IMG/VR virus record: IMGVR_UViG_3300045988_031779
Span: 1 to 37,395 of that record
DNA from: a virus
Lineage: Duplodnaviria > Heunggongvirae > Uroviricota > Caudoviricetes
Strand: one strand, 5' to 3'
DNA: 37,395 bases
Shown: piece by piece, positions 1 to 37,395 of the stretch
Layout of the letters: each line of letters begins with the position of its first letter
How positions within the stretch are numbered: position 1 is the first letter of the stretch
Program-made: the position numbers and the translations under genes
Notes under the pieces: generated by a model
The model's input: the letters and a program-made list of their open reading frames with translations, nothing else
What the model was told of the DNA's origin: nothing
The model's database searches: none

Positions 1-753
1 AGCATTTTTAAATCGACTGACATCTGGAAGAGTTGATACTTTAAAAGTAAGCCCTAATCCGTCAATTTTATAACCTGGAGATGAGGCTTCAAGGCACGCG
101 CTTATTGCAGTGGAATCGTCATTTATACCATCACCAACAGCTCCAAAATCTTTGGGGCTAATAGCATCACGCATTTTATCCTGGAACGTTCGGTACACAG
201 CCCCAGAACCATACTGAATAAACCAACCAAAACCACCAACAACTCCGGCGATTGTAGCATCGACATAATTACGCATTGAGCGATTATTTACAGCGTCCTG
301 CTCAAATGATGGATCTGCAAGGTTAGAAATTTTGTTTTGCTTTGCATCGTAATATTTTGCAAGCAAAGATGGTTTCATCAATGCACGTCTGAACCACCCA
401 AAACATTGCTGGATCAGCATCGTCAGGTAGTCAAAGGCATCTTCATGCACTTCGGGGAAAAATTTTCCCTGATTGCGAAGGTCTGTGTCCTGCACTACAT
501 CAAGCACACGATCTATCGTAATTCGCCATCCAGTAGCAAGCGGAGACGGAAGAACCACAGAACCGCCACTATAAGTGCCCGCCCCAGTTACCGTATAACC
601 GGTATCCAGGACCAATTCTGTTACGTTCCCGTTCAGGTCAGACACCTGAACAACCAGGTCTGATTTTCTGAAAATTCGAAAAGTATACGGAAACGATGTC
701 GTAACGCCGTTACCGGTGTATTCGTTGTGGTCAACTTCGGTTGAGACCGTCAT
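1..753 (-). CDS. Tailspike/tail fibre protein, N-terminal ~251 aa; gene continues beyond window start
   Basis: Reverse-strand ORF starting ATG at 753..751 (GGAG upstream), no stop before position 1. N-terminus MTVSTEVDHNEYTGNGVTTSFPYTF... follows the spacing pattern of the T7 gp17-type virion-attachment domain; followed by FGAVGDGINDDSTAI, typical of the start of a pectate-lyase-like beta-helix. Not in the supplied ORF track because it is partial. Confidence 0.7.
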   Translation of the reverse strand, partial: MTVSTEVDHNEYTGNGVTTSFPYTFRIFRKSDLVVQVSDLNGNVTELVLDTGYTVTGAGTYSGGSVVLPSPLATGWRITIDRVLDVVQDTDLRNQGKFFPEVHEDAFDYLTMLIQQCFGWFRRALMKPSLLAKYYDAKQNKISNLADPSFEQDAVNNRSMRNYVDATIAGVVGGFGWFIQYGSGAVYRTFQDKMRDAISPKDFGAVGDGINDDSTAISACLEASSPGYKIDGLGLTFKVSTLPDVSRFKNA

Positions 754-856
754 GTTAAATCTCCAGATAGTCGCAGCACCCGTTGCGCCGCATATCTGGT
801 TATTCTATTACCTGAAAAACCATATATGGATAAAAAGACTATAAATACCAATAGAT

Positions 857-873
857 ATTACCTTTCGGGTAAT
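857..873. promoter_or_regulatory. Operator-like palindrome site 1: ATTACC-tttcg-GGTAAT
   Basis: Perfect 6-bp inverted half-sites with 5-bp spacer, in the intergenic region between the tailspike start and the small antirepressor-like gene. Confidence 0.5.
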
Positions 874-909
874 TTGCAAAACGTGCTGGATAGCAAACAA
901 ATTATTTGT

Positions 910-929
910 TACTGTATAAACATACAGTT
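910..929 (+). promoter_or_regulatory. LexA (SOS) box-like site TACTGTATAAACATACAGTT
   Basis: CTGT-N8-ACAG with 17 of 20 matches to the E. coli LexA consensus TACTGTATATATATACAGTA; ends 20 bp upstream of the ATG at 949. Confidence 0.6.
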
Positions 930-948
930 ATTGCATGGAGAAGATAAG

Positions 949-1206
949 ATGCAGCAGTATCACTATCCACTGGAAGACGGATTTACCGAAAGGATTCACA
1001 CGCCGGGAGGCGTCAGGTCACTGGTGGAGGGATCGCACTTGATGAAATTACTCCGGGATCTCGATAAGGATGGATTTAATGTCGATGGCCCACTTGCCGA
1101 ACTGACTGCACTGATTAACTACGTCACCAGCTCACAGATGTCTATGCAGGATCTGCAAACACATCTCGACTATTGTGCCGAACAATTACGAAAACAAACC
1201 CGGTAA
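949..1206 (+). CDS. Small antirepressor-like protein (Tum-like), 85 aa
   Basis: ATG at 949 preceded by GGAG with about 8-nt spacing. Track ORF 826..1206 is the same frame but would contain the operator-like site and LexA box, so the shorter start is preferred. Product is clearly similar (roughly 45 percent identity by eye) to the C-terminal domain of the Bro-N antirepressor at 2355..3065. Confidence 0.5.
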   Translation: MQQYHYPLEDGFTERIHTPGGVRSLVEGSHLMKLLRDLDKDGFNVDGPLAELTALINYVTSSQMSMQDLQTHLDYCAEQLRKQTR

Positions 1207-1210
1207 ATTT

Positions 1211-1232
1211 AAAGGCCGCAAGAGCGGCCTAT
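1211..1232. terminator. Candidate bidirectional intrinsic terminator (GGCCGC-aaga-GCGGCC)
   Basis: 6-bp GC stem between convergent genes 949..1206(+) and 1229..1957(-), T/A-rich flanks on both sides; overlaps the stop of the minus-strand gene. Confidence 0.45.
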
Positions 1233-1957
1233 CGTTTCGCTTTGTGCTCGTCCCAGCACGTTTTGCACCATGCCATTAAGCCGTCCGCATTTTGATTATT
1301 AGGGTAAAAGCTGGTCCGTTTTCTGCGGACATTACAAATTGGGCACCACTTCATATGGCGTGTATTCTTTGGGCCATCGAGGCACCTTGCACACCACTTA
1401 GTCAATCCATCTGGATTTTTTGACGATTTCCGGAATTTGTCATATGGAAGGTTTATTCTGCATCGCAAACACTGCTTGCGGCCACTTGAAACTCTGTTAG
1501 CTGATTCTTCTTTTGGCGGCGATACAGAAGGTATTCTTGCTGGCTCTGATACTGCCTGAGGTGCTTTTTTAGATGACTGAGACGATATGTCATCACCAGG
1601 GAATCTTCCATGATATGCCGGACGCGTTGACACTCCAGGTGGAAGCTCAGCTGTAAACGGCTTTGGCTGAATCAGTTGCCTCTCTTTTGCTAACTCCTGC
1701 TGTTTATAATATGTCTGGATTACCGCACTATCATAAGCAGGAGGTACGGAAATATCAGGCGCGTTACCTCCAGTTTTTTGAAACTGAGTAGATGTGTGTT
1801 CTATCACCTGTGTACGACTAATCGTTACCTCCCCATCTTCGGTCTTTATCGTTTTGTTCTGATTAACGACCGTACGATCAGAGATCTTAGTCTTGTTCTG
1901 GTTGATAACGTAAATAATCACCGCAACCACACCAACAACTATCCAGAAAACTTCCAT
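1229..1957 (-). CDS. Single-pass membrane protein with C-terminal tandem Cys-rich (zinc-ribbon-like) repeats, 242 aa
   Basis: ATG at 1957 with GAGGA upstream; hydrophobic N-terminal helix FWIVVGVVAVIIYVI; C-terminus has two similar units NPDGLTKWCARC and NADGLMAWCKTC plus further Cys pairs. No family recognised. Confidence 0.55.
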   Translation of the reverse strand: MEVFWIVVGVVAVIIYVINQNKTKISDRTVVNQNKTIKTEDGEVTISRTQVIEHTSTQFQKTGGNAPDISVPPAYDSAVIQTYYKQQELAKERQLIQPKPFTAELPPGVSTRPAYHGRFPGDDISSQSSKKAPQAVSEPARIPSVSPPKEESANRVSSGRKQCLRCRINLPYDKFRKSSKNPDGLTKWCARCLDGPKNTRHMKWCPICNVRRKRTSFYPNNQNADGLMAWCKTCWDEHKAKR

Positions 1958-1976
1958 TGCTTTTCCTCACAATAAC

Positions 1977-1993
1977 ATTACCTTAAAGGTAAT
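1977..1993. promoter_or_regulatory. Operator-like palindrome site 2: ATTACC-ttaaa-GGTAAT
   Basis: Perfect palindrome 20-36 nt upstream of the start codon of 1229..1957(-). Confidence 0.5.
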
Positions 1994-2069
1994 ATCTTGC
2001 TTTCAGGTGATCAAGCGTTAAACGCAATCAACCAAATACGGTTGATTTTAATATTTCTTCGCGTTTATC

Positions 2070-2086
2070 ATTACCTTTGCGGTAAA
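2070..2086. promoter_or_regulatory. Operator-like palindrome site 3: ATTACC-tttgc-GGTAAA, with candidate promoter just upstream
   Basis: One mismatch to the palindrome; TTGATT (2040..2045) and TTATCA (2065..2070) form a plausible -35/-10 immediately upstream, reading rightward. Confidence 0.4.
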
Positions 2087-2198
2087 TTTACATCGCACTC
2101 CTCTTGTGCCATAGTAATCGGGCACTGGCAAAATCCAGTGCCGGGATTGGCGTCCCGGGTTACTAAGTGGCGCATACCACGCCAGACGTGGTTTTTTT
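2087..2198 (+). ncRNA. Candidate structured leader or small RNA upstream of the Bro-N antirepressor, ending in an intrinsic terminator
   Basis: Stem-loops at 2121..2142 (GGCACTGG-caaaat-CCAGTGCC) and 2141..2158 (CCGGGA-ttggcg-TCCCGG), then terminator 2177..2198. No convincing ORF; track ORF 1997..2308 lacks a ribosome-binding site and crosses the terminator. Confidence 0.3.
2177..2198 (+). terminator. Intrinsic terminator (CCACG-ccaga-CGTGG followed by 7 T)
   Basis: 5-bp GC-rich stem followed by TTTTTTT on the plus strand, about 155 bp upstream of the Bro-N antirepressor start. Confidence 0.5.
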
Positions 2199-2354
2199 AT
2201 GCGTTAAGCACAGCTATATCCGAATTATGGTGGGCTGGGCAGGGGTCCGAAAGGACGCCGGTACCACTTAGGCCGGTACGCCAACCTTGTCCAGTTCACC
2301 ACCAGTAATTGGCGTTGCGGTGGTGATTAAAATCACTAAGTGGAGATAACCACC

Positions 2355-3065
2355 ATGGCTAATGCTCAAACTTCCATCTTCAAATTTGAATCTGTTAACC
2401 CTATCCGTTCCATCATTATCGATGGCCAACCATGGTTTGTAGCCCAAGACGTTTGTAGTGCGCTGCGTATCCAAAACGTCACCCAAGCACTTGAAAAACT
2501 GGATGATGATGAAAGGTCTATGTTCAACATAGGGCATGAACATCGTGCAATTTTTGACAGCCGAGTAAAAGAGATCAACATCATCTCCGAGTCAGGCCTC
2601 TACACACTGATCCTCCGCTGCCGCGACGCAGTGACACCAGGCACTATCCCCTACCGCTTTCGTAAATGGGTTACAGGTGAGGTTCTTCCTCAGATCCGCC
2701 GCACCGGAAGCTACATTAAAAACTCGCTCCCGCAGGAAGAACGCATAAAGATGGTTGCCGACCAGGTAGCCAACGCCACAGCATCAGCAGTGATGCAGGC
2801 AATGAAGATAGAGAACAAAACCTACAGCGCCCCACTGAAGCCCGGCTACCGCAGCCTGATTCATTCGCCGTCTGGTGTTCTCGGCCTGACGGAGCACTCA
2901 CTGCTGATGAATCTGCTGAACCAGTTACAGGACGACGGGCACGACGTATCGGGCGCGGCGGCGGAGCTGACCACCATGTTCTGCTACATCGTCGGTGTGA
3001 GCAAATGCCTGCGTGATATCCAGACCCACGCGGAGTACATCAACGACAAAGCAGGGTTCTTCTGA
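2355..3065 (+). CDS. Bro-N domain antirepressor with Ant/KilA-C-type C-terminal domain, 236 aa
   Basis: ATG at 2355 with GGAG 9 nt upstream (track ORF begins at GTG 2340 in the same frame). N-terminus IFKFESVNPIRSIIIDGQPWFVAQDVCSALRIQN matches the Bro-N signature; C-terminal domain is paralogous to 949..1206. Confidence 0.7.
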   Translation: MANAQTSIFKFESVNPIRSIIIDGQPWFVAQDVCSALRIQNVTQALEKLDDDERSMFNIGHEHRAIFDSRVKEINIISESGLYTLILRCRDAVTPGTIPYRFRKWVTGEVLPQIRRTGSYIKNSLPQEERIKMVADQVANATASAVMQAMKIENKTYSAPLKPGYRSLIHSPSGVLGLTEHSLLMNLLNQLQDDGHDVSGAAAELTTMFCYIVGVSKCLRDIQTHAEYINDKAGFF

Positions 3066-3136
3066 CGGGCGGCGGCACAGGGATGTGTCTTTAAATCATT
3101 CTGTACAGATTGCAGACTGGGAGTGAATAGCGTACT

Positions 3137-3153
3137 ATTACCCTAAAGGTAAA
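3137..3153. promoter_or_regulatory. Operator-like palindrome site 4: ATTACC-ctaaa-GGTAAA
   Basis: 26-42 nt upstream of the ATG at 3179. Confidence 0.45.
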
Positions 3154-3178
3154 CCATGTGTTTACATGAGGAGGAGAT

Positions 3179-3388
3179 ATGGGATTTTGGTTCGCTCGTA
3201 CAAAAACGAGGGATAATGCACCCAGCCCTCAGGCAAAAAATGCAGAAGTTCCGGCGTCAGCGCAGGTTAACAAGCGTGGTGGAGTATATATCTCATCACA
3301 GCAAATTTCTGAGCTTCCTGAGGTTAAAGAGATGCGTCGTCTCGCTGCTGCAATTGTTAAACAGGATCTTGCCACTGTAAGGAAATAG
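3179..3388 (+). CDS. Hypothetical small protein, 69 aa
   Basis: ATG at 3179 with strong GAGGAGGA upstream; ordinary GC content; stop overlaps the GTG start of the next gene (TAGTG). Confidence 0.45.
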   Translation: MGFWFARTKTRDNAPSPQAKNAEVPASAQVNKRGGVYISSQQISELPEVKEMRRLAAAIVKQDLATVRK

Positions 3389-4251
3389 TGTTGTTAGCTC
3401 TTCTAATTATCCCCATTCTGGTTAGTGGTTATATTATGATAACCGCTAACCAGTATCATTATTTCCGTTTATACCGACATGAAGGCCAGCTTCTTTATAT
3501 GAAAGTAGCTGCATTAGGTACATATTGCCTTGTTGCTTCAGTAATAATTGCCGCATTTATAAAATGTAAATATCCTGATTTTCACCTAGTTCACGACATG
3601 GTGGAAACTTTTAATGTAACGTCAAAACCAGAAACAGATAGAATTTACATGTGGCTACTTCTTCTGTCAGTCACATCAATTTGCTTCTCTTTGTGTTATG
3701 TATCTTTTGTTTGGCTAAAAGATCTTCTTTTAGGTTGTTTTTATAAACGTGATATTTATGACAAAATATCAGAGGCAATGAAAGCTAGAGTATTGCGAAA
3801 AACGTACTCCCAGGGTTCTTTAGATTTGCTATTGCTTGATGCAATCGAATCAGATCCTAAGAAACCAATGTTAATTACTTTATCATCAAATAAAGTATAC
3901 GTTGGAATAATAAATGGTTCTGGTGAGCCAACGGAAAATCAAGGGCCACACCAACACATATCTTTTGTTCCTTTAATGTCAGGGTACAGAAACAAAGAAA
4001 ATTTATCTGTTACATTTACAAACGCTTACCCAGGTGAAATCCAAATTAAGCGCAGTGCTGCGATAAAAGGGATAAGCAAAAAGAAAGTTCAAGGTCTAGA
4101 AATTATGGTATCTATAGACGAAATAAGTCATATATCATGGTTTGACTTTGAAGTATATAAGGCAACCAATAACAAAGTAGAAACAAAGGGTCATGTTGTT
4201 AATGTGACCAAAAATGGTCGCAACATATACTACAGAAGTGGCAGGAAATAA
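3388..4251 (+). CDS. Polytopic membrane protein (about 3 predicted TM helices plus ~170-aa soluble C-terminal domain), 287 aa, AT-rich cargo
   Basis: GTG start overlapping the upstream stop, GGAA 5 nt upstream. Hydrophobic segments LLALLIIPILVSGYIMI, VAALGTYCLVASVIIAAFI, MWLLLLSVTSICFSLCYVSFVW. Sequence visibly AT-rich compared with flanking phage genes (by eye, not computed). No family recognised. Confidence 0.6.
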   Translation: MLLALLIIPILVSGYIMITANQYHYFRLYRHEGQLLYMKVAALGTYCLVASVIIAAFIKCKYPDFHLVHDMVETFNVTSKPETDRIYMWLLLLSVTSICFSLCYVSFVWLKDLLLGCFYKRDIYDKISEAMKARVLRKTYSQGSLDLLLLDAIESDPKKPMLITLSSNKVYVGIINGSGEPTENQGPHQHISFVPLMSGYRNKENLSVTFTNAYPGEIQIKRSAAIKGISKKKVQGLEIMVSIDEISHISWFDFEVYKATNNKVETKGHVVNVTKNGRNIYYRSGRK

Positions 4252-4267
4252 TTTTTACGTAGTTTAG

Positions 4268-4780
4268 GTGGCTTATATGGATAATACTATCTTAGGCGCA
4301 TTGATAGGTGCAGTTATTGCTATAGTTTCTACTTACATAAGTGCAAGGCAAGGATACAAAAACAGCATAAAATTAGAGCGCGAAAAAATATTAAGAGATA
4401 AACGTGAGCAATTATTCACAAATTGCATACTTACTGAAAAAGTCATAGCTTCAAACAAAATGGCTATTCTCAATTTTGTTAACAATGCCAGTTACCACTC
4501 TGATAGTAAATTTGACACATCAAAAGTCAATCCGTTGCAAACGATGGAAATGCTAATAAACATATACCTTCCTGAGTATAAAAAAGACTTACAAGAACTC
4601 AATAATATGTATAACAAGTTTCACAATTACTACTCTCAATATACATGTGCACATACCTTCAAAAATATGCCTGATAATGAGAAGTTGAAGTTTATTGAGG
4701 AAGCTGATTTTTATGCAAAAAAGATATATGGCAAACTTAATGATATTAAGGACAAGATATCATTTAACTCAATAGTATAA
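4268..4780 (+). CDS. Membrane-anchored protein (one N-terminal TM helix, Lys/Asn-rich soluble domain), 170 aa, AT-rich cargo
   Basis: ATG at 4268, 16 nt after the previous stop, with AGGTGG upstream. TM helix ILGALIGAVIAIVSTYI. No family recognised. Confidence 0.6.
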   Translation: MAYMDNTILGALIGAVIAIVSTYISARQGYKNSIKLEREKILRDKREQLFTNCILTEKVIASNKMAILNFVNNASYHSDSKFDTSKVNPLQTMEMLINIYLPEYKKDLQELNNMYNKFHNYYSQYTCAHTFKNMPDNEKLKFIEEADFYAKKIYGKLNDIKDKISFNSIV

Positions 4781-4855
4781 CAGCGATACTGCCGCTGACG
4801 GCTCCCGCTGCGGTGGGCGTTCTGCGGATTCCCGCCCGGGCGGCGGTGGAATTCG

Positions 4856-5740
4856 TTAAAAACAAGGCCGCGAAAGCGGCCTGTTTGATAACTGTGCAGT
4901 TTTCGCTGATCGATTTTCAGCTCTAAATTCAAGAACCGTTTCAATATTTCTTTCCTTCAGCATATCAATAACATTTTTATTCATTTGACTATCACTGGTT
5001 AATAACTGGTAAACGTCGCTTCTCTCTTTATCAGAGTTTTCTTTAACAGCTGCTTTGCATGCCAAATGCTTATTGAAATTTTCTACATCGCTAGTACAGG
5101 AATTTACGGCTGCTGATGAAATATCAGACGCTGAAGAAACACCATCATCCAAACGTTTTATAGCATTTTCTATACATGAGTTAAGGGAATAAACGACAAC
5201 TGAGCGATACCCTTCAGACGCACACCATTCTAAATTTCTTGAAGGATCGAGTGGTTTTACTTCGCTGGATTGAATTAACTTGTCAAAAACTGACTTATAT
5301 TCAATCTGTTTTTTATCTATAGCCCATACTTCAGTAGCTGATTTATAATTCCCCGTATGCCTATTAACATCAAATCCATGTTTTATAAGCAAATCTGCCC
5401 ATGAAAGATTTATTGATTCATTGTTATGAGGCCATTTTCCTGTCAGAACCGCCCCCATAGACCCCATATATCCGCCATATGATGGTATAGCACCATGGCT
5501 CAGTAACTTCTCAGCAACCACAGGGCAATTAATTACATAAGAGGCGTAAAGCCCATTCCATAAAGCCCCTCTATAGTAATCGCCACGATTAGGTTCTTTT
5601 AAGTCGATAGCCTTTGATAATTGTTCACACGTTTTGCATGCATCAAAGTTATCCTTATTGCATTGCAATGAACTGGCAGCTGTAGGATTTACAGAGACTA
5701 TTGAAAGCACTATGCCAAAAAACAAATTTATTTTTTTCAT
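4856..5740 (-). CDS. Secreted protein with Sec-type signal peptide, AT-rich; weak ankyrin-repeat-like motifs, 294 aa
   Basis: ATG at 5740, 1 nt after the stop of the 1129-aa virion protein gene. N-terminus MKKINLFFGIVLSIVSVNPTAASS is signal-peptide-like; ADLLIKHGFDVN and AEKLLSHGA resemble ankyrin repeat ends (weak). Confidence 0.55.
   Translation of the reverse strand: MKKINLFFGIVLSIVSVNPTAASSLQCNKDNFDACKTCEQLSKAIDLKEPNRGDYYRGALWNGLYASYVINCPVVAEKLLSHGAIPSYGGYMGSMGAVLTGKWPHNNESINLSWADLLIKHGFDVNRHTGNYKSATEVWAIDKKQIEYKSVFDKLIQSSEVKPLDPSRNLEWCASEGYRSVVVYSLNSCIENAIKRLDDGVSSASDISSAAVNSCTSDVENFNKHLACKAAVKENSDKERSDVYQLLTSDSQMNKNVIDMLKERNIETVLEFRAENRSAKTAQLSNRPLSRPCF
4866..4883. terminator. Bidirectional intrinsic terminator candidate (AGGCCGC-gaaa-GCGGCCT)
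   Basis: 7-bp GC stem with GAAA loop, flanked by AAAAACA upstream and GTTTGAT downstream, at the convergence of the plus-strand module and the minus-strand late operon; overlaps the last codons of 4856..5740. Confidence 0.5.
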
Positions 5741-5741
5741 C

Positions 5742-8700
5742 CTATTTCATCTGCTCTTCAACTTTATTTAGTAATGGTGATATCGCCCACAGGTTCTGAA
5801 AAGGTAGCATTTTACGGACCGCGTGGGTTTGCTGGCTGTCAAATTCTCCGTTAAGTACACCATTCGCAACCGTCGCGGCATCACCGCCAAGATCAAAGGT
5901 AGGACCAAGTAAAGCACCAATAGCATTACGACTCTGAAACCTTGATACCGGAGGCGCACCAAACATCGCGCCAAGACCAAACCTACCACCGCTTATGTTC
6001 TCAACGGTATTCAGCGGCTCAGAGAGCCAGCCAAGCATTCCGCCCCGGTCGATCCCCTCTTTCACAAGGTTATTCCAGCTGTAGTCAATATCGCGACCGC
6101 TTAACTTCTGTTTCATCATATAGACCATTGAGCCAAGCGCAATCGTGCCAAGCGCACCAAGATAGAATGCAGCATCGCCCTGCTGGATACCAGATACCAG
6201 CACCCTGTTATGCTGTGCGAAGATAAACGTTTTGAACTGCGTGATCATCTTCCAGCCTTCTTTACTAAAAAACAGCGGTGTATCACCTACGCCAGGCGTT
6301 ACAATCACTGAGTCTACATCTTTCAGCACTGCAGACTGGAAAATCTCTCTAGCGAAACGGTCATCCCACAGATGACTATGCCCGGTTAACAGCCCGTCCA
6401 TATCCTCTCCGTGCTTCCCGAATTGCTCCCCGATTCGACGCAGAACATCTTCATTGATGCCGACCTGTGCCATCTTCCGCATTTCACTTTTGGAGAGCGT
6501 GCCACCAGCAGAAACTTGGCGAGCCGCGTCAAGTATCCTCGACTGCACTATCATCCCAGACCATGATTTAAGTGCGCTGTTCCACTGATTCATCAGCGTC
6601 CAGTTACCGAATTTCTGCGTCATCCAGTTCAGACCTCGCTCAGCGGCGCTTCTCCGGCTATAGGGGTCAGTAAGATCCGCTATAGCCTTTGTACGCGTAG
6701 ACAGGACATAATCAAGCCCAACGGCCATTTCTCGCAAATCCCTGGTTGCAATTTTCACTGAGTCCATATTTTTAAGCATGCTTACCATTGGTCCGAGAGA
6801 TTTTCTCAGGCCATGCTGCATCATCGGTCGCATCAGATCAGTTGCAGCGGAGACAGTCATTCCACCAAGCAAACGGAGGAAGTTAATATTCCTAGCAACT
6901 CGCCCGGCACGAACAAAGAAACTGCGTGGATCTTGAGGTGCACCGTAAGTACCAAGCAGTCGATCACGCATAGCCGTAATATCCCTAATATCAGCCTCCC
7001 GTTGCTTCTCAAGAACTGCACGTCGTTTAGGTGTTTTAGCCTCTTTTATTAGCCGGGTATATTCCTCACTAACCTGACGGATTTGCTCCCCCATATCTTT
7101 ACGGCCAAACTGCGCAGTCAGCTCAATTTCTGGTGCCACCTGCCGGAGATAACTTTCCATGATGTAGTTAACATCTGATTCAAGAAAATCTTCTATACGC
7201 TCATCAGGAATAAGCAGCGTTCTGCTTTTAGTGAAACCAGCCCGACCAACGAGTCTCTCTGGGATAATATCGGCTGGTACAAGCCCGGAAGGTGCGCCTA
7301 TTATTTTATTCACGATCTCGTCAGCAGCGTCCTCTGCTTCCTCTCGGGATAGAGGCTCCATCTGCTTCAGTGCTCGTTCGCGGCTTGCATTCAGCCTTGT
7401 GGTTGAATTTGCCCGTTTTTGCAGTCGGCGAAGCTCAGAACGATATTTCCGTGGATTATCCAGCAACTCCATATGGCGCTGATAGACAGGAAGCTCACTC
7501 TTTGCCTGCGCTATATCATCAAGGCGTGTTTTAAGGTCAGAGCTTTCTTTCATCATTCTTGCCTGAAGTTTTTCTGATGAAGTCTCGGCCAACTCTTTTT
7601 CTATTCTTGTAAGACGCGCCTGTGTGTCAGTCTCCTGAGATATAAGCTTATTTCGTTTATCCAGTTCTTCCATGAGTAGAATTTTTTTACCAGACCATTT
7701 CTCCGCTTCAGCGATTTCACTAGCGAGAGCATCAGCGCGCGGTGCCGATTCCTCTGCAGTTTTTAGCAATGAATTTATCCTTTCAATTCGCTGACCTGCC
7801 TTGTCAGCACCTTTGGCACTAATCCCTTGTATCCAGTTGGCAATTCGCCCTCTGAATTCAGTGCGGTCGGAAAGTATCTTATCGAACTTATAAATGCGGG
7901 GAAGATAACTTTTCGCCGTCACGACATCGATATCCTCAGGAAGGATCCCCAGTTCCTGCATACGGGCTTTTGTGATCTCGAAAATGGGGCGGATTCTGGC
8001 GGCTGCTTGTGAAACCTCAGGAATATCACTCTGATCACCACGGCGCATGGCCATGCCAACAGCTTCATTGAAATCAATAAAGTTCATCCTCTTCACGCCG
8101 CGGGCGCTAACAGATTTGCTGTACTGCTGATAAGCATCACGAGTGGCTTCCATCTGCTTATAAAGCATGGCGTCGTATTGCTTAATCTTAGTCTCGACTG
8201 CCGTAAACGTAGCCAACCCCTCATCATTTTTGGCGAAGAAATAGTTATTTTCGGCAAGCTGCTGGTTAATCTGACGGGAGACAAGAGATGGTGATTGCGC
8301 CAAGCGGCCAGCAGGAGTGACACTCAACGTTTTGTTAGCAAGTCCAAGTCCAGCGAGCTGTTCCTGATCGAGTGTGGTATTGAAAACCTGAGCTGCACCA
8401 ATGCTTTGAGGAGAATCCATACCTCGCAAATGATTACCTACTGAGTTAACCACTGCCTCGCGCGCGCTAGGTCCAGCAAGTAGCTGTGCACCAGCACCAA
8501 GGATCCCACCAACGAGAGCATCAACAACAACGTTCGATACGCTCTCCATCGGTGAGCGAGCTTCCTGAGTGGCCTGTAATGCGGCTTCTGATACTCCCCC
8601 ACCAGCAGCATTCGCCAGGGCAAAACGCCCTGCCGTCTCAGCAATACTTCCTCCACGCGCTACCGCCCCTACAGGGATGAACATTGCAGCCACATTAACC

Positions 8701-9131
8701 GGGTCTATCATTCCCATTGCTAAGCTTGAAATAGTACCAGCACCACCCATTTCAGATAGATATTCTCTATCTGTTCTTTGCTTATCGATTCGATGTTTAA
8801 TTGCCATTGTTTCTTCATGCGAACCGGAGTTGATAAACGAATCTGCAAAATCTTCATAGCCTTTAATATCTGCTGCATCGTTATCAAATGGGTTATATCC
8901 TTCAACCCTGTCAAACTGACTGAAAGGAGCACTGGCAATAAAGCTACCCAGCGTGTTATCTATACGAAATGCTGCTTGTCTAGACCTTTGAACGCGTTGA
9001 TCACTGGTAAATGGGTTCACAGCAGAAAGCAAAGAAGGTGTTTCCATATAGAAATTACTGTCATCAGGTGCTGCTATTTGCTGAATATCCTCGCCAAGCA
9101 ACTCTTTAGGATCCTGTTCATATATCGGCAT
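5742..9131 (-). CDS. Large internal virion/ejection protein (T7 gp16-like position), 1129 aa
   Basis: Size and position at the end of a tightly coupled structural operon just before the tailspike; long Gly/Ala-rich and coiled-coil-like segments. Assignment by gene order only. Confidence 0.55.
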   Translation of the reverse strand: MPIYEQDPKELLGEDIQQIAAPDDSNFYMETPSLLSAVNPFTSDQRVQRSRQAAFRIDNTLGSFIASAPFSQFDRVEGYNPFDNDAADIKGYEDFADSFINSGSHEETMAIKHRIDKQRTDREYLSEMGGAGTISSLAMGMIDPVNVAAMFIPVGAVARGGSIAETAGRFALANAAGGGVSEAALQATQEARSPMESVSNVVVDALVGGILGAGAQLLAGPSAREAVVNSVGNHLRGMDSPQSIGAAQVFNTTLDQEQLAGLGLANKTLSVTPAGRLAQSPSLVSRQINQQLAENNYFFAKNDEGLATFTAVETKIKQYDAMLYKQMEATRDAYQQYSKSVSARGVKRMNFIDFNEAVGMAMRRGDQSDIPEVSQAAARIRPIFEITKARMQELGILPEDIDVVTAKSYLPRIYKFDKILSDRTEFRGRIANWIQGISAKGADKAGQRIERINSLLKTAEESAPRADALASEIAEAEKWSGKKILLMEELDKRNKLISQETDTQARLTRIEKELAETSSEKLQARMMKESSDLKTRLDDIAQAKSELPVYQRHMELLDNPRKYRSELRRLQKRANSTTRLNASRERALKQMEPLSREEAEDAADEIVNKIIGAPSGLVPADIIPERLVGRAGFTKSRTLLIPDERIEDFLESDVNYIMESYLRQVAPEIELTAQFGRKDMGEQIRQVSEEYTRLIKEAKTPKRRAVLEKQREADIRDITAMRDRLLGTYGAPQDPRSFFVRAGRVARNINFLRLLGGMTVSAATDLMRPMMQHGLRKSLGPMVSMLKNMDSVKIATRDLREMAVGLDYVLSTRTKAIADLTDPYSRRSAAERGLNWMTQKFGNWTLMNQWNSALKSWSGMIVQSRILDAARQVSAGGTLSKSEMRKMAQVGINEDVLRRIGEQFGKHGEDMDGLLTGHSHLWDDRFAREIFQSAVLKDVDSVIVTPGVGDTPLFFSKEGWKMITQFKTFIFAQHNRVLVSGIQQGDAAFYLGALGTIALGSMVYMMKQKLSGRDIDYSWNNLVKEGIDRGGMLGWLSEPLNTVENISGGRFGLGAMFGAPPVSRFQSRNAIGALLGPTFDLGGDAATVANGVLNGEFDSQQTHAVRKMLPFQNLWAISPLLNKVEEQMK

Positions 9132-11878
9132 TATTTGCCCCCTGCGTATATATTGCTCGGAAGGTAATTGGCTGAACCATAACCGAATGGTTTGGTCAGA
9201 TCTGGAGGAGTATATCCATCTTTATTGCTGAACTGCGGCAGCGGATTGCCTTCTCTCCGCACTCTAGCCTCATCAACACGCTGTTGCTGGAACTGAATGG
9301 TTTGCCTGTACATTGGAGATGTCAGCTGATCCGGCTTGAAACGAACAGGGAGACCATTTTCTCCAATATAATTTCTCGGTTCTATCGCTCCGTTTGCGTC
9401 AGGCTGTAAAACCATAACAGCATAACTCCTATCCCTTGCCGTAAGGCCATCAGAAACAAGTATTAAGTCCGTATCACTGCGAGGACCGCCAAAGGATTTT
9501 GATTTAAGCTCGCGTTTTTCCTGCTCCCACTGCCCCTGTATCCAGTTACCAGCACCATTATTTACTCCGTACAATGCCTCAGGTGCATACTTCATAACCT
9601 CTGCTTTGCCATTAACCGTAGAAACTCCCCAAGTGGTTCTGATCATGGCATTGGTCATTTTCTCAGCCTGTTCTGCATCGCCACCTGTCTGTACAAAGTT
9701 AGCATCGTAAATTGTCTGGTAATCTCGCTGATAGGCCGCATTTGATTTTCCTGGATCGGTAATATCCGGAGACCACGAACCAAAGGAAGTCAGACTGCTG
9801 GCGTTATTTTGTGCAGCAGTTGCCCTCGCCGCGACATATTTTTTGTCTCGCATGGCAGTGGAAAGCATCTGTTTCATTCGGTCATCCTGTTGGAACACCT
9901 GGCTGTAAGCCATATCAACAGCCTTATCCTCCGGCACGCCAGCGCGGGAATAATCGTAAACCTTGCCGTAAAATGCCATCGTACTTTTATCAAGTGTTGC
10001 CGCTGCCGCCGGATTATTATCGAATAACTGACCGTAGAATTTTGCCATCGGGACAACCAGCGCAGGATCTCTTGATGTTGCTCCACTGTTAAGCATTGTT
10101 TTAACCTGAGTTGGTATCATGCCGCTTTTAGTTGTGACGGTGACCAGTGTATTGATGCTCTGCGGATCAGATATGGAAAACGAAGGCGCGATATCCTGCG
10201 CGAAATAACGGTCTACCGCTGCCTGATTGTTTTTGTCGTTCGGGTCCAGCGGGAAGTTATTTTGCATTGAAGACACGAACCTGTTTCTTCCCTGCTGAAT
10301 CTCCCACTCCCTATCCATCTCTTTAAATTTGGCCTGCATTTTCTCCCAGCGTTGCTGGTTAGCTGCAAATCCAGGAGCGTTTGGATCCTGTGGACGTAAA
10401 CGTTCAAGAATGTCTTGTCGTCCTTCTGGAGTGAGGTCTTTAGCGGCACCAATGACACCTCCATATTGTATCTGCGCCTGCATATCCTTCCACTTCATAG
10501 CGCCAATGCGCGGACCATTGGCCCGGATAAAATCGTCCTCAGAAGGTAACTGCTCAGGTTTCAATCCTTCATCAAGGGCTGAATATGCATCTTTAACTAC
10601 GGTGCTAAGCTGGTCCGCATACTGCTGGCGGTACTGATTTCTCAGCTCATTAGCCTGCCTCAATGCCTGTATTTGCATTTGAGGGCTCATAGCATCAAAT
10701 GCCGCATTGCCCGTATAACGCTTAGGTGAATCAAGGTTAGTTAGACCAAGGGCTGCCGAGATACCAGTTTCAAGCTGTTCGGTGCTATAAGGCATACTGC
10801 CATTTTCGTGTTTAATAATCCCAGCACATAAAGCAGCTAGTGTCTTTGGGTTAGAGATATCAAGCTGATCATTCTCCCCAACACCAAGCTCACCACACAA
10901 TGCCCTAATATAAGCATCAGTATTATTACCATCACTAGCCGGAGCATAACGATTAACAATCTCGCTAACGGTGTCATAGCCTTGACGCTGGTAAGACAAC
11001 ATATTTTTACCCAACGCGCGGATTCCATGCTCAGGGGTAGCAAACGTTGCAAAACGTCCATCGCTACCGATCTGACCTTCCCACGGGTTAGATTTGCTCG
11101 CTTCAATATTACCAGGATTATTATTACGTAAACCACGAGCATCCAATGAATTACCATGTGACATTGCACGGCTCACACCGTCAAGATCCCCTGGCTCTCC
11201 ATTAACCTGAAGAAACTCGTTGTATTTTTGAGCGATATTTCCTATCCATGCTTGCTGCCCCATTTGTTCCTTGAGCTGAGTTTTCTGCTGAACACGCCAC
11301 TCATCAGGAAGCCCATGCGCATCAGCGTATTGATCAATAGATTCAAATCGCTGCTTGGCTAAATCGACAAATGCTTGGTTATCGCTATATAGCCCCGCAG
11401 ACTGAGTGACAGCCAATGCATTTCCTGACAAATACGTTTGATCTTGGAATTGCTGAAACTGCCCAACTTCATATCGACGTGCCTGATTGTAATAAGACTG
11501 CATAGACTGCTGGAGTTGAAAGGATAATTTATTCCTTTCCTCACTTTCAGGAATTGAGCCTAATAATGCCTGAGCCCTTTCCTGCATATTTTTCATAACA
11601 GCGTCACTCTGACCAAGAGCGTTTTTACCCTGTTTAGAAATCAGCCCATTTTCTGGGTTGTTAATCTGGTCATCTGCAAATTGGTTAAATTGCAGTAACG
11701 CCTCCTGGGCCATAGCAACATTCGCTTTCTGCCTGGCTTCACCATATGCCACCGCATACTGATCTGCGACATTCGCCAGCACCTGACCTGCTTGAGGAAC
11801 ATCGAAGGTTTGAAAACCACCGGTTTGCACACCACGACTTTGCACCTGGCGTCCGGATGTAGTAGGAACAACAGGCAT
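9131..11878 (-). CDS. Internal virion/core protein (T7 gp15-like position), 915 aa
   Basis: 1-nt overlap with flanking genes. Contains a conserved-looking segment LRNNNPGNIEASKSNPWEGQ...GIRALGKNMLSYQRQGYDTVSEIVNRYAP of unknown function. Assignment by order and size. Confidence 0.55.
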   Translation of the reverse strand: MPVVPTTSGRQVQSRGVQTGGFQTFDVPQAGQVLANVADQYAVAYGEARQKANVAMAQEALLQFNQFADDQINNPENGLISKQGKNALGQSDAVMKNMQERAQALLGSIPESEERNKLSFQLQQSMQSYYNQARRYEVGQFQQFQDQTYLSGNALAVTQSAGLYSDNQAFVDLAKQRFESIDQYADAHGLPDEWRVQQKTQLKEQMGQQAWIGNIAQKYNEFLQVNGEPGDLDGVSRAMSHGNSLDARGLRNNNPGNIEASKSNPWEGQIGSDGRFATFATPEHGIRALGKNMLSYQRQGYDTVSEIVNRYAPASDGNNTDAYIRALCGELGVGENDQLDISNPKTLAALCAGIIKHENGSMPYSTEQLETGISAALGLTNLDSPKRYTGNAAFDAMSPQMQIQALRQANELRNQYRQQYADQLSTVVKDAYSALDEGLKPEQLPSEDDFIRANGPRIGAMKWKDMQAQIQYGGVIGAAKDLTPEGRQDILERLRPQDPNAPGFAANQQRWEKMQAKFKEMDREWEIQQGRNRFVSSMQNNFPLDPNDKNNQAAVDRYFAQDIAPSFSISDPQSINTLVTVTTKSGMIPTQVKTMLNSGATSRDPALVVPMAKFYGQLFDNNPAAAATLDKSTMAFYGKVYDYSRAGVPEDKAVDMAYSQVFQQDDRMKQMLSTAMRDKKYVAARATAAQNNASSLTSFGSWSPDITDPGKSNAAYQRDYQTIYDANFVQTGGDAEQAEKMTNAMIRTTWGVSTVNGKAEVMKYAPEALYGVNNGAGNWIQGQWEQEKRELKSKSFGGPRSDTDLILVSDGLTARDRSYAVMVLQPDANGAIEPRNYIGENGLPVRFKPDQLTSPMYRQTIQFQQQRVDEARVRREGNPLPQFSNKDGYTPPDLTKPFGYGSANYLPSNIYAGGK

Positions 11879-12453
11879 CAGTAACCTCCTATTTTGAATC
11901 GGGAGTCAGAATTCATAAAACCTGAGTTAGATAACATTGGCGTCCCACCACTAGATGTACTTCCTTTAGAGAACGGACTCCACGTCCCACCAAACATCTG
12001 GTACGCACCGTATGCCTTCAGAGGCGCAGTGAGCAATGTTGTTGCTGCTCCCACATTCCCCTGTTTACGGGCTGAACTGGCTTCTGCTTTATAGTTGGCA
12101 GCCTGAACCTGATAACCGTAAGCCTCGCGTTGCGCGTTATTCACCGTCGTCAGCGAATCAAGAGCGCCGAACTGAGCAGTGTCACCAAATATATCCAGCG
12201 CGTTACCTGTAGATAAATCAGCGCCGGTAGCCCCCATTGTCGCCGCCTGTGTACCAAGCCGCTGTCGGGTCTCTCTGCGTCGTTGCTCAGCTTCAGCGTT
12301 ACCTCTGTTTATTGCATCATTTGCCTGAGCTGTGGCTATATCTGCGTTCGCTTCTGCAACCTTCGAGGCATACTTTCCCTGTTGGTACTGGGTGTATGCC
12401 TGAATGCCACTCATGGCGAGCATTGCGCCACCAGCAATAACCGGATCGCACAT
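11878..12453 (-). CDS. Internal virion protein (T7 gp14-like position), 191 aa
   Basis: Ala/Gly/Gln-rich small protein between the tubular-protein-like genes and the large core proteins; translationally coupled. Confidence 0.45.
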   Translation of the reverse strand: MCDPVIAGGAMLAMSGIQAYTQYQQGKYASKVAEANADIATAQANDAINRGNAEAEQRRRETRQRLGTQAATMGATGADLSTGNALDIFGDTAQFGALDSLTTVNNAQREAYGYQVQAANYKAEASSARKQGNVGAATTLLTAPLKAYGAYQMFGGTWSPFSKGSTSSGGTPMLSNSGFMNSDSRFKIGGY

Positions 12454-12917
12454 TATTTTCTCTCCATGTGAAATCTGTGGAAATTAAGACCAAGAGCACC
12501 ATAAGGCGCGGCTTCTTCAAGCCTGAATCCAAGCCAGTGCAGCCATGCTTTGGCAACATGGTTTCGCTCGTCGACGTAGTTTTCCAGGCGCGGATAAACT
12601 GCCAGCATCTGCTGCAATACAGGGCGGCAGTGGCGAAGAAATGTCTTCTGATATTTTTCAATACGGCTGGTTCCTACCAGCCAGGGCGTACCATTGCCAC
12701 CGATCATTGACGCCGGAGATACGCCAAACATGGTTACCAGTTCTCCGTTCGCAAATCCTGACCAGGCCATAGTCGCAGTACGCAGACCAACACGCAGCGC
12801 ATCTTCGGTAGTCATCAGTGATACCGCATACAGTTCGTCAATATCAGCCTGACGAACATCCGGCAAAATCATCTGAAGATGCTCTTCGGTTGCGGGAATA
12901 ATTTGAACATCGATCAT
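12453..12917 (-). CDS. Virion-associated hypothetical protein, 154 aa
   Basis: Coupled ORF in the structural operon; no family recognised. Confidence 0.45.
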   Translation of the reverse strand: MIDVQIIPATEEHLQMILPDVRQADIDELYAVSLMTTEDALRVGLRTATMAWSGFANGELVTMFGVSPASMIGGNGTPWLVGTSRIEKYQKTFLRHCRPVLQQMLAVYPRLENYVDERNHVAKAWLHWLGFRLEEAAPYGALGLNFHRFHMERK

Positions 12918-15388
12918 CAGAACCCACCAACAGTAAGGCGAGGAATAACGGCAAGAACAGACAGCGGCAACGGATCAAGCTGACGGATTTTTACACGTCC
13001 GTTTTTGCCCCAGTTACTGTCCAGTTTCACTTCTACTTTTCCGGTAGCATCATCAACAGGATCATCGTAGAACTCGAATTCACGCTGTGGATATTCGTAC
13101 CATTTACCGCCGGGCGTAGTCGCCCAGATGCCGCGACTGGCATTCACAACCAGAGTAACGGACGGGATCACCTGTTTTTTGTCCAGCAGCGTTTCCTGTC
13201 CGTTAATGTTGATATCCAGTGTTTCGAATTCAGCAGTTATTGGCAGGCCGATGTGCACTACAGCCCCCGGTGATTCCAGCGTGACGGCACCTCCGGAAAC
13301 CACTTTCTGTGGTTCCACGTTCGCATCAGAGAGAATGTTTACGGTCTGGCCTTCAAGATGAGACAGGCCTCCAAATGTCCGGCGCGCCATCTGCCAGTTC
13401 GTGGTGGCCACATTCCTGAGGGATGGCGGGACGTTCCTGTTAGCACGAACCACTACAGCGGTATTGCTGGTTACAGAAATAATGTCGCAACGTAATTCTT
13501 TTGACACCTCATCGCCAGTATCAGGATCAGTTCCGGTATAAGGGAACTGTAGTTGCGCGCCGACATCACTACTGGTGAAGTACGCACCACCAGAAACACT
13601 GATTGTATATTCCGCGCGGTAATCCCATTCGCCAGAACCACCAGTGATGATCATCGTTCTGTCAGACGTATTTCTTCCATCATAGCTAAGGCCAGAATCA
13701 ACAAAGAAAGCATCTTCATCGCTGGTAAATAAACGGCTGGACAGTCGCTCGATGTATCTCACTGTTTGCCCGTTAACGGTTCGGTTAACGACGAAATACA
13801 CCGCATCTTCATTGCCTTCGCTGATACTGCATGTGCTTTCATATTTTCCGGTACTGGATTGTGGTGCCCATGCAAAAACCTGCTGATCACGCAAATAGGT
13901 CATCACCAGTAATTTACCGTCATCACGGATGCAGAAGGCGCTGGAGTAAGGGACTATTGAGAAGCACCAGTCAACAATGCTGTGCTTCTGAAAAAGATGA
14001 TTGGCAAGGATAGTAAGGTCGTTCCCCTGATAGCCGTCAACATCGAATGAGTAGGCCAGATCACGGACAACACTGCCTTTCTCCTGGACGAACAGAGCAA
14101 TATTCGCCACGGCAATTGGTGGGACATTGCTCGAGCCATTTGATCCCTGAGAGCTGAATGCAAATGATGATGGGGTAAGCACTTTGTTCTGGTCGCCAGT
14201 GATGACGTACTCACCTCCGGAAGTCAGCGCCACCAGCGAACCAACATCAATCAGGTGGCGGATCTCATTAACCTGACGCCCGGCATAGGTGTAGATAATT
14301 CTGTCGTCATCCTGCGTAGGATTGCTTTTGCCAAAATCCTTATAATCCCCGGTACGGCTGGCCCAGATAGTCTGAGGAAACGCAGTCGATGCGGCGAAGT
14401 AAAGACGTTGTTGATAATAAACAACAGTGCCAGGATAACCATTAACACTGTTCCAGGCATATTTAGCCCATTTATAGCTGGCATTATCCTCGCCAACTAC
14501 CTGCGAAGGGATATAGGAAATCACCTCGGCAGTTGCAGTAGTTCCATTTGCAGCAGAGATACGGGCAATGCCAAAACCACTGTGCAGATACTCCCACTCA
14601 ATGCCGGTATCATCATCACCGGATCCGCCCCAGCCATCCCATGATGTGCCTTCTGTATGCGAAGGGCGCAAAGTGCCTGTTTTGCCTACTGTAACGGCGC
14701 GATAGTAGTTACTGTCTGCACGGCGAATATCGCCAATTGACGTACTCTTACTGGTTTCCCATACCGGCACAGAATCCACTGCAGGCTGTTCCAGATAGAA
14801 CAATTTGCCTACCTGCTCCGCGCCAAAAATAGAGGCGCTTGCCGTTAACGTAATTGTCCCGGTGCTGGCGCTGGCATAAACCGTCACTGACTCGTCAATA
14901 TTGATATCTTCAAATGGTCCGTTCTTCGTTACCACATCAACCAGTTGCCAGTTGTCATGCGCATAGCGACGCAACTCTTTCGGCGGGTATGCCGGATGAA
15001 CAAGCGTAAGCACGTCGGCGCTTTGCGTGAATTTAATTCGGAACAGATCGGCTTCAGTATATGGCGTGGCAATTTCATAAATAACATTGCTGCTGTTCAG
15101 CACCAACGCACCATCTTTGATAACGCGCATGTACTGGTGTCCGAACTCCAGAGCATAGGTCTGAACCGTCGAGAACTGGAACGGGATCAGGCGGCATTTC
15201 CGATTTGGGTATTTGGCGGCACCGACAAAACGCGTACCTGGTCGATTCTCAACGCCGCCATACTGCCGCACGATAAAGTTATCGCACTTGCGCAATGCCA
15301 CCTGGTACTTCGCCATGTCAATACGCCCGTACAACGACGGTCCAATCTCACCACCGGCAAAGCTGGGCTGGATCCAACTGATAGCCAT
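12917..15388 (-). CDS. Tail tubular protein B-like (nozzle), 823 aa
   Basis: Size (T7 gp12 is about 794 aa) and position immediately after a ~200-aa tubular-A-like gene in a T7-like gene order. Confidence 0.5.
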   Translation of the reverse strand: MAISWIQPSFAGGEIGPSLYGRIDMAKYQVALRKCDNFIVRQYGGVENRPGTRFVGAAKYPNRKCRLIPFQFSTVQTYALEFGHQYMRVIKDGALVLNSSNVIYEIATPYTEADLFRIKFTQSADVLTLVHPAYPPKELRRYAHDNWQLVDVVTKNGPFEDINIDESVTVYASASTGTITLTASASIFGAEQVGKLFYLEQPAVDSVPVWETSKSTSIGDIRRADSNYYRAVTVGKTGTLRPSHTEGTSWDGWGGSGDDDTGIEWEYLHSGFGIARISAANGTTATAEVISYIPSQVVGEDNASYKWAKYAWNSVNGYPGTVVYYQQRLYFAASTAFPQTIWASRTGDYKDFGKSNPTQDDDRIIYTYAGRQVNEIRHLIDVGSLVALTSGGEYVITGDQNKVLTPSSFAFSSQGSNGSSNVPPIAVANIALFVQEKGSVVRDLAYSFDVDGYQGNDLTILANHLFQKHSIVDWCFSIVPYSSAFCIRDDGKLLVMTYLRDQQVFAWAPQSSTGKYESTCSISEGNEDAVYFVVNRTVNGQTVRYIERLSSRLFTSDEDAFFVDSGLSYDGRNTSDRTMIITGGSGEWDYRAEYTISVSGGAYFTSSDVGAQLQFPYTGTDPDTGDEVSKELRCDIISVTSNTAVVVRANRNVPPSLRNVATTNWQMARRTFGGLSHLEGQTVNILSDANVEPQKVVSGGAVTLESPGAVVHIGLPITAEFETLDININGQETLLDKKQVIPSVTLVVNASRGIWATTPGGKWYEYPQREFEFYDDPVDDATGKVEVKLDSNWGKNGRVKIRQLDPLPLSVLAVIPRLTVGGF

Positions 15389-15993
15389 CAGGACAACCTC
15401 GCAATGGTAAACTCGTCAACCGGTGGCTGTGGTTCCTGTGATTCATTCTGGCTATGCGAGCCAGCACTAAGAATCACGCGATTGTACATATTGAGAGCAA
15501 ATGTACCGAGATCCGCATTCCCAGTCAGCGCCATGTTAATGGCTGCCGCAAGACGCCAGGCCAGCGCCTCCATAAAAATGGCATCAAACATGTTTACATC
15601 TGAAACGCGAGAGACATACTTGAGCCATGCCTGCGGCTGGTCTGTGTAGATCAATTTTCCTGTTCCGTTGGTGTCTGCACCAACTTCGTACTGAACGCGC
15701 ATTGCTGCTGTTGGATTGCGTACACCAGGAAGCATAATTTCAGTAATGCGCAGACAATCTGACGGGTACTGGTACGCATATTCCCAGTCAGGCGGTGGAT
15801 TGCTCGTATCTGCAAGCGCCACGCGTTTGGTAGCAAAGTTCCAGTCAAAATCAGAAAGCACAGCATCACGGCAGGCCTCAAAGTGCAGCGAACATTCCCC
15901 CGCTTCCTTGCTGGCTTCCGTCAGGCTGTTAATGCTGCGGCTGTTGCCAATATTGGACAGCGCACGATTGCAGATCTCTACTACAGAGGCCAT
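15388..15993 (-). CDS. Tail tubular protein A-like (adaptor), 201 aa
   Basis: Size (T7 gp11 is about 196 aa) and position after the capsid-associated genes; 1-nt overlap with the next gene. Confidence 0.45.
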   Translation of the reverse strand: MASVVEICNRALSNIGNSRSINSLTEASKEAGECSLHFEACRDAVLSDFDWNFATKRVALADTSNPPPDWEYAYQYPSDCLRITEIMLPGVRNPTAAMRVQYEVGADTNGTGKLIYTDQPQAWLKYVSRVSDVNMFDAIFMEALAWRLAAAINMALTGNADLGTFALNMYNRVILSAGSHSQNESQEPQPPVDEFTIARLS

Positions 15994-16005
15994 AAGTTTC
16001 TATAC

Positions 16006-16023
16006 TCCTGCAATAAAGGGGCC
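16006..16023 (-). terminator. Candidate partial terminator between head and tail gene blocks (AAGGGGC-ttcg-GCCCCTT on the minus strand)
   Basis: 7-bp GC-rich stem followed on the minus strand by TATTG, in the 57-bp gap between 16050..16394 and 15388..15993. Confidence 0.35.
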
Positions 16024-16049
16024 GAAGCCCCTTGTCTGATTCGCGAGGC

Positions 16050-16394
16050 TTACACGCCCAGTTCTTTACGCTTATCTGCGATCTTCTCGCGTAGCGTTTC
16101 GGCTTTGGCGTTATGGTGTGGCTTCTCGTTAAAGAGCAATTCGTACTCTTCACGGAGCTTATCCAGTTCACCATCATCTGACACATCGTTGATGATTTTG
16201 GTGCTGGTTGCTGCCATTGACACCTTTCCTGCAACTTTTGCTTTTGCCTGTCTGGCTGCATCGTTAACAGGTTCCAGTGCGCTACCAGGCTCACCTTCGT
16301 ATTCGATTTCTGCCCCCTCCGGCCACAGAGTGTTATGGATATGAGAGAGGCGCAGAACGCGGTATCTTGGTTTCTCACCTGACATCGATATCAC
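16050..16394 (-). CDS. Hypothetical head-associated protein, 114 aa
   Basis: ORF in the capsid gene cluster, charged and Lys-rich; no family recognised. Confidence 0.45.
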   Translation of the reverse strand: MISMSGEKPRYRVLRLSHIHNTLWPEGAEIEYEGEPGSALEPVNDAARQAKAKVAGKVSMAATSTKIINDVSDDGELDKLREEYELLFNEKPHHNAKAETLREKIADKRKELGV

Positions 16395-16395
16395 C

Positions 16396-16833
16396 TTAAC
16401 CAGTTACTTTTGAGCGGATCGGGTACGGCGTATTGGCATCAACATCCAGACTGATACCCGCAGTGAATTTGCCAGCCGTTAGTGGGCCAGTTGCGACGGA
16501 GTAGTTAACACGCAGATATCGCTGAACACCGGCAGGCACCTTTGCAGAAACAACTCGTTTACCTGCTGTCAGGGCGGTCTTTGCCAGTGCGCCACTATCA
16601 TAAATAGTGGTCCATGAGCTGTTATTCTCACTCGTCTGCAACTGGATGTTTACAGTTGCATCACCGCTTGCCGCGGCGGCTGCGTTAACCAGCGCCCAAA
16701 ACTCAAGCGGGTAACCCACGCCGATATCACGACGTTTTCCGTCAATTGGACCGAGATCGATTACGTCAGTAGAAGCCGCGGTATTCGTAACCGCCTGAGC
16801 TTCGGAGAACATCAACAGTTTGTCGGTGATCAT
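16396..16833 (-). CDS. Candidate capsid decoration/minor capsid protein, 145 aa
   Basis: Directly downstream of the major capsid gene, Ala/Thr/Val-rich, consistent with beta-rich decoration proteins; order-based inference. Confidence 0.45.
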   Translation of the reverse strand: MITDKLLMFSEAQAVTNTAASTDVIDLGPIDGKRRDIGVGYPLEFWALVNAAAAASGDATVNIQLQTSENNSSWTTIYDSGALAKTALTAGKRVVSAKVPAGVQRYLRVNYSVATGPLTAGKFTAGISLDVDANTPYPIRSKVTG

Positions 16834-16884
16834 CTTCTTTCTCCATTGGTGGGTCTGTTACGACCCACAGGTTAATAACAGGCG

Positions 16885-17877
16885 TTACACCACGCGGGCT
16901 TCTGTTTCCAGAAGCGCATCAGTTTCACGGATTGGTACACCACGGAATGAAGTCCACCACTCGCCTTCTGTCTCTTTTACGCTGATAGCCAGAGATGTTT
17001 TCTCCAGAGACTGCAGATCAAGAGCCTGGCCTACAGTGCGGTTCATGTAGAACACCGGGCGGCCCATGCCACGGTTTGGAATGCGATGTAGTGCTTTAAC
17101 CATCAACTTCGCAATATTTGCGGCAGAGGATGGTTCTGAAAGATTGCTGACATCGATGTTTGCAATGCGAACAACATAACGCCAGTCACGCAGAGCAAGT
17201 CCGTTATCCCATTTGTAATGGGTGCGATAGCCTTCGTACTTGCCGCCATTAGCATCTTCCAGTGTCACCTGGCCTTTATCTTCCATCTGGATACCAGCCT
17301 TCTGCCCTTTCGGGAAGATGCCATGCACGGTGTTTTCGCCCCACACCACTAACCAGATTGAGGTGTTATCTGTACCCGTGCCACCAGCATCAATGATGTT
17401 CTGAGCATTACCCGCAGACAGGCTGGAATAGCGGGAGGACAGTCCCATAAACTGCTGAGGGTTAACGCTGGAATCACCATAAAACAGCGTCTGCGCCATC
17501 TGCTGATTCATCGCTTCAATAAATGCGCGGTCTTCAGACAGGCGGAATTCGGCGGTATTGCCGTTCAGATCAGCCAGTGACTTATCGACTTCAGCATAGG
17601 TTTCCAGCATGCCCACGGAATCGGTTACCTGCACTGTGGTTGATTTGCTTGGCTGTACGCCATAGTTCAGCAAACGCCAGGTAGCTGAAGGTAAACCAGA
17701 ACGAATGGTGGTTCGGTGTCCGGTAGGAAGGTTACCTTCGACAAAAGGCATATCCTGAAGGATCGGGTTAGTTTGACCGAGAAGCTCGATAATCTTATCG
17801 ACTTTCCCGTTTTGATCGACGCGCTTACCCCAGTCAGCCAGCGTCAGCGCAGTTAAGCCTTTAACAGCCATTGTCAT
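16885..17877 (-). CDS. Major capsid protein, 330 aa
   Basis: Position after the scaffold-like gene, typical size for an HK97-fold capsid protein, ordinary GC content. Confidence 0.7.
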   Translation of the reverse strand: MTMAVKGLTALTLADWGKRVDQNGKVDKIIELLGQTNPILQDMPFVEGNLPTGHRTTIRSGLPSATWRLLNYGVQPSKSTTVQVTDSVGMLETYAEVDKSLADLNGNTAEFRLSEDRAFIEAMNQQMAQTLFYGDSSVNPQQFMGLSSRYSSLSAGNAQNIIDAGGTGTDNTSIWLVVWGENTVHGIFPKGQKAGIQMEDKGQVTLEDANGGKYEGYRTHYKWDNGLALRDWRYVVRIANIDVSNLSEPSSAANIAKLMVKALHRIPNRGMGRPVFYMNRTVGQALDLQSLEKTSLAISVKETEGEWWTSFRGVPIRETDALLETEARVV

Positions 17878-17885
17878 TTCCTCTC

Positions 17886-18587
17886 TTATTTGCCATAGAG
17901 CACTTCGGCCGCACTACGCTGGCCTTCATTACCACCGGTGACCATGCCATCTTCAGACATCGCCTTTCCGATTTTCACGAACGTTTTGACCAGATCAGGG
18001 TGATTACCCAGCCCGGTGGTGTTCAGATATTCTTTGAGTTCAGGTGTCCCGAACTGGTCAAGCGCACGCTGTGCGGCGCTAAGGTTAGAAATCAACTTGT
18101 CGCCACCGATTTCTTTGTCGGCTTTTACATCCGCAGCCCACTGCTCGGTTGTTTTCTGCCAGGCTTCTGCCTGGCGCTGCTGAACACCTGCCAGAATCTT
18201 CGGATAAGCATCAACCAGCCTTTGCGCTTGCTCGTTGGTCAGGTTAAGTTCTCGCGCCACCGGCTCGAATTCCTTCAACGCTTCTGTATCCAGCTCTACG
18301 CCTTCGGCAGCCTGAAATTCGTACTTCTCCGGCGCACCCTCTGGTTTATCGCCGTCTTTTTTTTCACCCTGCTTATCGTTTTCAGATTTTTTTTCATCAT
18401 CAGGTTTATCGACATCAGCAACAGGTTGTGGCTTATCACCTTCCTGTTGTGATGGATCACCAACTGGAGCAGGGTTATCACCTGTAGGCGCTGACGGTTC
18501 TGACGCAGCCGGAGCTGCTCCACCATCGACTGGTTGCTCATTGCAAAGACGGCGATACAGCAAACGCTCAAATAAATTCATGATCAC
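17886..18587 (-). CDS. Scaffolding protein, 233 aa
   Basis: Highly acidic, Pro/Ala/Lys-rich low-complexity N-terminal half with a helical C-terminal half, between portal and capsid genes. Confidence 0.6.
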   Translation of the reverse strand: MIMNLFERLLYRRLCNEQPVDGGAAPAASEPSAPTGDNPAPVGDPSQQEGDKPQPVADVDKPDDEKKSENDKQGEKKDGDKPEGAPEKYEFQAAEGVELDTEALKEFEPVARELNLTNEQAQRLVDAYPKILAGVQQRQAEAWQKTTEQWAADVKADKEIGGDKLISNLSAAQRALDQFGTPELKEYLNTTGLGNHPDLVKTFVKIGKAMSEDGMVTGGNEGQRSAAEVLYGK

Positions 18588-18880
18588 TCCTGTTCACTGG
18601 CCTCTTTGGCCATCTTCAAATACTGTTCAGGGCAATGCGCCATAACGCGCTGAAACAGTTCCAGCGCCAGATTGCGTTGCCCCTCATTAAATGCCATTGC
18701 CATAGCGTCCATCGGTGAGATAGCGGAAAACACACGGCCTTTCTCCAGCACCGACCAGACAACGCGACGCCCCTGTTCACTGCTCATGACAAAGCGAATG
18801 TCATCAATTTCACGCTGCGCCATGTCACGTTGCTTACGGGCGTTTTCTTCTTTCAGTTGATCGTCTTCGTAATCTGTCAT
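18584..18880 (-). CDS. Hypothetical small head-assembly protein, 98 aa
   Basis: Coupled ORF between portal and scaffold genes (4-nt overlaps both sides). Confidence 0.45.
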   Translation of the reverse strand: MTDYEDDQLKEENARKQRDMAQREIDDIRFVMSSEQGRRVVWSVLEKGRVFSAISPMDAMAMAFNEGQRNLALELFQRVMAHCPEQYLKMAKEASEQE

Positions 18881-20556
18881 TGTGATTGCCCACCCTGACC
18901 ACTAACTGCATTCGCCATAGCTGACAAAACACTCGGATCCGAAGTTTTAGCTTCACTTAGCGTCTTGGCACCCTGTGCCGCCGCCATCCCCATCGCCATC
19001 ATTTGTTGCTGCTGTTGTTGCTGTGCCCGTTGCTGGCGAGCCTGCTCAACCTGTTCCTGCGGAACAATGACGGTTGGAGACACTCCGGACATATCAGCGA
19101 ATGCATCGATCGCCTGATCAACGTTGAGTTTGTCGAGAGCTTCTGGTTTCGCTTGCGCAAGTTGACCAATGAAGTTAACCGTGGACGCCAGACTGGACAG
19201 GCCGATAGACTTCTGCGCCTGAGCCATGACGGAAATGTATTCGACCTTCAGGGGCATGCCTTCCATCGCGTCAGGCGGTGGCGGCAGCATGTTTTTACGC
19301 ACCATCATCGAGAAAGAGCGATCAATGAGAGGATTAAGACATTCGTCGTTCAGGCGCTCCAGAACCGGCCCCAACATCAGAAGTTTTTCTTCTTTCATTT
19401 CGATCACCGCTTCCACAGGCATCGAGCGGGTATTGATGTTCTGCAACATCATGAACAGATCGACAAAGTAGGCGCTGTTAATGATTTGACGAGTGTCCTG
19501 AATGTCTGCCACCAAATCTGCTGTACTGGGGTTAACCAGATAAGCAGGCCTGAAACCATCCTGACCAGTAATCTGATCGATATACGTGATGTCGCCAGGA
19601 AGAAGGGAGGCACGCTGATTCTTGAGGGAAGTCGGAGCAACCATCGGCGGATTGGTAGCTTTATCAATCAACTGCGACTTGCGCTTCTGGAGAAGCTGCA
19701 ATGCCTTAACAGGTCCAAGCGCCAGCATACCCGGGCATGATGATCCATAAACATCTTCGCCGTTAACTTCCCAGCGCGGAGCCATAATTGGAAACTCATC
19801 GAATCCGGACTCACGCAACAACTTGTCGTTATCGCCACCAACCTCGTAATAAACCGATTTGAATGGCTTGTTCTTGCTATCCAGCTTCGATGTATCGCGG
19901 TCAATGTTCGGGTAAACCGAATGCATCACTTCAATCCACTTCTCGTAGGTGCCGCTTTCCCACATGCTTTTTACGGATTCGCTGACGTTATTTAGCCCGA
20001 ATTCCTGAACAAGCTGACGAACAGTCATAGAGAACTTGCGAAAACAGGTGTCCACACTGCCACGAGGTGAGTTAGCCAGGTAGTAACTGCCTATCGGGAA
20101 TGGCATTGTGCGAATGATGTCCTCGTCATCCTCCAGCACTGCCATTGCACCAGTGCTGTATGTGCCGAGGCTTCCGTATAACTGCGGCAGCGACTGATAG
20201 AGATTCGACTTATTGAACATATCGTTCATGCGGTTCTGCACCGCCTCAAGCCACAACTTAACAGGGCCATAATCCATCATTTCAGGATCTGGCGTAGCCA
20301 GGCGAAACCACGGACGCGCGGGGCTTGTGATGCCTGACATCATGCCGCTGGCGAGAGTGCGCGCCGCCATAGTCCCGGTCGAATCAATAATGCGTGTATT
20401 GCGTCGATCGTTACGGTTGACCTCAGAAGTCAGAAAGCGGGAACCACGCGGGTTGATGTAATCACTCAACTCGCGCCAGTGCGGCTCGAACGACTGACGC
20501 TCGCTTTCAAGTTGTGCGAACTGTTTGTTCAATCGCTCTTTAGTTGTTTCCGCCAT
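18877..20556 (-). CDS. Portal protein, 559 aa
   Basis: Size, position at the head of the structural block, Gln/Ala/Met-rich C-terminal tail typical of portal proteins. Confidence 0.7.
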   Translation of the reverse strand: MAETTKERLNKQFAQLESERQSFEPHWRELSDYINPRGSRFLTSEVNRNDRRNTRIIDSTGTMAARTLASGMMSGITSPARPWFRLATPDPEMMDYGPVKLWLEAVQNRMNDMFNKSNLYQSLPQLYGSLGTYSTGAMAVLEDDEDIIRTMPFPIGSYYLANSPRGSVDTCFRKFSMTVRQLVQEFGLNNVSESVKSMWESGTYEKWIEVMHSVYPNIDRDTSKLDSKNKPFKSVYYEVGGDNDKLLRESGFDEFPIMAPRWEVNGEDVYGSSCPGMLALGPVKALQLLQKRKSQLIDKATNPPMVAPTSLKNQRASLLPGDITYIDQITGQDGFRPAYLVNPSTADLVADIQDTRQIINSAYFVDLFMMLQNINTRSMPVEAVIEMKEEKLLMLGPVLERLNDECLNPLIDRSFSMMVRKNMLPPPPDAMEGMPLKVEYISVMAQAQKSIGLSSLASTVNFIGQLAQAKPEALDKLNVDQAIDAFADMSGVSPTVIVPQEQVEQARQQRAQQQQQQQMMAMGMAAAQGAKTLSEAKTSDPSVLSAMANAVSGQGGQSQ

Positions 20557-20570
20557 TTCAATGACTCCGG

Positions 20571-20777
20571 TTACTGACCAAGCAGCGTTTTACCGCTGGT
20601 ATTAGCGGTTGATGTGTCGCCCTGAGAACCGGTAAGCAGCGTAGAACTACGACCAGCAGCAGCGCGACGGCGACGAGTTTCTTCGTCGCGGGCATCAACA
20701 ACGGCGGCATCCTGCTCCTGTGGTGCTGCCTGAACTTCTGGTGTTGCAGGCACTGATGGTGAGCTACCCATGCACAT
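20571..20777 (-). CDS. Possible small acidic Ala-rich protein upstream of portal, 68 aa
   Basis: ATG at 20777 with GGAG about 9 nt upstream; low-complexity sequence; competing overlapping ORF 20558..20797 in another frame. Low confidence. Confidence 0.3.
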   Translation of the reverse strand: MCMGSSPSVPATPEVQAAPQEQDAAVVDARDEETRRRRAAAGRSSTLLTGSQGDTSTANTSGKTLLGQ

Positions 20778-20845
20778 ATCAATGACTCCGTACGCAATTA
20801 AATTACTACCAATTTAACCACATATGATTTATTTATCGTAGATAG

Positions 20846-20883
20846 TTGACATTTAACGCACAAATTATTACCTTTCAGGTAAC
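20846..20883 (+). promoter_or_regulatory. Rightward promoter candidate (TTGACA) overlapped by operator-like site 5 (ATTACC-tttca-GGTAAC, 20867..20883)
   Basis: Consensus -35 hexamer at 20846..20851; the palindrome sits where the -10 and transcript start would be; faces the tRNA and moron ORF. Confidence 0.4.
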
Positions 20884-21204
20884 CAAAGAGTTCATTCCGG
20901 TTACTAACCTGACTGGCTTGTCGTTAAATTGAACAGGTGGAGTGAGCTTTTATTTTGAGCAGTACGGCGTATGGCACATGCGCCGATAGCGGTCTGGATA
21001 CGTTTAAGGGGCACCCTCCCTGGCTGTGGCAAACGAACCAGGTAGCCGGAATGTGCAAGTCGAGCGGTTTTATTCCGCGCACGGGGATTCACCATCCCGG
21101 CGATTCGGTGTGACGCCTCGGAAGAGACGAGGGTACAACGATGAGAGCATTTATGGAGCCGCGACAAAGTGTGGCGCCTTAACAGGCTAAGTGCTCTCAG
21201 CGTT

Positions 21205-21281
21205 GTGGCATTAGCTCAGCTGGACAGAGCAACCGCTTTCTAAGCGGTTGGTCGCAGGTTCGAATCCTGCATGCCACGCCA
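21205..21281 (+). tRNA. tRNA-Arg (anticodon UCU)
   Basis: 77-nt cloverleaf folded by hand: 7-bp acceptor stem GTGGCAT/ATGCCAC, D arm GCTC/GAGC, anticodon stem ACCGC/GCGGT with loop TTTCTAA (anticodon TCT), T arm GCAGG-TTCGAAT-CCTGC, discriminator G, encoded CCA. Resembles enterobacterial argU-type tRNAs. Confidence 0.85.
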
Positions 21282-21324
21282 GAATCACGCCTAAGGACCG
21301 TGATGCCAGAAGTTCCAGGGGCTT

Positions 21325-21368
21325 GGCGGTGATGGTTTCCCTTGAAGGACTATCACCGCCCTTTTTAC
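21325..21368 (+). terminator. Intrinsic terminator after the tRNA (GGCGGTGAT ... ATCACCGCC followed by CTTTTT)
   Basis: 9-bp stem with a long loop followed by a T-run on the plus strand; a second GC hairpin plus T-run lies at 21445..21469 just before the ORF at 21479. Confidence 0.45.
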
Positions 21369-21478
21369 AGCATGACGCCATTGCGATGGCTTCATGCTGT
21401 AAACCAGTACAGCCACGGAAGGCATAACTCATTGCTTCCAGTTCGCCCGATTCGCCGGGCATTTTTTTTAGGTGAGAT

Positions 21479-21902
21479 CATGAAAACAGCCGACATGCTA
21501 GCTAAATATCTAAATGAATGGCCGTGCAAATATGTACGCATTGTTCAGGGTGATGACTCAATTTTTTATGGTGTTTTTGCAGGAAATGAAATGCTTTGTG
21601 AAGCAATTCCAGGTGAGCGACTTGCCGGGTTAACGCTTAGCGATGACCATGGAATAGGAGTTACTTGCCATGACTGGATTTCAGCGCAGAAAACTGAAAT
21701 GGAAAAAGGCAATGTGTTTGATATTTCTCGCGCTGTATACGCCAAAGAAAAAAGTGATGATGATTACATGCGCGAAAACTTATACAACATGAAGTTACAA
21801 TGCCTGGCTGAAGTGCTTAGTAAAAGATCTTTACTTGATGTGGTTGGTGCTGAGCAGGACGCCAAGGCAATCAACGCCGCATTCGATAAAATAACCTTCT
21901 AA
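21479..21902 (+). CDS. Hypothetical moron protein, 141 aa
   Basis: ATG at 21479 with GGTGAG 4 nt upstream (track ORF 21342..21902 is the same frame extended). Encoded on the strand opposite the flanking terminase and portal genes, downstream of the tRNA. No family recognised. Confidence 0.5.
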
Positions 21903-21905
21903 CGC

Positions 21906-21920
21906 CGTGACATGTCACAA
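21906..21920. repeat. 15-bp element CGTGACATGTCACAA (copy 1; contains the 12-bp palindrome GTGACATGTCAC)
   Basis: Exact second copy at 24171..24185; each copy is followed by a terminator-like hairpin. Confidence 0.6.
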
Positions 21921-21922
21921 AC

Positions 21923-21949
21923 AGCCAGCCTATGAGCTGGCTTTGTTTT
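21923..21949 (+). terminator. Intrinsic terminator (AGCCAGC-ctatga-GCTGGCT followed by TTGTTTT)
   Basis: 7-bp stem plus T-rich tail directly after the stop of 21479..21902 and the palindrome. Confidence 0.5.
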
Positions 21950-21992
21950 ATCCTCACCAGAGGATATCAACGACATTATCCCCACCAGCGGA

Positions 21993-23468
21993 TTAAGCAT
22001 AGGGATCGTAATCTGTGATGGCCTTGCCTTGCTGGTTCTGCTGACCGGGAATTCGCAGACGCTTAGACACAGGGAACGCAAACGTCAGCAGTAGCGCATC
22101 GCCTTTACCCGGTGAACGCCCAAGCCGCTCCTTGATATCTTCCTTCGGTTCGATAACGATTTTACCGTCCACTCGAACTTTGTACTCTGCCGCCGACAGG
22201 TCGTCTGCTGTTTCCTGGTCATCCAGCATGCCGCCCAGCCTCAGCCATGTCTTGCATGAATTGAACATCTCCCCACGCTTGTTGAGCATCTGCGGGTCAG
22301 TAGACGCGCCACCGAACGGAACAAGTTGCCATGTACGACCCCAGCCGTCACCGATTGACTTCAAACCGGTTCCGTAACCGAAGTCGATGAACACCGCGTC
22401 AGCCTGATACTGGTCTTCAAAGTCAGCGATACGCTTCGCCATAATCAGATCGTCGGTAGTCTTGTTGCCAGTCCACAGCACCTTACTGTGTAGCCCCTGC
22501 CGCAGGTATATCACAGCGTCATCAACGCCGGAGTATGCCGGGTCAACGCCGATTATCACCGGAGCATGTGCAACCTGCGCAGCGGTTACCACCCGTTTCA
22601 TTGCCTCGTCAGTAAGACCGGTAGGGATAAACTGCAATTCAGATGCATCAGGGAATATGCCACGCACACGGATTTTAACGAAGTCGCTGTCTTCCCCGTA
22701 GTCATCAACCCATTTCTGCAACTGCTGTTTGTTAGTGCCTTCCACCGTCCGGCTGTCAATCTGCGCAGTTTTCCAGCGGTGTTTATATTTGCGGAAACAT
22801 TCGCGAAAACGCCCGGTGTTACGTGTAGGGTTTCCGAACGCCACCCAAATAATCTCAGTGTCTTCGTCCGTAAGCGCACCCTCGGCAACTTCCCACACCA
22901 GATCCGCAATGTTCGACGCTTCATCAAACACCACGATGATGCGTTTGCGCTCGTTGTGTAGTCCGGCGAATGCCTCGGTGTTGTGCTCAGACCAGGGTAT
23001 TGCGTCAGCCCGCCACCGCTTGTCGTGCCCTAGGTCATTGCTGTACATCGCGGTAGCGGTACAGGTAAACCAGTCTTTCGTGATAGCAAGGTTCGACCAC
23101 TTGATAATTTCCGGCCAGGTCTTCGTTCGTAGCTGGTTGTCGGTGTTGGCGGTCACCACGACCTTACAATCCTCGCAAGTGGACATGCCCCAGTTGATCA
23201 GCATTGAGATGAATGCGGATTTACCAATACCGTGACCAGAAGCGCGTGCCAGCATAAGCGGCTGATAGCGCGTCTCTGGATTCTGCAGGTGATCACGTAT
23301 CTCTCGGAACGCATCAGCCTGCCACTGACGTGGGCCGGTGGCATGTGCCAGTTCAGTCCCCTCTTCCCCCCATGGGAACGCATAGAGGGCATAGCCAAGC
23401 GGATCGTGAGTGAACCCTGCAATATCCTCGATTAACTGCTCTTCAGGAGATAACGCTGTATCTGTCAC
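21993..23468 (-). CDS. Terminase large subunit, 491 aa
   Basis: Size, ATPase-like N-terminal region and acidic nuclease-like C-terminal region, 4-nt overlap with the small subunit gene upstream. Confidence 0.8.
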   Translation of the reverse strand: MTDTALSPEEQLIEDIAGFTHDPLGYALYAFPWGEEGTELAHATGPRQWQADAFREIRDHLQNPETRYQPLMLARASGHGIGKSAFISMLINWGMSTCEDCKVVVTANTDNQLRTKTWPEIIKWSNLAITKDWFTCTATAMYSNDLGHDKRWRADAIPWSEHNTEAFAGLHNERKRIIVVFDEASNIADLVWEVAEGALTDEDTEIIWVAFGNPTRNTGRFRECFRKYKHRWKTAQIDSRTVEGTNKQQLQKWVDDYGEDSDFVKIRVRGIFPDASELQFIPTGLTDEAMKRVVTAAQVAHAPVIIGVDPAYSGVDDAVIYLRQGLHSKVLWTGNKTTDDLIMAKRIADFEDQYQADAVFIDFGYGTGLKSIGDGWGRTWQLVPFGGASTDPQMLNKRGEMFNSCKTWLRLGGMLDDQETADDLSAAEYKVRVDGKIVIEPKEDIKERLGRSPGKGDALLLTFAFPVSKRLRIPGQQNQQGKAITDYDPYA

Positions 23469-24061
23469 TGATTGCCATCCTGACGTTCTTTCAGTCTCTT
23501 CCTGGCTGCCGCTATGCGATCAGCAATTGTCACATTCACATTAACATCCAGGCGTTCTTTGAATGCGTTGACGTCGACGTGCTTACCAATCAGTTCGAGG
23601 TTCTTCACCTTGTCAGGCCATTTAATTTTTTTGAGGATTGTCTCTATCGAATCCTCGTTCATGTTCATGATGGTCGATGACAGATCAAAGCCACTAAGCG
23701 TAGTGCGCCAGATTTTCGGCCACTCGCGGATTGGCTTAAGGCTCCCATCGTCGTTGAGGATGTCGATCACGTCCATCTGGTCGATCTCCACCAGGCGCAT
23801 GAGAACGTAATCAGCACTGACGCGCATTCGTTTGTTGCGCTCTTCCATCAGCTCGGCAATCCGTTTTTGAATGCGTTCATCGCGCATCATGAGACTGGCT
23901 TTAACTGCCGCTGTATTTGGGGAGAATCCTGCGTTAATCGCTGCCTGAGTCTGGTTTTCAGGCGTTTTGATGTATGACTGGCAATAAGCCTCCTGCATTG
24001 CTGTTAGTGGCTTAAATTGCGTTGATTTGCGTTTATAGGTTTTAGGTTCAGCAGGCATCAT
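23465..24061 (-). CDS. Terminase small subunit, about 198 aa
   Basis: Start preferred at the ATGATG at 24061; the track start at 24139 adds an N-terminal extension (TITTTVTITTVV) that is the translation of a direct DNA repeat and reads through a terminator. Motif PLTAMQEAYCQSYIKTPENQTQAAINAGFS resembles small-terminase N-terminal DNA-binding domains. Confidence 0.6.
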   Translation of the reverse strand: MMPAEPKTYKRKSTQFKPLTAMQEAYCQSYIKTPENQTQAAINAGFSPNTAAVKASLMMRDERIQKRIAELMEERNKRMRVSADYVLMRLVEIDQMDVIDILNDDGSLKPIREWPKIWRTTLSGFDLSSTIMNMNEDSIETILKKIKWPDKVKNLELIGKHVDVNAFKERLDVNVNVTIADRIAAARKRLKERQDGNQ

Positions 24062-24077
24062 AACCACCGTGGTAATA

Positions 24078-24094
24078 GTTACCGTTGTGGTAAT
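24078..24094. promoter_or_regulatory. Operator-like palindrome site 6: GTTACC-gttgt-GGTAAT, embedded in direct repeats GTGGTAATAGT
   Basis: 17-33 nt upstream of the small terminase start; direct repeats GTGGTAATAGT at 24069..24079 and 24087..24097. Confidence 0.4.
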
Positions 24095-24112
24095 AGTACC
24101 ATGCAAAATAAA

Positions 24113-24130
24113 GCCGCCATAGTTGGCGGC
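24113..24130 (-). terminator. Intrinsic terminator on the minus strand (GCCGCC-aactat-GGCGGC followed by TTTATTTTG)
   Basis: 6-bp GC stem with T-rich tail in the minus-strand sense, between the last early gene (24180..24518) and the terminase genes. Confidence 0.45.
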
Positions 24131-24170
24131 AGTATTCAAAACCCATCAAATTCATCATGCATAACCCACT

Positions 24171-24185
24171 CGTGACATGTCACAA
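24171..24185. repeat. 15-bp element CGTGACATGTCACAA (copy 2)
   Basis: Identical to 21906..21920; overlaps the stop of 24180..24518. Confidence 0.6.
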
Positions 24186-24518
24186 TATTAATTTCGTTTC
24201 ATGCCAGCCTTTAGTCACCCAGCATTGCGAGTCACCATTACACGGGCATGAATTCACAGGAACTCTCTCGCCGCACTTACCGCAACGTTTTCTGCTGATC
24301 GATTTTATACGCCCGTGCACGCGCGCATCATCCTGGCGGATCAGTAACGCTATATACTCACCAAATTCGTAAGGCGCACGCCCGGGGCGACGTGTGGCAC
24401 AGTTACGCTCCAGCATTTCAATTTCCTGAGCATCAAGCACAATCTCCAGCTTACGCACACCAGATGCAGCTTGTCTGGCTCCCTGAGCGGCTTTGCGCTC
24501 TGCTGCTGATTTAGCCAT
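24180..24518 (-). CDS. Zinc-ribbon protein, candidate late-gene regulator, 112 aa
   Basis: Basic N-terminal half and C-terminal Cys cluster RKRCGKCGERVPVNSCPCNGDSQC; last gene before the terminator and terminase block. Function inferred from position only. Confidence 0.5.
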   Translation of the reverse strand: MAKSAAERKAAQGARQAASGVRKLEIVLDAQEIEMLERNCATRRPGRAPYEFGEYIALLIRQDDARVHGRIKSISRKRCGKCGERVPVNSCPCNGDSQCWVTKGWHETKLIL

Positions 24519-24873
24519 TCTGATTTTCCTGCATCATGAGAAATACAATCATGGCGGCGCGGAGAACATTTTCATGCTCATGCTCCCAAATAGGGTTGGC
24601 AGAAGCACCGTGCAAACCGCTTTCGTTCCAGTCCCAGAGAATGTTAACTCCGTTATCAGCAATAATCGGCCATGCATCTGCTGGGTTTGCGCATGGGTTA
24701 AAGGATCCGCGCTCAACTTCTACTTCAACTGCGTCTCCGTTTACAATGTCTCCCTCAAATGAGATAAACACCATCGCGCCATTCTCACCTTCTTTGTAAT
24801 CCGGTGATCCGTTATGAATGGCTTCGAATACCGCCGCGTTAATTTCAAAATCACTTAACTGTGAATAGTCCAT
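24511..24873 (-). CDS. Hypothetical acidic protein, 120 aa
   Basis: Start preferred at ATG 24873 (AGGAGG 7 nt upstream, ATGA overlap with the upstream stop) rather than the track start at 25020. Confidence 0.5.
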   Translation of the reverse strand: MDYSQLSDFEINAAVFEAIHNGSPDYKEGENGAMVFISFEGDIVNGDAVEVEVERGSFNPCANPADAWPIIADNGVNILWDWNESGLHGASANPIWEHEHENVLRAAMIVFLMMQENQNG

Positions 24874-25754
24874 CACTTCACCTCCTGCGGCGGTTCTGGC
24901 AGCGGCATCCAGTACAAGGCGTTCCCTAACCACGATAAAGTGCCGTCGCTCAACTCCACGTATTCCCCTTGTACCTGTCCTGCCATATACTCGCCGTGCT
25001 TTGAATAAATTAAAATCCAATCATCTTGAGCGGGCATTCGCTCACTACAGCTTATCCAACCATCCGGAGTTACCGGAACTTGTGGAATGGCTGTCTGCTC
25101 TCGAACGTCATTAGGCGCTATAGGTTCTGCTGCCAACTGACTGGCATATTTGTTAATGGTAACGATAAGCTCTTGCTCAGCCTCATCCAGACAATCACCG
25201 ATACCTCGCCTGTCACCGTCAAAATCATCGAAATCGGCACGAATCCTGGCAACCTTCAGGATTGCGGACAACACCTCACTAGGAATTGCCGGATAGTTGG
25301 TTGACGTTTCCGCGATTTCCCGAAAATTATTGGTTGACGAATTCTTGTTTTCCCGAAAGTTTCCGGACTGAAGCATGGCGGCGCGGCAGGCGTTCCAGGC
25401 AAATAGTGCGGCTTCTTCCACTGAAGGCGGAGAGTATCGCTCGATAAACGCCTGTGCATTTGACAGCCTCCACTCATGAGGCAATACCGGCGCTGGCGGG
25501 GCGATGCGTCCAAGCAACTTATTTACCTCTTTCGCCATCGCGTCATATTTATCTAAATAGCGATTAGCTTCTAAGCAGACTCGGTGCATCTGATCTGAGT
25601 TAACTCGTTTAACGGGATCTGCTTCCAGCGATGCCAGTGCAATCCGTGCCAGTTCTTCCGCTTCTTCTGCTGGCAGTACAACGTTGCTACCCGGTCCGTA
25701 TGTTTCGCGCCACTGCTTGATTGTCAGCAGTCGCCCTTTGGTAATAGTGATCAT
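24873..25754 (-). CDS. Phage protein with DUF551-like C-terminal domain, 293 aa
   Basis: C-terminal WISCSERMP...LYWMPLPEPP matches the DUF551 signature common in enterobacterial prophages. Confidence 0.55.
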   Translation of the reverse strand: MITITKGRLLTIKQWRETYGPGSNVVLPAEEAEELARIALASLEADPVKRVNSDQMHRVCLEANRYLDKYDAMAKEVNKLLGRIAPPAPVLPHEWRLSNAQAFIERYSPPSVEEAALFAWNACRAAMLQSGNFRENKNSSTNNFREIAETSTNYPAIPSEVLSAILKVARIRADFDDFDGDRRGIGDCLDEAEQELIVTINKYASQLAAEPIAPNDVREQTAIPQVPVTPDGWISCSERMPAQDDWILIYSKHGEYMAGQVQGEYVELSDGTLSWLGNALYWMPLPEPPQEVK

Positions 25755-26266
25755 GCCGCGTTTCCTTCTTTCTTATTAACAATCACACCGTCATATATTT
25801 CATTAAGGTGCCCTCTCAACTCCATGCGCCTTAATGCAGATAACATGTAATCGCATTCAACCTGCTTATTCCCGGTAAATGGCTTATCGTCAGGATTACC
25901 CCAACAGCAATTACCCCTGGGCCATCCATGTACTTTCCGTACTCTTCCGTTAACAACGTGAAGTAATCCCCAGCCGGGAGGTAAATCCTCAACTGAAATA
26001 ATTTCCGGCTCACTAATAAAGAATCGCCAGTCGCCCATGCCAAGTGAGGGATTTTTACGGAAACGCTTTTTTCTATCTGCCAACAAGTCAGCACGAGAAC
26101 ACTTCGCCTCTATCAGGCATGATGCTGAATTTCTGAATCCCATAGCATCTGGCTGTTCTCCGGTACTGGTTACAGCAACAAAGCGGTCATGAAAGCAAAC
26201 CTTGAACCCGTTGCGCTTAAGGAACTTGTACGCAATCTGACAGAGTTCGTGGTGTGTTAACGCCAT
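25751..26266 (-). CDS. Putative PD-(D/E)XK-fold nuclease, 171 aa
   Basis: Motif QPD...CLIEAKCS consistent with a PD-x(n)-E-x-K active site; 4-nt overlap with the next gene. Fold assignment is inference. Confidence 0.4.
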   Translation of the reverse strand: MALTHHELCQIAYKFLKRNGFKVCFHDRFVAVTSTGEQPDAMGFRNSASCLIEAKCSRADLLADRKKRFRKNPSLGMGDWRFFISEPEIISVEDLPPGWGLLHVVNGRVRKVHGWPRGNCCWGNPDDKPFTGNKQVECDYMLSALRRMELRGHLNEIYDGVIVNKKEGNAA

Positions 26267-26267
26267 A

Positions 26268-26843
26268 TCACTCTCCTTTGATGCGAATGTCAGCGACGCG
26301 TAATGCGTGTTCTAGGTCAATCAGGTAAAGCCAACTGCCATTTTCTTTAGGTATCATGACTTGTCGCTCATCTGCATTTATGGGGTGTCCATATCGAAGG
26401 TCGTAGCGAGTCGGTAATTGAACTTCCCGCGCTTCCAGTTCAGCAATACGCTTGCACCCATCAGAGATAACTCCCTCGTAATACTCGCGCTGCTCGTTGA
26501 GTTTTGATTTTGTCTCCTCAAGCTCAACGCGCAGCTTCCCAACCGTAAGCGCAATATCCTCGTTCTCCTGGTCGCGGGATTTGATGTATTGCTGGTTTCT
26601 TTCCCGTTCTTCCAGAAGCGCCTGCACTACTTCAGGGTTGAAAGCTGCGATATAACGAGCGTTGTTCTCTGCGTTTTTCTGTTCGTCGAATCCTGGCCAG
26701 TCGACAATATCTCCGTGATGATTATCACCTGGTGTGTGCACGGCGTACGTGCCGTATTTGCCCGGCGAAATAAATGCGACCCATTCGCCTTGTGTTGCCT
26801 GTTTTGCTATCTCACGCAGTGCCTGGTAATTAATTTCGCTCAC
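26268..26843 (-). CDS. Ead/Ea22-like protein, 191 aa
   Basis: N-terminus MSEINYQALREIAKQATQGEWVA typical of Ead/Ea22-like proteins; coiled-coil centre. Confidence 0.6.
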   Translation of the reverse strand: MSEINYQALREIAKQATQGEWVAFISPGKYGTYAVHTPGDNHHGDIVDWPGFDEQKNAENNARYIAAFNPEVVQALLEERERNQQYIKSRDQENEDIALTVGKLRVELEETKSKLNEQREYYEGVISDGCKRIAELEAREVQLPTRYDLRYGHPINADERQVMIPKENGSWLYLIDLEHALRVADIRIKGE

Positions 26844-27643
26844 TGGTTGCCTCCTTTGCGAAGCTCTGCGGCAAAATCAGTCGCATGCTCACCGAGTAGT
26901 TTCCAGTTATCGCGTATATCAGATGCAAGCGACTGTTCGGATTTTGAGTTACATTTCTGTGCAAACATCTCCAATCCCTGCGCCCGCACTTCAGCCAGGC
27001 ATTTGCGAAACTCGGAAACGTACTGTTCGACGCTCATTCCCCAGCTAAGTGGACATTCATTGAATGTTTCGCCTTCGTGCTCTTCATCAGGTAGCTCTTT
27101 GGTAAAGAACTCACGTTCAATGGCGTGGAGTGTGTCAGCAAAACGACGTAAGTTACTCAAACCTGTCGTAATGGAGAATTCAGGAGCATCACATCCGACG
27201 CCCATCTGCTGATAAACGGCGGTTTTGAAGGCCTTAAGCCCCGCATTCTCCGCTGCCAGCGCCGTGAAATTACCCTCCAGCTCTGCAATGCGCTGTTTTG
27301 CGGTATCAAGTTCAATCGATAATTTTTCCAACTGCTCTTTATGCTTCTTGTATTCCTGATATGCGTGCCAGGACTGACCTTTGCGCACACTATCAGTAAT
27401 ATCAGTAATCTGTTCTGGTGTTAGCGTGGTCAGTGGCTGTGCTGGGAAAATCAGCACTTTCCCGGAATCCCAATCAAAACCAGCGTGAATTGACTGAACC
27501 TCAACTGAGGGTGTTGAACCAATGCTGCCAGGCGAATGAACAACGATCGTTACATCCATATCGCGACGATGGCTGTGGTTGTTGGACAAAATACGATTCA
27601 ACAAAATACGATTCACCAACTCAGAAAATTTGGAGAATTTCAT
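26840..27643 (-). CDS. Ead/Ea22-like coiled-coil protein, about 267 aa
   Basis: Shares the ALAAENAGLKA coiled-coil motif with 28059..28775. Start preferred at ATG 27643 (GAGG 7 nt upstream); track start 27655 is TTG. Confidence 0.5.
   Translation of the reverse strand: MKFSKFSELVNRILLNRILSNNHSHRRDMDVTIVVHSPGSIGSTPSVEVQSIHAGFDWDSGKVLIFPAQPLTTLTPEQITDITDSVRKGQSWHAYQEYKKHKEQLEKLSIELDTAKQRIAELEGNFTALAAENAGLKAFKTAVYQQMGVGCDAPEFSITTGLSNLRRFADTLHAIEREFFTKELPDEEHEGETFNECPLSWGMSVEQYVSEFRKCLAEVRAQGLEMFAQKCNSKSEQSLASDIRDNWKLLGEHATDFAAELRKGGNQ
27586..27615. repeat. Perfect tandem duplication of 15 bp (ACAAAATACGATTCA x2)
   Basis: Direct read; lies in the 5' end of the ORF 26840..27643 and encodes NRILLNRIL. 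Confidence 0.8.
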
Positions 27644-27651
27644 GCGGAGCC

Positions 27652-28062
27652 TCAATATGCAAAATAGACCGTTGCCACGCCGTTATAGTGATCAAACGAT
27701 ACGGCGTTTACTTCATAACTGGCCGGGAGCTTCGAGCCAAGAACGTATCCGGGCCACGTTTTCCATGGAATTTCTCTATTCTCACTACCCCCATATACCG
27801 TACATCCAAGTGAACCTACAGCTTCATTAGAACGCGTGCCGCACGTTATGAATCCCAGATTTTGCTTACTGCTCTTAATGGTGATTGAGTGAACGCTGGC
27901 TGATGCATTAGCAGCACGCTGTGCCTGTTGGTTTGCGATATTCGCAGAGTTCGCAGCAGCTACAGCAGCCGTAGTCGCGGCGGTAGAGGCTACAATAGCT
28001 GCTGAAGCATGCACTTGTTGGATATTCACCAACAATGCCGCGATAAAAATCATCTTCTTCAC
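27652..28062 (-). CDS. Secreted protein with signal peptide and Ala/Thr/Asn-rich low-complexity region, 136 aa
   Basis: N-terminus MKKMIFIAALLVNIQQVHA is Sec-signal-like; C-terminal domain with two Cys; no family recognised. Confidence 0.5.
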   Translation of the reverse strand: MKKMIFIAALLVNIQQVHASAAIVASTAATTAAVAAANSANIANQQAQRAANASASVHSITIKSSKQNLGFITCGTRSNEAVGSLGCTVYGGSENREIPWKTWPGYVLGSKLPASYEVNAVSFDHYNGVATVYFAY

Positions 28063-28775
28063 TTGTCAGCTCCTTTGCGAATCTGTTCCGCCCATTCTTC
28101 AAGGGATTTCTCCGCATATTCACCAGACAGGCCATCAATCGGATGCGCTTCATTAGCCAACTCTTCTTTCGCTGACAAAATCATGCGTGTAACGTCGAAA
28201 ACTTCACGCAAAGACTTATTGATAAATCCGTGATTGAACGCAGCAGCAAGACGGCTGGCGGTATAGTTAACTCCCTCGTTGCGTGCTTCCGCACGAATTT
28301 CAGCCATGAAAGCGTCGGTGGCTGGGGTTTCGATATTAGGCAGAAGCGCATAATCGCAAATCGTATCGATCGCAGGATCACAACAGTCATCCTCGTTGCG
28401 TGGTCGTTCGCCAACCTTCGTTGACGATTGCATGATGATTCCCCAGCAAATACTATCGACCTCTTCGCTCCATCCATCGCAAGCATCACCGCGATAGTCG
28501 TCGATTGCAGCCTCAGCCGATTCGATAGCTTCCTCAGCAGTTTTGTGCCATTCGAAATTATGCTCAGAGCCATATGAGAAATATGAATGTCCCGCCTTCA
28601 GCCCCGCATTCTCCGCCGCCAGCGCATTAGCACGCACCAGTTGCACTTCCAGTTGCGTTGCCAAATCGCTGATCAGCTTTGCCACACTGCGCATATCAAC
28701 GGCACCACATTCTGCTTTCAGTTCCGAAGCCATCTCATGCCCGGCGGAAACTAACCCTTTGATATTACTTTCCAT
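28059..28775 (-). CDS. Ead/Ea22-like protein, 238 aa
   Basis: Coiled-coil ALAAENAGLKA motif shared with 26840..27643; acidic and Trp-rich C-terminal region. Confidence 0.55.
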   Translation of the reverse strand: MESNIKGLVSAGHEMASELKAECGAVDMRSVAKLISDLATQLEVQLVRANALAAENAGLKAGHSYFSYGSEHNFEWHKTAEEAIESAEAAIDDYRGDACDGWSEEVDSICWGIIMQSSTKVGERPRNEDDCCDPAIDTICDYALLPNIETPATDAFMAEIRAEARNEGVNYTASRLAAAFNHGFINKSLREVFDVTRMILSAKEELANEAHPIDGLSGEYAEKSLEEWAEQIRKGADK

Positions 28776-28836
28776 CTTTACCCTCGCTTATCCACATAAC
28801 TTATTGATTACATTGATAACTAAAAAGATCGTCGAT

Positions 28837-29184
28837 TCAGAACTCTTCGATGTTCCAGCCACCACCTGCTTTCTTTGGCTTAACCGTTACCCCGATGATT
28901 CGGAACGGATACTGATCTGCGGCGACTTTGGTTTTCACTCTGGCGTCATCGGTCCAGAATCCCCCTTTCACTTCGTGCAGTTCCACCTCGCCGGTGGCGA
29001 GCATCACAGCAAAATCTGGCGTATAGAACGTGTTGTCAGCTAACCGCAGCTTGATACCCTCAAATCGATACCAGACGATTTCTCCTGCACGTTTACGCAG
29101 CTCAAGGTGCTGGCAATACGCAGATTCTGTTTTGTTCATCTGGCCTGTTTTGAGTCGACCAAGAGCCTGCATCTGTTTTCTCAT
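28837..29184 (-). CDS. DUF1064-like putative PD-(D/E)XK nuclease, 115 aa
   Basis: Motifs YTPDF and ELHEVKG fit a D...E-x-K nuclease core; first gene downstream of the replication genes. Confidence 0.45.
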   Translation of the reverse strand: MRKQMQALGRLKTGQMNKTESAYCQHLELRKRAGEIVWYRFEGIKLRLADNTFYTPDFAVMLATGEVELHEVKGGFWTDDARVKTKVAADQYPFRIIGVTVKPKKAGGGWNIEEF

Positions 29185-29186
29185 GA

Positions 29187-29203
29187 TTTACCCCTTAGGT
29201 AAT
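29187..29203. promoter_or_regulatory. Operator-like palindrome site 7: TTTACC-cctta-GGTAAT
   Basis: 4-20 nt upstream of the start codon at 29184. Confidence 0.45.
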
Positions 29204-29248
29204 TAAAAACCACATAAGACACGAAATCAATAGATTTTAGAATATTTT

Positions 29249-29265
29249 ATTACCCCTAAGGTAAT
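29249..29265. promoter_or_regulatory. Operator-like palindrome site 8: ATTACC-cctaa-GGTAAT
   Basis: Perfect palindrome about 45 bp from site 7, in the gap between the P-like gene and the DUF1064-like gene. Confidence 0.5.
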
Positions 29266-29302
29266 TATCGAGACGTAAAAAAAATGCGCTATCGCGCTGG
29301 TA

Positions 29303-30103
29303 TTACTTGATAAATCCTGACGCCTTTCCCCGCCTGTATTCCTCCATCAGCCACTGCGCCGGTGTTATTCCCCCAAGGGTGGCGGCGTTAGGCATGCACC
29401 CGAAACTTCGCCCTGGTGGATGGTAAACGTCTCTCCCTGTGTCCGGAGGCGTACTCATGGGTTCTGGCTTTGCCTGTATGCTGATCACCGGATCGGGTAT
29501 CTGCTGTCCGGAAGCCACCTTTTTCGCCCAATCATCGAGCAGCCTGCGCGCGTGTTTCTCAACCTCAATCTCGCTAAGCTGGCGCTGATACATTGCACGG
29601 CGGGTATCACATACGACCCAGTACATAACCGGATGTCGCCACGGGAATCTTTCGGGACCACCAGGATATAAACTTTTTTCCTTGCTGTACCGGTGAAACT
29701 CCGCCATCACATCGTCAATGGTGACGCCAAGAACCATCTTGCTGTCTTTACACCACTTGATGAATTGCCCTGGCGACGGCCAGAACGGAGACTCACTGGC
29801 GCGGGCGTGGCGCATACCAGCAGAAACCTGTTCACGGGTTCGGATCCCACCTTCGGCAAACGCAGCAATCCACTGCTGTTTTGCAGCAACTTCCTGCTCT
29901 GGCGTCTTCAGGTTGGTTACCACTGCCGCCGGAAACAGTTGTTTCAGCTGTTTGAAAAGGGCATCAACAAGCCTCTCTGCTGACATGTTCACCACGTTGT
30001 CATTGTTGGTGTACTGATGCTCATAACCTGACATGCGAGAAAGGGCTTCTCCGTCACGGTTTTGTATCGCGGTAAAAACGTTGTTCACAAGAAATCCTCC
30101 CAT
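29303..30103 (-). CDS. Replication protein P-like helicase loader, 266 aa
   Basis: Segment KQQWIAAFAEGGIRTREQVSAGMRHARASESPFWPSPGQFIKWC aligns by eye with lambda P (RRQWVLAFRENGITTMEQVNAGMRVARRQNRPFLPSPGQFVAWC); directly follows the O-like gene. The start overlaps the O-like gene by 19 nt and may be downstream. Confidence 0.7.
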   Translation of the reverse strand: MGGFLVNNVFTAIQNRDGEALSRMSGYEHQYTNNDNVVNMSAERLVDALFKQLKQLFPAAVVTNLKTPEQEVAAKQQWIAAFAEGGIRTREQVSAGMRHARASESPFWPSPGQFIKWCKDSKMVLGVTIDDVMAEFHRYSKEKSLYPGGPERFPWRHPVMYWVVCDTRRAMYQRQLSEIEVEKHARRLLDDWAKKVASGQQIPDPVISIQAKPEPMSTPPDTGRDVYHPPGRSFGCMPNAATLGGITPAQWLMEEYRRGKASGFIK

Positions 30104-30924
30104 GCTTCAGGGCTGTTCCAGTGCGGAACGTTGTTATCAGGTAATGTTGATTGCTTCTGTCTGCTAATCTGCAGCCGCCTTGCCAGCTTCTGCTCCCACT
30201 GTGCCTGATGGTATGCCTTACCCTCAGCCATCCAGTAAATTCTGAACTCTGCAAGTTCCTGTGCCGTTGGCAGACTGTCCAGGTAGATCCCCTGCAATGA
30301 GCTTTTCCGAAGAAAGTCATCTGATGGCTGCCATTGTTCATGCATGACAAATTTGCCTAATTGCCCTGGCCCACCAGGAGGAACAAAGTTATTCATCACG
30401 GCGTTGTTTGCGCCGGGGTCATGATGCACAGAATCCCCGTTTTTTGTCCTGCTCTCCCTCTCTTGGTTAAATGACTGGTTATATGACTGGTTCTGGATCC
30501 CGTTTTTGGGATCATTCAACATCCCGTTTTTGGGATCATTCAACATCCCGTTTTTGGGATCATTCAACATCCCGTTTTTGGGTATATTCCCGTTTTCGGT
30601 AACATTACCGTTTTCGGGTTCATTGCCCCCCTCTCGGTTGCCTTTAATGTTCCCGTTTTTGGTTATATTAAGAGAGAAAACCCGCACTCTTTTTGTCGCT
30701 CCCTTTCTCTCCCCGGTATCTGAAATAAGCCCCATTTTCATGAGCGATATAAGTCCGGCCTGCACGGTTTTTTTATTCAGGCAAGTGTCTTTAACGAGGC
30801 GTTCTATGCTGGGGTAGCAGAGGTTATATTCATCGGCTCTGTCAGCCATCGAGAGCAGTATGAGCTTTAATGACGAGCTACCTGGATCTGTCTCCCAGGC
30901 CCAATCTGTTGCATGTCTGCTCAT
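30085..30924 (-). CDS. Replication initiator (lambda O-like, helix-turn-helix N-terminus) containing origin iterons, 279 aa
   Basis: ATG at 30924 with GGAG 8 nt upstream; N-terminal DNA-binding-like region; internal peptide repeats PKNGMLND encoded by the DNA iterons; position upstream of the P-like gene. Confidence 0.65.
   Translation of the reverse strand: MSRHATDWAWETDPGSSSLKLILLSMADRADEYNLCYPSIERLVKDTCLNKKTVQAGLISLMKMGLISDTGERKGATKRVRVFSLNITKNGNIKGNREGGNEPENGNVTENGNIPKNGMLNDPKNGMLNDPKNGMLNDPKNGIQNQSYNQSFNQERESRTKNGDSVHHDPGANNAVMNNFVPPGGPGQLGKFVMHEQWQPSDDFLRKSSLQGIYLDSLPTAQELAEFRIYWMAEGKAYHQAQWEQKLARRLQISRQKQSTLPDNNVPHWNSPEAWEDFL
30496..30664. repeat. Origin-like iteron array: core CCGTTTT(T/C)GG, four copies at 24-bp period plus three degenerate copies
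   Basis: Direct read: ATCCCGTTTTTGGGATCATTCAAC repeated with 24-bp periodicity from about 30498, then copies at about 30591, 30609 and 30653; A/T-rich segment follows. Confidence 0.7.
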
Positions 30925-30939
30925 GATTAATCTCCGCTA

Positions 30940-31140
30940 TCAGCTTGAATGTTGTGGGGAGGAATTAATCATGATCTGCTTAATCTCTGCCCTGATACGA
31001 CGGTTTGATTCCATGGTGCACTCAACACAGTGTCCGTTGTAAACCCAGCGTTCACTGTCATGTCCGTGCTTACATGTTTTTCCGGTGTAGTAGCGTTTAA
31101 GTCCGCGCTTTGCGGCATCAATACGTGTAATGATTTCCAT
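30940..31140 (-). CDS. Small zinc-ribbon protein, about 66 aa
   Basis: Start preferred at ATG 31140 (AGGG upstream) rather than the track start 31203; Cys/His cluster CKHGHDSERWVYNGHCVEC; sits between the cro-like and O-like genes where lambdoid phages carry cII. Confidence 0.4.
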   Translation of the reverse strand: MEIITRIDAAKRGLKRYYTGKTCKHGHDSERWVYNGHCVECTMESNRRIRAEIKQIMINSSPQHSS

Positions 31141-31219
31141 GGTAAGCCCTGTTATTAGTATTGGGATTACGGTCATTTTGTGCTGACACAAAAAAAAGAT
31201 CAACCAGATTTGGTTTTTT

Positions 31220-31236
31220 ATTACCTTTGAGGTACG
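31220..31236. promoter_or_regulatory. Operator-like palindrome site 9: ATTACC-tttga-GGTACG
   Basis: One mismatched half-site; in the gap between the cro-like gene end and the zinc-ribbon gene. Confidence 0.35.
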
Positions 31237-31290
31237 AATAGATATGAAAAGACCGCCGGATGGCGGTCTACAGAGGGTTGTGGCTGGATA

Positions 31291-31521
31291 TCATGAGTAG
31301 AAGAAGTATGCCAATTCTGCTTTTGAGCGCAGCCATTGTCTTGTTTTACAGGCTTTAAAAAGCCCATTCATCAATACCTTACCTGGCATTTTGCGCTTAC
31401 CTGTTAAGTGAGTCTGGATATAGTGACTCGTCGTTCCGGCTTCCTGTGCGAAGGCTTCACGCTCATCCGGAGTAAGTGCAAGCCAGTGCTTTTTGAAATC
31501 GAAATGTCCGTTATCGCTCAT
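31291..31521 (-). CDS. Cro/CII-like small helix-turn-helix regulator, 76 aa
   Basis: Divergent from the repressor gene across the operator cluster; HTH-like segment EREAFAQEAGTTSHYIQTHLTGKR. Confidence 0.5.
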   Translation of the reverse strand: MSDNGHFDFKKHWLALTPDEREAFAQEAGTTSHYIQTHLTGKRKMPGKVLMNGLFKACKTRQWLRSKAELAYFFYS

Positions 31522-31556
31522 AGCTATTGCCTGATATTTATTTCAGATAATAAATA

Positions 31557-31621
31557 TTCACCCATAAGGTAACAAAAATCAAGGATAGTTACCTATGAGG
31601 TGCATTTACCTGTTGGGTAAT
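31557..31621. promoter_or_regulatory. Cluster of three operator-like sites in the repressor/cro divergent region
   Basis: TTCACC-cataa-GGTAAC (31557..31573), GTTACC-tatga-GGTGCA (31588..31604, weakest), TTTACC-tgttg-GGTAAT (31605..31621). Confidence 0.55.
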
Positions 31622-31675
31622 ATTGCTTTAAATTGAATCATCTACTGATTCATATATGAGGCGATTTTCCAGAAA

Positions 31676-32260
31676 ATGAAAAGTATCCAGGACGTCCGCA
31701 GGCAAAATCTCAACGACTTGATCGACCGTGAATTCAATGGTGTTCAGACGCGGATGGCAGAAAAACTTGGAACTCAGGCAAATCTGGTAAACCGCTGGGC
31801 TCTTGGCAAGAAGGTTATCGGCGACCAGGTTGCACGAAAAATTGAAGCTGCCGCCAATAAACCCCGTAACTGGCTTGATATCGATCGCTCGCTTTCTCAG
31901 GAAGGTTTTCAGCCTGTCGGCCCAAGCGACATTGGTCAGCTGGCGGCTCACAACCTGGAACGCTGGATGAGCGAAAGCCGCGACCTTTCAACGCAGGGAA
32001 AACTTCACCGCGCATCCGGCGTCGCCCAGGTGACAATCAGTCGCCTGTTAAACAATGAGGTCAGCGTTTCCATTTCCACCCTGGAGAATGTTGCATCCGC
32101 ATTCGGGCGTCACGGCTATGAATTACTGATTCACCCGCACGACCCTGCGACCATCAACTATGACCGCTCGCGCTACGCATTGTTACCCGAAACCGAGAAA
32201 GCAAAGATCGAAAGTTACATTGAATTTGTCATCAACCAGAACGAAAAAAACAAACAATAA
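31676..32260 (+). CDS. Prophage repressor, tandem helix-turn-helix type, no recognisable LexA-like peptidase domain, 194 aa
   Basis: Two HTH-like segments (VQTRMAEKLGTQANLVNRW and ASGVAQVTISRLLNNE); no Ala-Gly cleavage site or Ser/Lys dyad region seen; divergent from the cro-like gene; followed by a strong terminator. Confidence 0.6.
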   Translation: MKSIQDVRRQNLNDLIDREFNGVQTRMAEKLGTQANLVNRWALGKKVIGDQVARKIEAAANKPRNWLDIDRSLSQEGFQPVGPSDIGQLAAHNLERWMSESRDLSTQGKLHRASGVAQVTISRLLNNEVSVSISTLENVASAFGRHGYELLIHPHDPATINYDRSRYALLPETEKAKIESYIEFVINQNEKNKQ

Positions 32261-32281
32261 AATCATACTTTTCAGTAAGTA

Positions 32282-32304
32282 AGCCGCCTTCTGGCGGCTT
32301 TTTT
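32282..32304 (+). terminator. Intrinsic terminator (AGCCGCC-ttct-GGCGGCT followed by TTTTTT)
   Basis: 7-bp GC stem with a 6-T tail immediately downstream of the repressor gene. Confidence 0.65.
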
Positions 32305-32316
32305 ATTGCCTATACT

Positions 32317-32333
32317 ATTACCTAATGGGTAAT
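32317..32333. promoter_or_regulatory. Operator-like palindrome site 13: ATTACC-taatg-GGTAAT
   Basis: Perfect palindrome between the repressor terminator and the rightward early promoter. Confidence 0.5.
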
Positions 32334-32351
32334 TTTTTTAACTCATATCTA

Positions 32352-32395
32352 TTGACATCAAACCAAATACGCATAATTATTACCTCAACGGTAAC
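32352..32395 (+). promoter_or_regulatory. Rightward early promoter candidate (TTGACA, 17 bp, AATTAT) overlapped by operator-like site 14 (ATTACC-tcaac-GGTAAC, 32379..32395)
   Basis: Consensus -35 at 32352..32357, -10-like AATTAT at 32375..32380, palindrome overlapping the -10 and start region. Confidence 0.5.
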
Positions 32396-32413
32396 AGACC
32401 GAGGTAGCAAGTT

Positions 32414-32566
32414 ATGCAGTGGAAAATCATCAACGGTTGGTACTGCGTTACTGCATGCGGATTCATGAGCTGGAAGTTCCGCACCTTACAGGAAGGCATT
32501 AAGTGGGCTTTCGTCAGCAAAGAAGCTCGCGATGTAGCCAACGATAACGAGATATGGGAGGGCTGA
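32414..32566 (+). CDS. Possible small protein, 50 aa, first ORF of the rightward early operon
   Basis: ATG at 32414 (translation MQWKIINGWYCVTACGF...), weak GAGG upstream; below the ORF-track size cutoff. Low confidence. Confidence 0.3.
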   Translation: MQWKIINGWYCVTACGFMSWKFRTLQEGIKWAFVSKEARDVANDNEIWEG

Positions 32567-32568
32567 TA

Positions 32569-32868
32569 ATGAACGTTAATCAGCAGAAAAATCTTCAAAA
32601 AATCATGCTGGCATTCGACAAGGACTACCGCCTGTCAGAACAGCTATATGACCGACAAGTTGAACTGATTGAGAGCATCCGACTTCATCAACTGTCCTCA
32701 ACTTTCGACGTTGTAACAGGCAAAGGCGTTCGTCAGGAAGTACTGGAGGCTGCTAAAGACAGCCCTGAGTTCGAAGAACTGATGGATGCCTATCGGCGAG
32801 AGGCAATGGCAATTATCGCCCGCTGGGATCTGGCGGATCAGCTTGATGGACAGAGGGACGCGGCATGA
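32569..32868 (+). CDS. Hypothetical protein, 99 aa
   Basis: ATG at 32569 with GGGAGGG 8 nt upstream (track ORF starts earlier in the same frame); ATGA-coupled to the exonuclease gene. Confidence 0.5.
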   Translation: MNVNQQKNLQKIMLAFDKDYRLSEQLYDRQVELIESIRLHQLSSTFDVVTGKGVRQEVLEAAKDSPEFEELMDAYRREAMAIIARWDLADQLDGQRDAA

Positions 32869-33686
32869 AACCGGGAATTTATTTCGACATCAGCAACGAA
32901 GACTACCACGCCGGTGACGGCGTGAGTAAGTCGCAACTGGACATGGTTGCCAAGAATCCGGCGCTTCTTAAATGGGTTCAGGCAGCACCAGAAGACGAAG
33001 AGAAAAAGTCTGCACTGGATATGGGAACCGCATTGCACTGTCTGCTTCTGGAGCCTGGAGAGTTCGACAAACGCTTCATTGTTTCACCGAAATTCGATCG
33101 TCGGACGAAACAAGGTAAAGCTGACGAAGAGGCATTTCTTCGTGATGTGGCGGATATGGGGATTACGGTACTTGATGCCGAGCAGTGGCGGAAACTGGAG
33201 CTGATGCGTGATAGCGCAATGGCTCACCCGGCGGCACGCTGGATGCTGGAAGCACCTGGTTACTGCGAAGCATCAATGTACTGGAACGATGAAGATACTG
33301 GTGAGTTGTGCCGCATTCGTCCAGACAAATGGCTGAACGAGCACAACGTGATCGTCGACGTGAAAAAGGTTGCAGATATGGACCGTTTTGCACGCCACAT
33401 CGAGGAATTCCGCTACCACGTGCAGGACGCAATGTACCGCGAAGGCGCAATGAGGGTTACTGGTCAGCCGCATGGTTTTTTCTTTCTTGCCGTGAGCGAA
33501 AGCATTGATTGTGGTCGATATCCGGTACGCGTGTTCGAGCTGGATGCGCCGGATGTCGATGCCGGGCACGCTCTGTTCCGCCGGGATCTGAATACCTATC
33601 ACGAATGCCGCATCAACGATGAATGGGGCGGCGTGGAAATTATTAAACGCCCTGAGTGGGCACGCAAACAGGATATGTACGTATGA
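32865..33686 (+). CDS. Putative recombination exonuclease (RecE/exodeoxyribonuclease VIII-like PD-(D/E)XK family), 273 aa
   Basis: N-terminal GIYFDISNEDYHAGDGVSKSQLD and a D...IVDVKK core; ATGA-coupled to the downstream annealing protein gene. Confidence 0.55.
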   Translation: MKPGIYFDISNEDYHAGDGVSKSQLDMVAKNPALLKWVQAAPEDEEKKSALDMGTALHCLLLEPGEFDKRFIVSPKFDRRTKQGKADEEAFLRDVADMGITVLDAEQWRKLELMRDSAMAHPAARWMLEAPGYCEASMYWNDEDTGELCRIRPDKWLNEHNVIVDVKKVADMDRFARHIEEFRYHVQDAMYREGAMRVTGQPHGFFFLAVSESIDCGRYPVRVFELDAPDVDAGHALFRRDLNTYHECRINDEWGGVEIIKRPEWARKQDMYV

Positions 33687-34600
33687 GCAACGAAATTGCA
33701 ATCACCAATGATGTGTTGGCTATTCGGGGAATCGATGAAGTTACATGGAGCGCTCTGAAAAACAGTATTTACCCTGGGGCAAAAGATGAATCGGTAATGA
33801 TGGCAGTCGATTACTGCCGGGCGCGTCAACTCGATCCTCTTCTTAAGCCGGTACACCTGGTACCAATGAGTGTTAAAGACTCGAAGAGTGGAAAGAATGA
33901 ATGGCGCGACGTGGTCATGCCTGGCATTGGACTTTATCGCATTCAGGCCTACCGTTCCGGCGATTACGCAGGCGCTAATGAACCTGAGTTCGGTCCAGAT
34001 GTAACACAAACGCTTTCAGGCGTGGAGGTTACCTTCCCTCAGTGGTGTAAGTACACCGTCAGCAAGCGAATGGCAAGCGGGGAAATCGTAGAGTTTAGCG
34101 CCAAAGAATACTGGATTGAGAACTATGCAACTGGGGGGCGTGACACATCGGCACCAAATGCCATGTGGAAAAAGCGCCCTTATGCGCAGTTGGCAAAATG
34201 CGCAGAGGCACAGGCATTACGTAAAGCATGGCCGGAGATTGGTCAACAAGCCACAGCTGAGGAAATGGAAGGTAAATATATCGACTCACCTGACATTATT
34301 GAACGTGACGTAACTCCAAGAAGTCAGGCAAAGCACGGCACAGCATCCAGCATGAACAGTCTGATCAACGCTAAAACAGTGAAAAAGCCTGATGAGCAAA
34401 CGCGTAAAGCGGATAGCCGTGATCCAGAAGAAATGCTGATGGCCTTTACCAGCGCAGCGATGAATTACAGCACTGTCTCCGAACTGGATAAGGCTTACAA
34501 ATACATTGCACAAAAACTTTCAGATGATGACGAACTGCTGGCAAAAGCCACCGACGTTTACAGCGTTCGTCGGGAAGAATTAAACGAAACATCTATGTAA
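33683..34600 (+). CDS. Single-strand annealing protein of the Bet(Red-beta)/RecT superfamily, about 305 aa
   Basis: By-eye alignment with lambda Bet: DPLLKPVHLVP vs NPWTKEIYAFP and WKKRPYAQLAKCAEAQALRKAWPEIG vs WQSHPKRMLRHKAMIQCARLAFGFAG. ATG at 33683 overlaps the upstream stop. Confidence 0.7.
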   Translation: MSNEIAITNDVLAIRGIDEVTWSALKNSIYPGAKDESVMMAVDYCRARQLDPLLKPVHLVPMSVKDSKSGKNEWRDVVMPGIGLYRIQAYRSGDYAGANEPEFGPDVTQTLSGVEVTFPQWCKYTVSKRMASGEIVEFSAKEYWIENYATGGRDTSAPNAMWKKRPYAQLAKCAEAQALRKAWPEIGQQATAEEMEGKYIDSPDIIERDVTPRSQAKHGTASSMNSLINAKTVKKPDEQTRKADSRDPEEMLMAFTSAAMNYSTVSELDKAYKYIAQKLSDDDELLAKATDVYSVRREELNETSM

Positions 34601-34649
34601 CCACCACCGCGGCGCCACGCGCGCCGCACTGCAACCAAGAGAGGTATTT

Positions 34650-34898
34650 ATGAAAGGTGCATTAGGTAAGAAGGAACTCCTGGCGGTGGTGCCACTGTCA
34701 TGGAGCACTATCGACCGTATGGAGCGCGCAGGGGAATTTCCTAAACGCTGGTATATCACCGATAAACGCTGCGCATGGAACCGTGACGAAGTTGAGCGTT
34801 GGCTTGATGAACGTCAGGCAGCAAGCCCGGCAGAGTTCCAGGGTAAAAAACCTCCTGTTCAGCAACGTGTATATCGTCCCGTGAGCAACGCTGCATGA
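34650..34898 (+). CDS. AlpA-like DNA-binding protein, candidate excisionase, 82 aa
   Basis: Pattern LSWSTIDRMERAGEFPKRWYITDKRCAWNRDEVERWL matches the AlpA/Xis-type winged-helix family; located near the integrase. Confidence 0.6.
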   Translation: MKGALGKKELLAVVPLSWSTIDRMERAGEFPKRWYITDKRCAWNRDEVERWLDERQAASPAEFQGKKPPVQQRVYRPVSNAA

Positions 34899-35007
34899 GT
34901 GCGCTGCTAAGGCACTGGATCAAATGGTCAGGATGGTACTTATTCCTGGCCTCTGTTTCAGCATGGCTTTATCTGCTGGCATTAATTTTCAGAGAGGGTT
35001 GGATTAA

Positions 35008-35307
35008 GTGAGAAAGTTAAGCCGACTTGAAAAATACCACATGAATAAGGTTTCAATGCGCAGTCCGTCAAAGATTGTCGCCGTTACTCCTGCGGCGATA
35101 GAGATCGAAAAACGCGCGATTGAAAGAGAGAAAAAAGGGCAGTTCCGCATTGCCGCTCACCTTTGGCTTCAGTGTATGGATGTTGCTTCTGGTGATGTTG
35201 AACGTGCAAGGATCGCGGTTCGCAGGGACCAATGTATCACAAAAGGTAACGGCCTTCGCCGTGGCGACTATAGCGGCATAGGATGTTGTGGGGTGGTTTA
35301 TGACTAA
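35008..35307 (+). CDS. Hypothetical protein, 99 aa (start uncertain)
   Basis: Track ORF from GTG 35008; alternative ATG at 35041; overlaps the methyltransferase start by 8 nt. Confidence 0.4.
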   Translation: MRKLSRLEKYHMNKVSMRSPSKIVAVTPAAIEIEKRAIEREKKGQFRIAAHLWLQCMDVASGDVERARIAVRRDQCITKGNGLRRGDYSGIGCCGVVYD

Positions 35308-35950
35308 GAAATACACACTAATCTATGCAGATCCACCCTGGGTATACCGGGACAAAGCCGCAGATGGTAATCGCGGTGCCGGTTTTAAATATCCAGTTAT
35401 GAGTGTGCTGGATATCTGCCGCCTTCCTGTGTGGGATTTGACCGCTGAAAACTGTCTGTTGGCCATGTGGTGGGTGCCAACACAACCACTCGAAGCACTA
35501 AAAGTTGTTGAAGCCTGGGGATTCCGTCTGATGACGATGAAGGGCTTCACGTGGATAAAATGTGGTAGTCGACAACCAGATAAACTGGTTATGGGTATGG
35601 GACACATGACTCGCGCCAATAGTGAAGATTGCCTGTTTGCGGTAAAGGGAAAACTACCTACGCGCATTAATGCAGGGATCGTTCAGTCATTTACCGCACC
35701 GCGGCTTGAGCATTCAAGAAAGCCAGATATCGTTCGTGAAAAACTTGTGCAATTATTAGGCGATGTTTCTCGCATTGAACTGTTCGCCCGCCAGACGTCT
35801 CATGGCTTTGATGTTTGGGGTAATCAGTGCGAAGACCCGGCAGTGCAACTACACCCTGGATACGCGTTGGATATTGGCGGATTAACAAATGCATTCAGCA
35901 ATGCTCCGCTGTCACCAACAGACATCCAGGGGCGGGAGCGTGCTGCATGA
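35300..35950 (+). CDS. MT-A70-like DNA N6-adenine methyltransferase (orphan), 216 aa
   Basis: Hallmark LIYADPPW motif near the N-terminus; start preferred at ATG 35300; no adjacent restriction endonuclease gene. Confidence 0.7.
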   Translation: MTKKYTLIYADPPWVYRDKAADGNRGAGFKYPVMSVLDICRLPVWDLTAENCLLAMWWVPTQPLEALKVVEAWGFRLMTMKGFTWIKCGSRQPDKLVMGMGHMTRANSEDCLFAVKGKLPTRINAGIVQSFTAPRLEHSRKPDIVREKLVQLLGDVSRIELFARQTSHGFDVWGNQCEDPAVQLHPGYALDIGGLTNAFSNAPLSPTDIQGRERAA

Positions 35951-36141
35951 ACAGGGCATCACCAGCAGATTTAAGAAAATGCCTTGAAACTGCAAACATG
36001 CTTGCACACAGCGGGATCAGGTTTGTTCCAATTCCCGCTGTCACTGATGCTGAATTTGCAACACTGTCAGCAATATTCGAAAACAAAATTGAATCACTGG
36101 CAGCAGAAGCAGAGATGGAAGAAAATCAGCAGAACTATTAA
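35947..36141 (+). CDS. Hypothetical small protein, 64 aa
   Basis: ATG at 35947 in ATGA overlap with the methyltransferase stop; track ORF 35827..36141 is the same frame extended into the methyltransferase gene. Confidence 0.4.
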   Translation: MNRASPADLRKCLETANMLAHSGIRFVPIPAVTDAEFATLSAIFENKIESLAAEAEMEENQQNY

Positions 36142-36144
36142 ACG

Positions 36145-37395
36145 TTATTCCCCCGCCATCCACTTCTCAAACTTCGACGGGGAGAACGGAATCAGATCCG
36201 TATGCTCCCCGTCAATCCATGAATCAATCATATCGGCCCACTGCTGCAACATGTAGGCGCGCTGTCTGGCGTATTCCGCTTTGTTATATACGGCGCGCAC
36301 ACCTTTCTGCTCATGTGCCAGAGCCTTTTCAATCCAGTCTGAAGGATAACCAGCCTCATGCAACAACGTACTGGCTGTACGGCGCATATCATGTACAGTG
36401 AAGTCCTGAATATGCTCACCATCTTCATTTATTATTTTCACCGTTCTGTCGATCAGAGAGTTCAGCGCGGCATTAGATAATGGCTTCCGGAAATTGTAAC
36501 GACCAGGAACCAGATATTCACTTCCACCAGCGCACATCTGCAACCCGACCAATATATCCTGTGCCTGTTTAGGCAGGTAAATAACGTGCGCCCGGCTTCC
36601 CTTCATGCGGTCTGGAGGAATTGTCCATGTCCATTTTTTAAAATCTATTTCATCCCACGTTGCATTGGTGAATTCGCCCTTACGAACCATAGTGATAAGC
36701 ACCAGTTTTAAAGCCATTTTCATAGTGCCCATAGCACCAATGGCATCCAGCGTGCGGAAGAACAGGCCAATTTCTTCTGGTGTCAGTGTTCGCTCTCGTG
36801 GTTTAAATATGGCGATAGACGAAGGTTTAATGTCAGCCGCAGGATTAAACAAACCATGACCACGGTCATTGGCGTGACGGTATACGCTACTGATGATCTC
36901 CCTGGCCTGCACTGCTGTTGCCCGACCACCGCGTTCGACAATCCGGTCACACAAATCACGAACCATCGATGTGGTAATTTCAGCCATCATTTTGTTGCCA
37001 AGAACCGGAAGTATGTCACGGTCGATCACCGCCTGCTTCATTGCGCGGGTACTGTCAGCCAGGATGACGTGTTTCATATAACTGTCGGTATGTACCGCAA
37101 ACGTCTCGGCACCACGAATCTTTTTGATACCGTCACGTTTAGCCGCAGCCGGTGACTGGCCTGCTTTAAGCAGCTTCTTTGCAGCAATCAGTTCTTCTCG
37201 CGCTTCTGCCAGGCTGATACCGTCACGCCCATACTGCCCGATTACCAGTGTTTCGCGGCGACCGTTGATACGGTAGTCATAGCGAAACGAGACCGTGCCT
37301 GACGTAAGCACAGCTACATACAGCCCGTCACGATCGGAGACCTTGTACAGTTTGTCCTGCGGCTTGAGGTTTTTTAATTTTGTATCGGTAAGCAC
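36145..37395 (-). CDS. int: Tyrosine integrase (P4-type), N-terminus at window edge
   Basis: N-terminus (V/M)LTDTKLKNLKPQDKLYKVSDRDGLYVAV typical of P4-family integrases; C-terminal catalytic HDMRRT and conserved Tyr region. First codon is GTG at the last window bases, so the true start may lie just outside. Confidence 0.85.
   Translation of the reverse strand: MLTDTKLKNLKPQDKLYKVSDRDGLYVAVLTSGTVSFRYDYRINGRRETLVIGQYGRDGISLAEAREELIAAKKLLKAGQSPAAAKRDGIKKIRGAETFAVHTDSYMKHVILADSTRAMKQAVIDRDILPVLGNKMMAEITTSMVRDLCDRIVERGGRATAVQAREIISSVYRHANDRGHGLFNPAADIKPSSIAIFKPRERTLTPEEIGLFFRTLDAIGAMGTMKMALKLVLITMVRKGEFTNATWDEIDFKKWTWTIPPDRMKGSRAHVIYLPKQAQDILVGLQMCAGGSEYLVPGRYNFRKPLSNAALNSLIDRTVKIINEDGEHIQDFTVHDMRRTASTLLHEAGYPSDWIEKALAHEQKGVRAVYNKAEYARQRAYMLQQWADMIDSWIDGEHTDLIPFSPSKFEKWMAGE

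Follow-up and report, generated by a model that had tools for sequence, protein, structure and literature searches.

Gene content of the window

The window, i.e. the whole 37.4-kb stretch of DNA that was analysed (positions 1 to 37,395), carries virion genes from the terminase pair to the start of a tailspike gene, an accessory block and a temperate backbone (Table 1). The initial annotation had described a T7-like virion module inside a lambda-like temperate genome. The gene order and sizes it gave were reproduced, with all genes at the described places on the minus strand, and its accessory genes were indeed found between the core genes and the tailspike. Three head-block genes, encoding proteins of 98, 145 (cement) and 114 aa, and a tRNA-Arg gene were added to that description. 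The tRNA-Arg is also annotated in the O157 typing phages 9 and 10 and in Klebsiella phage ST512-KPC3phi13.3. The window stops short of both prophage ends; the lysis genes and the C-terminus of the tailspike likewise fall outside it.

Table 1. Features of the window, with positions, strands and supporting matches
Feature	Position	Strand	Evidence or remark
Tailspike, first 251 codons	1..753	-	cut by window start
Accessory (moron/antirepressor) block	826..5740	both	between ejection-protein genes and tailspike
126-aa ORF	826-1206	+	
242-aa membrane/Cys-rich ORF	1229-1957	-	
BRO-N antirepressor-like gene	2340-3065	+	Bro-N E 1e-19
Membrane protein pair	3388-4251 and 4268-4780	+	low GC
294-aa secreted protein	4856-5740	-	phrog_6118
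Internal virion (ejection) protein, 1129 aa	5742-9131	-	T7 gp16 counterpart without N-terminal transglycosylase domain
Internal virion protein, 915 aa	9131-11878	-	gp15 position; mostly alpha-helical
Internal virion protein, 191 aa	11878-12453	-	T7 gp14 family; Pfam T7_gp14 E 4.4e-8
Internal virion protein, 154 aa	12453-12917	-	T7 gp13 homologue; hhalign 98.8%, E 7e-17
Tail nozzle (tubular tail protein B), 823 aa	12917-15388	-	T7 gp12-type
Adaptor (tubular tail protein A), 201 aa	15388-15993	-	T7 gp11 position
Head block, epsilon15/BPP-1 type	16050..18880	-	Pfam GP7, Bbp16, Phage_Bbp19
Head-block gene, 114 aa	16050-16394	-	
Cement/decoration protein, 145 aa	16396-16833	-	3j4u_H E 4e-26
Major capsid protein, 330 aa	16885-17877	-	NCBIfam MCP_gp7_epsi_15 E 2e-123
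Scaffold-like protein, 233 aa	17886-18587	-	database label 'protease'
Bbp19-like protein, 98 aa	18584-18880	-	
Portal, 559 aa	18877-20556	-	Pfam Head-tail_con PF12236 E 3e-187; T7 gp8 Pfam family
tRNA-Arg (anticodon TCT)	21205..21281	+	ARAGORN; between TerL and portal genes
TerL	21993-23468	-	not T7-type
TerS	23465-24139	-	Pfam Terminase_2 E 1e-29 and phrog_2, phrog_51 for terminase pair
Temperate backbone	24180..37395	mixed	Pfam; EC.W1-9 annotation
Early/replication genes DUF551, Ead/Ea22, DUF1064		leftward	Pfam
Lambda P	29303-30103	leftward	
DnaT/HTH initiator	30085-30924	leftward	
HTH repressor	31676-32260	+	
RecE-like nuclease	32865-33686		
RecT	33656-34600		
AlpA, PerC genes			between RecT and MT-A70 methylase
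MT-A70 methylase	35288-35950		
Tyrosine integrase	36145-37395	-	

In the accessory block, which includes the low-GC membrane protein pair, a GC content of 0.37 was measured, compared with about 0.50 elsewhere, and a PADLOC search of this block found nothing. The backbone has lambdoid parts (lambda P, Ea22, RecET, HTH repressor and integrase), and its DNA matches comprise 576 phage records, many of them Stx-converting phages. These Pfam and DNA matches agree with the lambda-like early, immunity, replication and recombination regions proposed initially.

Homologues of the virion proteins

The head is of the epsilon15/BPP-1/Carin-1 type. The capsid protein belongs to the same family as the solved capsids of BPP-1 (3J4U; 3j4u_A, E 1e-127) and epsilon15 (3J40; gp7, 3j40_A, E 1e-85); the cement protein is common to the window and BPP-1, and the capsid and cement (decoration) chains of Carin-1 were also matched in the PDB. 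The 233-aa scaffold-like protein contains no protease domain; its N-terminus is acidic and Pro-rich, and its C-terminus is helical. When the head block was aligned by hhalign with T7 gp9 and gp10, no signal was obtained. The terminase pair, already suspected to be non-T7, reached 5.5% to gp19 and 0.1% to gp18. The portal aligned with gp8 at 98.9% (E 2e-17), with reciprocal PHROG cross-hits (332 and 449).

The nearest solved tail is that of Carin-1, a podovirus of Cobetia marina (PDB 8CK1, 8CJZ). The adaptor matched its 'Connector Protein' (8ck1_E, E 3e-26), orf17 of LME-1, phrog_394 ('tail protein') and phrog_9239 ('tail tubular protein'); T7 gp11 was the best hhalign match in its row, although a weak one (35% over the full length, E 4e-4). 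The nozzle shares 44% identity with the Carin-1 'Tail Nozzle' (8ck1_A, E 6e-217) and aligned with gp12 over its full length (hhalign 92.7%). Foldseek comparison of its AF2 model (pLDDT 92) gave a TM of 0.91 to Carin-1 and about 0.53 to the T7 gp12 chains (E 1e-20 to 1e-24), but only E 1e-8 and TMq 0.33 to P22 gp10 (471-residue chain). The depolymerase domain of this marine phage is different, and the comparison with Carin-1 covered virion proteins.

Among the internal virion proteins, the 154-aa protein and T7 gp13 both belong to phrog_308. The 191-aa protein passed the Pfam T7_gp14 cut-off (33.7 versus 27 bits) and aligned with gp14 (hhalign 87.9%, E 3e-6); an identical prophage gene is named 'virion core protein, T7 gp14 family' in RefSeq. 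The 915-aa protein has an embedded lysozyme/transglycosylase-type domain at about residues 245-400. The 1129-aa protein matched phrog_342 (E 9e-235, profile positions 192-1227), which is also the best PHROG of T7 gp16, and aligned with gp16 183-1305 (hhalign E 1.2e-3 over 921 columns); its gene has no DNA similarity to phiV10.

Residues 1 to ~204 of the tailspike (nt 142-753) form a particle-binding anchor of the phiV10/Carin-1 type (E 1e-35 to Carin-1 Dpo31), which is distantly similar to the N-domain of T7 gp17. The by-eye alignment with gp17 in the initial annotation was substantiated by hhalign (residues 4-210 to gp17 3-192, probability 90.2%, E 1.5e-6) and by shared matches to phrog_1640, 8460, 2710 and 27277; the only Pfam match of this anchor, Phage_T7_tail, was below the cut-off (E 0.0047). 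Residues 205-251 (nt 1-141) are the start of an endosialidase-type receptor-binding part similar to the phi92 and K1F endosialidases (E 1e-9 to 6e-7), and the tailspike also matched Pfam End_N_terminal (E 3e-17). The related prophage L003 contains a full 'endosialidase catalytic beta-propeller' gene.

Relatives of the prophage

DNA comparison assigned the window to the genus Uetakevirus (phiV10/epsilon15 type), a kind of E. coli prophage that is already well known. The temperate podophages EC.W1-9 (PP445227), TL-2011b, phiV10 (NC_007804), phiv142-3 and vB_EcoP_ZX5 (ZX5) have the same gene order and 97-98% DNA identity, not only in the terminase, portal, head, adaptor, nozzle and gp13/gp14-like genes, but also in the integrase, RecET and repressor genes. 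The BRO-N block likewise precedes the tailspike, and the tRNA-Arg occurs in relatives. Positions 1-24139 were 85% aligned with EC.W1-9 at 97.4% DNA identity, including a single ungapped block at 4780-21468 (97.6%). The epsilon15 DNA is 77% identical across the terminase-to-tail genes; in comparison with epsilon15 and BPP-1, the hosts, receptors and seroconversion genes differ. Of 5426 complete E. coli genomes, 671 contain related DNA of the same prophage type. The att core of the 99%-identical prophage L003 is located beside the lysis genes and adjoins yfgI; no att core was found within the window.

Several differences were observed within the group. No similarity to phiV10 DNA exists in the ejection-protein region (3076-11972), where in phiV10 three genes (837, 600 and 824 aa) take the place of the 915- and 1129-aa genes. 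The phiV10 p13 gene (epsilon15 gp10) is absent, no homologue of its protein was found in the window, and the receptor part of the tailspike also differs from phiV10. EC.W1-9 has the ejection cassette of the window, but a different distal part of the tailspike and different accessory and nin-region genes. The peculiarities within the group are a swapped two-gene ejection-protein cassette, the lack of an epsilon15 gp10 homologue, and an endosialidase-type tailspike. The last is not new for a Uetakevirus, since ZX5, with the same anchor-plus-endosialidase design, has been published as having a tail protein with a T7-like N-domain and an endosialidase (PMC9782041).

Origin of the resemblance to T7

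By hhalign, 16 families from the window were compared with 15 from T7 in a matrix. Seven of the eight syntenic tail/core pairs were the best in their rows, and all other cells were below 5% except TerL/gp19; the chance of such synteny is estimated at ~4e-8. The strong pairs were portal/gp8, 823 aa/gp12, 154 aa/gp13, 191 aa/gp14 and tailspike anchor/gp17 N-domain, and the weak ones were 201 aa/gp11 and 1129 aa/gp16; the scaffold-like, capsid and cement proteins and both terminase subunits gave no T7 signal. Homology to T7 gp8, gp12, gp13, gp14, gp16 and gp17N is demonstrable, and that to gp11 is weak. The T7 structural layout claimed initially, as checked by profiles against gp8 to gp17, holds for the tail and ejection half, which follows the gp8, gp11-gp17 order in syntenic pairs; it fails for the scaffold-like, capsid and cement genes.

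T7 and the window share the order portal, adaptor, nozzle, gp13, gp14, gp15-position protein, gp16 and fibre anchor, and both have a cell-wall-degrading domain on an ejected protein, although it is on the gp15-position protein in the window phage and at the gp16 N-terminus in T7. However, the homology is visible with profiles or structures only, and the sequences of capsid, scaffold and terminase show no relationship. Moreover, the window phage is temperate, has no RNA polymerase, has extra decoration genes in the head block, and carries, in place of fibres, tailspikes whose head is enzymatic.

A recent graft of an entire Autographiviridae virion module, from scaffold/capsid to fibre, into a lambdoid temperate genome would explain the parallel gene order and sizes (gp8-gp17), the syntenic remote homology, and the two PHROGs (308 and 342) common to T7. 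This origin is very improbable. BLASTP and phmmer of the window proteins against T7 gave nothing significant, the head and terminase genes are of another type, and no T7-like phage occurred among the DNA matches listed. The same layout is kept across the 80 related loci examined and many enterobacterial prophages, and the nozzle family comprises 18,304 cluster representatives, which indicates an old lineage. The relationship had also been published as deep homology. Even less credible is a P22-like (Lederbergvirus) lambdoid podophage. P22 follows the same concept, being temperate with lambdoid early genes and a short-tail virion module of parallel gene order (portal, scaffold, coat, adaptor, nozzle, ejection proteins, antirepressor block and tailspike). 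Its immI/ant block, flanked by genes 16 and 9, is analogous to the accessory/antirepressor block that separates the ejection genes of the window from the tailspike. However, none of the P22 structural proteins was matched by the window-family profiles (syntenic cells all ≤1.4%), the portal belongs to the gp8 Pfam family, the nozzle is of the full-length T7/Carin type (about 800 aa) whereas that of P22 is shorter, no gp26-like needle gene follows it, and the tailspike anchor is gp17-type. Compared on equal footing, T7 is a nearer relative of the tail and ejection half than P22 is.

That the prophage is a decayed remnant and cannot be induced would be a rival on function only and is compatible with the family assignment. 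The window has no att site or lysis genes, and the endosialidase tailspike gene of the closest chromosomal relative is annotated as frameshifted. Such decay is unlikely: the structural ORFs are all intact, their lengths equal those of the viable phage EC.W1-9 except for the capsid and scaffold-like proteins (two codons, annotated start), and the ungapped block is highly identical to that phage. The missing parts are explained simply by where the window was cut.

The window is best explained, with a probability of about 0.93, as the inner part of a temperate short-tailed prophage of the phiV10/epsilon15 type (Uetakevirus-like). Its genome combines three parts. The head and packaging genes are of the epsilon15/BPP-1/Carin-1 type, with a Terminase_2 small subunit, a large terminase that is not T7-type, a gp7-type capsid and a Bbp16-type cement protein. 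The tail and ejection genes have common ancestry with T7 gp8 and gp11-gp17N, and the backbone for immunity, replication, recombination and integration has genes in common with lambdoid phages. The structural proteins thus match another podovirus lineage in a near sense, since the nearest relatives are phiV10/epsilon15-type phages with 97% DNA identity; the label 'T7-like virion module' could not be maintained.

By analogy with the solved Carin-1, T7 and epsilon15 particles, the portal dodecamer would bear a ring of the adaptor and a hexameric nozzle, and six trimeric tailspikes may dock via the gp17-like anchor. The receptor-binding part is probably an endosialidase, which makes the K1 polysialic-acid capsule the probable receptor. 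The 154-, 191-, 915- and 1129-aa proteins would be packaged in the head on the portal and ejected to form a trans-envelope DNA conduit. With its lysozyme-like domain, the 915-aa protein would open the peptidoglycan, a role assigned in T7 to the gp16 N-terminus.

Distant homology of the tail and internal proteins to T7, together with a siphovirus-like terminase and capsid, was reported in the epsilon15 group by Hardies et al. 2016 (PMC4819975). The architecture is the standard one of a long-known group, not a new mosaic. Because the T7 signal is limited to the tail and ejection genes, the resemblance reflects deep ancestry of that half only, most probably the ancient common descent of the podovirus tail/ejection apparatus with no recent exchange with a T7-like phage. 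For this group, the combination of a T7 module with a lambda-like backbone is therefore normal.

Gene layout and DNA relatives of the prophage

The ORF listing showed a long minus-strand block running from the terminase pair through the portal gene, the head block, and the 201-aa and 823-aa genes to those for the 154-, 191-, 915- and 1129-aa proteins, with its end at 5742; the gene order and sizes described in the initial annotation were therefore correct. The integrase start codon has its first base at position 37395, where the window ends, and position 1 lies inside the tailspike gene; both att sites and the lysis genes fall outside the window. The Uetakevirus attP core ATTGAGTGGGAATGATT (PMC9782041) was searched for in the window and was absent, while a prophage 99% identical to the window, that of strain CUVET20-PYO2, has it beside yfgI. 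The window thus covers the inner part of a phiV10/epsilon15-type prophage. Past its tailspike, the CUVET20-PYO2 prophage carries a holin, a GH19 endolysin and a DUF2514 protein.

Features of the window and their profile comparison with T7 proteins
Feature	Position	Strand	T7 protein	hhalign (%)	E-value	Remark
Early/replication/recombination/integration genes (right third)	24180-37395	both
HTH_3 repressor	31676-32260	+
Small terminase (TerS)	23465-24139	-
Large terminase (TerL)	21993-23468	-
tRNA-Arg (anticodon TCT)	21205-21281	+
Portal	18877-20556	-	gp8	98.9	2e-17
Head block		-				98-, 233-, 330-, 145- and 114-aa genes, in this order after the portal
201-aa adaptor		-	gp11	35	4e-4	full length, top of its row; weak
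823-aa nozzle		-	gp12	92.7	4e-7	full length, 657 columns
154-aa protein		-	gp13	98.8	7e-17
191-aa protein		-	gp14	87.9	3e-6
915-aa protein	9131-11878	-	gp15	0.3		no signal
1129-aa protein		-	gp16	19.7	1.2e-3	aligned to gp16 183-1305
Accessory block	826-5740	both
294-aa protein	4856-5740	-
Low-GC island	3179-4780	+
242-aa ORF	1229-1957	-
Tailspike gene	start at 753	-	gp17 (N-terminus)	90.2	1.5e-6	cut by window start; residues 4-210 vs 3-192

Among phage records searched by megablast with window 1-24139, the Escherichia phage EC.W1-9 covered 85% of the query at 97.4% identity; TL-2011b, phiv142-3, phiV10, the O157 typing phages 9 and 10, PAS61 and ZX5 reached 97-98% identity, and epsilon15 77%. 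EC.W1-9 is collinear and 97.6% identical over 4780-21468, and its integrase DNA is 98% identical to that of the window; the identity to phiV10 is 97-98% over 11972-24179 and over 62% of 24140-37395. Coverage multiplied by identity amounts to about 55% for phiV10 and about 68% for EC.W1-9, to be read against an ICTV genus rule of at least 70% nucleotide identity to a member over the whole genome, which the window does not represent, and with an EC.W1-9 record that bears no genus. Related DNA was found in 671 of 5426 complete E. coli genomes.

The low-GC island (GC 0.37 against about 0.50) encodes proteins of 287 and 170 aa with N-terminal membrane segments, for which Pfam and PADLOC gave no match. 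It is absent at the DNA level from EC.W1-9, phiV10 and the CUVET20-PYO2 prophage, and may represent superinfection-exclusion or defence cargo. The 294-aa protein, which starts 2 bases past the stop of the gp16-like gene, has a clear N-terminal signal peptide and is conserved (phrog_6118), also in EC.W1-9 and the E. coli prophage; it could belong to the virion or the ejection apparatus, or be a moron acting in the periplasm. The 242-aa ORF combines an N-terminal transmembrane helix with repeated CxxC motifs at the C-terminal and a weak Stc1-domain match (E 3.5e-4), and is kept in the CUVET20-PYO2 prophage and not in EC.W1-9. The tRNA-Arg gene lies between TerL and the portal, on the strand opposite to the structural operon, and the records of related O157 typing phages and of a Klebsiella phage list it too.

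Relationship of the virion proteins to T7

Direct BLASTP and phmmer comparison of 16 structural proteins of the window with 15 T7 proteins (gp6.7-gp19) gave no significant match, and the faint best matches fell only on syntenic partners. Profiles, one per protein, were then compared all-against-all by hhalign; those of the window proteins were built on 80 related IMG/VR loci (nozzle identity 31-100%), those of the T7 proteins on 80 T7-group loci. The close database homologues of the nozzle were all at least 82% identical and of no use for profiles, and a representative search with the IMG/VR loci was used instead. Built on 19 close loci, the T7 profiles lacked depth and gave only 12.8% for gp14 and 21.5% for gp17. 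The deeper matrix showed signal on the syntenic diagonal only, weak for gp11 and gp16 and absent for gp15, and all of the non-syntenic cells remained below 5%.

Other evidence agrees with this diagonal. At default Pfam thresholds the T7-type matches were limited to the portal (Head-tail_con PF12236, E 3e-187) and the 191-aa protein, which passed the T7_gp14 cut-off; relaxed thresholds added sub-threshold matches to Phage_T7_tail and Phage_T7_Gp13. The 154-aa protein and T7 gp13 share phrog_308; the 1129-aa protein (E 9e-235) and T7 gp16 (E 0) share phrog_342. The 1129-aa protein is missing the N-terminal transglycosylase domain of the gp16 type, and it had zero matches among PDB sequences. The 201-aa protein belongs to a PHROG other than that of T7 gp11 and is homologous to the connector 8ck1_E of Carin-1, a podovirus of Cobetia marina. 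For the 823-aa protein, the AlphaFold model (pLDDT 92) was closest by Foldseek to the Carin-1 nozzle (TM 0.91), then to the LME-1 nozzle and then to T7-type nozzles; it matched T7 gp12 chains with E 1e-20 to 1e-24 and TM about 0.53, and P22 gp10 with E 1e-8. The profile search of this protein also matched the nozzle 23sh_T (E 2.5e-6). The tailspike anchor shares four PHROGs with the N-domain of T7 gp17, and its sole Pfam match (PF03906) is below the cut-off.

The head and packaging proteins showed a different affinity. The capsid, the sole protein named by NCBIfam, belongs to the epsilon15 gp7 family (equivalog MCP_gp7_epsi_15, E 1.6e-123; Pfam GP7, E 3e-149), with PDB matches to BPP-1 (3j4u_A), Carin-1 (8cjz) and epsilon15 (3j40_A, E 1e-85). 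The 145-aa gene encodes the cement protein known from BPP-1 and Carin-1, and the 98-aa gene a Bbp19-like protein. With its acidic, Pro-rich N-terminus and helical C-terminus, the 233-aa protein resembles a scaffold in composition; its label 'protease' in PHROGs and RefSeq was rejected, as no protease domain is present. No T7 signal was detected by hhalign for the capsid with gp10, the 233-aa protein with gp9, or TerS with gp18 (all 0.1-0.5%; TerS 0.1%), and the 5.5% of TerL with gp19 indicates no relation above background. TerS is of the Pfam Terminase_2 type, and the capsid and scaffold-like proteins fall in PHROGs 212 and 458, against 267 and 1052 for their T7 counterparts.

The head block of the window is missing a homologue of phiV10 p13, which the phiV10 record describes as similar to epsilon15p10; its place is a 57-bp intergenic region (15993-16050) between the adaptor and 114-aa genes, and tblastn with p13 found no trace in the window. 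The gene is present in 34 of the 80 related loci, and is lacking in EC.W1-9 and, judged from shifted gene coordinates, in three more loci (L009, L011 and L048). The epsilon15 gp10 is presumably the capsid 'staple' protein. The window keeps the Bbp16-type cement gene.

How far the likeness to T7 extends can be judged from these comparisons. The gp8-family portal, the gp12-type nozzle (about 800 aa), the gp13 and gp14 homologues directly after the nozzle, the gp16-type protein and the gp17-type anchor are all common to T7 and the window, whereas none of the T7-type capsid, scaffold and terminase of the Autographiviridae is present. The Autographiviridae also encode a single-subunit RNA polymerase, carry their genes on one strand and are strictly lytic, whereas the window has genes on both strands, the structural proteins of 823, 915 and 1129 aa account for every ORF longer than 600 aa, all of its backbone ORFs were assigned to functions other than RNA polymerase, and it contains a tyrosine integrase, an HTH repressor and an AlpA-type excisionase-like gene, with relatives that are chromosomal prophages. 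P22 follows the same overall concept, including the antirepressor block ahead of the tailspike; a P22-like identity was nevertheless rejected, since window profiles searched against single sequences on an equal footing gave signal with T7 proteins and none with P22 proteins. The proposal of a T7-like virion module thus stands for the tail and ejection proteins (gp8, gp12-gp14, gp16 and the gp17 N-domain), and fails for the capsid and scaffold; its reading of the terminase pair as non-T7, and the alignment by eye of the tailspike N-terminus with T7 gp17, were both borne out.

Variation in the ejection cassette and the tailspike

In phiV10 (2080-9141 of its locus), no DNA similarity to window 3076-11972 was detected, and proteins of 837, 600 and 824 aa (phrog_992, 1145 and 684) take the place of the 915-aa and 1129-aa proteins (phrog_1044 and phrog_342). 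At about 11972, within the gp14-like gene, DNA similarity to phiV10 sets in abruptly, at 98% identity. The cassette version of the window is also that of EC.W1-9 and of the CUVET20-PYO2 prophage. The PHROG of T7 gp16 includes the 1129-aa protein and not phiV10 p20. The protein at the gp15 position is hypervariable: in L004, L018, L023 and other related loci with a 100% identical nozzle, the family member has 837 aa and only 35% identity, and the best database match of the 915-aa allele itself is 88% identical. Searched against PDB sequences, the family profile of the 915-aa protein matched only a lytic domain. Sequence methods had not found a gp15 homologue in the epsilon15 group (Hardies 2016, PMC4819975). 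Somewhat against the odds in our estimate, the phiV10-type phages of E. coli might possess at least two non-homologous ejection cassettes with a sharp exchange point near 11972 in the gp14-like gene, the one in the window (915 and 1129 aa) being the more T7-like and its 915-aa protein giving a first, weak structural hint of a gp15 homologue in the epsilon15 group.

The conserved tailspike anchor corresponds to the first ~205 aa of the phiV10 receptor-binding protein (PMC10408124). Window 319-1206 aligns with the region of the phiV10 tail-fibre N-terminus at 83% DNA identity, and the anchor and its EC.W1-9 counterpart are near-identical as far as about residue 196 and divergent beyond. Residues 205-251 (window 1-141, minus strand) open the receptor-binding part, and match Pfam End_N_terminal (E 3e-17) and the endosialidases of phi92 and K1F (E 1e-9 to 6e-7). 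The CUVET20-PYO2 prophage (4635-7753 of its locus) carries an 'endosialidase catalytic beta-propeller' gene at full length, with a frameshift noted in its annotation. This N-terminal extension and the full gene in so close a prophage suggest specificity for the K1 polysialic-acid capsule. A similar arrangement of a T7-like N-domain, an endosialidase and a chaperone domain was reported for the tail protein of the Uetakevirus ZX5 (PMC9782041).

The temperate backbone and the meaning of the architecture

Pfam matches of the backbone include lambda P (Phage_lambda_P, E 1.5e-56), a DnaT/HTH_36 initiator, Ead/Ea22, DUF551, DUF1064, the HTH_3 repressor, a RecE-like PDDEXK nuclease, RecT, AlpA, PerC, an MT-A70 methylase and the tyrosine integrase. 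The right arm matches the same phages as the structural region and, in short stretches, hundreds of other lambdoid phages, Stx-converting ones among them: DNA matches to 24140-37395 occur in 576 phage records, more than 200 of them Stx-converting, mostly at 90-99% identity. The lambdoid character proposed for the backbone is therefore supported by lambda P and by DNA exchangeable with lambdoid phages; however, the initiator is of the DnaT/HTH_36 type and not lambda O, no N- or Q-like antiterminator was found among the backbone Pfam matches, and the lysis genes of the relatives follow the tailspike, whereas the lambdoid late operon runs from lysis through terminase and head to tail. 'Lambdoid' is a fair but loose label.

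The putative repressor (194 aa, HTH_3 at residues 106-147) faces the leftward replication genes, with no cro-like gene identified. It shows no peptidase domain of the S24 (LexA/cI) type, so that the BRO-N/antirepressor genes, and not RecA-mediated self-cleavage, may govern prophage induction.

By HMM-HMM comparison, homologues of the T7 tubular tail proteins A and B and of the internal virion proteins A, B and D were reported in the epsilon15 group, with protein C unconfirmed and the epsilon15 terminase and capsid grouping with siphoviruses; the T7-type tail/ejection apparatus was termed a 'transient tail homology group' (Hardies et al. 2016, PMC4819975). The results for the window reproduce this picture. 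Swanson et al. 2022 (PMC8954989) name epsilon15 as one of the podoviruses whose ejection proteins resemble gp14/15/16. Given these published homologies, the ZX5 tail protein and the shared concept of P22, the finding is a correct observation of a known architecture, and the T7 likeness is no evidence for a new kind of mosaic. The element is a phage of an already known kind; the initial observation was confirmed, and its interpretation supported in part.

The chief value of the comparison is correct annotation: the many 'hypothetical' structural genes of an abundant E. coli prophage type can be named from the solved T7 and Carin-1 structures, including the adaptor, the nozzle, the gp13-, gp14- and gp16-like ejection proteins and the gp17-type spike anchor. 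The K1-capsule specificity suggested by the endosialidase-type tailspike would bear on phage typing and therapy and on the engineering of receptor-binding proteins. The swappable ejection cassette shows that exchange within the group reaches even 'core' internal proteins. If the gp15 assignment is true, these temperate phages would have a complete T7-type gp14-gp15-gp16 ejectosome, in which the cell-wall-degrading domain has moved from gp16 to gp15.

Follow-up and report, generated by a model that had tools for sequence, protein, structure and literature searches.

Dispersed 17-bp palindromes as probable operators of the prophage repressor Rep in a phiV10-like genome

The window, the whole stretch of 37,395 nucleotides analysed here, is a phiV10-like (Uetakevirus) prophage of the phiV10/epsilon15 type. 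A 17-bp palindrome, ATTACC-N5-GGTAAT, is repeated in its control regions, and the repeat is genuine. Judged from sequence and from related phages, the palindromes are very probably operators bound by Rep, the repressor of the prophage (31676..32260, plus strand). The initial annotation had read them as sites of a dimeric HTH repressor with a genome-wide regulon, not confined to an OL/OR pair. That reading is supported by the enrichment and strictly intergenic placement of the palindrome, with invariant half-sites around a free spacer, and by the 'repressor' annotation in epsilon15 together with orthologous sites in phiV10, SPC32H, Tyrion and BUCT711. It is further supported by the homology of Rep to the SPC32H Rep structure (5D50), the presence of Ant and a LexA box, Rep overexpression in ZX5, and the overlap and register of the sites with predicted promoters. 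The record of the sister phage epsilon15 already carries annotations of dispersed repressor sites; the finding is therefore a rediscovery of an idea that is old for this phage genus, and it reveals no new kind of system.

Copies and sequence pattern of the palindrome

The palindrome was counted on a curated gene map, in which three boundaries were corrected (ant ATG at 949, terS ATG at 24058 and, for the minus-strand tail-fibre gene, ATG at 753) and intergenic DNA makes up 6.2% of the window. At no more than one mismatch, 12 copies of ATTACC-N5-GGTAAT were found, all 12 of them intergenic (Markov expectation: 0.013 intergenic, 0.05 coding). Four are perfect 17-mers, against 0.00 expected. The shorter pattern TTACC-N5-GGTAA gave 14 matches at up to one mismatch, with 0.64 expected. 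Allowing two mismatches in the 17-mer raised the count to 17 (expected 1.07), comprising 13 intergenic (expected 0.16) and 4 coding matches (expected 1.1). The coding matches, at 9152, 24827, 25895 and 33963, were rejected as chance occurrences, since every one breaks the otherwise invariant ACC/GGT core and 1.1 such matches were expected. The claim that the repeat is restricted to intergenic DNA holds for all strong copies.

All 14 copies listed in the initial annotation were recovered at their positions, and a further one was found at 24060-24076 (ATAACCACCGTGGTAAT), abutting the copy at 24078. With three degenerate copies added to the strong ones, the window contains 15 sites across nine control regions; ten of the 15 lie outside the regions flanking rep, up to about 31 kb away. 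The half-sites are conserved as had been described, all 30 carrying ACC and 27-28 of the 30 carrying TT, and the 5-bp spacer has almost zero information content. A single N4-spaced copy was found in the window, against 1.0 expected, so none is regarded as real.

Operator map and promoter register

The majority of sites lie on or beside predicted sigma-70-like promoters, at a fixed register and frequently directly after a terminator. Usually the operator starts on the final two bases of the -10 hexamer; a second one is often present, either 16-18 bp ahead of the -35 or in tandem at 17-18 bp. Operator pairs are spaced by 31, 62 or 93 bp, which is compatible with a tetrameric looping repressor; these spacing classes are few and, being orthologous between genomes, not independent. 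In cross-genome alignments the half-sites and a large part of the two promoter hexamers (-35 and -10) are invariant, while the spacers and part of the flanks drift. Several of the promoter calls (tail fibre, late operon) are weak consensus matches. A convincing sigma-70 promoter was sought for the tail-fibre gene and for rep and none was found; these two promoters may depend on an activator.

The perfect candidate operator at 857..873 (ATTACCTTTCGGGTAAT) separates two divergent genes, that of the tail fibre on the minus strand (ATG 753) and ant on the plus strand (949), and is the orthologue of the epsilon15 'repressor' feature at 19895-19911. Its half-sites are invariant in five of six genomes, the exception being GGTGAT in phiV10. 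It falls outside the predicted ant core promoter, and no core promoter could be recognised across it. Over the predicted promoter of ant there is instead a LexA box, TACTGTATAAACATACAGTT (910..929, plus strand), whose CTGT/ACAG ends are kept in five of six genomes, with ATGT in BUCT711. The candidate operator at 2070..2086 (ATTACCTTTGCGGTAAA) overlaps the -10 and +1 of TTGATT-18-TATCAT (2042-2071), the promoter of an isrK-C4-Bro-N module. This module consists of an isrK-like sRNA (2122-2198) and a C4 antisense RNA (2223-2306), together spanning 2122..2306 on the plus strand (Rfam, 67.7 and 66 bits, both above the gathering score), with the Bro-N antirepressor gene downstream of them (2340..3065; Bro-N E 1e-19). 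A perfect candidate operator at 1977..1993 lies 93 bp from the site at 2070 and 20 bp upstream of a minus-strand gene of 242 aa.

The candidate operator at 3137..3153 (ATTACCCTAAAGGTAAA) overlaps the -10 of TTGCAG-17-TACTAT (3110-3138), the promoter that heads a variable cargo slot of 33% GC (3179..4780). TL-2011b has the same promoter/operator junction (3110-3153) and different cargo, a YafO toxin. PADLOC and Pfam yielded zero function for the AT-rich cargo of the window.

The candidate operator at 20867..20883 lies 3 bp upstream of a candidate -35 (TTGTGC-17-TACGAT, minus strand) and is the orthologue of the epsilon15 feature at 2931-2947. It had been assigned to a tRNA moron; the site belongs to the late gp3/portal operon. 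At 24060..24094, two abutting candidate operators (24078-24094 and 24060-24076) follow an extended -10, TGgTACTAT (24101-24093, minus strand), and end 2 nt ahead of the terS ATG (24058). This tandem layout is repeated in epsilon15 (11/29), Tyrion (66/84) and phiV10 (86/104).

Two candidate pairs, each 62 bp apart, surround promoters. The pair at 29187..29265 (minus strand) lies around TTGATT-17-TTTAAT (29230-29202), the promoter of the DUF1064/nin-like operon, with a terminator ahead; in an alignment of this region (A2), neither the half-sites nor much of the -35 and of the -10 vary among five genomes. The pair at 32317..32395 (plus strand) lies around TTGACA-17-AATTAT (32352-32380), the promoter of the early recombination operon, and is preceded by the rep terminator (32281-32300). 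Aligned across five genomes (A1), this pair bears out the earlier observation that two sites flank the strong early promoter beside the repressor gene.

Between rep and the cro-like gene, the OR cluster (31557..31621) comprises 31557-31573 with three mismatches, 31588-31604 with four and 31605-31621 with one. The first sits within the core of the leftward cro promoter, and the other two abut one another beside the repressor gene. The three-site layout had been noted previously and is confirmed, and the triple occupies aligned positions in five genomes. Its two degenerate copies, 31557 and 31588, were accepted only on the strength of epsilon15, SPC32H and BUCT711, in which better-matching copies stand at these aligned positions. 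Past the terminator of the cro gene, a candidate operator with two mismatches (31220..31236) lies 16 bp upstream of a minus-strand promoter candidate, TTGATC-17-CAAAAT, that leads to the replication genes.

Rep, Ant and the protein that reads the sites

Rep (194 aa) matches PDB 5D50_A by phmmer over residues 1-190 of 194 (E 4e-42). It is homologous along its whole length to SPC32H Rep, whose structure has been solved, with the DNA-binding, dimerisation and tetramerisation domains all covered; these are the N-terminal, middle and C-terminal domains, respectively, as described in PMC9986798. Rep also matches HTH_3/XRE models and is without an S24 autocleavage domain. It is 100% identical to the Rep of phiV10 and of ZX5 and about 42% identical to the Reps of Salmonella phages (43% for epsilon15). 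In its N-terminal domain N36, R40 and other residues are kept across orthologues that are 43-78% identical over their full length. The ant gene (949..1206, plus strand) encodes a small SPC32H-type antirepressor of 85 aa that matches 5D50 chain E (E 4.1e-47). The SPC32H Rep tetramer has been reported to bind palindromic DNA sites and to be disassembled by Ant. In ZX5, overexpression of Rep lowered endolysin and holin transcription by >99.9% and abolished free phage. A 2023 paper states that the repression mechanism "has not been extensively characterized".

The GenBank record of epsilon15 labels seven dispersed copies of the palindrome "protein_bind: repressor", all of them perfect matches to the motif. 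Equivalent sites occur at orthologous positions in epsilon15, SPC32H, phiV10, Tyrion and BUCT711, and the palindrome is present in 14-18 copies per genome in phiV10, SPC32H, Tyrion and BUCT711 against about 1 expected. No operator is annotated in the GenBank record of phiV10.

The most plausible alternative, although an unlikely one, is that the palindromes are mainly sites of the Cro-like protein, or are read by both Cro and Rep as in lambda, with Cro tuning lytic transcription through the dispersed copies. The Cro-like protein is a small HTH protein of 76 aa (31291..31521, minus strand) belonging to a 'transcriptional repressor' family (phrog_35, E 5.6e-13), and three of the sites lie between its gene and rep. 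At 58-84% identity across the genus it is better conserved than Rep (window versus epsilon15: 76% for the Cro-like protein, 43% for Rep), in line with the invariance of the half-sites, and might be the principal or an additional reader. The depositors of epsilon15, however, credit the sites to the repressor. A comparison with Pseudomonas phage PseuP_224 also points to Rep. The N-terminal domain of its cI is homologous to that of Rep (E 1e-12), and its genome has seven copies of ATTACC-N4-GGTAAT against 0.36 expected, five of them in two clusters either side of the cI gene. The half-site is shared together with a Rep-like N-terminal domain, whereas the Cro-like ORF of PseuP_224 has no significant similarity to that of the window. 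At OR, the sites are likely read by both proteins.

It is very improbable that the operator-promoter cassettes are kept chiefly as homology patches for module exchange among related phages, with regulation secondary. The junction at 3110-3153 does head unrelated cargo in the window and TL-2011b, and cassettes lie at module boundaries beside terminators, but 17-bp sites are short for homologous recombination, and selection on the half-site bases and the -10 register indicates a transcriptional function; the idea is moreover compatible with a Rep regulon and is no true alternative to it. The reading as RNA or DNA hairpins (attenuators, processing sites or terminators) was rejected, although every palindrome is able to fold into a stem of 6-7 bp and several are located in 5' leaders beside start codons: the stems are weak (-3.6 to -4.5 kcal/mol) and without a T-run, the variants GGTGCA, GGTACG and TTCACC disrupt pairing rather than compensate while the sequence itself is invariant, and distal copies upstream of a -35 lie outside the transcript of that promoter.

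Under control by Rep, its N-terminal HTH domains would act in pairs, each pair reading two TTACC half-sites whose centres are one helical turn apart. The middle domain would dimerise and the C-terminal domain tetramerise the protein, giving two DNA-binding pairs per particle, as shown for the SPC32H homologue. The genome would then consist of transcription units insulated by terminators, each started from a promoter of its own and shut directly by Rep; with operators at nearly every promoter, this one protein would keep the entire phage silent. Pair spacings of 31, 62 or 93 bp would place operators on one face of the helix, where a tetramer could clamp or loop the promoter, and the three-site rep/cro-like cluster could act as a bistable switch. 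Induction would proceed without cleavage of Rep: DNA damage would remove LexA from the box over the ant promoter, and the Ant produced would bind the C-terminal domains of Rep and release it from all operators at once, as for SPC32H and here by homology.

A broader proposal is put forward tentatively, as somewhat less than an even prospect. Rep tetramers might clamp promoters by bridging phased pairs, whose spacings are conserved across four host genera; the order terminator, distal operator, promoter, proximal operator might serve as a portable launch pad for swapped cargo (the YafO toxin in TL-2011b, the AT-rich three-gene module here); and the ATTACC-reading domain might have been re-used, with an N4 spacer, on the RecA-cleavable cI of a Pseudomonas siphovirus. 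If so, cassette cargo would be silent in the lysogen and expressed only upon induction.

For the phiV10 lineage, in whose GenBank records operators are not annotated, the analysis yields a complete predicted operator map; it also corrects the gene starts of terS and ant. As phiV10 is a reporter and typing phage for E. coli O157:H7, the map could be useful for engineering it and for foreseeing which genes of the prophage stay silent in a lysogen. The promoter/operator register and the 31/62/93-bp phasing offer a concrete model of repression by a structurally known Rep tetramer.

Comparison with known repressor systems

The initial annotation had likened the sites to P1 C1 operators and L5 stoperators. 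The likeness holds for their dispersal; it does not extend to their form, as the sites of the window are symmetric and tied to promoters, and its repressor has no relationship to C1 or the L5 protein. In P1, a single C1 repressor governs many operators genome-wide, including those of antirepressor and late functions, and these operators are asymmetric 17-mers (ATTGCTCTAATAAATTT). The window shares with P1 the dispersed operators and a C4 antisense RNA/ant-type module, but has neither an asymmetric operator nor a repressor of the C1 family, Rep being of the HTH_3 type. The stoperators bound by L5 gp71 are asymmetric 13-mers within transcription units that block elongation in an orientation-dependent manner. 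Many repressor sites beyond the immunity region are common to L5 and the window, whereas the latter's are palindromic and placed at promoters, with 0 of 12 strong sites in coding DNA; asymmetric sites of a single orientation inside transcribed or coding regions are not what it contains.

Like lambda OR/OL, the window has a repressor gene and a cro-like gene that diverge from a region holding three operators, and a further cluster lies at an early-left promoter. It differs in having operators in seven further control regions and in a Rep that is inactivated by Ant and has no S24 domain. Operators limited to two clusters, as at OL and OR, are found in PseuP_224 and not in the window.

The closest match is the Rep-Ant system of epsilon15/SPC32H. 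The identical palindrome is present at terS, gp3, tail fibre/ant, the early-left pair, the OR triple and the nin-region pair. Homology of both Rep and Ant spans the whole proteins, and a LexA box lies upstream of ant. The window differs from epsilon15 in its extra sites at the isrK-C4-Bro-N module, the 242-aa gene and the AT-rich cargo, modules that are absent from epsilon15, and in having 15 recognised sites against the seven annotated in the epsilon15 record. In Rep homology, Ant with its LexA box, operator sequence and orthologous intergenic positions, the window agrees with a regulon of the epsilon15/SPC32H type.

Distribution and layout of the palindrome

The initial annotation described a palindrome, ATTACC-N5-GGTAAT, recurring at least 14 times. 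All 14 copies were verified in the sequence, and a 15th (24060-24076) abuts the copy at 24078. In the window the perfect 17-mer occurs four times (0.00 expected) and 17 times with up to two mismatches (1.07 expected); the proposed enrichment check, a search for the core TTACC-N5-GGTAA with up to one mismatch, gave 14 matches against 0.64 expected. A gene map was curated from the ORF list, synteny with phiV10 and three corrected gene boundaries, leaving 6.2% of the window intergenic. The claimed intergenic bias was borne out on this map: all 12 sites with at most one mismatch lie outside genes (0.013 expected intergenic, 0.05 coding). With up to two mismatches there are 13 intergenic (0.16 expected) and four coding matches (1.1 expected), and the otherwise invariant core is broken in all four coding matches. 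Half-sites are conserved and the 5-bp spacer is variable, as had been noted: ACC is invariant (30/30), TT nearly so and the outer A weaker (18/30), and the spacer positions carry 0.1-0.8 bits each.

The start of the antirepressor gene ant is ATG 949, not 826; terS starts at ATG 24058, two bases past the second operator, as in epsilon15, SPC32H and Tyrion; and the tail-fibre gene starts at 753 (minus strand) and continues off the left end of the window. The longest ORFs for ant (826-1206) and terS (23465-24139) engulf operators, and the phiV10 record (41-715) places the terS start upstream of the tandem operators, as against 2 nt after them in epsilon15, SPC32H and Tyrion. These longer starts appear to be over-extended.

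Five promoters share one register, in which the final two bases of the -10 (AT) are the first two of the operator. Two were called by a prediction tool: TTGACA-17-AATTAT with proximal operator 32379 (early recombination operon) and TTGATT-18-TATCAT with 2070 (isrK-C4-Bro-N module). The other three were read from the sequence: TTGATT-17-TTTAAT with 29187 (DUF1064/nin-like operon), TTGCAG-17-TACTAT with 3137 (variable cargo slot), and an extended -10, TGgTACTAT, with 24078 and its tandem partner 24060 (terS). At 32317, 29249 and 31220 a distal second operator precedes the -35 by 16-18 bp, and in four regions a rho-independent terminator directly precedes the distal operator. Three sites between rep and the cro-like gene were seen as described, 31557 within the core of the leftward cro promoter, and 31588 and 31605 mutually abutting upstream of it, beside rep; because the position of this cluster is conserved among genomes, the degenerate copies 31557 and 31588 were accepted as sites. 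Centre-to-centre spacings are 17-18 bp (abutting) or 31, 62 and 93 bp, equal to 2.98, 5.96 and 8.94 helical turns, and 62-bp pairs also occur in epsilon15, SPC32H, phiV10, Tyrion and BUCT711.

Both divergent promoters have site 857 some 50-65 bp upstream, and the site leaves the predicted ant core promoter uncovered. A nearby block at 798-829 (ATTCTATTACC...AACC.TATATG), unchanged in six genomes, includes a single ATTACC half-site at a distance of 50 bp from operator 857. On the minus strand the block overlaps TAGAAT, which would make a good -10 for the tail-fibre gene; it may serve as a hybrid site or bind an activator.

Accessory modules

Upstream of a Bro-N antirepressor-type gene (2340-3065), the interval 2122-2306 encodes two RNAs in tandem, an isrK-like, Hfq-binding sRNA and a C4 antisense RNA, under a promoter bearing the predicted Rep operator 2070. 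The arrangement is P1 immI-like and forms a second antirepressor module beside the LexA-controlled SPC32H-type Ant. In the variable cargo slot (3110-4860; 2560-3630 in phage TL-2011b), TTGCAG-17-TACTAT and its operator head a 33%-GC three-gene module with no Pfam or PADLOC match and not seen in any of the 50,697 phage records. Its 287-aa gene contains, very near the 5' end, an inverted repeat (3418-3453) with a 15-bp stem, CTGGTTAGTGGTTAT ATTATG ATAACCGCTAACCAG. TL-2011b carries a small gene, a YafO-family toxin gene and a membrane-protein gene under the same promoter, and only the junctions of the two slots are common. That one promoter/operator heads different cargo in TL-2011b would fit a role of the operator cassettes as recombination junctions, which is compatible with the main model and no alternative to Rep control.

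Direct-repeat arrays at 30464-30624, within the DnaT-like/replication-initiator gene (30085..30924, minus strand), comprise 3.6 perfect copies of the 24-bp unit ATCCCGTTTTTGGGATCATTCAAC, flanked by arrays with 12-bp and 18-bp repeats; the arrangement is reminiscent of an origin whose iterons lie within the initiator gene, as in lambda O. A tRNA-Arg(TCT) at 21205-21281 is oriented against the late genes on either side, and a tRNA-Arg occupies the equivalent position in SPC32H. Operator 20867, initially assigned to this tRNA moron, is not associated with it.

The repressor and its probable operators

The window is a podovirus prophage of the phiV10/epsilon15 type (genus Uetakevirus), reversed relative to phiV10 and ending at the integrase start codon. 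The product of 31676..32260 (plus strand) matches the phiV10 and ZX5 repressor, and that of a dozen further E. coli phages, at 100% identity, and its residues 1-190 align with the crystallised SPC32H repressor (PDB 5D50, E 4e-42). With a match to 5D50 chain E (E 4e-47), the product of 949..1206 is the antirepressor Ant of SPC32H. Ahead of ant is a near-consensus LexA box (910-929), kept in five of six aligned genomes and variant in BUCT711; Kim and Ryu reportedly found in 2013 that LexA controls ant and that Rep does not undergo RecA cleavage. According to PMC9986798, Rep has an N-terminal DNA-binding, a middle dimerisation and a C-terminal tetramerisation domain, and secondary sources describe a Rep tetramer that binds palindromic DNA and is dismantled by tetrameric Ant. 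With the identical Rep overexpressed in ZX5, free phage disappeared and mRNA levels fell by 99.99% for endolysin and 99.97% for holin, which supports silencing by Rep in vivo.

The epsilon15 GenBank record contains seven 'protein_bind, bound moiety repressor, lysogeny' features, all seven perfect ATTACC-N5-GGTAAT copies: one each upstream of terS, gp3 and a RuvC-like gene, one between gp19 (the ant homologue) and the tailspike gene, and three at the early-left promoter. The motif is thus already tied to a Rep-type repressor, and a dispersed repressor regulon is supported. With up to two mismatches (about one expected per genome), there are 18 sites each in epsilon15 and SPC32H, 15 in phiV10, 16 in Enterobacter phage Tyrion and 14 in Klebsiella phage BUCT711; in relatives, additional copies precede the holin operon and int, at places equivalent to positions just outside the window. 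When four orthologous control regions are aligned across genomes, no variation is seen in the half-sites or in much of the -35/-10 hexamers, and spacers and part of the flanks drift.

Outside the genus, the only match is the cI of Pseudomonas siphovirus PseuP_224, whose first ~70 residues share 39% identity with the Rep N-terminal domain (E 1e-12); all six proteins compared have N36, R40 and some 20 more residues of this domain unchanged. The C-terminus of the cI aligns poorly with Rep and has a GNSMEP motif, which we read as a putative S24 LexA-like signature. PseuP_224 has seven copies of ATTACC-N4-GGTAAT (0.36 expected), five in two clusters directly flanking cI (10905-10946, 11767-11821) in a lambda-style OL/OR layout; N4-spaced sites show no excess over expectation in the window. 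An unannotated 76-aa Cro-like ORF divergent from cI (11851-12081) has no similarity to the Cro-like protein of the window. On these grounds, the common half-site tracks the Rep-type N-terminal domain.

The window's Cro-like protein (phrog_35; 31291..31521, minus strand), more conserved across the genus than Rep, probably shares at least the OR sites; that it is also a reader of the dispersed sites, as the main one or alongside Rep, is improbable. RNA hairpins are an unlikely role for the palindromes, as the stems are weak and without a T-run, half-site variation is non-compensatory and distal sites lie upstream of their own promoters.

With Rep as the reader, one tetramer, having two DNA-binding pairs, could bridge two same-face operators and enclose the promoter. 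The genome would be divided into units, each needing its own operator because terminators insulate them. At ant, LexA would be the gatekeeper and Ant would have to be inducible while Rep is bound; the position of site 857 off the ant core promoter would make sense for this reason.

Comparison with known systems

This is the epsilon15/SPC32H Rep-Ant system, every testable feature of which was found. Since the epsilon15 sites were already annotated and the Rep structure known, the finding is a correct rediscovery. To our knowledge, the fixed -10/operator register, the 31/62/93-bp phasing and the inclusion of swappable accessory cargo in the regulon are spelled out nowhere else; these are modest, testable additions. 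The suggested likeness to P1 C1 and L5 holds for the dispersed sites only: P1 operators are asymmetric and C1 is unrelated to Rep, and L5 stoperators are asymmetric and lie inside transcription units, with gp71 likewise unrelated. Compared with lambda, the window has seven extra control regions, which agrees with the view that this is not a two-operator lambda-style immunity region, and antirepressor-based induction.

Follow-up and report, generated by a model that had tools for sequence, protein, structure and literature searches.

We found that the window (the whole stretch of DNA analysed, 37,395 nucleotides) encodes an SOS switch, and we put the probability of the following reading at nearly nine in ten: in this prophage, an 85-aa antirepressor, Ant, derepressed through LexA, would inactivate a repressor, Rep, that does not cleave itself. 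In the lysogen, host LexA bound at 910-929 would keep ant silent, because the LexA box overlaps the inferred -10 element and start site of the promoter. Rep would meanwhile shut the phage promoters through 17-bp ATTACC-N5-GGTAAT operators. As Rep is without an S24 peptidase domain, RecA could not trigger its self-cleavage. After DNA damage, LexA would cleave itself and Ant would be made; Ant would then bind Rep and release it from DNA, and the lytic genes would be derepressed. For the window prophage we infer two of these points, namely that an 88%-identical Ant still recognises a more diverged Rep, and the exact promoter. The sequence-only reading had proposed induction through a LexA-derepressed antirepressor rather than through self-cleavage of the repressor, and this proposal is supported by the experiments on the SPC32H ortholog and by homology.

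The Rep/Ant/LexA system of the Salmonella phage SPC32H, including LexA control of its ant gene, was reportedly worked out by Kim and Ryu in 2013 and Kim et al. in 2016, with the structures PDB 5D50 and 5D4Z. Since it had already been worked out there, little is new here: the window circuit is the known SPC32H system in E. coli, and for this genus of phages the mechanism is standard knowledge. According to the secondary literature, the SOS response induces SPC32H Ant, which blocks the repressor through direct protein-protein contact (PMC7380047). SPC32H Rep sits on palindromic sites as a tetramer; an Ant tetramer engages two Rep dimers, and the DNA-binding Rep tetramer is thereby split into dimers (PMC9638917). 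The window resembles SPC32H in having an orthologous antirepressor (88% identity), a repressor that is homologous end to end, a LexA box placed identically in front of ant, a shared 17-bp ATTACC-N5-GGTAAT palindrome, and an ant gene divergent from the tailspike gene, as also in epsilon15 and phiV10; both phages are Uetakevirus. They differ in the host, which is Salmonella for SPC32H and E. coli for the window, and in the repressor, the window Rep being of the phiV10 immunity type (39-53% identical per domain).

The assignment to this group was made from several features of the window. Bases 700-3300 matched the Escherichia phages TL-2011b, phiV10, ZX5 and others at 92-98%. The order of genes, with the tailspike gene (minus strand, 1-752) followed by a small plus-strand gene and then by the virion genes, is that of phiV10, SPC32H and epsilon15, and the far end of the window encodes RecT, an exonuclease, an excisionase-like protein and a tyrosine integrase. 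Judged by this gene order, the phage matches and the RecT and integrase genes, the window is an epsilon15-like (genus Uetakevirus, phiV10-type) prophage of E. coli. An accessory island of 3.5 kb lies 3' of ant and consists of a 242-aa ORF, an isrK-C4-BroN/Ant-like operon and three ORFs of unknown function. In SPC32H and epsilon15 this island (1229-3065 and the three ORFs) is absent from between ant and the virion genes. The features discussed below are collected in Table 1.

Table 1. Coordinates of the features of the window; putative and inferred elements are worded as such.
Feature	Position	Strand	Remarks
17-bp palindrome ATTACCTTTCGGGTAAT, putative Rep operator	857-873		Between the divergent tailspike and ant genes
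Ant promoter, inferred	887-915	+	-35 TGGATA 887-892; 17-nt spacer; extended -10 TG 907-908; -10 TACTGT 910-915
LexA (SOS) box TACTGTATAAACATACAGTT	910-929		17/20 against the consensus TACTGTATATATATACAGTA
ant, SPC32H-type antirepressor, 85 aa	949-1206	+	Shine-Dalgarno GGAG 937-940; stop 1204-1206
GC-rich hairpin	1213-1230		Between convergent ant and 242-aa ORF
242-aa ORF	1229-1957	-	PHROG 6762, unknown function
Putative Rep operators	1977-1993, 2070-2086		93 bp apart; on either side of the control region between the divergent 242-aa ORF and isrK-C4-BroN operon
isrK RNA	2122-2198	+	Rfam RF01394, 67.7 bits; gathering score 50
C4 antisense RNA	2223-2306	+	Rfam RF01695, 66 bits; gathering score 45
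Bro-N/Ant-like antirepressor	2355-3065	+	Bro-N aa 17-112; Ant-like aa 155-228 (nt 2817-3038)
ORF	3179-3388	+	PHROG 5739
ORF	3388-4251	+	PHROG 3630
ORF	4268-4780	+	PHROG 36918
Putative Rep operator upstream of rep	31606-31620		Motif; epsilon15 counterpart annotated 'repressor'
rep, SPC32H-type repressor, 194 aa	31676-32260	+	Match to PDB 5D50 chain A; no S24
Putative Rep operators after rep	32318-32332, 32380-32394		Motif; epsilon15 counterparts annotated 'repressor'
TTACC-N5-GGTAA, starts of all copies	858, 1978, 2071, 3138, 20868, 24079, 29188, 29250, 31606, 32318, 32380		Motif count

We scored the LexA box against the E. coli LexA 20-mer TACTGTATATATATACAGTA. The CTGT-N8-ACAG core of the box is perfect, and apart from 910-929 no site in the 37 kb window came within 3 mismatches of this 20-mer; 100 shuffles produced no such site, and the analytic expectation for both strands is about 0.003 in the window. 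The near-consensus box (17/20) that the sequence-only reading had placed upstream of the 85-aa gene was thus confirmed, and it is unique in the window. Only 19 nt separate the end of the box from the ant ATG (949). The core taken alone was discarded as evidence, as with up to 1 mismatch it gave 12 sites where 13 were expected; the significance of the box therefore comes from the full 20-mer.

Conservation was evaluated by aligning the stretch between the tailspike gene and ant in nine phages (from Escherichia, Salmonella, Enterobacter and Klebsiella). We observed that four elements were fixed while the sequences flanking them drifted: the LexA box, the 17-bp palindrome, CTGGATA and TGnTACTGT. 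The LexA box occupied the same position in SPC32H, epsilon15 and six other relatives. In the Klebsiella phages, ATGT replaces CTGT in the left half-site, and for this reason LexA control may be weaker in these relatives.

A comparison of SPC32H with SPC32N bears directly on the box. Over the 5.4 kb compared, the two differ at two bases, one of which is a C-to-A change in the CAG of the box, corresponding to C925 of the window; near ant this is the sole difference between them. SPC32N is the published lytic variant of SPC32H. Kim and Ryu are said to have reported in 2013 that the box change alone makes Ant constitutive and that SPC32N grows lytically as a result.

The first six bases of the LexA box also form the TACTGT that we assigned as the -10 element (910-915) of the ant promoter. 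CTGGATA and TGnTACTGT were invariant or nearly so across the nine phages aligned, and in the record of phage 186 the -10 of the SOS promoter p95 is annotated as the TACTGT that opens its LexA site. As a generic sigma-70 promoter scan gave no match at ant, the assignment was made from conservation and from analogy with the layout of 186 p95, which together point to TGGATA/TGnTACTGT as the likeliest ant promoter. Two other candidate promoters were rejected: TTGCAA (874-879) with ACAAAT, for a poor and unconserved -10, and TAGCAA with TATAAA, for a -10 that varies among the relatives. As a separate observation, the LexA boxes of 186 p95 (TACTGTATGTTTATACAGTA, L011 29044-29063) and of SPC32H ant (TACTGTATGTTTATACAGTG, L003 approximately 2618-2637) are identical at 19 of 20 positions, so that 186 and SPC32H share near-identical LexA boxes although the phages and their antirepressors are unrelated.

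The 85-aa gene was present where the earlier reading had placed it (949..1206), and its product proved to be an ortholog of SPC32H Ant. With phmmer, residues 2-84 of the 85 matched chain E ('Anti-repressor protein') of PDB 5D50 (E 4e-47), and Ant was 88% identical to the crystallised SPC32H protein. It belongs to PHROG 450 (E 9e-48), a family labelled 'unknown function', and matched no Pfam family, DinI included. The Shine-Dalgarno GGAG stands eight bases upstream of the ATG at 949. An alternative reading of 126 aa runs from an ATG at 826 through the operator and the LexA box to the ant stop; the short (85-aa) form is backed by the ant CDS of SPC32H and by the 86-residue crystallised chain. 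Many metagenome gene calls take the extended ORF of 126/127 aa (826-1206) over the short one. A tblastn search of 50,697 phage records with Ant found 35 matching records, all epsilon15-like. Downstream of ant, a terminator scan found the 1213-1230 hairpin on the minus strand, and its plus-strand reading, GGCCGCAAGAGCGGCC, is followed by a T-rich tail; the hairpin is probably a bidirectional terminator.

Rep matched chain A ('Repressor') of PDB 5D50 (E 4e-42), with Rep residues 1-190 aligned to chain residues 2-197, and it also matched 5D4Z, which is a construct of the C-terminal domain. Pfam placed HTH_3 at residues 106-147, and residues 21-61 gave a weaker HTH-type match (YdaS, below the family cut-off). 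By these matches, Rep appears to follow the SPC32H-type plan of an N-terminal DNA-binding domain and an HTH_3-like C-terminal oligomerisation domain, without an S24 peptidase. It is 100% identical to phiV10 ORF40 and to ZX5 ORF21, and overexpression of the latter blocked lytic growth and abolished free phage (PMC9782041).

A repressor with two HTH units and no S24 domain had been described for this DNA before, and both parts of that description hold, through HTH_3 and the weaker YdaS-type match on the one hand and the absence of Peptidase_S24 on the other. The Pfam profile search, which was also the suggested way of finding a cryptic S24 domain in the repressor, gave no Peptidase_S24 match in Rep, and none was found in ten neighbouring immunity-region proteins. 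These results bear on induction of the lambda type, in which Rep or another repressor of the window would be cleaved after RecA activation and the LexA box would be incidental. We consider this hardly credible: besides the negative S24 searches, Rep is homologous over its full length to a repressor of solved structure without a protease domain, and phages of four host genera share the LexA box. No point in support of such cleavage was found.

The identity between the window Rep and SPC32H Rep is 53% in the N-terminal domain and 39% in the C-terminal domain. Since Rep has diverged in this way, a conserved Ant-Rep interface is an assumption of the SOS reading. Rep was found in 37 phage records and Ant in 35, essentially the same epsilon15-like set, and from this strict co-occurrence we infer that Ant would bind the diverged Rep. 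Conservation relative to the SPC32H counterparts is asymmetric, at 88% for Ant and 53%/39% for Rep. The asymmetry may be a sign that the surface recognised by Ant is small and conserved, or that Ant acts across immunity types.

We also evaluated the palindrome upstream of the LexA box. The motif TTACC-N5-GGTAA occurs in 11 copies in the window against 0.07 expected, and in the epsilon15 record homologous sites, including the counterpart of 857-873, are annotated as protein_bind 'repressor' (a computational annotation). The copy number and the epsilon15 annotation argue that the element is real and, on the evidence of sequence, the palindrome at 857-873 is a genuine repeated operator-type site. 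Its putative relatives stand at other control points. The pair at 32318-32332 and 32380-32394, 62 bp apart, brackets an early-left promoter (TTGACA/CATAAT), and the operator at 2070-2086 adjoins a promoter, TTTACA-17-CATAGT, whose predicted start coincides with the 5' end of isrK. Two pairs of operators are spaced at exactly 62 bp and one pair at 93 bp, which are roughly whole helical turns; such spacing would suit cooperative or looped binding by tetrameric Rep.

The sequence-only reading had taken the palindrome to imply dual control, with Rep at 857-873 repressing ant alongside LexA so that both would have to be removed. The operator-type site itself stands, and three features fit the idea: the palindrome belongs to the 11-copy operator family, its spacing to the LexA box is constant, at about 36 nt, in the nine phages, and it abuts TTGCAA just as the operator at the isrK promoter abuts its -35 hexamer. 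Dual control, however, goes beyond the evidence, and we regard it as unlikely. As Ant is what removes Rep, an ant gene silenced by Rep would leave LexA cleavage unable to start induction. The operator is centred about 57 bp ahead of the start that the conserved TGGATA/TACTGT promoter would predict, outside the core promoter and upstream of the best-conserved candidate -35. The -10 sequences that would pair with TTGCAA (ACAAAT, or TGATAT in the Salmonella phages) are poor and unconserved. In SPC32N the palindrome is intact, and the sole change near ant is in the LexA box; with its palindrome in this state, SPC32N makes Ant constitutively, as Kim and Ryu are said to have reported in 2013. Finally, the palindrome might just as well belong to the divergent tailspike promoter, for which a conserved minus-strand TAGAAT (803-808) offers a candidate -10.

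When we examined the Bro-N protein of the island, we observed that it ends in an Ant-like domain. The Bro-N domain itself is clear (Pfam E 1e-19). Residues 155-228 are 42% identical to Ant (E 4e-15), in agreement with the earlier claim that Ant is paralogous to the C-terminal domain of this protein, and the C-terminal domain matches PHROG 450 (E 1e-35). It is 97.9% identical to that of ZX5 ORF4, a near-identical Bro-N protein whose overexpression lowered lysogeny approximately 1000-fold (PMC9782041). The ZX5 paper assayed the protein without noting its kinship to Ant (PMC9782041). TL-2011b, Tyrion and a Klebsiella phage also have Bro-N proteins with an Ant-like C-terminal domain, and in the phage collection this domain is confined to the Rep-bearing epsilon15-like group. 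The phiV10 copy is truncated, and its Ant-like domain is lost after about residue 180, apparently by a frameshift. The Bro-N 'anti-repressor' genes of other Uetakeviruses that were compared are L001 4654-5349, L008 2226-2930, L009 2262-2951 and L002 3820-4404. The stand-alone Ants of two Klebsiella phages (L009 1687-1947 and L010 1646-1906) carry the motif DGHDVSGAAAEL, as do the Bro-N C-terminal domains, where the other stand-alone Ants have DGFNVDGPLAEL. The Bro-N-type motif in the Klebsiella Ants suggests exchange between the two paralogs.

The Bro-N gene has a leader that contains the isrK and C4 RNAs. ACCACUUAG, the loop of C4, is complementary to ACUAAGUGG both at the Bro-N ribosome-binding site (2335-2343) and within isrK (2162-2170); the 9-mer ACTAAGTGG occurs at 2162 and 2335, with 0.16 copies expected in the window by chance. 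A third copy lies at 1394-1402, on the sense strand of the 242-aa ORF. In the minimum-free-energy fold the C4 loop is exposed. The energies computed for duplexes between C4 and either the ribosome-binding site or isrK were no clear improvement on shuffles, so pairing is argued here from the exposed loop and the recurrence of the 9-mer. In layout, the leader resembles an RNA switch of the P1 immI or Gifsy-1 isrK-anrP type.

The two antirepressors built on one Ant domain could form a two-stage switch, or latch, with the small Ant gated by LexA alone and the Bro-N protein held behind Rep operators and a C4/isrK block. We offer this only tentatively, as a reading of the sequence that is rather less probable than not. 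Ant made in the SOS response would remove Rep, and the Bro-N/Ant-like protein would then be derepressed as a second antirepressor. If this were true, positive feedback would lock the prophage into induction irreversibly, and through the RNA module the switch would gain an input that is independent of SOS or comes from superinfection. As Ant is conserved at 88% and Rep at 39-53%, Ant might in addition act across the immunity types of Uetakevirus.

A different division of labour would make the Bro-N/Ant-like protein the main inducer, with the LexA-controlled Ant being auxiliary or aimed at the repressors of other prophages. The lower identity of Rep (39-53%) than of Ant (88%) to the SPC32H counterparts would fit this, as would the 1000-fold effect on lysogeny of the near-identical protein in ZX5, a phage with an identical Rep. 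Nevertheless, we consider it improbable. The Bro-N gene has no LexA box of its own, the sole box of the window being at 910-929. Its promoter has Rep operators on its flanks and its translation would be blocked by C4, which means that it could not easily be the first responder to DNA damage. Moreover, some epsilon15-like phages, SPC32H and epsilon15 among them, have Ant and Rep and no Bro-N gene, and SPC32H is SOS-inducible through Ant.

The sequence-only reading had called the 85-aa gene Tum-like, after the antirepressor of coliphage 186. As a functional analogy this stands: in both phages a promoter repressed by LexA, with the SOS-box TACTGT serving as its -10, would drive a small antirepressor acting on a non-cleavable repressor (CI in 186, by the annotations of its record). 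By sequence it does not, as Ant and 186 Tum showed no significant similarity in BLASTP (E 0.061, 14/46 identities). Tum is labelled DinI-like in the 186 record, whereas Ant has no Pfam DinI match, and the repressors of 186 and of the window are unrelated.

Kim and Ryu are said to have called Ant, in 2013, structurally distinct from the Gifsy/Fels-2 antirepressors. The likeness to Gifsy-1, Gifsy-3 and Fels-2 is one of regulation: according to Lemire et al. 2011 (PMC3121763), their antirepressors, which for the Gifsy type include GfoA and GfhA, are SOS-regulated and act in trans, and their repressors are left uncleaved. These are sipho- and myoviruses, whereas the homologs of Ant found by tblastn among the 50,697 phage records were confined to epsilon15-like podoviruses. 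For the Bro-N gene only, the isrK and C4 leader, with its C4 loop set against the ribosome-binding site, recalls the immI region of P1/P7 (c4 RNA-icd-ant) and isrK-orf45-anrP of Gifsy-1. The window module differs from these in that its protein has a C-terminus like SPC32H Ant and its operon promoter is flanked by Rep operators.

The main practical outcome is the gap in the annotation of ant. Of 5426 complete E. coli genomes, 531 (approximately 10%) contained the ant region, with the gene annotated 'hypothetical protein', and it has the same label in phiV10, TL-2011b and ZX5. A 2022 study of ZX5, which has an identical repressor, discussed induction with no mention of LexA, SPC32H or ant (PMC9782041). 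With the SPC32H annotation transferred, the SOS inducibility of a prophage carried by roughly 10% of complete E. coli genomes would be explained, and the Bro-N 'anti-repressor' could be recognised as ending in what would be the same Rep-binding module.

We also observed some further features of the island and its surroundings. The product of the 242-aa ORF (1229-1957) has a hydrophobic N-terminus and a Cys-rich C-terminal repeat that is weakly like the zinc fingers of Stc1 or endonuclease VII. A Rep-type operator lies 20 bp upstream of the start of this ORF, and in the TL-2011b record the region is marked merely as a misc_feature. Another Rep-type operator (3137-3153) lies upstream of the three ORFs without assigned function. 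Elsewhere in the window, a tRNA-Arg(UCU) gene (21205-21281, plus strand) is carried on the strand opposite to the adjoining terminase and head genes.

What the first reader, a model, noticed from the sequence alone, without database searches (positions are those of the whole stretch)
1229..1957. Membrane-anchored protein with duplicated Cys-rich C-terminal units, controlled by an operator-like site
One N-terminal TM helix, a Pro/Ser/Gln-rich linker, and a C-terminal region with two similar units (NPDGLTKWCARC and NADGLMAWCKTC) plus further Cys-x2-Cys pairs. It has a perfect operator-like palindrome 20 bp upstream of its start and lies between the two antirepressor-type genes. No family recognised; a membrane-tethered zinc-binding module in the immunity-accessory region is unusual.
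Basis: seen in the sequence. Interest (0 to 1): 0.5.

Follow-up and report, generated by a model that had tools for sequence, protein, structure and literature searches.

The report
Repressor-controlled membrane-tethered zinc-ribbon phage protein
A real, conserved but uncharacterised accessory gene of an E. coli prophage encodes a protein anchored in the inner membrane that dangles two zinc-binding modules into the cytoplasm; the phage's own repressor controls its promoter, and it most plausibly excludes competing phages, though no experiment yet shows this.

Summary
Window 1229-1957 (-) is an intact 242-aa gene with one N-terminal TM helix, a conserved beta-hairpin, a poorly conserved Pro/Ser/Ala-rich linker and two duplicated Cys4 zinc ribbons. 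All eight Cys are invariant. pN/pS is 0.06 in the zinc module and 0.72 in the linker.

The palindrome ATTACCTTAAAGGTAAT (1977-1993) is one of 12 copies of the prophage's CI/Cro operator (0.08 expected). It contains the gene's likely -10 hexamer (TTGATC-17-TACCTT). This geometry recurs in 12 of 14 diverged loci, and the operator switches type together with the host phage's other operators.

The window is a phiV10/epsilon15-like (Uetakevirus) prophage. The gene is a self-contained ~870-bp cassette absent from phiV10, inserted beside a P1-type C4-RNA/antirepressor module.

The family is PHROG 6762 (unknown function; PGAP "hypothetical protein"; 129 of 5426 complete E. coli genomes). The zinc module resembles Stc1-type tandem fingers and the zinc scaffolds of HNH nucleases, but has no catalytic residues.

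In distant relatives the gene sits directly downstream of cI (six cases) or mnt (one case). These are the slots of lambda rexAB and P22 sieA.

Best guess (about 0.4): a new kind of superinfection-exclusion or defence factor acting at the cytoplasmic face of the membrane. The function is untested.

The parts
1229..1957 (-). CDS, 242 aa (stop codon 1229-1231); PHROG 6762 family member
   Evidence: All 52 close IMG/VR copies recovered are intact. pN/pS over the whole gene is 0.27.
1895..1957 (-). Residues 1-21: single N-terminal transmembrane helix; predicted N-out / C-in signal anchor with no cleavable signal peptide
   Evidence: Kyte-Doolittle maximum 2.3 at residues 1-19. Flank charges are -1 on the N side and +3 on the C side. 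AF2 helix 2-21, pLDDT about 90.
1802..1876 (-). Residues 28-52: conserved juxtamembrane beta-hairpin (TVxxQxxTIKTEDGExxIxRTQV)
   Evidence: AF2 strands 29-39 and 42-52. T39 and G42 are invariant. pN/pS for residues 1-60 is 0.29.
1484..1801 (-). Residues 53-158: variable Pro/Ser/Ala-rich linker, mostly predicted disordered, with one helix at 77-90
   Evidence: Block-mean pLDDT about 46-64. Composition. Length and sequence vary among homologues. pN/pS 0.72.
1376..1483 (-). Residues 159-194: zinc ribbon 1 (C163, C166, C189, C192)
   Evidence: Invariant Cys. pLDDT above 90. Pfam Stc1 hit at residues 161-193. PHROG 1035 hit at 142-192.
1232..1354 (-). Residues 202-242: zinc ribbon 2 (C205, C208, C231, C234) plus a basic C-terminal helix
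   Evidence: Internal repeat E 3e-7. The zinc module (159-242) carries net charge +15, pI 10 and has pN/pS 0.064.
1965..1968 (-). Shine-Dalgarno GAGG, 7 nt upstream of the ATG
   Evidence: Read from the sequence.
1977..1993 (.). Perfect 17-bp operator ATTACCTTAAAGGTAAT; one of 12 CI/Cro-type operators in the window
   Evidence: 12 sites against 0.08 expected. One consensus-type site (31605-31621), plus two degenerate copies noted by eye, lies in the cI/cro intergenic region; paired sites precede early operons.
1986..2014 (-). Putative sigma-70 promoter TTGATC(2014-2009)-17 nt-TACCTT(1991-1986); the -10 hexamer is the operator's half-site
   Evidence: Sequence reading. The same 17-nt geometry is found in 12 of 14 diverged loci. 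It falls below the threshold of the generic promoter scan.
1213..1230 (.). GC-rich hairpin overlapping the stop codon; terminator-like, shared with the convergent gene 949-1206
   Evidence: 7 pairs, 6 of them GC, then TTAAATTT on the minus strand.
1207..2080 (.). Cassette (terminator, gene, promoter/operator) that is absent from phage phiV10
   Evidence: blastn against phiV10: homology stops at window 1206 and resumes at 2081; phiV10 annotation.
2070..2086 (.). Second operator (ATTACCTTTGCGGTAAA) on the divergent C4-RNA/antirepressor promoter, centred 93 bp from the first
   Evidence: Rfam c4-a1b1, isrK and C4 hits at 2109-2306.

Best explanation
What it is (shown or strongly inferred). The gene is a mobile accessory ("moron") cassette of a Uetakevirus-type prophage. 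It encodes a bitopic inner-membrane protein. A 2-residue N-terminus faces the periplasm. One TM helix and a conserved juxtamembrane beta-hairpin hold the protein at the membrane. A flexible spacer of about 100 residues lets a strongly basic module of two Cys4 zinc ribbons reach into the cytoplasm just under the membrane. The ribbons are Stc1-like and resemble the zinc scaffolds of HNH nucleases, but they lack catalytic residues.

Regulation (inferred). Transcription starts from a weak sigma-70 promoter whose -10 hexamer lies inside a perfect copy of the prophage repressor's operator. CI should therefore shut the gene off, or hold it at a low level, in the lysogen. The gene should fire immediately on infection or induction, together with the neighbouring antirepressor genes.

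How it most likely works (inferred, not shown). It is a superinfection-exclusion or defence factor. The tethered zinc-ribbon module would bind nucleic acid, or an ejected or early protein of an incoming phage, at the cytoplasmic mouth of the DNA-entry site. This would either block productive entry or, through the TM/hairpin part, perturb the membrane in a Rex-like way. In this reading it is a single-polypeptide analogue of the membrane protein plus DNA-binding sensor logic of lambda RexB/RexA. It occupies the rexAB slot (directly after cI) in distant relatives and the sieA slot (after mnt, beside the ejection-protein genes) in podoviruses.
For: Real gene under selection: all 52 close copies recovered are intact. 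pN/pS is 0.064 for the zinc module, 0.29 for the TM plus hairpin, and 0.72 for the linker. The eight Cys and the TM/hairpin are conserved.

Architecture.

Moron character: the gene has its own promoter/operator and terminator, and it is absent from phiV10. It is sporadic: 129 of 5426 complete E. coli genomes and only 3 of about 185,000 species-representative genomes.

Repressor control is selected: the operator is one of 12 copies. The -35/17 nt/-10-inside-operator geometry occurs in 12 of 14 diverged loci. The operator changes to TTAACC-N5-GGTTAA in L072/L075, in step with that phage's other sites.

Genomic slots typical of exclusion genes:
- 18-54 nt downstream of, and co-oriented with, a cI-type repressor gene in Aeromonas phage phiARM81mr, Acinetobacter L091 and metagenomic L097, L098 and L099/L100. 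In L101 one small ORF intervenes.
- 12 nt downstream of mnt in L007.
- Convergent with ejection-protein genes in nearly all podovirus contexts, as described for P22 sieA (PMC10883804).

RexAB logic and slot: PMC12894663.

Weak, recurrent similarity of the N-terminal module to PHROGs annotated superinfection exclusion: family 8545 in 6 of 25 members and family 4980 in 5 of 25, best E 8e-4.
Against: - There is no experimental evidence of any kind.
- There is no match to any PADLOC defence model and no significant homology to SieA, Rex or other known exclusion proteins.
- In this window the operator covers the -10 hexamer, so the gene is predicted to be off in the lysogen, which is where classical prophage exclusion acts.
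- To my knowledge, known injection blockers act through periplasmic or multi-pass membrane parts, not a cytoplasmic zinc module.
- The PHROG exclusion-family hits are weak and involve a TM helix, which attracts spurious matches.
- Stc1 and LIM-type fingers are protein-binding, so DNA binding is not assured.
- Positional arguments (moron hot spots next to immunity genes and at the end of the late operon) also fit other accessory functions.
Confidence: 0.4

Rival explanations
1. Modulator of the immunity (lysis/lysogeny) circuit. The tethered zinc fingers would bind a regulator (CI, an antirepressor, or a host factor such as a protease or RecA/LexA-pathway component) and sequester it at the membrane during the early decision period.
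For: - The gene is almost always next to immunity genes. It is between two antirepressor-type genes here. It lies downstream of ant in L068, L072 and L087, next to KilA-N/ANT genes in Serratia and in L094, and directly after cI or mnt in seven relatives.
- Expression early after infection is the common denominator of all the regulatory contexts.
- Stc1 and LIM-type fingers are protein-interaction modules.
Against: - The gene is dispensable for close relatives with the same circuit (phiV10 lacks it).
- It moves between phages with different repressor types (tandem-HTH CI here, S24-type CI, Mnt), so a specific partner within the circuit is unlikely.
- No membrane sequestration of phage repressors or antirepressors is known to me.
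Confidence: 0.15
2. Membrane anchor for the phage's own DNA. An early protein would tether the incoming or replicating genome to the inner membrane, by analogy with phi29 p16.7, to organise replication or protect DNA ends.
For: - Same overall architecture as p16.7 (N-terminal TM, spacer, C-terminal DNA-binding domain; this comparison rests on my own knowledge).
- Predicted early, repressor-controlled expression.
- Basic zinc module related to modules fused to nucleases, primase and helicases.
Against: - Its sporadic, cassette-like distribution and absence from sister phages argue against a core replication role.
- Co-transcription with cI or mnt in lysogens serves no purpose for a replication organiser.
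Confidence: 0.12
3. Early counter-defence or host-takeover protein, for example restriction alleviation or inhibition of a membrane-associated host defence or of cell division.
For: - The promoter is CI-repressed and predicted to fire immediately on infection.
- The gene is an accessory cassette.
- Zinc unit 2 matches a PHROG annotated Lar-like restriction alleviation protein (E 2.5e-8).
Against: - The Lar-like hit covers only the generic zinc ribbon.
- Placement behind cI or mnt in relatives implies expression in lysogens, which is atypical for anti-defence genes.
- No specific similarity to a known anti-defence protein was found.
Confidence: 0.1
4. Opposite topology. The Cys-rich domain would be periplasmic and disulfide-bonded, blocking DNA injection in the periplasm like classical Sie proteins.
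For: - To my knowledge, known single-TM Sie proteins expose their C-terminal domain outside the cytoplasm.
- Eight Cys could in principle form four disulfides.
- There are weak PHROG Sie hits.
Against: - The positive-inside rule favours C-in: -1 on the N side, +3 just after the TM, and +15 in the zinc module.
- The N-terminus has no positively charged n-region.
- The module is homologous to zinc ribbons of cytoplasmic nucleases and to Stc1.
Confidence: 0.06

Closest known systems
P22 SieA (superinfection exclusion A)
   Same: Both are inner-membrane proteins encoded by a non-essential gene between the ejection-protein genes and the tailspike/immI region of a temperate podovirus. In relative L007 the homologue lies directly after mnt, the region where P22 carries sieA (PMC10883804).
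   Different: No sequence similarity was detected. SieA is described with several predicted transmembrane sections and a conserved FxRYPxEAxxFNK motif, and has no zinc module. This protein has one TM helix and a large cytoplasmic zinc-ribbon domain. SieA is expressed in the lysogen, whereas here the promoter carries a CI operator.
Lambda RexA/RexB-type exclusion systems
   Same: Both combine a membrane component with a DNA-binding sensor. Rex sits immediately downstream of cI, a slot used by six distant relatives of this protein (PMC12894663).
   Different: Rex has two proteins: multi-pass RexB and soluble RexA. Here there is one polypeptide with a single TM helix. No homology was found (no Rex family among the Pfam, PHROG or PADLOC hits). 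In this window the gene is not next to cI.
Stc1 tandem zinc finger (Pfam PF12898; PDB 2LUY) and LIM domains
   Same: Two consecutive Cys4 zinc units. Stc1 is the only Pfam family hit consistently (23 of 36 members). It is also the top Foldseek PDB hit (prob 0.80, E 0.012), followed by Hpy99I and then LIM proteins.
Cys4 zinc scaffolds of beta-beta-alpha-Me (HNH) nucleases: Hpy99I, PacI, and phage families annotated endonuclease VII / HNH
   Different: No conserved His or Asn lies within the units (invariant columns), so there is no nuclease active site. The unit is duplicated and membrane-tethered.
phi29 p16.7 and E. coli ZipA (architectural analogues; from my own knowledge)
   Same: Both have an N-terminal membrane anchor, a flexible or extended spacer, and a C-terminal cytoplasmic binding domain. 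ZipA also has the N-out/C-in topology and a P/Q-rich linker. p16.7 is an early phage protein that binds DNA at the membrane.
   Different: Neither is homologous to this protein. p16.7 and ZipA have non-zinc C-terminal domains and core roles (replication organisation, divisome), whereas this gene is a sporadic accessory cassette.

Membership tests
PHROG 6762 (phage protein family of unknown function) | Full-length match to the family profile | tested here: met
   E 1.4e-148, residues 1-242 against profile positions 1-242 of 242.
Pfam Stc1 domain (PF12898) | Score at or above the curated gathering cut-off (24.8 bits) | tested here: not met
   21.5 bits for the whole protein and 24.0 bits for the isolated domain. 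23 of 36 relatives hit at E <= 0.01.
Pfam Stc1 domain (PF12898) | Tandem zinc finger with eight conserved Cys; fold like PDB 2LUY | tested here: inconclusive
HNH / beta-beta-alpha-Me endonucleases (endonuclease VII, PacI, Hpy99I) | Cys4 zinc scaffold of the same shape | tested here: met
HNH / beta-beta-alpha-Me endonucleases (endonuclease VII, PacI, Hpy99I) | Conserved catalytic His (general base) and Asn/His metal ligand | tested here: not met
   Invariant columns inside the units are only Cys, Lys, Phe, Ser, Asp, Gly, Thr and Trp. H201 lies between the units and is lost in wider relatives.
P22 SieA superinfection-exclusion family | Several predicted transmembrane sections and the motif FxRYPxEAxxFNK (PMC10883804) | tested here: not met
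   One hydrophobic segment only. The motif is absent from the sequence.
P22 SieA superinfection-exclusion family | Gene located between the ejection-protein genes and the tailspike/immI region | tested here: met
   The window gene lies between the tailspike N-terminus (1-751) and the immI region. It converges on large ejection-type genes in nearly all podovirus loci.
P22 SieA superinfection-exclusion family | Blocks DNA injection by related phages when expressed alone | not testable with these tools
   Needs plating and DNA-entry assays.
Lambda RexAB-type abortive-infection systems | Two genes (a RexA-like DNA binder and a RexB-like multi-pass membrane protein) downstream of cI | tested here: not met
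   This is a single gene with one TM helix. No Rex family appears among the Pfam, PHROG or PADLOC hits. Only the slot is shared, and only in six relatives, not in this window.
Moron (autonomous accessory cassette in a phage genome) | Own promoter and terminator; absent from closely related genomes | tested here: met
   Promoter/operator at 1977-2014 and hairpin at 1213-1230. phiV10 lacks window 1207-2080. Of the 19 matching phage records, only the two copies of the TL-2011b genome cover at least 80% of the query.
CI regulon of this prophage | Copy of the ATTACC-N5-GGTAAT operator overlapping the promoter | tested here: met
   Perfect site at 1977-1993 among 12 sites. The geometry is shared with early promoters and conserved across phages. 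Actual binding by the 31676-32260 protein is not testable here.
Known anti-phage defence systems (PADLOC-DB 2.0) | Match to any defence protein model | tested here: not met
   Only a TniQ hit at E 2.3.

The most novel reading that the evidence does not exclude
A previously unrecognised class of single-gene phage exclusion or defence protein: a one-polypeptide "mini-Rex". A membrane-tethered, non-catalytic HNH-derived/Stc1-like zinc-ribbon pair senses or captures incoming phage DNA at the cytoplasmic face of the inner membrane. Its TM/hairpin part then either blocks the entry conduit or depolarises the membrane. The gene has been captured repeatedly behind cI or mnt, or, in epsilon15-like phages, wired directly into the repressor's regulon.
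Probability: 0.2. Interest if true: 0.7.

Novelty: new variant of a known kind. Interest (0 to 1): 0.45.

Why it matters
About 2% of complete E. coli genomes carry this gene, as do prophages of Salmonella, Enterobacter, Citrobacter, Serratia, Providencia, Yersinia, Aeromonas and Acinetobacter. It is annotated everywhere as "hypothetical protein".

If it is an exclusion or defence factor, it would add a mechanistically new type: a cytoplasm-facing, zinc-ribbon-based, single-pass membrane protein. That would bear on phage-therapy host range and prophage competition.

It would also give a function to a very widespread small zinc-ribbon unit (1589 representative proteins at E <= 1e-3, in up to 10 copies per protein) that is otherwise known only as an appendage of nucleases and helicases.

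Independently of function, the locus is a clean example of a mobile cassette whose promoter -10 element doubles as the resident repressor's half-site and co-evolves with repressor specificity.

Tried and rejected
- **Full-length AF2 model against PDB (Foldseek).** Nothing significant. The disordered linker dilutes the signal, so the zinc module was modelled and searched separately.
- **afdb50 fold library.** Not available.
- **NCBIfam and PADLOC.** No meaningful hits.
- **Partner-gene idea.** A 287-aa ORF follows the homologue in L007, and there is a 287-aa ORF at window 3388-4251. I tested whether they are a conserved partner; they are unrelated.
- **TL-2011b pseudogene idea.** The GenBank record marks the gene as a misc_feature and tblastn started at residue 19.
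- **Active HNH/endonuclease VII nuclease.** Rejected because there are no conserved catalytic residues.
- **SieA or Rex family membership.** Rejected (see membership tests).
- **Spanin, holin or secreted-protein readings.** These rested on weak N-terminal PHROG hits. Rejected on context (the gene is not in the lysis cassette here) and on topology.
- **Literature searches.** Searches for the protein accession, the PHROG id, Stc1 in phages, and zinc-ribbon exclusion proteins found no characterisation.
- **Species-representative genome scan.** Only 3 loci, so it added little beyond showing the gene is sporadic.
- **Alternative CI-activated leftward promoter.** I considered a -10 TAAAAT at 2046-2051 with the 2070-2086 operator abutting -35. 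It could not be supported beyond sequence reading and is left as a caveat.
Full report
**Setting.** The window is a phiV10/epsilon15/TL-2011b-like (Uetakevirus) prophage of E. coli. DNA around the finding is 94% identical to phage TL-2011b over 96% of the query. It matches phiV10 only in the flanks. An identical copy lies in the chromosome of E. coli CUVET20-PYO2, where PGAP calls the product "hypothetical protein" WP_021518473.1.

- Window 1229-1957 (-) is a 242-aa ATG-initiated ORF with GAGG 7 nt upstream.
- The only hydrophobic stretch is residues 1-19 (Kyte-Doolittle 2.3). Its flanks carry -1 (N side) and +3 (first 16 residues after it), which by the positive-inside rule predicts N-out/C-in.
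- AlphaFold2 with a 29-sequence alignment gives a helix at 2-21, a long beta-hairpin at 29-52, a helix at 77-90 and a low-confidence stretch to about residue 158. Two compact units follow at 160-194 and 202-241, with block-mean pLDDT above 90.
- The units are a true internal duplication: 35% identity over 37 ungapped residues, E 3e-7.
- Each unit has two CxxC pairs. All eight Cys are invariant or nearly so in 29 homologues and invariant in 36 wider relatives.
- The module 159-242 has net charge +15 and pI 10.

**It is a real gene under selection.**
- All 52 close copies recovered from IMG/VR are intact.
- Across 38 distinct alleles pN/pS is 0.27 overall. It is 0.064 in the zinc module, 0.29 in the TM/hairpin and 0.72 in the linker.
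- The 100%-identity cluster holds 424 member sequences.
- 129 of 5426 complete E. coli genomes carry the gene.

**Family.**
- The protein matches PHROG 6762 (unknown function) end to end (E 1e-148).
- No Pfam model passes its cut-off. Stc1 (PF12898) is the only recurrent hit: 21.5-24.0 bits against a cut-off of 24.8, and 23 of 36 relatives at E <= 0.01.
- NCBIfam and PADLOC give nothing.
- An exhaustive profile search of 1.84 billion representative proteins finds 1589 proteins at E <= 1e-3. Several dozen share the whole architecture. Many others carry 2-10 copies of the zinc unit, some alongside helicase or HEAT domains.
- Short versions also exist with a TM helix plus a single unit, or with a different N-terminal part. 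Named examples come from Neisseria and Pasteurellaceae.

**The zinc module.**
- A separate model (36 sequences, pLDDT 89.8) has the Stc1 tandem zinc finger 2LUY as best Foldseek hit (prob 0.80), followed by Hpy99I and then LIM proteins.
- The PacI N-terminal zinc motif also aligns by sequence.
- The unit matches the N-terminal parts of PHROG families annotated endonuclease VII, HNH endonuclease, Lar-like and primase.
- No His or Asn is conserved inside the units, so this is a non-catalytic zinc scaffold.
- Its fusion partners and its charge suggest nucleic-acid binding. The Stc1/LIM resemblance leaves protein binding open. Both are inferences.

**The operator.**
- ATTACCTTAAAGGTAAT (1977-1993) is one of 12 matches (at most 1 mismatch) to ATTACC-N5-GGTAAT, against 0.08 expected.
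- One consensus-type site (31605-31621), plus two degenerate copies I noted by eye, lies between a tandem-HTH repressor gene (31676-32260, +; no S24 peptidase domain) and a cro-like gene (31291-31521, -).
- Pairs of sites 62 bp apart precede the recombination operon and lie within the replication/resolvase gene region. Single sites precede the C4/ant operon, the 85-aa gene at 949 and the ORF at 3179.
- At these promoters the -10 hexamer abuts or overlaps the left half-site.
- For the target gene the only plausible promoter is TTGATC(2014-2009)-17 nt-TACCTT(1991-1986), so its -10 is the half-site itself.
- The same TTGNNN-17-TAnnnT arrangement appears in 12 of 14 diverged loci, from Serratia, Enterobacter/Citrobacter/Salmonella-type and other phages.
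- In L072/L075 the operator is TTAACC-N5-GGTTAA. That type occurs three times in each of those loci, which have no ATTACC-type site.
- Operator control therefore travels with the gene and is re-tuned to each resident repressor. I infer repression in the lysogen and expression immediately after infection or induction. Binding and transcription were not measured.

**It is a cassette.**
- phiV10 is colinear up to window 1206 and again from 2081. About 870 bp have therefore been inserted between the epsilon15 gp19-like gene and the operator of the C4/ant operon.
- The inserted segment comprises a GC-rich hairpin that overlaps the stop codon (1213-1230), the gene, and its promoter/operator.
- Rfam identifies c4-a1b1 (2109-2161), isrK (2122-2198) and C4 antisense RNA (2223-2306) just upstream of the Bro-N antirepressor at 2352-3065. 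This is a P1-type immI module.

**Contexts elsewhere.**
- In podoviruses the gene almost always converges on the large ejection/internal-virion protein genes. It usually lies within 1 kb of an antirepressor-type gene.
- In L007 it starts 12 nt after mnt, with arc-ant divergent. This is the region where P22 carries sieA (PMC10883804).
- In more distant relatives it lies immediately downstream of, and co-oriented with, a cI-type repressor gene. Examples are Aeromonas phage phiARM81mr (18 nt), Acinetobacter L091 (54 nt, with a hairpin between), L097 (20 nt), L098 (23 nt) and L099/L100 (34 nt). In L101 one small ORF intervenes.
- That is the slot of lambda rexAB, a DNA-binding sensor plus membrane effector (PMC12894663).
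- There are thus two regulatory regimes: co-transcription with a maintenance repressor, and an operator-embedded promoter of its own. Both give expression early after infection. Only the first gives expression in the stable lysogen.

**Interpretation.**
- Several features are those of prophage exclusion or defence genes: sporadic, cassette-like distribution; dispensability in sister phages; repeated capture in the rexAB and sieA slots; and a membrane anchor.
- I therefore favour, at about 0.4, a superinfection-exclusion or abortive-infection role. In that role the tethered zinc module would recognise incoming DNA or proteins at the inner face of the membrane.
- Arguments against are listed in the report sections. 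The main ones are predicted repression in this lysogen, the lack of homology to any known system, and the cytoplasmic rather than periplasmic functional domain.
- The rivals are an immunity-circuit modulator (0.15), a p16.7-like anchor for the phage's own DNA (0.12), an early counter-defence protein (0.1) and the inverted topology (0.06).

**Novelty.** No paper in the searchable library mentions the protein, its PHROG or an equivalent architecture. It is best filed as a new variant of a known kind: a phage accessory membrane protein of the immunity region. Its domain combination is undescribed and its function is untested.

Noticed in passing
window 910-929 and 949-1206 (+): A strong LexA box (TACTGTATAAACATACAGTT) lies 20 nt upstream of the 85-aa gene, which also has a CI operator at 857-873. 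It is the only match in the window within 3 mismatches of the 20-nt consensus (0 expected). The 85-aa protein matches only the C-terminal part of antirepressors (PHROG 450). The prophage repressor (31676-32260) has two HTH domains and no S24 autocleavage domain. This looks like a Gifsy- or 186-style SOS-controlled small antirepressor.
   Followed up: partly
window 2109-2306 (+) and 2352-3065 (+): A P1-type immI module sits in a podovirus: Rfam c4-a1b1 targets, isrK and C4 antisense RNA lie directly upstream of a Bro-N antirepressor gene. Two candidate promoters flank a CI operator at 2070-2086.
   Followed up: partly
window 857, 1977, 2070, 3137, 20867, 24060, 24078, 29187, 29249, 31605, 32317, 32379: Twelve ATTACC-N5-GGTAAT operators are scattered over the genome in a P1-like way. 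Several form pairs at helically phased spacings: 62 bp twice, and 93 bp between the two sites flanking the divergent promoters at 1977 and 2070. This suggests cooperative binding or looping.
   Followed up: partly
window 2026-2047; L063-L068 about 74 nt upstream of the homologue's ATG: A second palindrome lies in the divergent promoter region (AATCAACC-N6-GGTTGATT) and overlaps the -35 of the C4/ant promoter. In the Enterobacter/Citrobacter/Salmonella-type phages a different palindrome (TGTGACATGTCACA in L064, L067 and L068; one-mismatch variants in the others) sits just upstream of the homologue's -35. These may be sites for further regulators.
   Followed up: no
window 3137-5740: A cluster of further accessory genes follows the antirepressor. 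It comprises a 69-aa ORF with its own CI operator (PHROG 5739), a 287-aa ORF with hydrophobic segments (PHROG 3630, probably a membrane protein), a 170-aa ORF with a hydrophobic N-terminus, and a 294-aa Cys-containing ORF with a signal-peptide-like N-terminus on the opposite strand. None has a known function.
   Followed up: no
L001 4429-5517 (TL-2011b, JQ011317.1 34153-35241): The GenBank record of phage TL-2011b annotates this gene only as a misc_feature, "similar to hypothetical protein", spanning 1089 bp that run into the C4 RNA region.
   Followed up: yes
proteins P0049, P0098, P0105, P0112: The same zinc-ribbon unit occurs in up to 10 tandem copies in very large proteins (up to 2046 aa), combined with HEAT repeats or SF1/SF2 helicase domains. 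This points to a widespread, undescribed repeat module.
   Followed up: no
window 1-751 (-); L092 1407-4525: The window starts inside the N-terminal, epsilon15/phiV10-type head-binding part of the tailspike gene. In the matching E. coli chromosome locus (identical over the gene and its promoter region) the tailspike is annotated as an endosialidase-domain protein and is frameshifted.
   Followed up: no

Follow-up and report, generated by a model that had tools for sequence, protein, structure and literature searches.

The leader of the antirepressor gene ant in a prophage of Escherichia coli is, as far as its sequence can tell, an instance, not annotated before, of an RNA switch known from phages, in which the antisense RNA c4 of phage P1 is combined with an IsrK-like decoy RNA. 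The prophage, a Uetakevirus (epsilon15/phiV10-like), is the window of this study, that is, the whole stretch of 37,395 nt that was analysed, and the leader lies at 2040-2354, between a leftward gene (1229-1957) and the rightward Bro-N gene, whose ATG at 2355 is also the start given in RefSeq for the BRO-N gene. The module very probably exerts antirepressor control of the P1 immI type, with a c4 RNA and a decoy RNA that carries the sites a1 and b1. RNA-based control reminiscent of P1 c4 had been put forward in the original prediction, and it is borne out by matches to isrK and C4 above the Rfam cut-offs and by the covariation of the pairing sites; for these two reasons the likeness to P1 c4 is one of homology, and not only of analogy.

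The ant region is 98% identical to that of phage HEMP4 and 89-93% identical to those of TL-2011b, ZX5 and phiV10, and 457 of the 5426 complete E. coli genomes contain the same 361 bases. The BRO-N gene is the sole annotation in the twelve listed RefSeq records of the E. coli module. In the phiV10 record, the terminator and an 'anti-immunity protein' are annotated and an RNA is absent, and in several phage records dubious protein-coding calls cover the c4 region. A literature search for c4 in epsilon15/phiV10-type phages led to the ZX5 paper, which deals with the repressor and antirepressor proteins alone, without reference to an RNA. The practical value of the present assignment lies in annotation, the c4 mechanism having been known from P1 and P7 for decades and both RNAs being Rfam families already.

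An Rfam scan of the entire window returned three matches that pass the curated cut-offs: a tRNA (21205-21278), isrK (RF01394) at 2122-2198, with 67.7 bits for a cut-off of 50 and model positions 1-77 of 77, and the C4 antisense RNA (RF01695) at 2223-2306, with 66 bits for a cut-off of 45 and model positions 1-87 of 87. In a sensitive scan, c4-a1b1 (RF03163) reached 44.1 bits at 2109-2161, just below its cut-off of 46.7. The order isrK then C4, with a gap within about 25 nt, is found in 15/15 relatives scanned, which comprise Uetakeviruses, Stx phages, and phages of Klebsiella, Yersinia and Aggregatibacter. The architecture agrees with both assignments. The isrK segment displays the two adjacent hairpins (loops CAAAAUC and UUGGCG), the spacer, the intrinsic terminator and the promoter-proximal start of its family, whereas the C4 segment has the long terminal stem around two hairpins and a single-stranded junction, in a predicted fold that has the same shape as P1 c4. 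Its recognition sequences, a' and b', are complementary to the downstream same-strand sites a2 and b2, with b2 on the ribosome-binding site; a second copy of both targets (a1 and b1) lies upstream, and recognition sequences and targets change jointly between phages. An icd-like leader ORF, as found in P1 immI, is absent from the c4-ant interval; this ORF is a trait of P1, not of the RNA family, and several relatives likewise do without it. The positions of all features are given in Table 1.

Table 1. Features of the ant control module and of the associated genes in the prophage (positions in the window; a point denotes a site without strand).
Feature	Position	Strand	Basis or remark
Upstream promoter candidate, TTGATT, 18-nt spacer, TATCAT	2042-2071	+	Consensus scan, 9/12 matches; activity presumed
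Operator-like palindrome, TTACC-TTTGC-GGTAA	2071-2085	.	Presumed site of the prophage repressor; binding putative
Second promoter candidate, TTTACA (2087-2092), 17-nt spacer, TG-extended CATAGT (2110-2115)	2087-2115	+	Predicted start near 2122
IsrK-like leader RNA with a1/b1 decoy sites, ending at the intrinsic terminator	2122-2198	+	Rfam isrK
Hairpin 1, loop CAAAAUC	2121-2142	+	-13.6 kcal/mol, z = -4.8
Hairpin 2, presenting target a1 (TTGGCGT, 2147-2153)	2141-2158	+	-10.6 kcal/mol, z = -2.8
Target b1, CTAAGTGG	2163-2170	+	Perfect complement of c4 loop b'; covaries in relatives
Intrinsic terminator, 6-bp stem ACCACG/CGTGGT (2176-2192) and seven T to 2198	2176-2198	+	Fold and terminator scan
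c4 antisense RNA gene	2223-2306	+	Rfam C4; predicted mature RNA about 2229-2303, ends putative
b' recognition loop, CCACUUAG	2264-2271	+	Loop sequence of the second c4 hairpin; partner of b1 and b2
a' recognition segment, ACGCCAA	2278-2284	+	Single-stranded junction 3' of c4 hairpin 2
Hairpin CACCACC...GGTGGTG, presenting target a2 (TTGGCGT, 2309-2315)	2297-2325	+	-14.1 kcal/mol, z = -3.1
Target b2, CTAAGTGG (2336-2343), over the ant Shine-Dalgarno GGAG (2342-2345)	2336-2345	+	Read from the sequence
ant, Bro-N antirepressor gene, regulated target	2355-3065	+	Pfam Bro-N, 9.6e-20; PHROG 130 'anti-repressor Ant', 3e-56
Prophage repressor gene	31676-32260	+	Pfam HTH_3, 194 aa; presumed operator ligand and Ant target

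The entire leader (2077-2370) folds at -120 kcal/mol, compared with -93 for shuffled sequences (z = -5.5). The four hairpins, the terminator, and the promoter and operator elements originally described were all recovered in folds and scans, within 1-2 bases, and an ORF check from the promoter to ATG 2355 agreed that no credible ORF precedes ant. The ORFs at 1997-2308 and 2167-2271, considered as coding candidates, run across the promoter or the terminator and were discarded. The same applies to the frame that begins at the AUG of AAUUAUGGUGGG (2227), which is not conserved across loci: in the window it has 14 codons and stops at 2269-2271, in the b' loop and 84 nt upstream of ant, and over 16 loci such frames have 8, 14, 15, 17, 32-36, 45 or more codons and encode unrelated peptides. 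Two elements had escaped notice in the original prediction, namely the c4 gene with its 17-pair stem and a second repeat, CTAAGTGG, which forms b1 and b2.

Two loop sequences had been singled out as recurring in the leader, and they fared differently. ATTGGCG is indeed repeated beyond chance and is functional, but as target site a, complementary to a', and not as a loop motif; its copies are at 2146-2152 and 2308-2314, the latter one base from the 2307-2313 first reported. AAAATC is not a meaningful repeat, as there are 27 copies on this strand, the second copy in the leader is replaced in relatives, and c4 contains no complement of it. Its first copy was correctly placed at 2130-2135, whereas the second is found at 2329-2334 instead of 2327-2332. 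The hairpin 1 loop in which the first copy lies, CAAAAUC, shows conservation both across relatives and in the Rfam models, and it too is without a complement in c4.

The terminator, which is included in the isrK model, has a weak stem (-7.6 kcal/mol) and is probably leaky. In the homologous Gifsy-1 locus, the short IsrK stops at the equivalent terminator and a fraction of the transcripts passes it and continues into orf45-anrP (PMC4825925). The short terminated RNA is probably a 77-nt species, 2122-2198, from the second promoter; the upstream promoter, under control of the operator, may also yield a transcript of ~120 nt. A short RNA, terminated and/or processed, had been anticipated, and the idea holds; the processed RNA, however, would be the c4 RNA of ~2229-2303, which had not been flagged, and none of the hairpins then listed.

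The 17-pair stem of c4 (2228-2301), which surrounds two hairpins, is the largest structure of the region (-43.6 kcal/mol, z = -5.0). The ends of the mature RNA were placed by alignment with the annotated 77-nt c4 of P1 (48343-48419), and the processing context is visible here in the 5' sequence AAUUAU/GGUGGG, common to the window, P1 and Gifsy-1, and in a 3' ACCACCA tail. A promoter belonging to c4 itself was sought in 2199-2228 and rejected, with no match in the scan and a stretch that is not conserved in P1 or Gifsy-1. As c4 is located downstream of the terminator, its supply would depend on read-through. Perfect complementarity extends over 7 nt between a' and each of a1 and a2, and over 8 nt between b' and each of b1 and b2; none of 20000 shuffles of the c4 core produced a pair of 7-mer blocks with complements in both flanks. 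Nested cofolding of c4 plus target showed no net gain, a result that is uninformative, as loop-loop contacts are beyond the reach of nested folding; for this reason RNAcofold and duplexfold yielded no usable value for c4 and its targets. The hairpin that presents a2 forms in 16/16 loci; of the 11 pairs in its consensus, 6 show compensatory changes. The 3' strand of the c4 stem doubles as the 5' arm of this hairpin and, because this strand is shared, the hairpin and the c4 stem are mutually exclusive in one molecule. The Shine-Dalgarno of ant overlapped by b2 lies 9 nt upstream of the ATG.

For the comparison across related loci we gathered 79 loci from viral contigs, 11 phage loci, P1 and Gifsy-1, and pairing was analysed in 16 loci from related and distant phages, P1 included. 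Folding and covariance analysis, proposed at the outset as a check, supports the assignment: over these 16 loci the hairpin that presents a2 is kept, and a' and b' covary with their targets. At least five variants of a' (ACGCCAA, CTGTCAA, GTGCAAA, AGACCAA and GTCTCAA) and at least ten of b' occur; a1 and a2 perfectly match a' in 16/16 loci, and b1 and b2 perfectly match b' in most copies. In several loci, a perfect match of at least 6 nt is missing at a b site, or the match is short. This is the case of b1 in Stx2c, L074 and Tyrion, of b2 in the Klebsiella phage ST11-OXA245phi3.2 and in Aaphi23, and of VT2-Sakai, where the b1 match is absent and the b2 match extends over 6 nt only; in an additional locus, the reverse-strand module of L051, a1 is unmatched. 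Every b2 with a match coincides with the Shine-Dalgarno, the AUG or the first few codons. The Uetakevirus prophages by themselves display three a types (ACGCCAA, AGACCAA and GTGCAAA) and three b types (CCACUUAG, CCUUUUAG, which is b' of the phiV10 allele, and CCUUUGUAG), and a1, a2, b1 and b2 match the a' and b' types of their own phage, one of them via a G-U pair. This joint change is the pattern to be expected of a functional RNA-RNA recognition code. Recognition sequences that differ between phages and yet match their own targets are the basis of P1/P7 heteroimmunity, and the covariation described here is the same phenomenon. An identical repressor is found together with different c4 recognition alleles in separate prophages, a combination by which polylysogenic strains would have distinct anti-immunity specificities.

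Regarding the control of transcription, matches to the promoter consensus are not above chance on their own (5 found versus 4.6 expected). The palindrome TTACC-N5-GGTAA, in turn, is present in 14 copies in the window versus 0.64 expected, a number attained in 0/100 shuffles, and its copies are located on both sides of the repressor gene; relatives retain the arms of the operator palindrome, with its 5-bp spacer free to vary. The upstream promoter candidate is the positional counterpart of the repressor-controlled P51a of P1, and in relatives a second promoter-like version replaces it, the operator after it being kept. The second promoter candidate is conserved throughout the Uetakevirus relatives and stops 6 nt before the isrK match. 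In position it corresponds to P51b of P1 and to the Gifsy-1 isrK promoter, and each of these three stops 5-7 nt short of hairpin 1. The repressor of the window is 100% identical to those of phiV10 and ZX5. In ZX5, overexpression of the repressor (ORF21) blocks lytic growth, and that of the Bro-N protein (ORF4) favours the lytic cycle (PMC9782041).

The present analysis shows membership of the RNA families, the structures, the complementarities and their covariation. All these elements can be arranged in a model in which transcription, processing, repression and decoy action would follow the homologous systems. The repressor bound at the operator would limit transcription from one or both of the tandem promoters. 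The 77-nt transcript ending at the weak terminator (2198) would yield the IsrK-like RNA with a1 and b1, whereas the read-through transcript would contain c4, which, as in P1, would be excised from the ant transcript as an RNA of ~77 nt with its 5' end made by RNase P. Pairing of b' and a' with b2 and a2 of the ant leader would then block ribosome binding and turn ant off, because b2 overlaps the Shine-Dalgarno; such repression in vivo is expected by analogy with P1 and Gifsy-1, and would keep ant off both in the lysogen and in a superinfecting phage of the same type. On the short RNA, a1 and b1 would serve as a decoy titrating c4, so that a burst of promoter transcription would turn ant on, and the Ant made under excess decoy would inactivate the repressor. 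Decoy-type activation by IsrK has been shown in Gifsy-1 (PMC4825925). The accumulation of the RNA, its binding to Hfq and the activation in trans of antirepressor translation, known for Gifsy-1 only, may be expected here by analogy. Mutating a1 in cis increased the translation of anrP in Gifsy-1 instead of decreasing it (PMC4825925), an effect that a pure decoy model does not predict.

The original prediction also offered an attenuator as an explanation. According to this alternative, the regulated step would be the terminator at 2176-2198, and not occlusion of the ribosome-binding site, and either c4 bound to a1/b1 would promote termination, as in the case of the P4 CI RNA at seqA, or some other factor would modulate it. 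The terminator does stand inside the leader, 6 nt past b1; the authors of the IsrK study raise attenuation for STnc1160 and the IsrK terminator, and a Gifsy-1 transcriptional fusion also rises 8-fold with IsrK (PMC4825925). However, the translational effect of IsrK supplied in trans on anrP, 139-fold, is far above the transcriptional one, and constitutive STnc1160 left the effect of IsrK unreduced (PMC4825925). Our folds of the leader show no alternative structure competing with the terminator stem, and pure termination leaves unexplained the position of b2, covarying with b', on the translation start region wherever it is matched. For these last two reasons attenuation is a weak alternative and unlikely to be the main control. 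Plain attenuation is thus not the best model, and in the studied homologue the terminator creates the decoy sRNA.

It is very unlikely that the 2122-2198 RNA is chiefly a trans-acting, Hfq-dependent sRNA directed at host mRNAs and only secondarily linked to ant. Rfam describes isrK as an Hfq-binding RNA, and the conserved hairpin 1 loop, which is A-rich, lacks a partner within the module; nevertheless, the other two segments that are conserved and single-stranded show covariation with the adjacent c4, the IsrK-like RNA is always directly upstream of c4, and a and b sites occur together nowhere else in the window. Even less credible is a coupling of the orf45 or icd type, in which the ORF from AUG 2227 would be translated, its ribosomes would open the ant start and the RNAs would regulate this ORF: the AUG in AAUUAUGGUGGG is conserved, P1 uses icd for such coupling, and stop or start mutations of orf45 in Gifsy-1 reduce anrP activation (PMC4825925), but the frame stops inside the b' loop and varies between loci in length and sequence, so that a leader-peptide mechanism cannot operate here, and b2 is on the Shine-Dalgarno of ant itself.

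The preferred reading, c4 repression of ant relieved by a decoy, might be extended by a switch in cis. The conserved segments CACCACC (2297-2303), GGUGGUG (2319-2325) and ACCACC (2349-2354, just before the AUG) may be mutually exclusive in their pairing, and folding or excision of c4 may free GGUGGUG to close a hairpin that covers b2 together with the Shine-Dalgarno and start codon, thus shutting ant in cis. When the 3' strand of the c4 stem is removed, GGUGGUG is predicted to pair with ACCACC in the window and in ~10/16 loci; this closure shows no clean compensatory evidence among the 16 loci, and both segments resemble Shine-Dalgarno-related sequence. The cis switch is offered as a hypothesis only. 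A broader proposal joins such a switch at c4 maturation with the identification of Salmonella IsrK as the decoy arm of a c4 system, 'orf45' being no gene, and with reassortment of the a and b elements. Taken as a whole, this proposal is tentative and rather doubtful. The link between IsrK and c4 is absent from the original IsrK paper and from a 2025 review, where the two RNAs are listed separately. If the proposal were true, a and b would reassort as independent modules, giving rise to distinct anti-immunity types among E. coli Uetakevirus prophages with the same repressor.

Several phage systems control antirepressors or other genes by comparable means. The sar RNA of P22 immI, which had originally been named for comparison, likewise lowers antirepressor translation, but it is unrelated, and is a true cis-antisense RNA from an opposite-strand transcript. 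In the window, sar (RF00262) gave no match at the gathering threshold, nor did it in 1900-2500 up to E = 10, so that the search provides no sign of a sar-type transcript over the ant start; the relative TL-2011b has a sar match elsewhere. At the anti-immunity locus immA of the phage-plasmid N15, as reported by Ravin et al. in 1999, a CA RNA processed from the leader holds the icd-antA-antB-antC operon off, and is said to do so through premature transcription termination. With its several ant genes and the reported termination, this locus differs from the window. The CI RNA of satellite phage P4 is a processed RNA flanked, within a single transcript, by two copies of its target (PMC4825925), as c4 is here, with seqA and seqC as the duplicated targets. 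Unlike c4, it leads to termination of the transcription of replication genes, not to a block of antirepressor translation, and no match to a sequence family of this RNA was seen in the window.

The closest relatives are the isrK-orf45-anrP locus of the Salmonella prophage Gifsy-1 and immI of P1 and P7. In Gifsy-1, as in the window, a homologous IsrK is followed by a C4-like RNA and then by the antirepressor gene, a short terminated RNA exists beside a read-through transcript, and b2 is on the Shine-Dalgarno of the antirepressor gene (anrP). The STnc1160 RNA, of ~80 nt, is processed from the read-through transcript (PMC4825925). The a sequence, TTGGCGT/ACGCCAA, is shared with the window, whereas b' is different (CGGUGAU versus CCACUUAG), and the coupling frame proposed for Gifsy-1 has 45 codons, in contrast to the 14 codons of the window frame, which cannot reach ant. 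The published model is framed in terms of alternative structures of the mRNA, with no mention of c4, and the compensatory mutant pairs of Hershko-Shalev et al. are G28-C162 and G31-C159 (PMC4825925). When the published numbering is mapped onto the Gifsy-1 sequence, both pairs fall exactly on a1:a' pairs, and the AUG with which 'orf45' begins is that of AAUUAUGGUGGG, at the 5' end of the homologue of c4. These correspondences suggest that the IsrK locus of Gifsy-1 and the c4 system of P1 belong to one family.

In P1, the record lists the C1 operator Oc4, P51a, P51b, a1, b1, the 77-nt c4, a2, b2 and icd; a (TTGACAG) pairs with the c4 junction CUGUCAA, and b (GTTAGTG) with the c4 loop CACUAAC. 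The c4 RNA of P1/P7 immI is homologous to that of the window (Rfam C4), and the order of the elements is the same, from operator, two promoters, hairpin 1, a1 and b1, through a terminator-like hairpin, to c4, a2 and b2, with a2 three to five nt past c4 and b2 on a Shine-Dalgarno in both. In contrast to P1 immI, which has icd, the window is devoid of an ORF of this type, and b2 lies on the Shine-Dalgarno of ant itself; its Ant is a Bro-N protein and not Ant1/2. The operator is placed between the two promoters and is palindromic (TTACC-N5-GGTAA), with an HTH_3 protein as its presumed repressor, whereas the C1 operator of P1 is asymmetric and lies on the -35 of the upstream promoter, and the element as a whole is an integrating podovirus instead of a plasmid prophage. 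These differences from the P1 and Gifsy-1 models leave the defining features of the RNA family untouched.

In the Salmonella prophage Gifsy-1, the published study of IsrK (PMC4825925) describes an RNA locus that can be read in terms of c4, the antisense RNA that lies upstream of ant in the window. When mapped on the Gifsy-1 locus, the compensatory mutants of that study (G28-C162 and G31-C159) coincide with pairs between the decoy segment a1 and its c4 recognition segment a', 'orf45' starts where the c4 homologue has its 5' end, and the processed RNA STnc1160 corresponds to c4 itself. The link between IsrK and c4 was made neither in the original paper nor in a 2025 review.

The repressor of the window prophage (gene at 31676-32260) is exactly that of phages phiV10 and ZX5, and despite this common repressor, the c4 b' allele (2223-2345 compared) and the C-terminal part of Ant differ from theirs; the RNA/ant module therefore appears to have been exchanged independently of the repressor. 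Variant modules are also found among relatives. One prophage contig (IMG/VR 3300045988_096329) carries two isrK-C4-ant modules in opposite orientations (loci L051 and L078), and in the second of them a' (AGACCAA) matches the leader target a2, not a1 (TTGGCGT); this second module looks like a recombinant whose decoy is mismatched. Locus L063 and two identical loci carry, at the position equivalent to 2121-2142 of the window, the exact reverse complement of the hairpin found there, with the loop ATTTTG versus CAAAAT, an inversion of a palindromic hairpin.

Other RNA families match in the relatives as well. The Aggregatibacter phage Aaphi23 has a 99-bit match to Rfam AaHKsRNA82 in place of isrK, directly 5' of its C4; this named small RNA probably constitutes the a1/b1 arm of the c4 system in that phage. 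TL-2011b has a match to the P22-type sar RNA (44.8 bits, cut-off 43) about 3 kb downstream of its c4-ant module, and the Rfam scan found no equivalent of it in the window. In public phage records, protein-coding annotations at four loci cross the isrK and/or C4 matches; these genes are probably miscalled or have their start set too early.

Coordinates of operator-like sites, RNA loci and genes
Sequence	Feature	Positions	Strand
Window	TTACC-N5-GGTAA sites	858-872, 1978-1992, 2071-2085, 3138-3152, 20868-20882	
Window	TTACC-N5-GGTAA sites, further stretches	24061-24093, 29188-29264, 31221-31620, 32318-32394	
Window	242-aa ORF	1229-1957	minus
Window	tRNA-Arg gene	21205-21281	
Gifsy-1 (L093)	IsrK/c4 locus	34076-34316	minus
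TL-2011b (L002)	sar match	5723-5790	
Aaphi23 (L092)	AaHKsRNA82 match	548-628	
PhiR47_1 (L090)	'Rha protein', crosses isrK and/or C4 match	252-1400	
VT2-Sakai (L087)	orf34, crosses isrK and/or C4 match	763-936	
L086	annotated gene, crosses isrK and/or C4 match	839-1126	
L088	annotated gene, crosses isrK and/or C4 match	645-894	

Elsewhere in the window, the prophage carries a tRNA-Arg gene (anticodon UCU). An ORF of 242 aa runs divergently from the ant promoter and has its own TTACC-N5-GGTAA site at 1978-1992; the C-terminal part of its product is rich in cysteine, and the product matches Stc1 weakly, below the threshold. The palindrome occurs 14 times in the window, against 0.64 copies expected, and its copies are intergenic, spread across the prophage and clustered on either side of the repressor gene. 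They look like a scattered set of putative operators for a single repressor, an arrangement also known from P1.

Follow-up and report, generated by a model that had tools for sequence, protein, structure and literature searches.

Membrane-effector abortive-infection (Abi) systems, including lambda RexAB, the transmembrane (TM) effectors of CBASS, Pycsar and Thoeris, retron-TM and Rst_2TM_1TM_TIR of phage AC1, are small operons borne on prophages or islands, whose TM protein is believed to act by killing the infected cell or arresting it. P22 SieA, T4 Imm and HK97 gp15 keep the genomes of incoming phages from being translocated and leave the cell alive. Sm-fold proteins are classic RNA binders and usually form rings, and the architecture of E. 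coli MscS joins an Sm-like beta domain to three TM helices.

The locus described here contains a small gene (A), a predicted inner-membrane protein gene (B) and, in some E. coli elements, a second membrane protein gene (C). A, B and C are full-length members of phrog_5739 (E 7e-52), phrog_3630 (E 1e-107) and phrog_36918 (E 4e-99), respectively, all annotated "unknown function". The A-B module is undescribed and widespread. No paper on the family was found in the literature, including the phiV10/epsilon15 work and the DefensePredictor paper with its supplements, and neither the motifs nor the accessions of the pair appear in the available part of the supplements of Rousset et al. (2022), tables of tested systems included.

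The locus, its signals and the gene C cassette

The window, i.e., the whole stretch of 37,395 nucleotides that was analysed, belongs to an epsilon15/phiV10-like E. coli prophage, in which A, B and C are co-oriented within an AT-rich stretch. The features are as follows.

3149..3165, + strand: palindrome GTAAAC-CATGT-GTTTAC, with a weak -10-like TACTAT before it and the ribosome-binding site (RBS) after it; read directly
3169..3174, + strand: RBS of gene A, AGGAGG; read directly
3179..3388, + strand: gene A, 69 aa, soluble protein
3388..4251, + strand: gene B, 287 aa, predicted inner-membrane protein
3418..3453, + strand: 15-bp hairpin in B codons 11-22 followed by a T-rich tract; terminator-like match
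4253..4779, + strand: C cassette, 527 bp, an insertion after B that contains gene C with its RBS; seen in E. coli only
4277..4780, + strand: gene C, 167 aa from ATG 4277 (the ORF opens at GTG 4268)
4782..4859, + strand: 3' remnant of a gene for a 53-aa protein with a signal peptide (annotated "transmembrane anchored protein"), cut short by the C cassette
4865..4882, strand not assigned: GGCCGC-GAAA-GCGGCC, a bidirectional intrinsic terminator separating the A-B-C operon from gene 4856..5740, which converges on it

That A, B and C are genuine genes rather than ORFs arising by chance is shown by the existence of homologues and by their dN/dS values (A, 0; B, 0.06-0.15; C, 0.41-0.46). A and B are both under purifying selection, and C evolves faster than either. 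The GTG start of B and the TAG stop of A have one base in common (aaaTAGTGttg). TTG 3391 is an equally possible start of B, since most B homologues open with M-L-A-L-L. The start of C is almost certainly ATG 4277 and not GTG 4268, because AGGTGG lies 5 nt upstream and the PHROG profile and every homologue begin with MDNT. An earlier note on this DNA, made from the letters, had given the same coordinates for B, the same length for A and the same TAGTG overlap; its frame for C (4268..4780) is present as well, and only the start of that gene moves.

The same note had described an AT-rich prophage cargo. This is borne out by the GC content of B (0.345) and C (0.306), compared with 0.482 for the window and 0.45-0.57 for the flanks, and the site is a cargo-swap slot within the epsilon15/phiV10-like phage group. 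The AT-rich island extends into the convergent gene 4856..5740 (0.372). The note had further taken A for a native gene of ordinary GC, which is not supported: A-family genes go with B, and the GC3 of A is only 0.36. Since GC3 is low in A too, its higher overall GC (0.467) most likely comes from amino-acid composition.

The palindrome and the strong RBS reported upstream of A were both found, and a promoter scan detected no consensus sigma-70 promoter in 3066-3178. The palindrome, which may serve as an operator or form a hairpin in the 5'-UTR, is partly kept as TACGATTACCCCAGAGGTAAACACAATGTTTGC in a Symbiopectobacterium locus (L022), and a strong RBS precedes the A homologues in most loci. The hairpin at the start of B (dG -22.5, z -5.2) has counterparts in Providencia, Citrobacter, Pectobacterium, Yersinia and Symbiopectobacterium, with compensatory changes at two pairs and a covariation score above that of 496 of 500 shuffles; no such hairpin within B was found outside Enterobacterales. 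It is a candidate attenuator that would reduce the output of B relative to A. There is no terminator between B and C. The bidirectional terminator claimed after C corresponds to the GC-rich hairpin at 4865-4882, which has T-runs on either strand, and the homologous site in phiV10 carries a terminator annotation.

Judged from sequence comparisons, C is a later add-on to A-B, known only from E. coli. When aligned by blastn with a C-less variant (L002), positions 3000-4252 and 4780-4884 match, and 4253-4779 stands in the place of 176 nt. The translation of the relic behind it, SDTAADGSRCGGRSADSRPGGGGIR*, is the C-terminus of the intact 53-aa protein in phage EC.W1-9, and the RefSeq annotation has this relic as a partial pseudogene. 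C has only 12 close relatives, and all named ones come from E. coli; neither the phage collection nor any other species yielded one. It occurs in 8 of 5,426 complete E. coli genomes, each time after A-B, and 20 of the 28 complete E. coli genomes that bear A-B do not have it. The predicted protein has one N-terminal hydrophobic TM helix and a Lys/Asn-rich, all-helical cytoplasmic remainder, in agreement with the earlier description, in a model of poor confidence (pLDDT 50.7). A holin match of the TM helix in PHROG is at chance level only (E 0.1).

Conservation and spread of the A-B pair

On comparative evidence, A-B is a conserved, horizontally mobile, self-contained two-gene operon made up of the small upstream gene and the first membrane gene. 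A small same-strand gene abuts B in 110 of the 110 loci that are not cut at the start of B. Such an ORF is present in all 36 first-round loci bar one cut at this point (it ends at most about 25 nt from the start of B in 35, with a 38-nt overlap in L017). Of 74 viral contigs, 71 have it as well, and three are cut at the contig start. An iterative HMM of the A family, with the core motif ..RV.GRG.V.I..eEI...E....A..IV, picked out 31 of the 4,531 ORFs from the first locus set and gave a match in 50 of the 74 viral contigs; every match abuts B, with none elsewhere. Distant B clades with small partners include those of P2-like phages, Xanthomonas, Shewanella and Cyclobacterium. Between A and the partners of the most distant clades the expected hairpin motif aligns at a non-significant hhalign P of 0.046, and therefore only the position and size of the partner are conserved there.

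At 50% identity, the family falls into no fewer than 2,782 clusters. A-B loci occur in three phyla, and are found in at least four temperate-phage lineages, with Uetakevirus-like, lambdoid, P2-like and phiES15-like prophages as hosts, on IncC plasmids, in integrative islands and on the bare chromosome, where two pairs stand alone among core genes outside any mobile element. The GC content of the pair is below that of the flanks in most loci. A search for A-B gene fusions gave none among 223 retrieved proteins.

In E. coli phages, the A protein is identical across variants although synonymous changes are present, and in one pair of phages dS is 0.09 for A vs 0.50 for B. Two genomes have B swapped out exactly at the A/B junction with A retained, leaving an orphan A. 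Because A is near-invariant and B is swapped at the junction, A behaves as a conserved left arm for allele exchange in these phages. The earlier view of A as a resident gene holds to this extent, at the population level within E. coli phages. Its view of the unit as B and C fused to an unrelated native gene is overturned by the company that A-family genes keep with B and by the 20 of 28 genomes in which C is missing. The unit is corrected to A-B, and a construct with B and C without A would probably be toxic or inactive.

The A family (18 members) matches no Pfam or PDB profile, antitoxin families and DNA-binding folds included. The RVGxRG..IP segment of A presumably resembles AbrB hairpins; A as an AbrB/MazE-type antitoxin was rejected, as neither Pfam nor PDB profiles support it among these 18 members.

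Some neighbourhoods of the pair contain defence genes. Homologous pairs lie between gpA and the portal gene Q in the P2-like Salmonella phages SEN4/5 and in Klebsiella phage ST15-OXA48phi14.1; the copy in the window sits in another phage type. The gpA-Q interval of P2 is the old/tin hotspot, shown to carry anti-phage systems, and it also holds Rst_2TM_1TM_TIR of the P2-like phage AC1 (PMC9122126). By the table of that paper, the AC1 "2TM+1TM+TIR" proteins are unrelated in sequence to A and B. In the Klebsiella phage, bSEFIR is the next gene but one from the pair, with a 69-aa ORF between them; this TIR gene was considered as an AC1-type component and is a separate bSEFIR. A Xanthomonas island has DndC at about 2.3 kb and PbeC/DndD at about 3.7 kb from the homologous pair, a Shewanella element with a pair also carries DndB, and a Citrobacter prophage with a pair also carries SieB. 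Among 119 neighbour proteins at 13 species-representative genome loci, most are products of housekeeping genes. The pooled neighbours in these 13 further genomes gave model matches to HEC-02, PDC-S08, SoFic and type IV REase, which count as weak support because the matches are not assigned to individual loci. The defence association is anecdotal. By its location, at sites in phages, plasmids and islands that house anti-phage genes, A-B looks like a good defence candidate.

Known defence families were searched with PADLOC, Pfam and NCBIfam, all of which were negative for A, B and C, as the earlier note had supposed for B and C. PADLOC-DB v2.0.0 (libraries up to 2023) gave no match at E<=1 for any of the three, and only two single-member matches at E<=0.01 among 46 B-family members, which is chance level.

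Predicted fold of B

The AlphaFold model of B has moderate mean confidence (pLDDT 70.6). It contains three long N-terminal helices (residues 2-20, 33-61 and 81-119), after which comes a soluble domain of about 165 aa, and so agrees with the approximately three TM helices and 170-aa domain previously read from the translation. Two independent methods give Sm/LSm/Hfq/WYL fold matches for the soluble domain, which has an N-terminal alpha-helix and then a strongly bent five-stranded antiparallel beta-sheet, the arrangement of the Sm/LSm/Hfq fold. In the model, the barrel covers about residues 144-220 and further strands extend to about 282. B is thereby predicted to span the inner membrane with three TM helices and to carry an Sm/Hfq-like beta-barrel in its C-terminal part. 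Its topology is probably N-out and C-in, the Sm-like domain being placed in the cytoplasm because of the positive-inside rule.

Conserved segments among 46 diverse members are LLxPILVSGY in TM1 and LHRxxGQxLYLK in the cytoplasmic loop, and the barrel has a conserved Lys/Arg/Tyr cluster (K169, Y171, Y200, R201, Y214). Longer B variants differ by enlargement of the periplasmic loop only. Pfam LSM, Hfq and related profiles match neither B nor the 46 members. B does not match the Pfam WYL profile and shows no association with HTH/WCX regulators, nor does it match Pfam MS_channel (pore helix TM3 plus beta domain). A fold search in a viral structure library gave no informative match.

Proposed function and comparison with known systems

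A-B may be an anti-phage module, so far uncharacterised, that acts at the membrane, B being the effector and A its regulator; we hold this reading tentatively and place it just short of probable. It would work as an abortive-infection-type system. The Sm-like domains of B would assemble into a ring and thereby gather 18-21 TM helices into a pore or another membrane-disrupting assembly, with the conserved TM1 and loop motifs as parts of the working membrane unit. Because of translational coupling and the hairpin at the start of B, A would be made before B and probably in surplus; the order of the genes and the internal hairpin fit regulator-in-excess designs. A would hold B silent or pass on the trigger. 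An intracellular infection cue, either the disappearance of A or the binding of a nucleic acid or nucleotide at the Lys/Arg/Tyr cluster, would free B, and the membrane potential would collapse before the phage cycle is completed. Ring assembly, pore formation, ligand binding and A-B contact are steps that we infer. C evolves fast, has a single TM pass and is co-transcribed; it may modulate or extend specificity, or be an unrelated neighbour. An orphan A, as in the two E. coli genomes, would be harmless if A regulates B, which it does not prove. The further-reaching form, in which A-B is a new widespread immune family and the membrane-tethered Sm-fold ring is both sensor and gate, so that binding of phage nucleic acid or nucleotide or loss of A opens a pore of three TM helices per subunit, is somewhat unlikely; it would be the first case of an Sm/Hfq-like domain as a membrane effector in antiviral defence.

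Superinfection exclusion at entry, with inner-membrane B (together with A) blocking translocation of the incoming genome and no cell death, has a small probability. A prophage-borne inner-membrane protein encoded divergently from the late genes would suit such a role, homologous pairs are found close to att sites or at moron positions, as sie genes typically are, and SieB in the Citrobacter prophage means that such phages do carry exclusion genes. However, known Sie proteins are, to our knowledge, narrow and phage-specific, and the B family spans three phyla, plasmids, islands and the bare chromosome; the conserved cytoplasmic Sm-like domain and the obligatory soluble partner point to intracellular sensing; and no Pfam or PHROG profile of the SieA, SieB, Imm or Cor families, or of holins, matches A or B. 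An addiction module of the toxin-antitoxin (TA) type, in which a membrane toxin B and a labile antidote A stabilise the mobile element with no phage-specific role, is distinctly unlikely. The small upstream gene overlapping a larger one, the invariance of A and the prophages, plasmids and islands that carry the pair would all be expected of it, as would the survival of orphan A, the lack of B without an abutting small ORF in any intact, uncut locus, and genome CE0021a, which has neither an annotated A nor a full-length B. It is opposed by the lack of any antitoxin or DNA-binding match for A and by the standalone chromosomal pairs between core genes, which need no stabilisation. TA and abortive-infection roles can coexist, and the TA reading therefore differs mainly in the trigger.

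An accessory function outside conflict, with B as a membrane-tethered Sm/Hfq-like binder of RNA or ligand or a small MscS-like channel and A as its cofactor, is unlikely; it would have host effects, e.g., on ion homeostasis, RNA localisation or stress tolerance. The fold matches of B agree with such a role, as do the many housekeeping neighbours and the pairs outside any mobile element. The possibility that B and C are a two-gene membrane system, to which A is an unrelated resident phage gene fused on, is very improbable. C always lies downstream of A-B, co-oriented and with no intervening terminator, and A serves as a conserved arm in E. coli phages with B swapped at its end in two genomes. 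Against this, C is absent from 20 of 28 A-B-bearing complete E. coli genomes and no relative of it was found in other species or among the collected phages, it is a discrete indel that truncated another gene, and A-family genes stand beside B in every taxon and element type examined.

If A-B does protect against phages, the catalogue of defence systems would gain a large family that has so far gone unannotated and whose combination of domains is new (TM anchor, Sm-like barrel, partner of about 70 aa). The Sm/Hfq fold would reach from RNA metabolism into membrane-based conflict systems, and the annotation rule "small gene abutting a B-family gene" would label thousands of hypothetical pairs. 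Even if non-defensive, a conserved membrane-tethered Sm-like family of such size merits characterisation.

The PHROG database neither links phrog_5739, phrog_3630 and phrog_36918 as a module nor notes the Sm-like fold. Compared with Sm/LSm/Hfq proteins and the related ligand-sensing WYL domains of BrxR, CapW and DriD, B has no detectable Sm1/Sm2, Hfq or WYL sequence signature; its domain is attached to three TM helices and is larger by some 60 residues of beta structure. MscS has the same overall plan and size as B: the N-terminus outside, three TM helices, then the Sm-like beta domain and one more domain at the C-terminus, about 287 aa in all. Type II TA systems have a small upstream gene that overlaps or abuts a larger one and is inherited with it, as in A-B, an arrangement that is not specific to TA. 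Membrane-effector Abi systems share the small mobile operon with A-B and have no sequence relationship to it; they differ from it in that the partner in A-B is a soluble protein of about 70 aa without an enzymatic or known sensor domain and the soluble domain of B is Sm-like. P22 SieA/SieB, T4 Imm and HK97 gp15 are, like B, small inner-membrane proteins at prophage moron positions, but they are single genes of narrow range, whereas A-B is a two-gene unit found in three phyla and on non-phage elements.

Constancy of the A-B pair

The conserved unit of the locus is A plus B, and not B plus C as grouped in the earlier note: the small gene constantly abuts B, and C is often missing. The three co-oriented ORFs described there are present, together with the following features.

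3149-3165: palindrome GTAAAC-N5-GTTTAC, upstream of A
3179-3388, plus strand: gene A, ORF of 69 aa
3388-4251, plus strand: gene B, ORF of 287 aa with GTG start
3418-3453: 15-bp perfect hairpin followed by a T-rich tract, codons 11-22 of B (dG -22.5, z -5)
4277-4780, plus strand: gene C, 167 aa from its likely start at ATG 4277 (ORF from GTG 4268)
4782-4859: relic of a 53-aa signal-peptide gene, 3' end only (MKKAFAALFVLLSLVASTQAFA...GGGIR; annotation 'transmembrane anchored protein')
4865-4882: GC-rich hairpin with T-runs on both strands, counterpart of the annotated phiV10 terminator

All three are regarded as real genes because homologues exist for each and because dN/dS, compared among E. 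coli alleles, is 0 in A, 0.06-0.15 in B and 0.41-0.46 in C. They belong to PHROG families 5739 (A), 3630 (B) and 36918 (C), all of function unknown.

Genes of 57-90 aa lie directly 5' of B homologues in Providencia, Citrobacter, Pectobacterium, a metagenomic lambdoid phage and an unplaced chromosomal island, and Salmonella IncC plasmids carry a 68-aa gene with a B homologue. Every B with an uncut start in the 36 first-fetched loci has an abutting same-strand small ORF. A profile started from five enterobacterial A sequences and run iteratively over all 4,531 ORFs of these loci matched only ORFs upstream of B (zero false positives); it reaches Alcanivorax, Lampropedia, Lautropia, Sneathiella, Saccharospirillum, Nitrosomonas, Turneriella and phage phiES15. 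An abutting small ORF is found at B in 71 of 74 IMG/VR viral contigs, the remaining three being cut at B, and 50 of the 74 have A-profile matches, with none elsewhere in those contigs. The core motif of A is ..RV(V)GRG.V.I..eE(V/I)....E.....A..IV. Small partners of the most divergent B clades (P2-like phages, Xanthomonas, Shewanella, Cyclobacterium) have a similar strand-Gly-strand-helix pattern, their homology to A being without statistical support. No A-B fusions were found.

Gene C is a secondary cassette, an optional passenger of A-B. Its close relatives number only 12; those that are named all come from E. coli, and the phage collection has none. Of 5,426 complete E. coli genomes, 8 carry C, invariably downstream of A-B, which is present in 28, and some other E. 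coli prophages have A-B without C. Alignment of the window with a C-less variant (L002) runs through 4252 and resumes at 4780; therefore 4253-4779 is a 527-bp indel. It took the place of 176 nt, including the 5' part of the 53-aa signal-peptide gene, which was thus truncated by the cassette. The relic and adjacent terminator (4781-4885) have matches in about 500 complete E. coli genomes. Translation of C almost certainly starts at ATG 4277, not GTG 4268, because an AGGTGG precedes it by 5 nt and MDNT opens all homologues as well as the PHROG profile. The protein is predicted to be single-pass with an all-helical cytoplasmic part (poor model, pLDDT 50.7), and has no match in Pfam, PADLOC, NCBIfam or PDB.

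Composition and expression signals

The AT-rich island of the earlier note was confirmed (GC 0.345 in B and 0.306 in C vs 0.482 in the window; 0.467 in A, with 0.36 at third positions), as were the AGGAGG RBS before A, the palindrome, the bidirectional terminator and the A/B overlap, in which the TAG stop of A, lying upstream, and the GTG start of B have 1 base in common. The island also takes in the convergent gene 4856-5740 (minus strand, 294 aa, GC 0.372). This gene, located at the end of the internal-virion-protein operon, encodes a protein with an obvious signal peptide (MKKINLFFGIVLSIVSVNPTAASS; phrog_6118, function unknown) and seems to be a further, independent moron. Compared with the 283-aa homologue in Escherichia phage EC.W1-9, the ORF is longer by 11 codons and extends across the terminator stem.

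A promoter scan found no consensus sigma-70 promoter in the 113-nt gap 5' of A. A BRO-N/antirepressor (Ant-like) gene (2340-3065) lies directly 5' of A and no terminator was detected between them, so A-B-C could be partly transcribed by read-through. The hairpin at the start of B recurs across Enterobacterales, two of its pairs showing compensatory changes, and is absent in distant clades; its covariation score exceeds that of 496 of 500 shuffles, for eight distinct sequences only and a structure derived from one of them. It would lower B output relative to A, and may be an attenuator setting the A:B ratio.

Cargo exchange and genomic contexts

The window backbone is 97% identical to Escherichia phages EC.W1-9, PAS61, TL-2011b and phiv142-3 (epsilon15/phiV10, Uetakevirus group), and E. 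coli E275a has a near-identical prophage adjoining yfgI. The A-B-C slot, between the BRO-N/antirepressor gene and the end of the internal-virion-protein operon, is a cargo-exchange site. In EC.W1-9 it holds a 108-aa gene and a DUF2335 membrane protein. E. coli strains 4/4 and Ecol_542 match A only; in 4/4, the orphan A (L037 4001-4210) is followed by a DUF2335 membrane protein in place of B, with the breakpoint exactly at the A/B junction (window 3392). This orphan carries R33C, which alters the Arg in the conserved RG motif and could reflect decay once the partner was lost.

Against strain CE0007a, dS is 0.09 in A vs 0.50 in B, and in the comparison of the window with L002 these values mark a sharp jump in divergence at the A/B boundary. 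The A protein sequence is identical across all E. coli variants. A is therefore a conserved arm beside which B alleles or other cargo swap, and the pattern indicates recombination. The description of A as native stands to this extent, among E. coli prophages; A-type genes are still the constant partner of B.

Related prophages carry a YafO-family toxin gene and an adjacent hypothetical gene in a neighbouring slot (L001 9823-10834). The same variable region as that of A-B-C also contains an odd moron, gene 1229-1957 (minus strand, 242 aa), which encodes a membrane-anchored zinc-ribbon protein: an N-terminal TM helix precedes two Cys-rich repeats at the C-terminus. The PHROGs matched by these repeats (E 1e-11 to 1e-8) are of endonuclease VII, HNH and Lar-like zinc-ribbon type, and there is a weak match to Pfam Stc1.

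P2-like phages SEN4/5 and Klebsiella ST15-OXA48phi14.1 have the homologous pair at the P2 gpA-Q hotspot, located between replication gene A and the gene for the portal, a site shown to be an anti-phage system reservoir (Rousset et al., PMC9122126). In the Klebsiella phage (L019 4856-6495), a 69-aa gene and the gene for a 477-aa bSEFIR/TIR protein (bSEFIR, E 7e-103) follow immediately 3' of the pair, placing two small-gene-plus-effector units side by side. PhiES15 and lambdoid prophages have the pair between integrase and attachment site. An integrase precedes the pair in Xanthomonas, where DndC and PbeC/DndD are encoded about 2.3 and 3.7 kb downstream, respectively, and in Shewanella the pair shares an element with DndB and a resolvase. 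Pair GC is below that of the flanks in most loci, and the pair is within 1.5 kb of the contig end in about 17 of 74 viral contigs (counted by eye from coordinates). On Salmonella IncC plasmid pSTY1-2010K-1587 (L116 2872-4515), a RecD-like AAA ATPase matching the PADLOC typeIV_RecD and PDC-S68 models (E 2e-50) is directly 5' of the pair, with a mer operon adjoining.

Architecture of B and proposed function

The B family comprises at least 2,782 clusters at 50% identity (profile search, E<=1e-3; 1,622 at <=1e-10), nearly all of 230-320 aa, from Enterobacterales, Xanthomonas, Stenotrophomonas, Shewanella, beta- and alphaproteobacteria, a leptospire and Bacteroidota. As the earlier note had it, no known defence family is recognized: 46 diverse members have no Pfam, PADLOC or PDB sequence-family match, and B itself none in NCBIfam. 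The AlphaFold model of B (22 sequences, pLDDT 70.6) has long helices at 2-20, 33-61 and 81-119, two short cytoplasmic helices and a beta domain. Topology is probably N-out, C-in, because K/R-rich loops follow TM1 and TM3. Conservation is strongest in TM1 (LLxPILVSGY), the first cytoplasmic loop (LHRxxGQxLYLK) and the barrel (KVYVG, P..SGYR, Y214), which suggests a working role of the membrane part beyond anchoring.

Beyond the established architecture, A-B pairing, mobility, purifying selection and hotspot locations, it is tentatively proposed, at somewhat less than even confidence, that B is a ring-forming membrane effector and A its regulator, aborting infection when triggered. B would oligomerize via its Sm-like domain into a ring, bringing TM helices together as a pore or membrane-disrupting assembly, and A would restrain B or relay the trigger. 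Release of B, which would then abort infection, would follow an infection signal perceived in the cytoplasm, possibly a nucleic acid or nucleotide bound at a conserved Lys/Arg/Tyr cluster.

A purely defensive reading is weighed against by two pairs located among core genes and by 13 species-representative genomes in which neighbours are mostly housekeeping genes; HEC-02, PDC-S08, SoFic and type IV REase models were also matched among these neighbours. A non-conflict membrane or RNA function is unlikely, and superinfection exclusion at the level of entry is similarly improbable. A plain addiction module is a little less credible, and the B-plus-C grouping, given how often C is missing, is very hard to sustain.

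The earlier finding is thus real but needs re-scoping to an A-B module with C optional. A-B is an uncharacterised, widespread module with an unusual TM plus Sm-like putative effector in a defence-type context, and would belong among mobile membrane-protein conflict modules. We found no publication on the family, within incomplete coverage of the E. coli prophage-defence literature. In the model, the soluble domain of B groups with Sm/LSm/Hfq/WYL at fold level and does not match their sequence definitions; the overall predicted plan recalls MscS, with no profile or structure match. The nearest functional analogues, by analogy and with no homology to A-B, would be membrane-effector abortive-infection operons: RexAB, the TM effectors of signalling systems, and the AC1 2TM+1TM+TIR system, which occupies the same P2 hotspot as A-B homologues.

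Follow-up and report, generated by a model that had tools for sequence, protein, structure and literature searches.

What does a plus-strand unit of ~1.1 kb do between the large terminase and portal genes of a phage whose late genes lie on the opposite strand, and is it a recent arrival there? The window in which this question arises, a 37,395-nucleotide stretch of viral DNA (IMGVR_UViG_3300045988_031779), is a phiV10/epsilon15-like (Uetakevirus) prophage. A sequence-only reading had described a unit inserted in opposite orientation between these two genes, consisting of a TTGACA promoter overlapped by an operator-like palindrome, an untranslated leader, an argU-like tRNA-Arg, two terminator-like hairpins, an ORF of unrecognised family with its own RBS, and a terminator.

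A conserved plus-strand unit between the terminase and portal genes

All of these features are present where that reading had placed them, and the orientation is as described, with the portal and terminase genes both on the minus strand and the unit on the plus strand. One correction is needed, as the ORF encodes 140 aa on recount rather than 141 (ATG at 21480, stop ending at 21902). Outside the leader, which is taken up below, the unit and its surroundings are laid out as follows:

18877..20556, minus strand: portal gene (Pfam Head-tail_con, E = 3e-187)
20571..20777, minus strand: small gp3-like ORF, flanking the unit
20846..20882, plus strand: early promoter, from reading of the sequence (-35 TTGACA at 20846..20851, 17-nt spacer, -10 TACCTT at 20869..20874)
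20868..20882, plus strand: operator palindrome TTACCTTTCAGGTAA, overlapping the -10
21205..21281, plus strand: argU-like tRNA-Arg (anticodon UCU), CCA encoded (ARAGORN; Rfam RF00005, 71.1 bits against a gathering score of 29)
21283..21304, plus strand: small conserved hairpin AATCACGCCTAAGGACCGTGAT, after the tRNA
21325..21366, plus strand: T1, a 14-bp terminator-like hairpin (21325..21360), then CTTTTT (terminator scan)
21445..21469, plus strand: T2, a GC-rich 5-bp hairpin (21445..21460), then ATTTTTTTT, directly before the RBS (terminator scan)
21470..21902, plus strand: cargo ORF, 140 aa, with RBS AGGTGAGATC ahead of the ATG
21923..21950, plus strand: closing terminator, AGCCAGC CTATGA GCTGGCT (21923..21942), then TTGTTTTAT (terminator scan)
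21993..23468, minus strand: large terminase gene, named after the annotation in near-identical relatives
31676..32257: HTH repressor gene, around which operator palindromes cluster

The unit, described as inserted in that reading, is not a recent arrival but a conserved feature of the genus, found across Uetakeviruses that include phiV10, PAT1, Tyrion, SPN1S and Klebsiella phages. Phage epsilon15 represents a deleted form in which most of the leader RNA and the tRNA are gone and the promoter region, T1/T2 and the cargo gene are retained. The tRNA-Arg and the small gene are real and ordinary for this phage group, and phiV10-type records already list tRNA-Arg. The most interesting part of the locus is the leader.

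Both internal hairpins are conserved: T1 in its sequence (UUGGCGGU ... ACCGCC UUUU ACA, with CCCUUGA in the loop) and T2 among Uetakevirus relatives. The closing terminator, which has a 7-bp stem, is convergent with the large terminase gene, and at the equivalent place phiV10 has an annotated rho-independent terminator. A promoter scan of the window found no promoter-like site between T1/T2 and the ORF. The same consensus scan did not call the early promoter at 20846, because its -10 matches the consensus at only three of six positions; a TTGACA-N17-TACCTT promoter with the same operator also precedes the leader RNA in other loci.

The operator belongs to a palindrome family, TTACC-N5-GGTAA, for which 0.86 copies would be expected in the window and 15 are present, grouped around the HTH repressor gene. 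With one of these copies lying over the -10, the promoter is most probably shut off in the lysogen. On the strength of this arrangement, the unit is probably controlled by the phage repressor and expressed early in lytic growth rather than from the prophage.

The leader is a conserved structured RNA with a pseudoknot

What had been called an untranslated leader is no spacer but a conserved structured RNA of ~240 nt (20963..21205), with at least five helices and a pseudoknot, that forms a covariation-supported family of its own:

20883..20962, plus strand: 5' leader segment (GTCGTTAAAT ... GGTGGAGTGAGC), conserved among Uetakevirus loci
20963..21135, plus strand: leader RNA core of ~170 nt, with P1 to P5 and the pseudoknot
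20965..20985, plus strand: P1 hairpin, loop UGGCACA
20993..20996 with 21039..21042, plus strand: pairing strands at the base of P2
21041..21059, plus strand: invariant 19-mer GGTAGCCGGAATGTGCAAG, in the core
21084..21098, plus strand: P4 hairpin, loop UUCACCA
21090..21093 (CACC) with 21107..21110 (GGUG), plus strand: pseudoknot
21116..21132, plus strand: P5 hairpin
21136..21205, plus strand: long 3' stem formed by CAACGAUGAGAGCAUU (21136..21151) and AGUGCUCUCAGCGUUG (21190..21205), its apical insert variable

When 28 diverse copies were aligned with MAFFT (alignment A2), 97.9% of cells were paired, as compared with 25-50% in slid controls. In this alignment, 10 pairs had changed on both sides (10-11 overall), with covariation in P1, P2, P4, P5 and the pseudoknot, and the pairing was confirmed on 78 distinct sequences. 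The window copy scores 146.5 bits with the covariance model, and the G-U pairs U8-G18 and U31-G91 fix the strand of the RNA as plus. The 3' stem, ~18 bp in length, has compensatory variants (GAGAGCA/UGCUCUC, AAGAGCA/UGCUCUU, AAGGCG/CGCC, AAGCGCA/UGCGCU, GAGAGUA/UACUCUC and GAGCGCAC/GUGCGCUC), which were taken by eye from strand pairs rather than formally counted. Its apical insert varies even among close relatives, and its last G is nucleotide 1 of the tRNA-Arg (21205). There is also a candidate second pseudoknot, between GGCACA in the P1 loop and UGUGC in the 19-mer, of which all five pairs are invariant.

The possibility that the leader is protein-coding was rejected on the basis of the compensatory changes, the G-U pairs specific to one strand, the invariant 19-mers and hairpin lengths that are not multiples of three. 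The ORFs annotated over the leader RNA or the tRNA in phiV10, mEp460 and Ayreon are mutually inconsistent, and several records carry spurious ORFs across one or the other. A lineage-specific likeness between the P2 and T1 loops was likewise discarded, the within-lineage value being 5.9 nt and the between-lineage value 5.3 nt, with only a YCCUUR motif in common.

The combination of a conserved core with variable peripheral hairpins is aptamer-like, yet the first terminator lies 130-200 nt downstream with the tRNA in between, and the genes downstream of the leader RNA are unrelated to each other, which bears on any comparison with riboswitches. The motif of the 5' segment (20883..20962) also occurs inside the long-stem inserts of other loci (L078 and L043, for example), and this segment looks like a remnant, the 3' half of a long-stem unit that would have lost its partner.

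The leader RNA is widespread and lies behind early promoters

The leader RNA is present in 1840 of 5426 complete E. coli genomes (34%). Its carriers include P1-like plasmids and lambdoid phages without an annotated N gene, among them Stx2a and Stx2c phages; it heads early transcripts in many E. coli phages and also occurs in Klebsiella, Enterobacter and Stenotrophomonas phages. A scan of genome contigs with a pattern of 17 specified bases returned mostly chance matches, from which the covariance model kept 14 true loci, all in Enterobacterales.

Despite its presence in phages as well studied as P1 and the Stx2 phages, we found no Rfam family, RefSeq annotation or description for this RNA. With Rfam 15, the tRNA was the sole match in 20700..22000 at E <= 5, and a lambdoid leader gave no match at E <= 10; at gathering and permissive thresholds, the window and the lambdoid leader together yielded only tRNA, isrK and C4, the latter two elsewhere. 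Across 2120 matching E. coli records, no RefSeq annotation lies under it. A literature search that took in phiV10, epsilon15, put and P1 ban/trnI, its scope stopping short of the P1 genome paper, turned up no description.

Its placement is consistent. The P1 hairpin starts 7-97 nt past the -10 of at least eight different types of strong promoter/operator, and a promoter score of at least 9/12 was obtained upstream of the leader RNA in 47% of 72 distinct contexts, as compared with 8% of shuffles. In mEp460 the order is cI, the cI terminator, OL-type operators (matching the OR operators) and then the leader RNA, and the independent annotation by the depositors of Ayreon puts a terminator, followed by a promoter, directly upstream of it. 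The leaders place 500-780 nt of non-coding RNA in front of the early genes, and the four lambdoid carriers examined (mEp460, Stx2a_WGPS2, Ayreon and 1720a-02) have no annotated N gene. In phage P1, the leader RNA is part of the C1-controlled ban operon, 2.3 kb from Pban, where it begins 14 nt after trnI; no terminator was found between it and ban.

A terminator-like hairpin separates the leader RNA from the first ORF at 75 of 114 distinct loci, so that a predicted terminator is lacking at this position in about one third. Each genome region searched yielded one copy, with no second copy in 26 kb of Stx2a_WGPS2 and with a degenerate tandem duplicate at one viral locus (L028). Leader modules are repeated and shuffled between phages.

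A tRNA-Arg coupled to the leader RNA

The tRNA-Arg(UCU) is, as had been read, argU-like and intact. Its D and T arms are identical to those of K-12 argU, its acceptor and anticodon stems differ, and U32 replaces C32; the acceptor stem is paired (GTGGCAT/ATGCCAC), the 3' end reads GCCA and the cloverleaf is complete. The coupling to the leader is general, since nearly all canonical 3' stems continue into GUGG and either a real tRNA-Arg or a tRNA-like arrangement of acceptor, D-arm and T-arm, and in many lineages the AATCACGCCTAAGGACCGTGAT hairpin comes after this tRNA or tRNA-like module. In the tRNA-like module of lambdoid leaders the helices are invariant and lack covariation support, and ARAGORN at normal thresholds makes no call there; at relaxed thresholds, the ARAGORN output for these modules was mostly noise.

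E. coli K-12 uses AGA and AGG at ~2 and ~1 per 1000 codons. Per 1000 codons of the ORFs in the window, AGA occurs 7.0 and AGG 6.5 times, concentrated in the tail/injection genes, and the earlier suggestion of codon-usage compensation is in keeping with these counts: the tRNA plausibly supports AGA/AGG-rich phage genes. Phage-borne argU-like tRNA-Arg(UCU) genes with the same anticodon and an argU-type cloverleaf are found in O157 typing phages 9 and 10, in phiv142-3 and as argN/argO of Stx phages, and their carriers, too, have AGA/AGG-rich genes. Unlike these, the tRNA of the window is fused to a structured leader RNA behind a putatively repressor-controlled early promoter and sits between packaging genes, whereas argN/argO lie upstream of stx and downstream of the Q gene.

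The cargo gene

The 140-aa protein is real, and the verdict that its family is unrecognised held up. Homologues form 111 clusters across Enterobacteriaceae, all named hypothetical (phrog_4846), and neither Pfam nor PADLOC gave a match. Its AlphaFold2 model (pLDDT 80) had no match in the PDB by fold or by profile, and in BFVD it matched only uncharacterised phage proteins. When it was considered as a Tad2-like or other known anti-defence protein, there was no match to PF11195, to another family or to a known fold.

The anti-defence role proposed for it is nevertheless a fair guess, as the slot holds different genes in relatives, including one for a Tad2-like protein in Klebsiella phage ST512-KPC3phi13.3, and P1-like elements likewise encode a Tad2-like protein in the first ORF downstream of the leader element. 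By analogy with these neighbours, the 140-aa protein may be an early accessory protein, possibly with an anti-defence function. Tad2/DUF2829-type slots likewise place a variable small ORF at a fixed position behind a conserved regulatory module; the protein of the window differs in having no counterpart in Pfam, PADLOC or the PDB.

What the leader RNA might do

Our best guess, put forward as a hypothesis that has a real chance of being right and a larger one of being wrong, is that the unit is an early "leader cassette" in which the leader RNA, acting in cis, enables RNA polymerase to pass T1 and T2. A sigma-70 promoter with its -10 under the phage-repressor operator would fire on induction or infection, and the first RNA made would be the ~240-nt pseudoknotted leader (core 20963..21135 and long stem 21136..21205). 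Because the terminal stem abuts the tRNA-Arg, the two RNAs would come apart when RNase P cuts the 5' end of the tRNA. Like HK022 put RNA, the leader would act on the very polymerase that had made it, and polymerase from the early promoter would then pass both terminators and express the cargo ORF, while the tRNA would supply AGA decoding for the AGA/AGG-rich phage genes. The same step may open the whole early-left operon in the lambdoid carriers without an annotated N gene.

The closest precedent is put, an RNA-only processive antiterminator of ~70 nt with two stem-loops that occurs twice per genome in HK022, with putL just downstream of PL (PMC9378689). Like put, the leader RNA is found just past the early promoter of lambdoid phages lacking N-mediated antitermination or an annotated N, with terminators between it and the early genes and no dedicated phage protein encoded next to it. 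In other respects the two differ: with a ~170-nt core, a 70-nt stem and its pseudoknot, the leader RNA has neither the size nor the two-stem-loop form of put and no sequence resemblance to it; one copy is found per region searched, a tRNA or tRNA-like module follows, and its antitermination activity is a prediction. The covariance model had no match in HK022 23000..30000, a stretch for which the presence of putL is unconfirmed. Two known routes to antitermination were considered and set aside: an N-like protein partner, given that the ORFs that come first downstream vary from lineage to lineage, with neither a known antiterminator domain nor a visible likeness to N in any of them, and a boxA/Nus-type mechanism, with boxA in only one of 118 leaders.

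Several observations weigh against read-through in cis. A fully terminator-resistant polymerase would also pass the 7-bp closing terminator and run antisense into the terminase gene. The RNA of P1 is 2.3 kb away from Pban, and no terminator was found ahead of ban; about one third of loci have no predicted terminator before the first ORF; and one copy per region contrasts with put sites in both early operons of HK022. In epsilon15, the promoter region, T1/T2 and the cargo gene have outlasted the loss of most of the RNA and of the tRNA. CRISPRi on neighbouring genes of the P1 ban operon caused no lytic-growth defect in the laboratory (PMC10695390), which also counts against this reading.

The strong T1 right after the RNA and tRNA is compatible as well with a discrete gene for a stable trans-acting RNA, released from the early transcript by the enzymes that mature tRNAs (RNase P, cutting at the tRNA or tRNA-like module that follows, or tRNA 3' processing where the RNA is preceded by a tRNA, as in P1) and directed at a host factor early in infection, for instance as a decoy or sponge for an RNA-binding protein, nuclease or defence system. 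T1 would then be a real terminator, and downstream genes would be reached by leaky read-through only. The P1/P7 C4 antisense RNA and MALAT1-mascRNA are non-coding RNAs with ends generated by RNase P cleavage at a tRNA-like structure, and C4 maturation by RNase P is counted in favour of a trans-acting RNA; the leader RNA resembles both in directly adjoining a tRNA or tRNA-like element, a putative RNase P substrate. The C4 of the window lies elsewhere (2223..2306) and is unrelated in sequence to the leader RNA. A terminal stem ending exactly at tRNA nucleotide 1, the GUGG and tRNA or tRNA-like arrangement behind nearly all canonical 3' stems, the start of the P1 copy 14 nt after trnI and the conserved strong hairpin with its U-tract all suit such a gene; the long invariant stretches (the 19-mer) suggest a conserved binding partner, and the neighbouring cargo includes Tad2-like anti-defence genes. 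Against it, the leader RNA directly follows early promoters, with entire operons downstream (int/xis in lambdoid phages), and therefore transcription must pass it. No partner is known, antisense complementarity of 10-12 nt within the same phage did not exceed the shuffled expectation once trivial self-matches were removed, and the lambdoid tRNA-like reading rests on invariant helices that lack covariation or a normal-threshold ARAGORN call. We regard a trans-acting RNA as rather doubtful.

A more modest role, as a passive shield of the non-coding 5' region from Rho or RNases or as a set of RNase III or RNase P sites, seems to us unlikely. It would account for 500-780 nt of non-coding leader ahead of early genes, for a ~18-bp stem resembling an RNase III substrate and for modules repeated and shuffled among phages; in its processing version, tRNA production would be uncoupled from the stability of the downstream mRNA, as the epsilon15 depositors had guessed ("RNaseIII mRNA processing"). 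Their feature has no stated evidence and is placed upstream of the core, and a shield needs neither invariant 19-nt runs nor a conserved pseudoknot nor a core shared by phages of Escherichia, Klebsiella, Enterobacter and Stenotrophomonas. Least probable, and by our estimate very improbable, is a view along the lines of the original one, a recently inserted moron that would serve lysogenic conversion or codon supply through expression in the prophage, with the leader as a spacer. The unit does have its own promoter and terminator on the strand opposite to the late genes, and relatives carry different cargo ORFs, as they do in moron slots. A moron would be expected in some close relatives and not in others, and the unit is genus-wide; expression from the repressed prophage appears unlikely with the operator over the -10, and this likewise speaks against lysogenic conversion. 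Moreover, the leader is a conserved structured RNA common to unrelated phages, and the ORF lies behind two terminators with no detected promoter of its own.

If read-through in cis is correct, the leader RNA could represent a third class of RNA-only processive antiterminator, structurally unrelated to put and EAR, coupled to a tRNA or tRNA-like module, pseudoknotted and ~3x the size of put, gating early genes (int/xis, anti-defence cargo) in lambdoid prophages for which no N gene is annotated (some Stx2a/Stx2c), in P1-like phage-plasmids and in Uetakeviruses; we consider this wider claim unlikely on balance, if worth stating. Should the RNA instead be processed and act in trans, host takeover or anti-defence would be its candidate roles. 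On either account, the leader RNA amounts to a portable "early leader cassette", a marker of slots for anti-defence cargo (Tad2-like genes, for example), and its carriers together occur in about a third of sequenced E. coli genomes. Control by this RNA of read-through at early terminators would account for the launch of the early-left operon in lambdoid phages that have no annotated N gene, Shiga-toxin phages among them, and would provide a handle on prophage induction.

Anatomy of the unit between the terminase and portal genes

The window is a Uetakevirus prophage of E. coli, of the phiV10/epsilon15 type. Phage vB_EcoP_PAS61 and many E. coli chromosomes share 97-98% identity with the 1.3 kb round the unit, and phiV10 matches 68% of that stretch at 97.5% identity. 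The features of the region are as follows, with both terminase names taken from the annotation of near-identical relatives.

Features of the unit and its flanks
18877..20556, minus strand: portal gene (Pfam Head-tail_con, E = 3e-187)
20571..20777, minus strand: small gp3-like ORF of the flank
20846..20874, plus strand: promoter, TTGACA (20846..20851), 17-nt spacer, TACCTT (20869..20874)
20868..20882: palindrome TTACCTTTCAGGTAA, overlapping the -10
20963..21135, plus strand: leader RNA core
21136..21205, plus strand: long stem after hairpin P5, CAACGAUGAGAGCAUU ... AGUGCUCUCAGCGUUG
21205..21281, plus strand: tRNA-Arg(UCU)
21325..21360 and 21445..21460, plus strand: terminator-like hairpins T1 and T2
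21480..21902, plus strand: cargo ORF (ATG to end of stop)
21923..21942, plus strand: closing terminator
21993..23468, minus strand: large terminase subunit
23465..24139: small terminase subunit

All of the features listed in the sequence-only reading are present in the unit: the promoter and its palindrome, an intact tRNA on which ARAGORN and Rfam agree, and the two hairpins and closing terminator, each found by a terminator scan. The ORF does have its own RBS, and its length alone needs correction, from 141 to 140 aa. A simple promoter scan made no call at the unit promoter because the -10 matches only three of six positions; an identical TTGACA-N17-TACCTT with the same palindrome recurs ahead of homologous units elsewhere. 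Thus the earlier observation is confirmed, and part of its interpretation is supported. Relatives already have the tRNA and ORF annotated, and neither is out of the ordinary. The proposal that they had been inserted does not survive comparison with those relatives: the unit is found at this position in phiV10, PAT1, Tyrion, SPN1S-like and Klebsiella phages and is therefore a genus feature, with epsilon15 carrying a deleted version.

The leader is a structured RNA

A BLAST search with the leader alone returned unexpected matches at ~71-82% identity, nearly all in stretches without an annotated feature, from lambdoid phages (mEp460, cdtI, Ayreon, 1720a-02, Stx2c and some Stx2a phages), from P1, P7, D6 and SJ46, and from Klebsiella, Enterobacter and Stenotrophomonas phages, the last extending the range beyond Enterobacterales. 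A first alignment of nine copies contained long invariant runs between hairpins variable in length and sequence, and an invariant 19-mer of the core, GGTAGCCGGAATGTGCAAG, retrieved more than 120 IMG/VR contigs. A structure-blind MAFFT alignment of 28 diverse representatives supports four hairpins and one pseudoknot in the core: P1 (loop UGGCACA), the base of the P2 helix, P4 (loop UUCACCA), P5 (loop GAAGAGA), and pairing of CACC in the P4 loop with a downstream GGUG, which covaries to AACC/GGUU. Standard pairs fill 97.9% of the cells of this alignment, against 25-50% with the partners slid; 10 pairs are changed on both sides, and the observed covariation score was reached by none of 500 shuffles. 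The window copy scores 146.5 bits with a covariance model (R1), and 78 distinct sequences aligned to R1 are 97.9% paired with double changes in 11 of 20 pairs, an alignment that, being made on R1, leans towards its structure. G-U pairs are abundant in the 28 sequences (U8-G18 in 27, U31-G91 in all), so the functional strand is that of the tRNA. The long stem, whose final G is nucleotide 1 of the tRNA, has several independent compensatory variants (strand pairs read by eye), and its apical insert differs even among close relatives.

Rfam 15, searched at permissive thresholds with the window and one lambdoid leader, gave no match to the leader RNA; in RefSeq nothing is annotated beneath the core matches, and literature searches found no description of it. 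The leader belongs to an uncatalogued family of structured RNAs that is very widespread among temperate phages of enterobacteria. Of 5426 complete E. coli genomes, 1840 carry the 180-nt core, some of them as many as four times, and plasmids account for 554 of its places there. In PLSDB it is carried by 591 mostly non-mobilizable plasmids of Escherichia, Salmonella, Klebsiella and Shigella, which we take to be P1-like. A weak pattern drew candidates from the GTDB species representatives, and R1 confirmed 14 loci among them (Citrobacter, Kosakonia, Kluyvera, Phytobacter, Klebsiella, Escherichia, Superficieibacter and Erwinia).

One viral contig (L028) has two tandem cores on its minus strand, 3990..4154 and 4797..4959, ~800 nt apart; in the second, bases are substituted without compensation in GGCG and in the 19-mer that is invariant otherwise, so this copy is probably decaying. 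ORFs for hypothetical proteins have been annotated over the tRNA in phiV10 (phiV10p04, L001 3012..3263) and over the structured RNA in mEp460 (mEp460_037, L002 2943..3311) and Ayreon (0037, L256 3561..3680); as they disagree in strand and frame, these annotations are probably spurious.

Cassette modules and the epsilon15 deletion

The modules run from the core through one or more long stems to GUGG, which opens a real tRNA-Arg in Uetakeviruses and otherwise a tRNA-like arrangement (GUGGUGA-AU-GCGC/AGGCUGAU/GCGC ... GCCGG/AGAUCAGCA/CCGGC-CACCAC-AAC). Next come a small conserved hairpin (AAUCACGCCUNAGGACCGUGAU), T1 of conserved sequence and, in Uetakeviruses, T2. The arrangement replaces the tRNA in lambdoid and other leaders (L002 3236..3425; L254 3296..3430; L205; L011) and comprises an acceptor-like GUGGUGA/CACCAC, D-arm-like and T-arm-like hairpins, and a large insert for the anticodon arm; T-arm-like hairpins (GGUUCGAUUCC) also lie inside some long-stem inserts. 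ARAGORN at normal thresholds made no call on these arrangements. Since their helices are invariant, covariation cannot support the tRNA-like reading of this module, which we offer as an interpretation.

In epsilon15 a deletion has removed the 3' portion of the core together with the long stem and the tRNA (L005 ~2549..2700 against window 20963..21360). What remains is P1 and the 5' half of P2, fused loop to loop with the 3' half of T1, and a shared GGUUCCCUUGA motif stands at the junction. At many loci the apical loops of P2 (20993..21042) and T1 (21325..21360) contain a YCCUUR motif (CCCUUGA, UCCUUAAUG, CUCCUUGG), and the T1 start, UGGCGGU, resembles the invariant AGCGGUC ahead of P2. This likeness of P2 and T1 is general, not lineage-specific.

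Promoters, operators and downstream genes

TTACC-N5-GGTAA palindromes number 15 in the window against 0.86 expected (858, 1978, 2071, 3138, 20868, 24079, 29188, 29250, 31221-31620, 32318 and 32380). Clusters flank an HTH repressor-like gene (31676..32257) and others precede an isrK/C4/Bro-N antirepressor region; the copies look like a dispersed repressor operator set, suggesting a network resembling the C1 operators of P1. Because the copy at 20868..20882 overlaps the -10, we infer that the unit is probably kept off by the repressor in the lysogen and switched on early upon induction, which contradicts the earlier idea of a lysogenic-conversion moron. Elsewhere in the window, a tandem of isrK (67.7 bits) and C4 antisense RNA (66 bits) at 2122..2306 (plus strand) stands directly upstream of a Bro-N antirepressor-like ORF (2340..3065, plus strand), with palindromes at 1978 and 2071; the whole resembles an antirepressor control region of the P1 immI type, here in a Uetakevirus.

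Across 72 distinct upstream contexts, P1 hairpins begin 7-97 nt past the -10 of strong promoters of at least eight kinds, the majority of which have operator-like palindromes of their own, and 47% of these contexts score at least 9/12 as promoters versus 8% of shuffles. Read in order, mEp460 has the cI stop, a terminator, two OL-type operators that form one family with its OR operators, the promoter, the RNA, an intrinsic terminator and the first early-left gene. Stx2a_WGPS2 and 1720a-02 share this layout, and the depositors of Ayreon independently annotated a terminator and promoter at the corresponding spot. WGPS2 has a 780-nt non-coding leader followed by an operon ending in xis and int; the P1 copy of the RNA is flanked by trnI and ban, within the C1-controlled ban operon.

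A terminator-like hairpin separates the RNA from the first ORF at 75 of 114 distinct loci. These first ORFs vary by lineage (phrog_204 with DUF2303; a 137-aa protein then a ParB-like protein; recombination genes; an excisionase-like protein; Tad2-like proteins; ban). No N-like protein was seen among them, and an annotated N gene is absent from all four annotated lambdoid carriers examined (mEp460, Ayreon, Stx2a_WGPS2 and 1720a-02). By a strict pattern, boxA is present in 1 of 118 leaders; at L090 and L034 a hairpin and a perfect rrn-type boxA (TGCTCTTTAACAA) directly follow the core.

The tRNA and the cargo ORF

Relative to K-12 argU, the window tRNA has the same D and T arms and different acceptor and anticodon stems, and its position 32 is U, against C in argU and in most phage relatives. 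E. coli K-12 uses ~2 AGA and ~1 AGG per 1000 codons; a crude ORF set of the window uses 7.0 and 6.5, making the suggested codon compensation plausible. This usage is concentrated in part of the early genes and in the tail/injection genes (5742..11878), where the two largest ORFs of that type (minus strand) contain 19 AGA and 23 AGG codons; the portal, capsid and terminase genes have next to none.

The 140-aa protein belongs to phrog_4846, and its homologues form 111 clusters across Enterobacteriaceae, every one of them named hypothetical. Pfam and PADLOC give no match, in keeping with the earlier statement that it has no recognisable family, and neither its fold (AlphaFold2 model, pLDDT 80) nor its profile has a PDB counterpart; the model matches solely uncharacterised phage proteins. 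The slot is variable, holding a Phage_gp49_66 protein in phiV10, another unknown in PAT1, and in a Klebsiella relative (L009 2511..3032) a Tad2-like protein (PF11195, Thoeris anti-defence), also the first ORF behind the cassette in P1-like elements (L044). The cassette may therefore mark anti-defence cargo slots, and on this association an anti-defence role, as first suggested, is a reasonable guess for the 140-aa protein, and no more than a guess.

Possible functions of the leader RNA

A large conserved pseudoknotted RNA occurs on at least four unrelated phage backbones, where it would be the first product of early, repressor-controlled promoters; it is independent of the genes that follow and has no conserved protein encoded alongside. 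Because terminators usually separate it from its operon and the four lambdoid carriers are without annotated N, we tentatively propose that it might act in cis on transcription elongation, antagonising termination. A known system has the same logic: the HK022 put RNA, just downstream of PL, alone renders RNA polymerase terminator-resistant (PMC9378689). The leader RNA is not a member of the put family, from which it differs in size, architecture and copy number, and strong processive antitermination is made less likely by the modest final terminator (21923..21942) and by the P1 context. That the leader exactly abuts the tRNA, lies beside trnI in P1 and, with the tRNA, is directly followed by a strong T1 favours a stable RNA released by tRNA-processing enzymes and acting in trans, the main rival, which we consider somewhat unlikely. 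Long untranslated leaders and an RNaseIII feature in the epsilon15 record are compatible with a passive anti-Rho or processing role, but this would leave the invariant core unexplained and seems improbable.

In P1, CRISPRi on neighbouring ban-operon genes caused no lytic-growth defect (PMC10695390); as epsilon15 has also lost most of the element, it is probably dispensable for laboratory lytic growth. Most likely, the leader RNA controls early transcription, and it is this RNA, not the tRNA or the ORF, that is worth following up.
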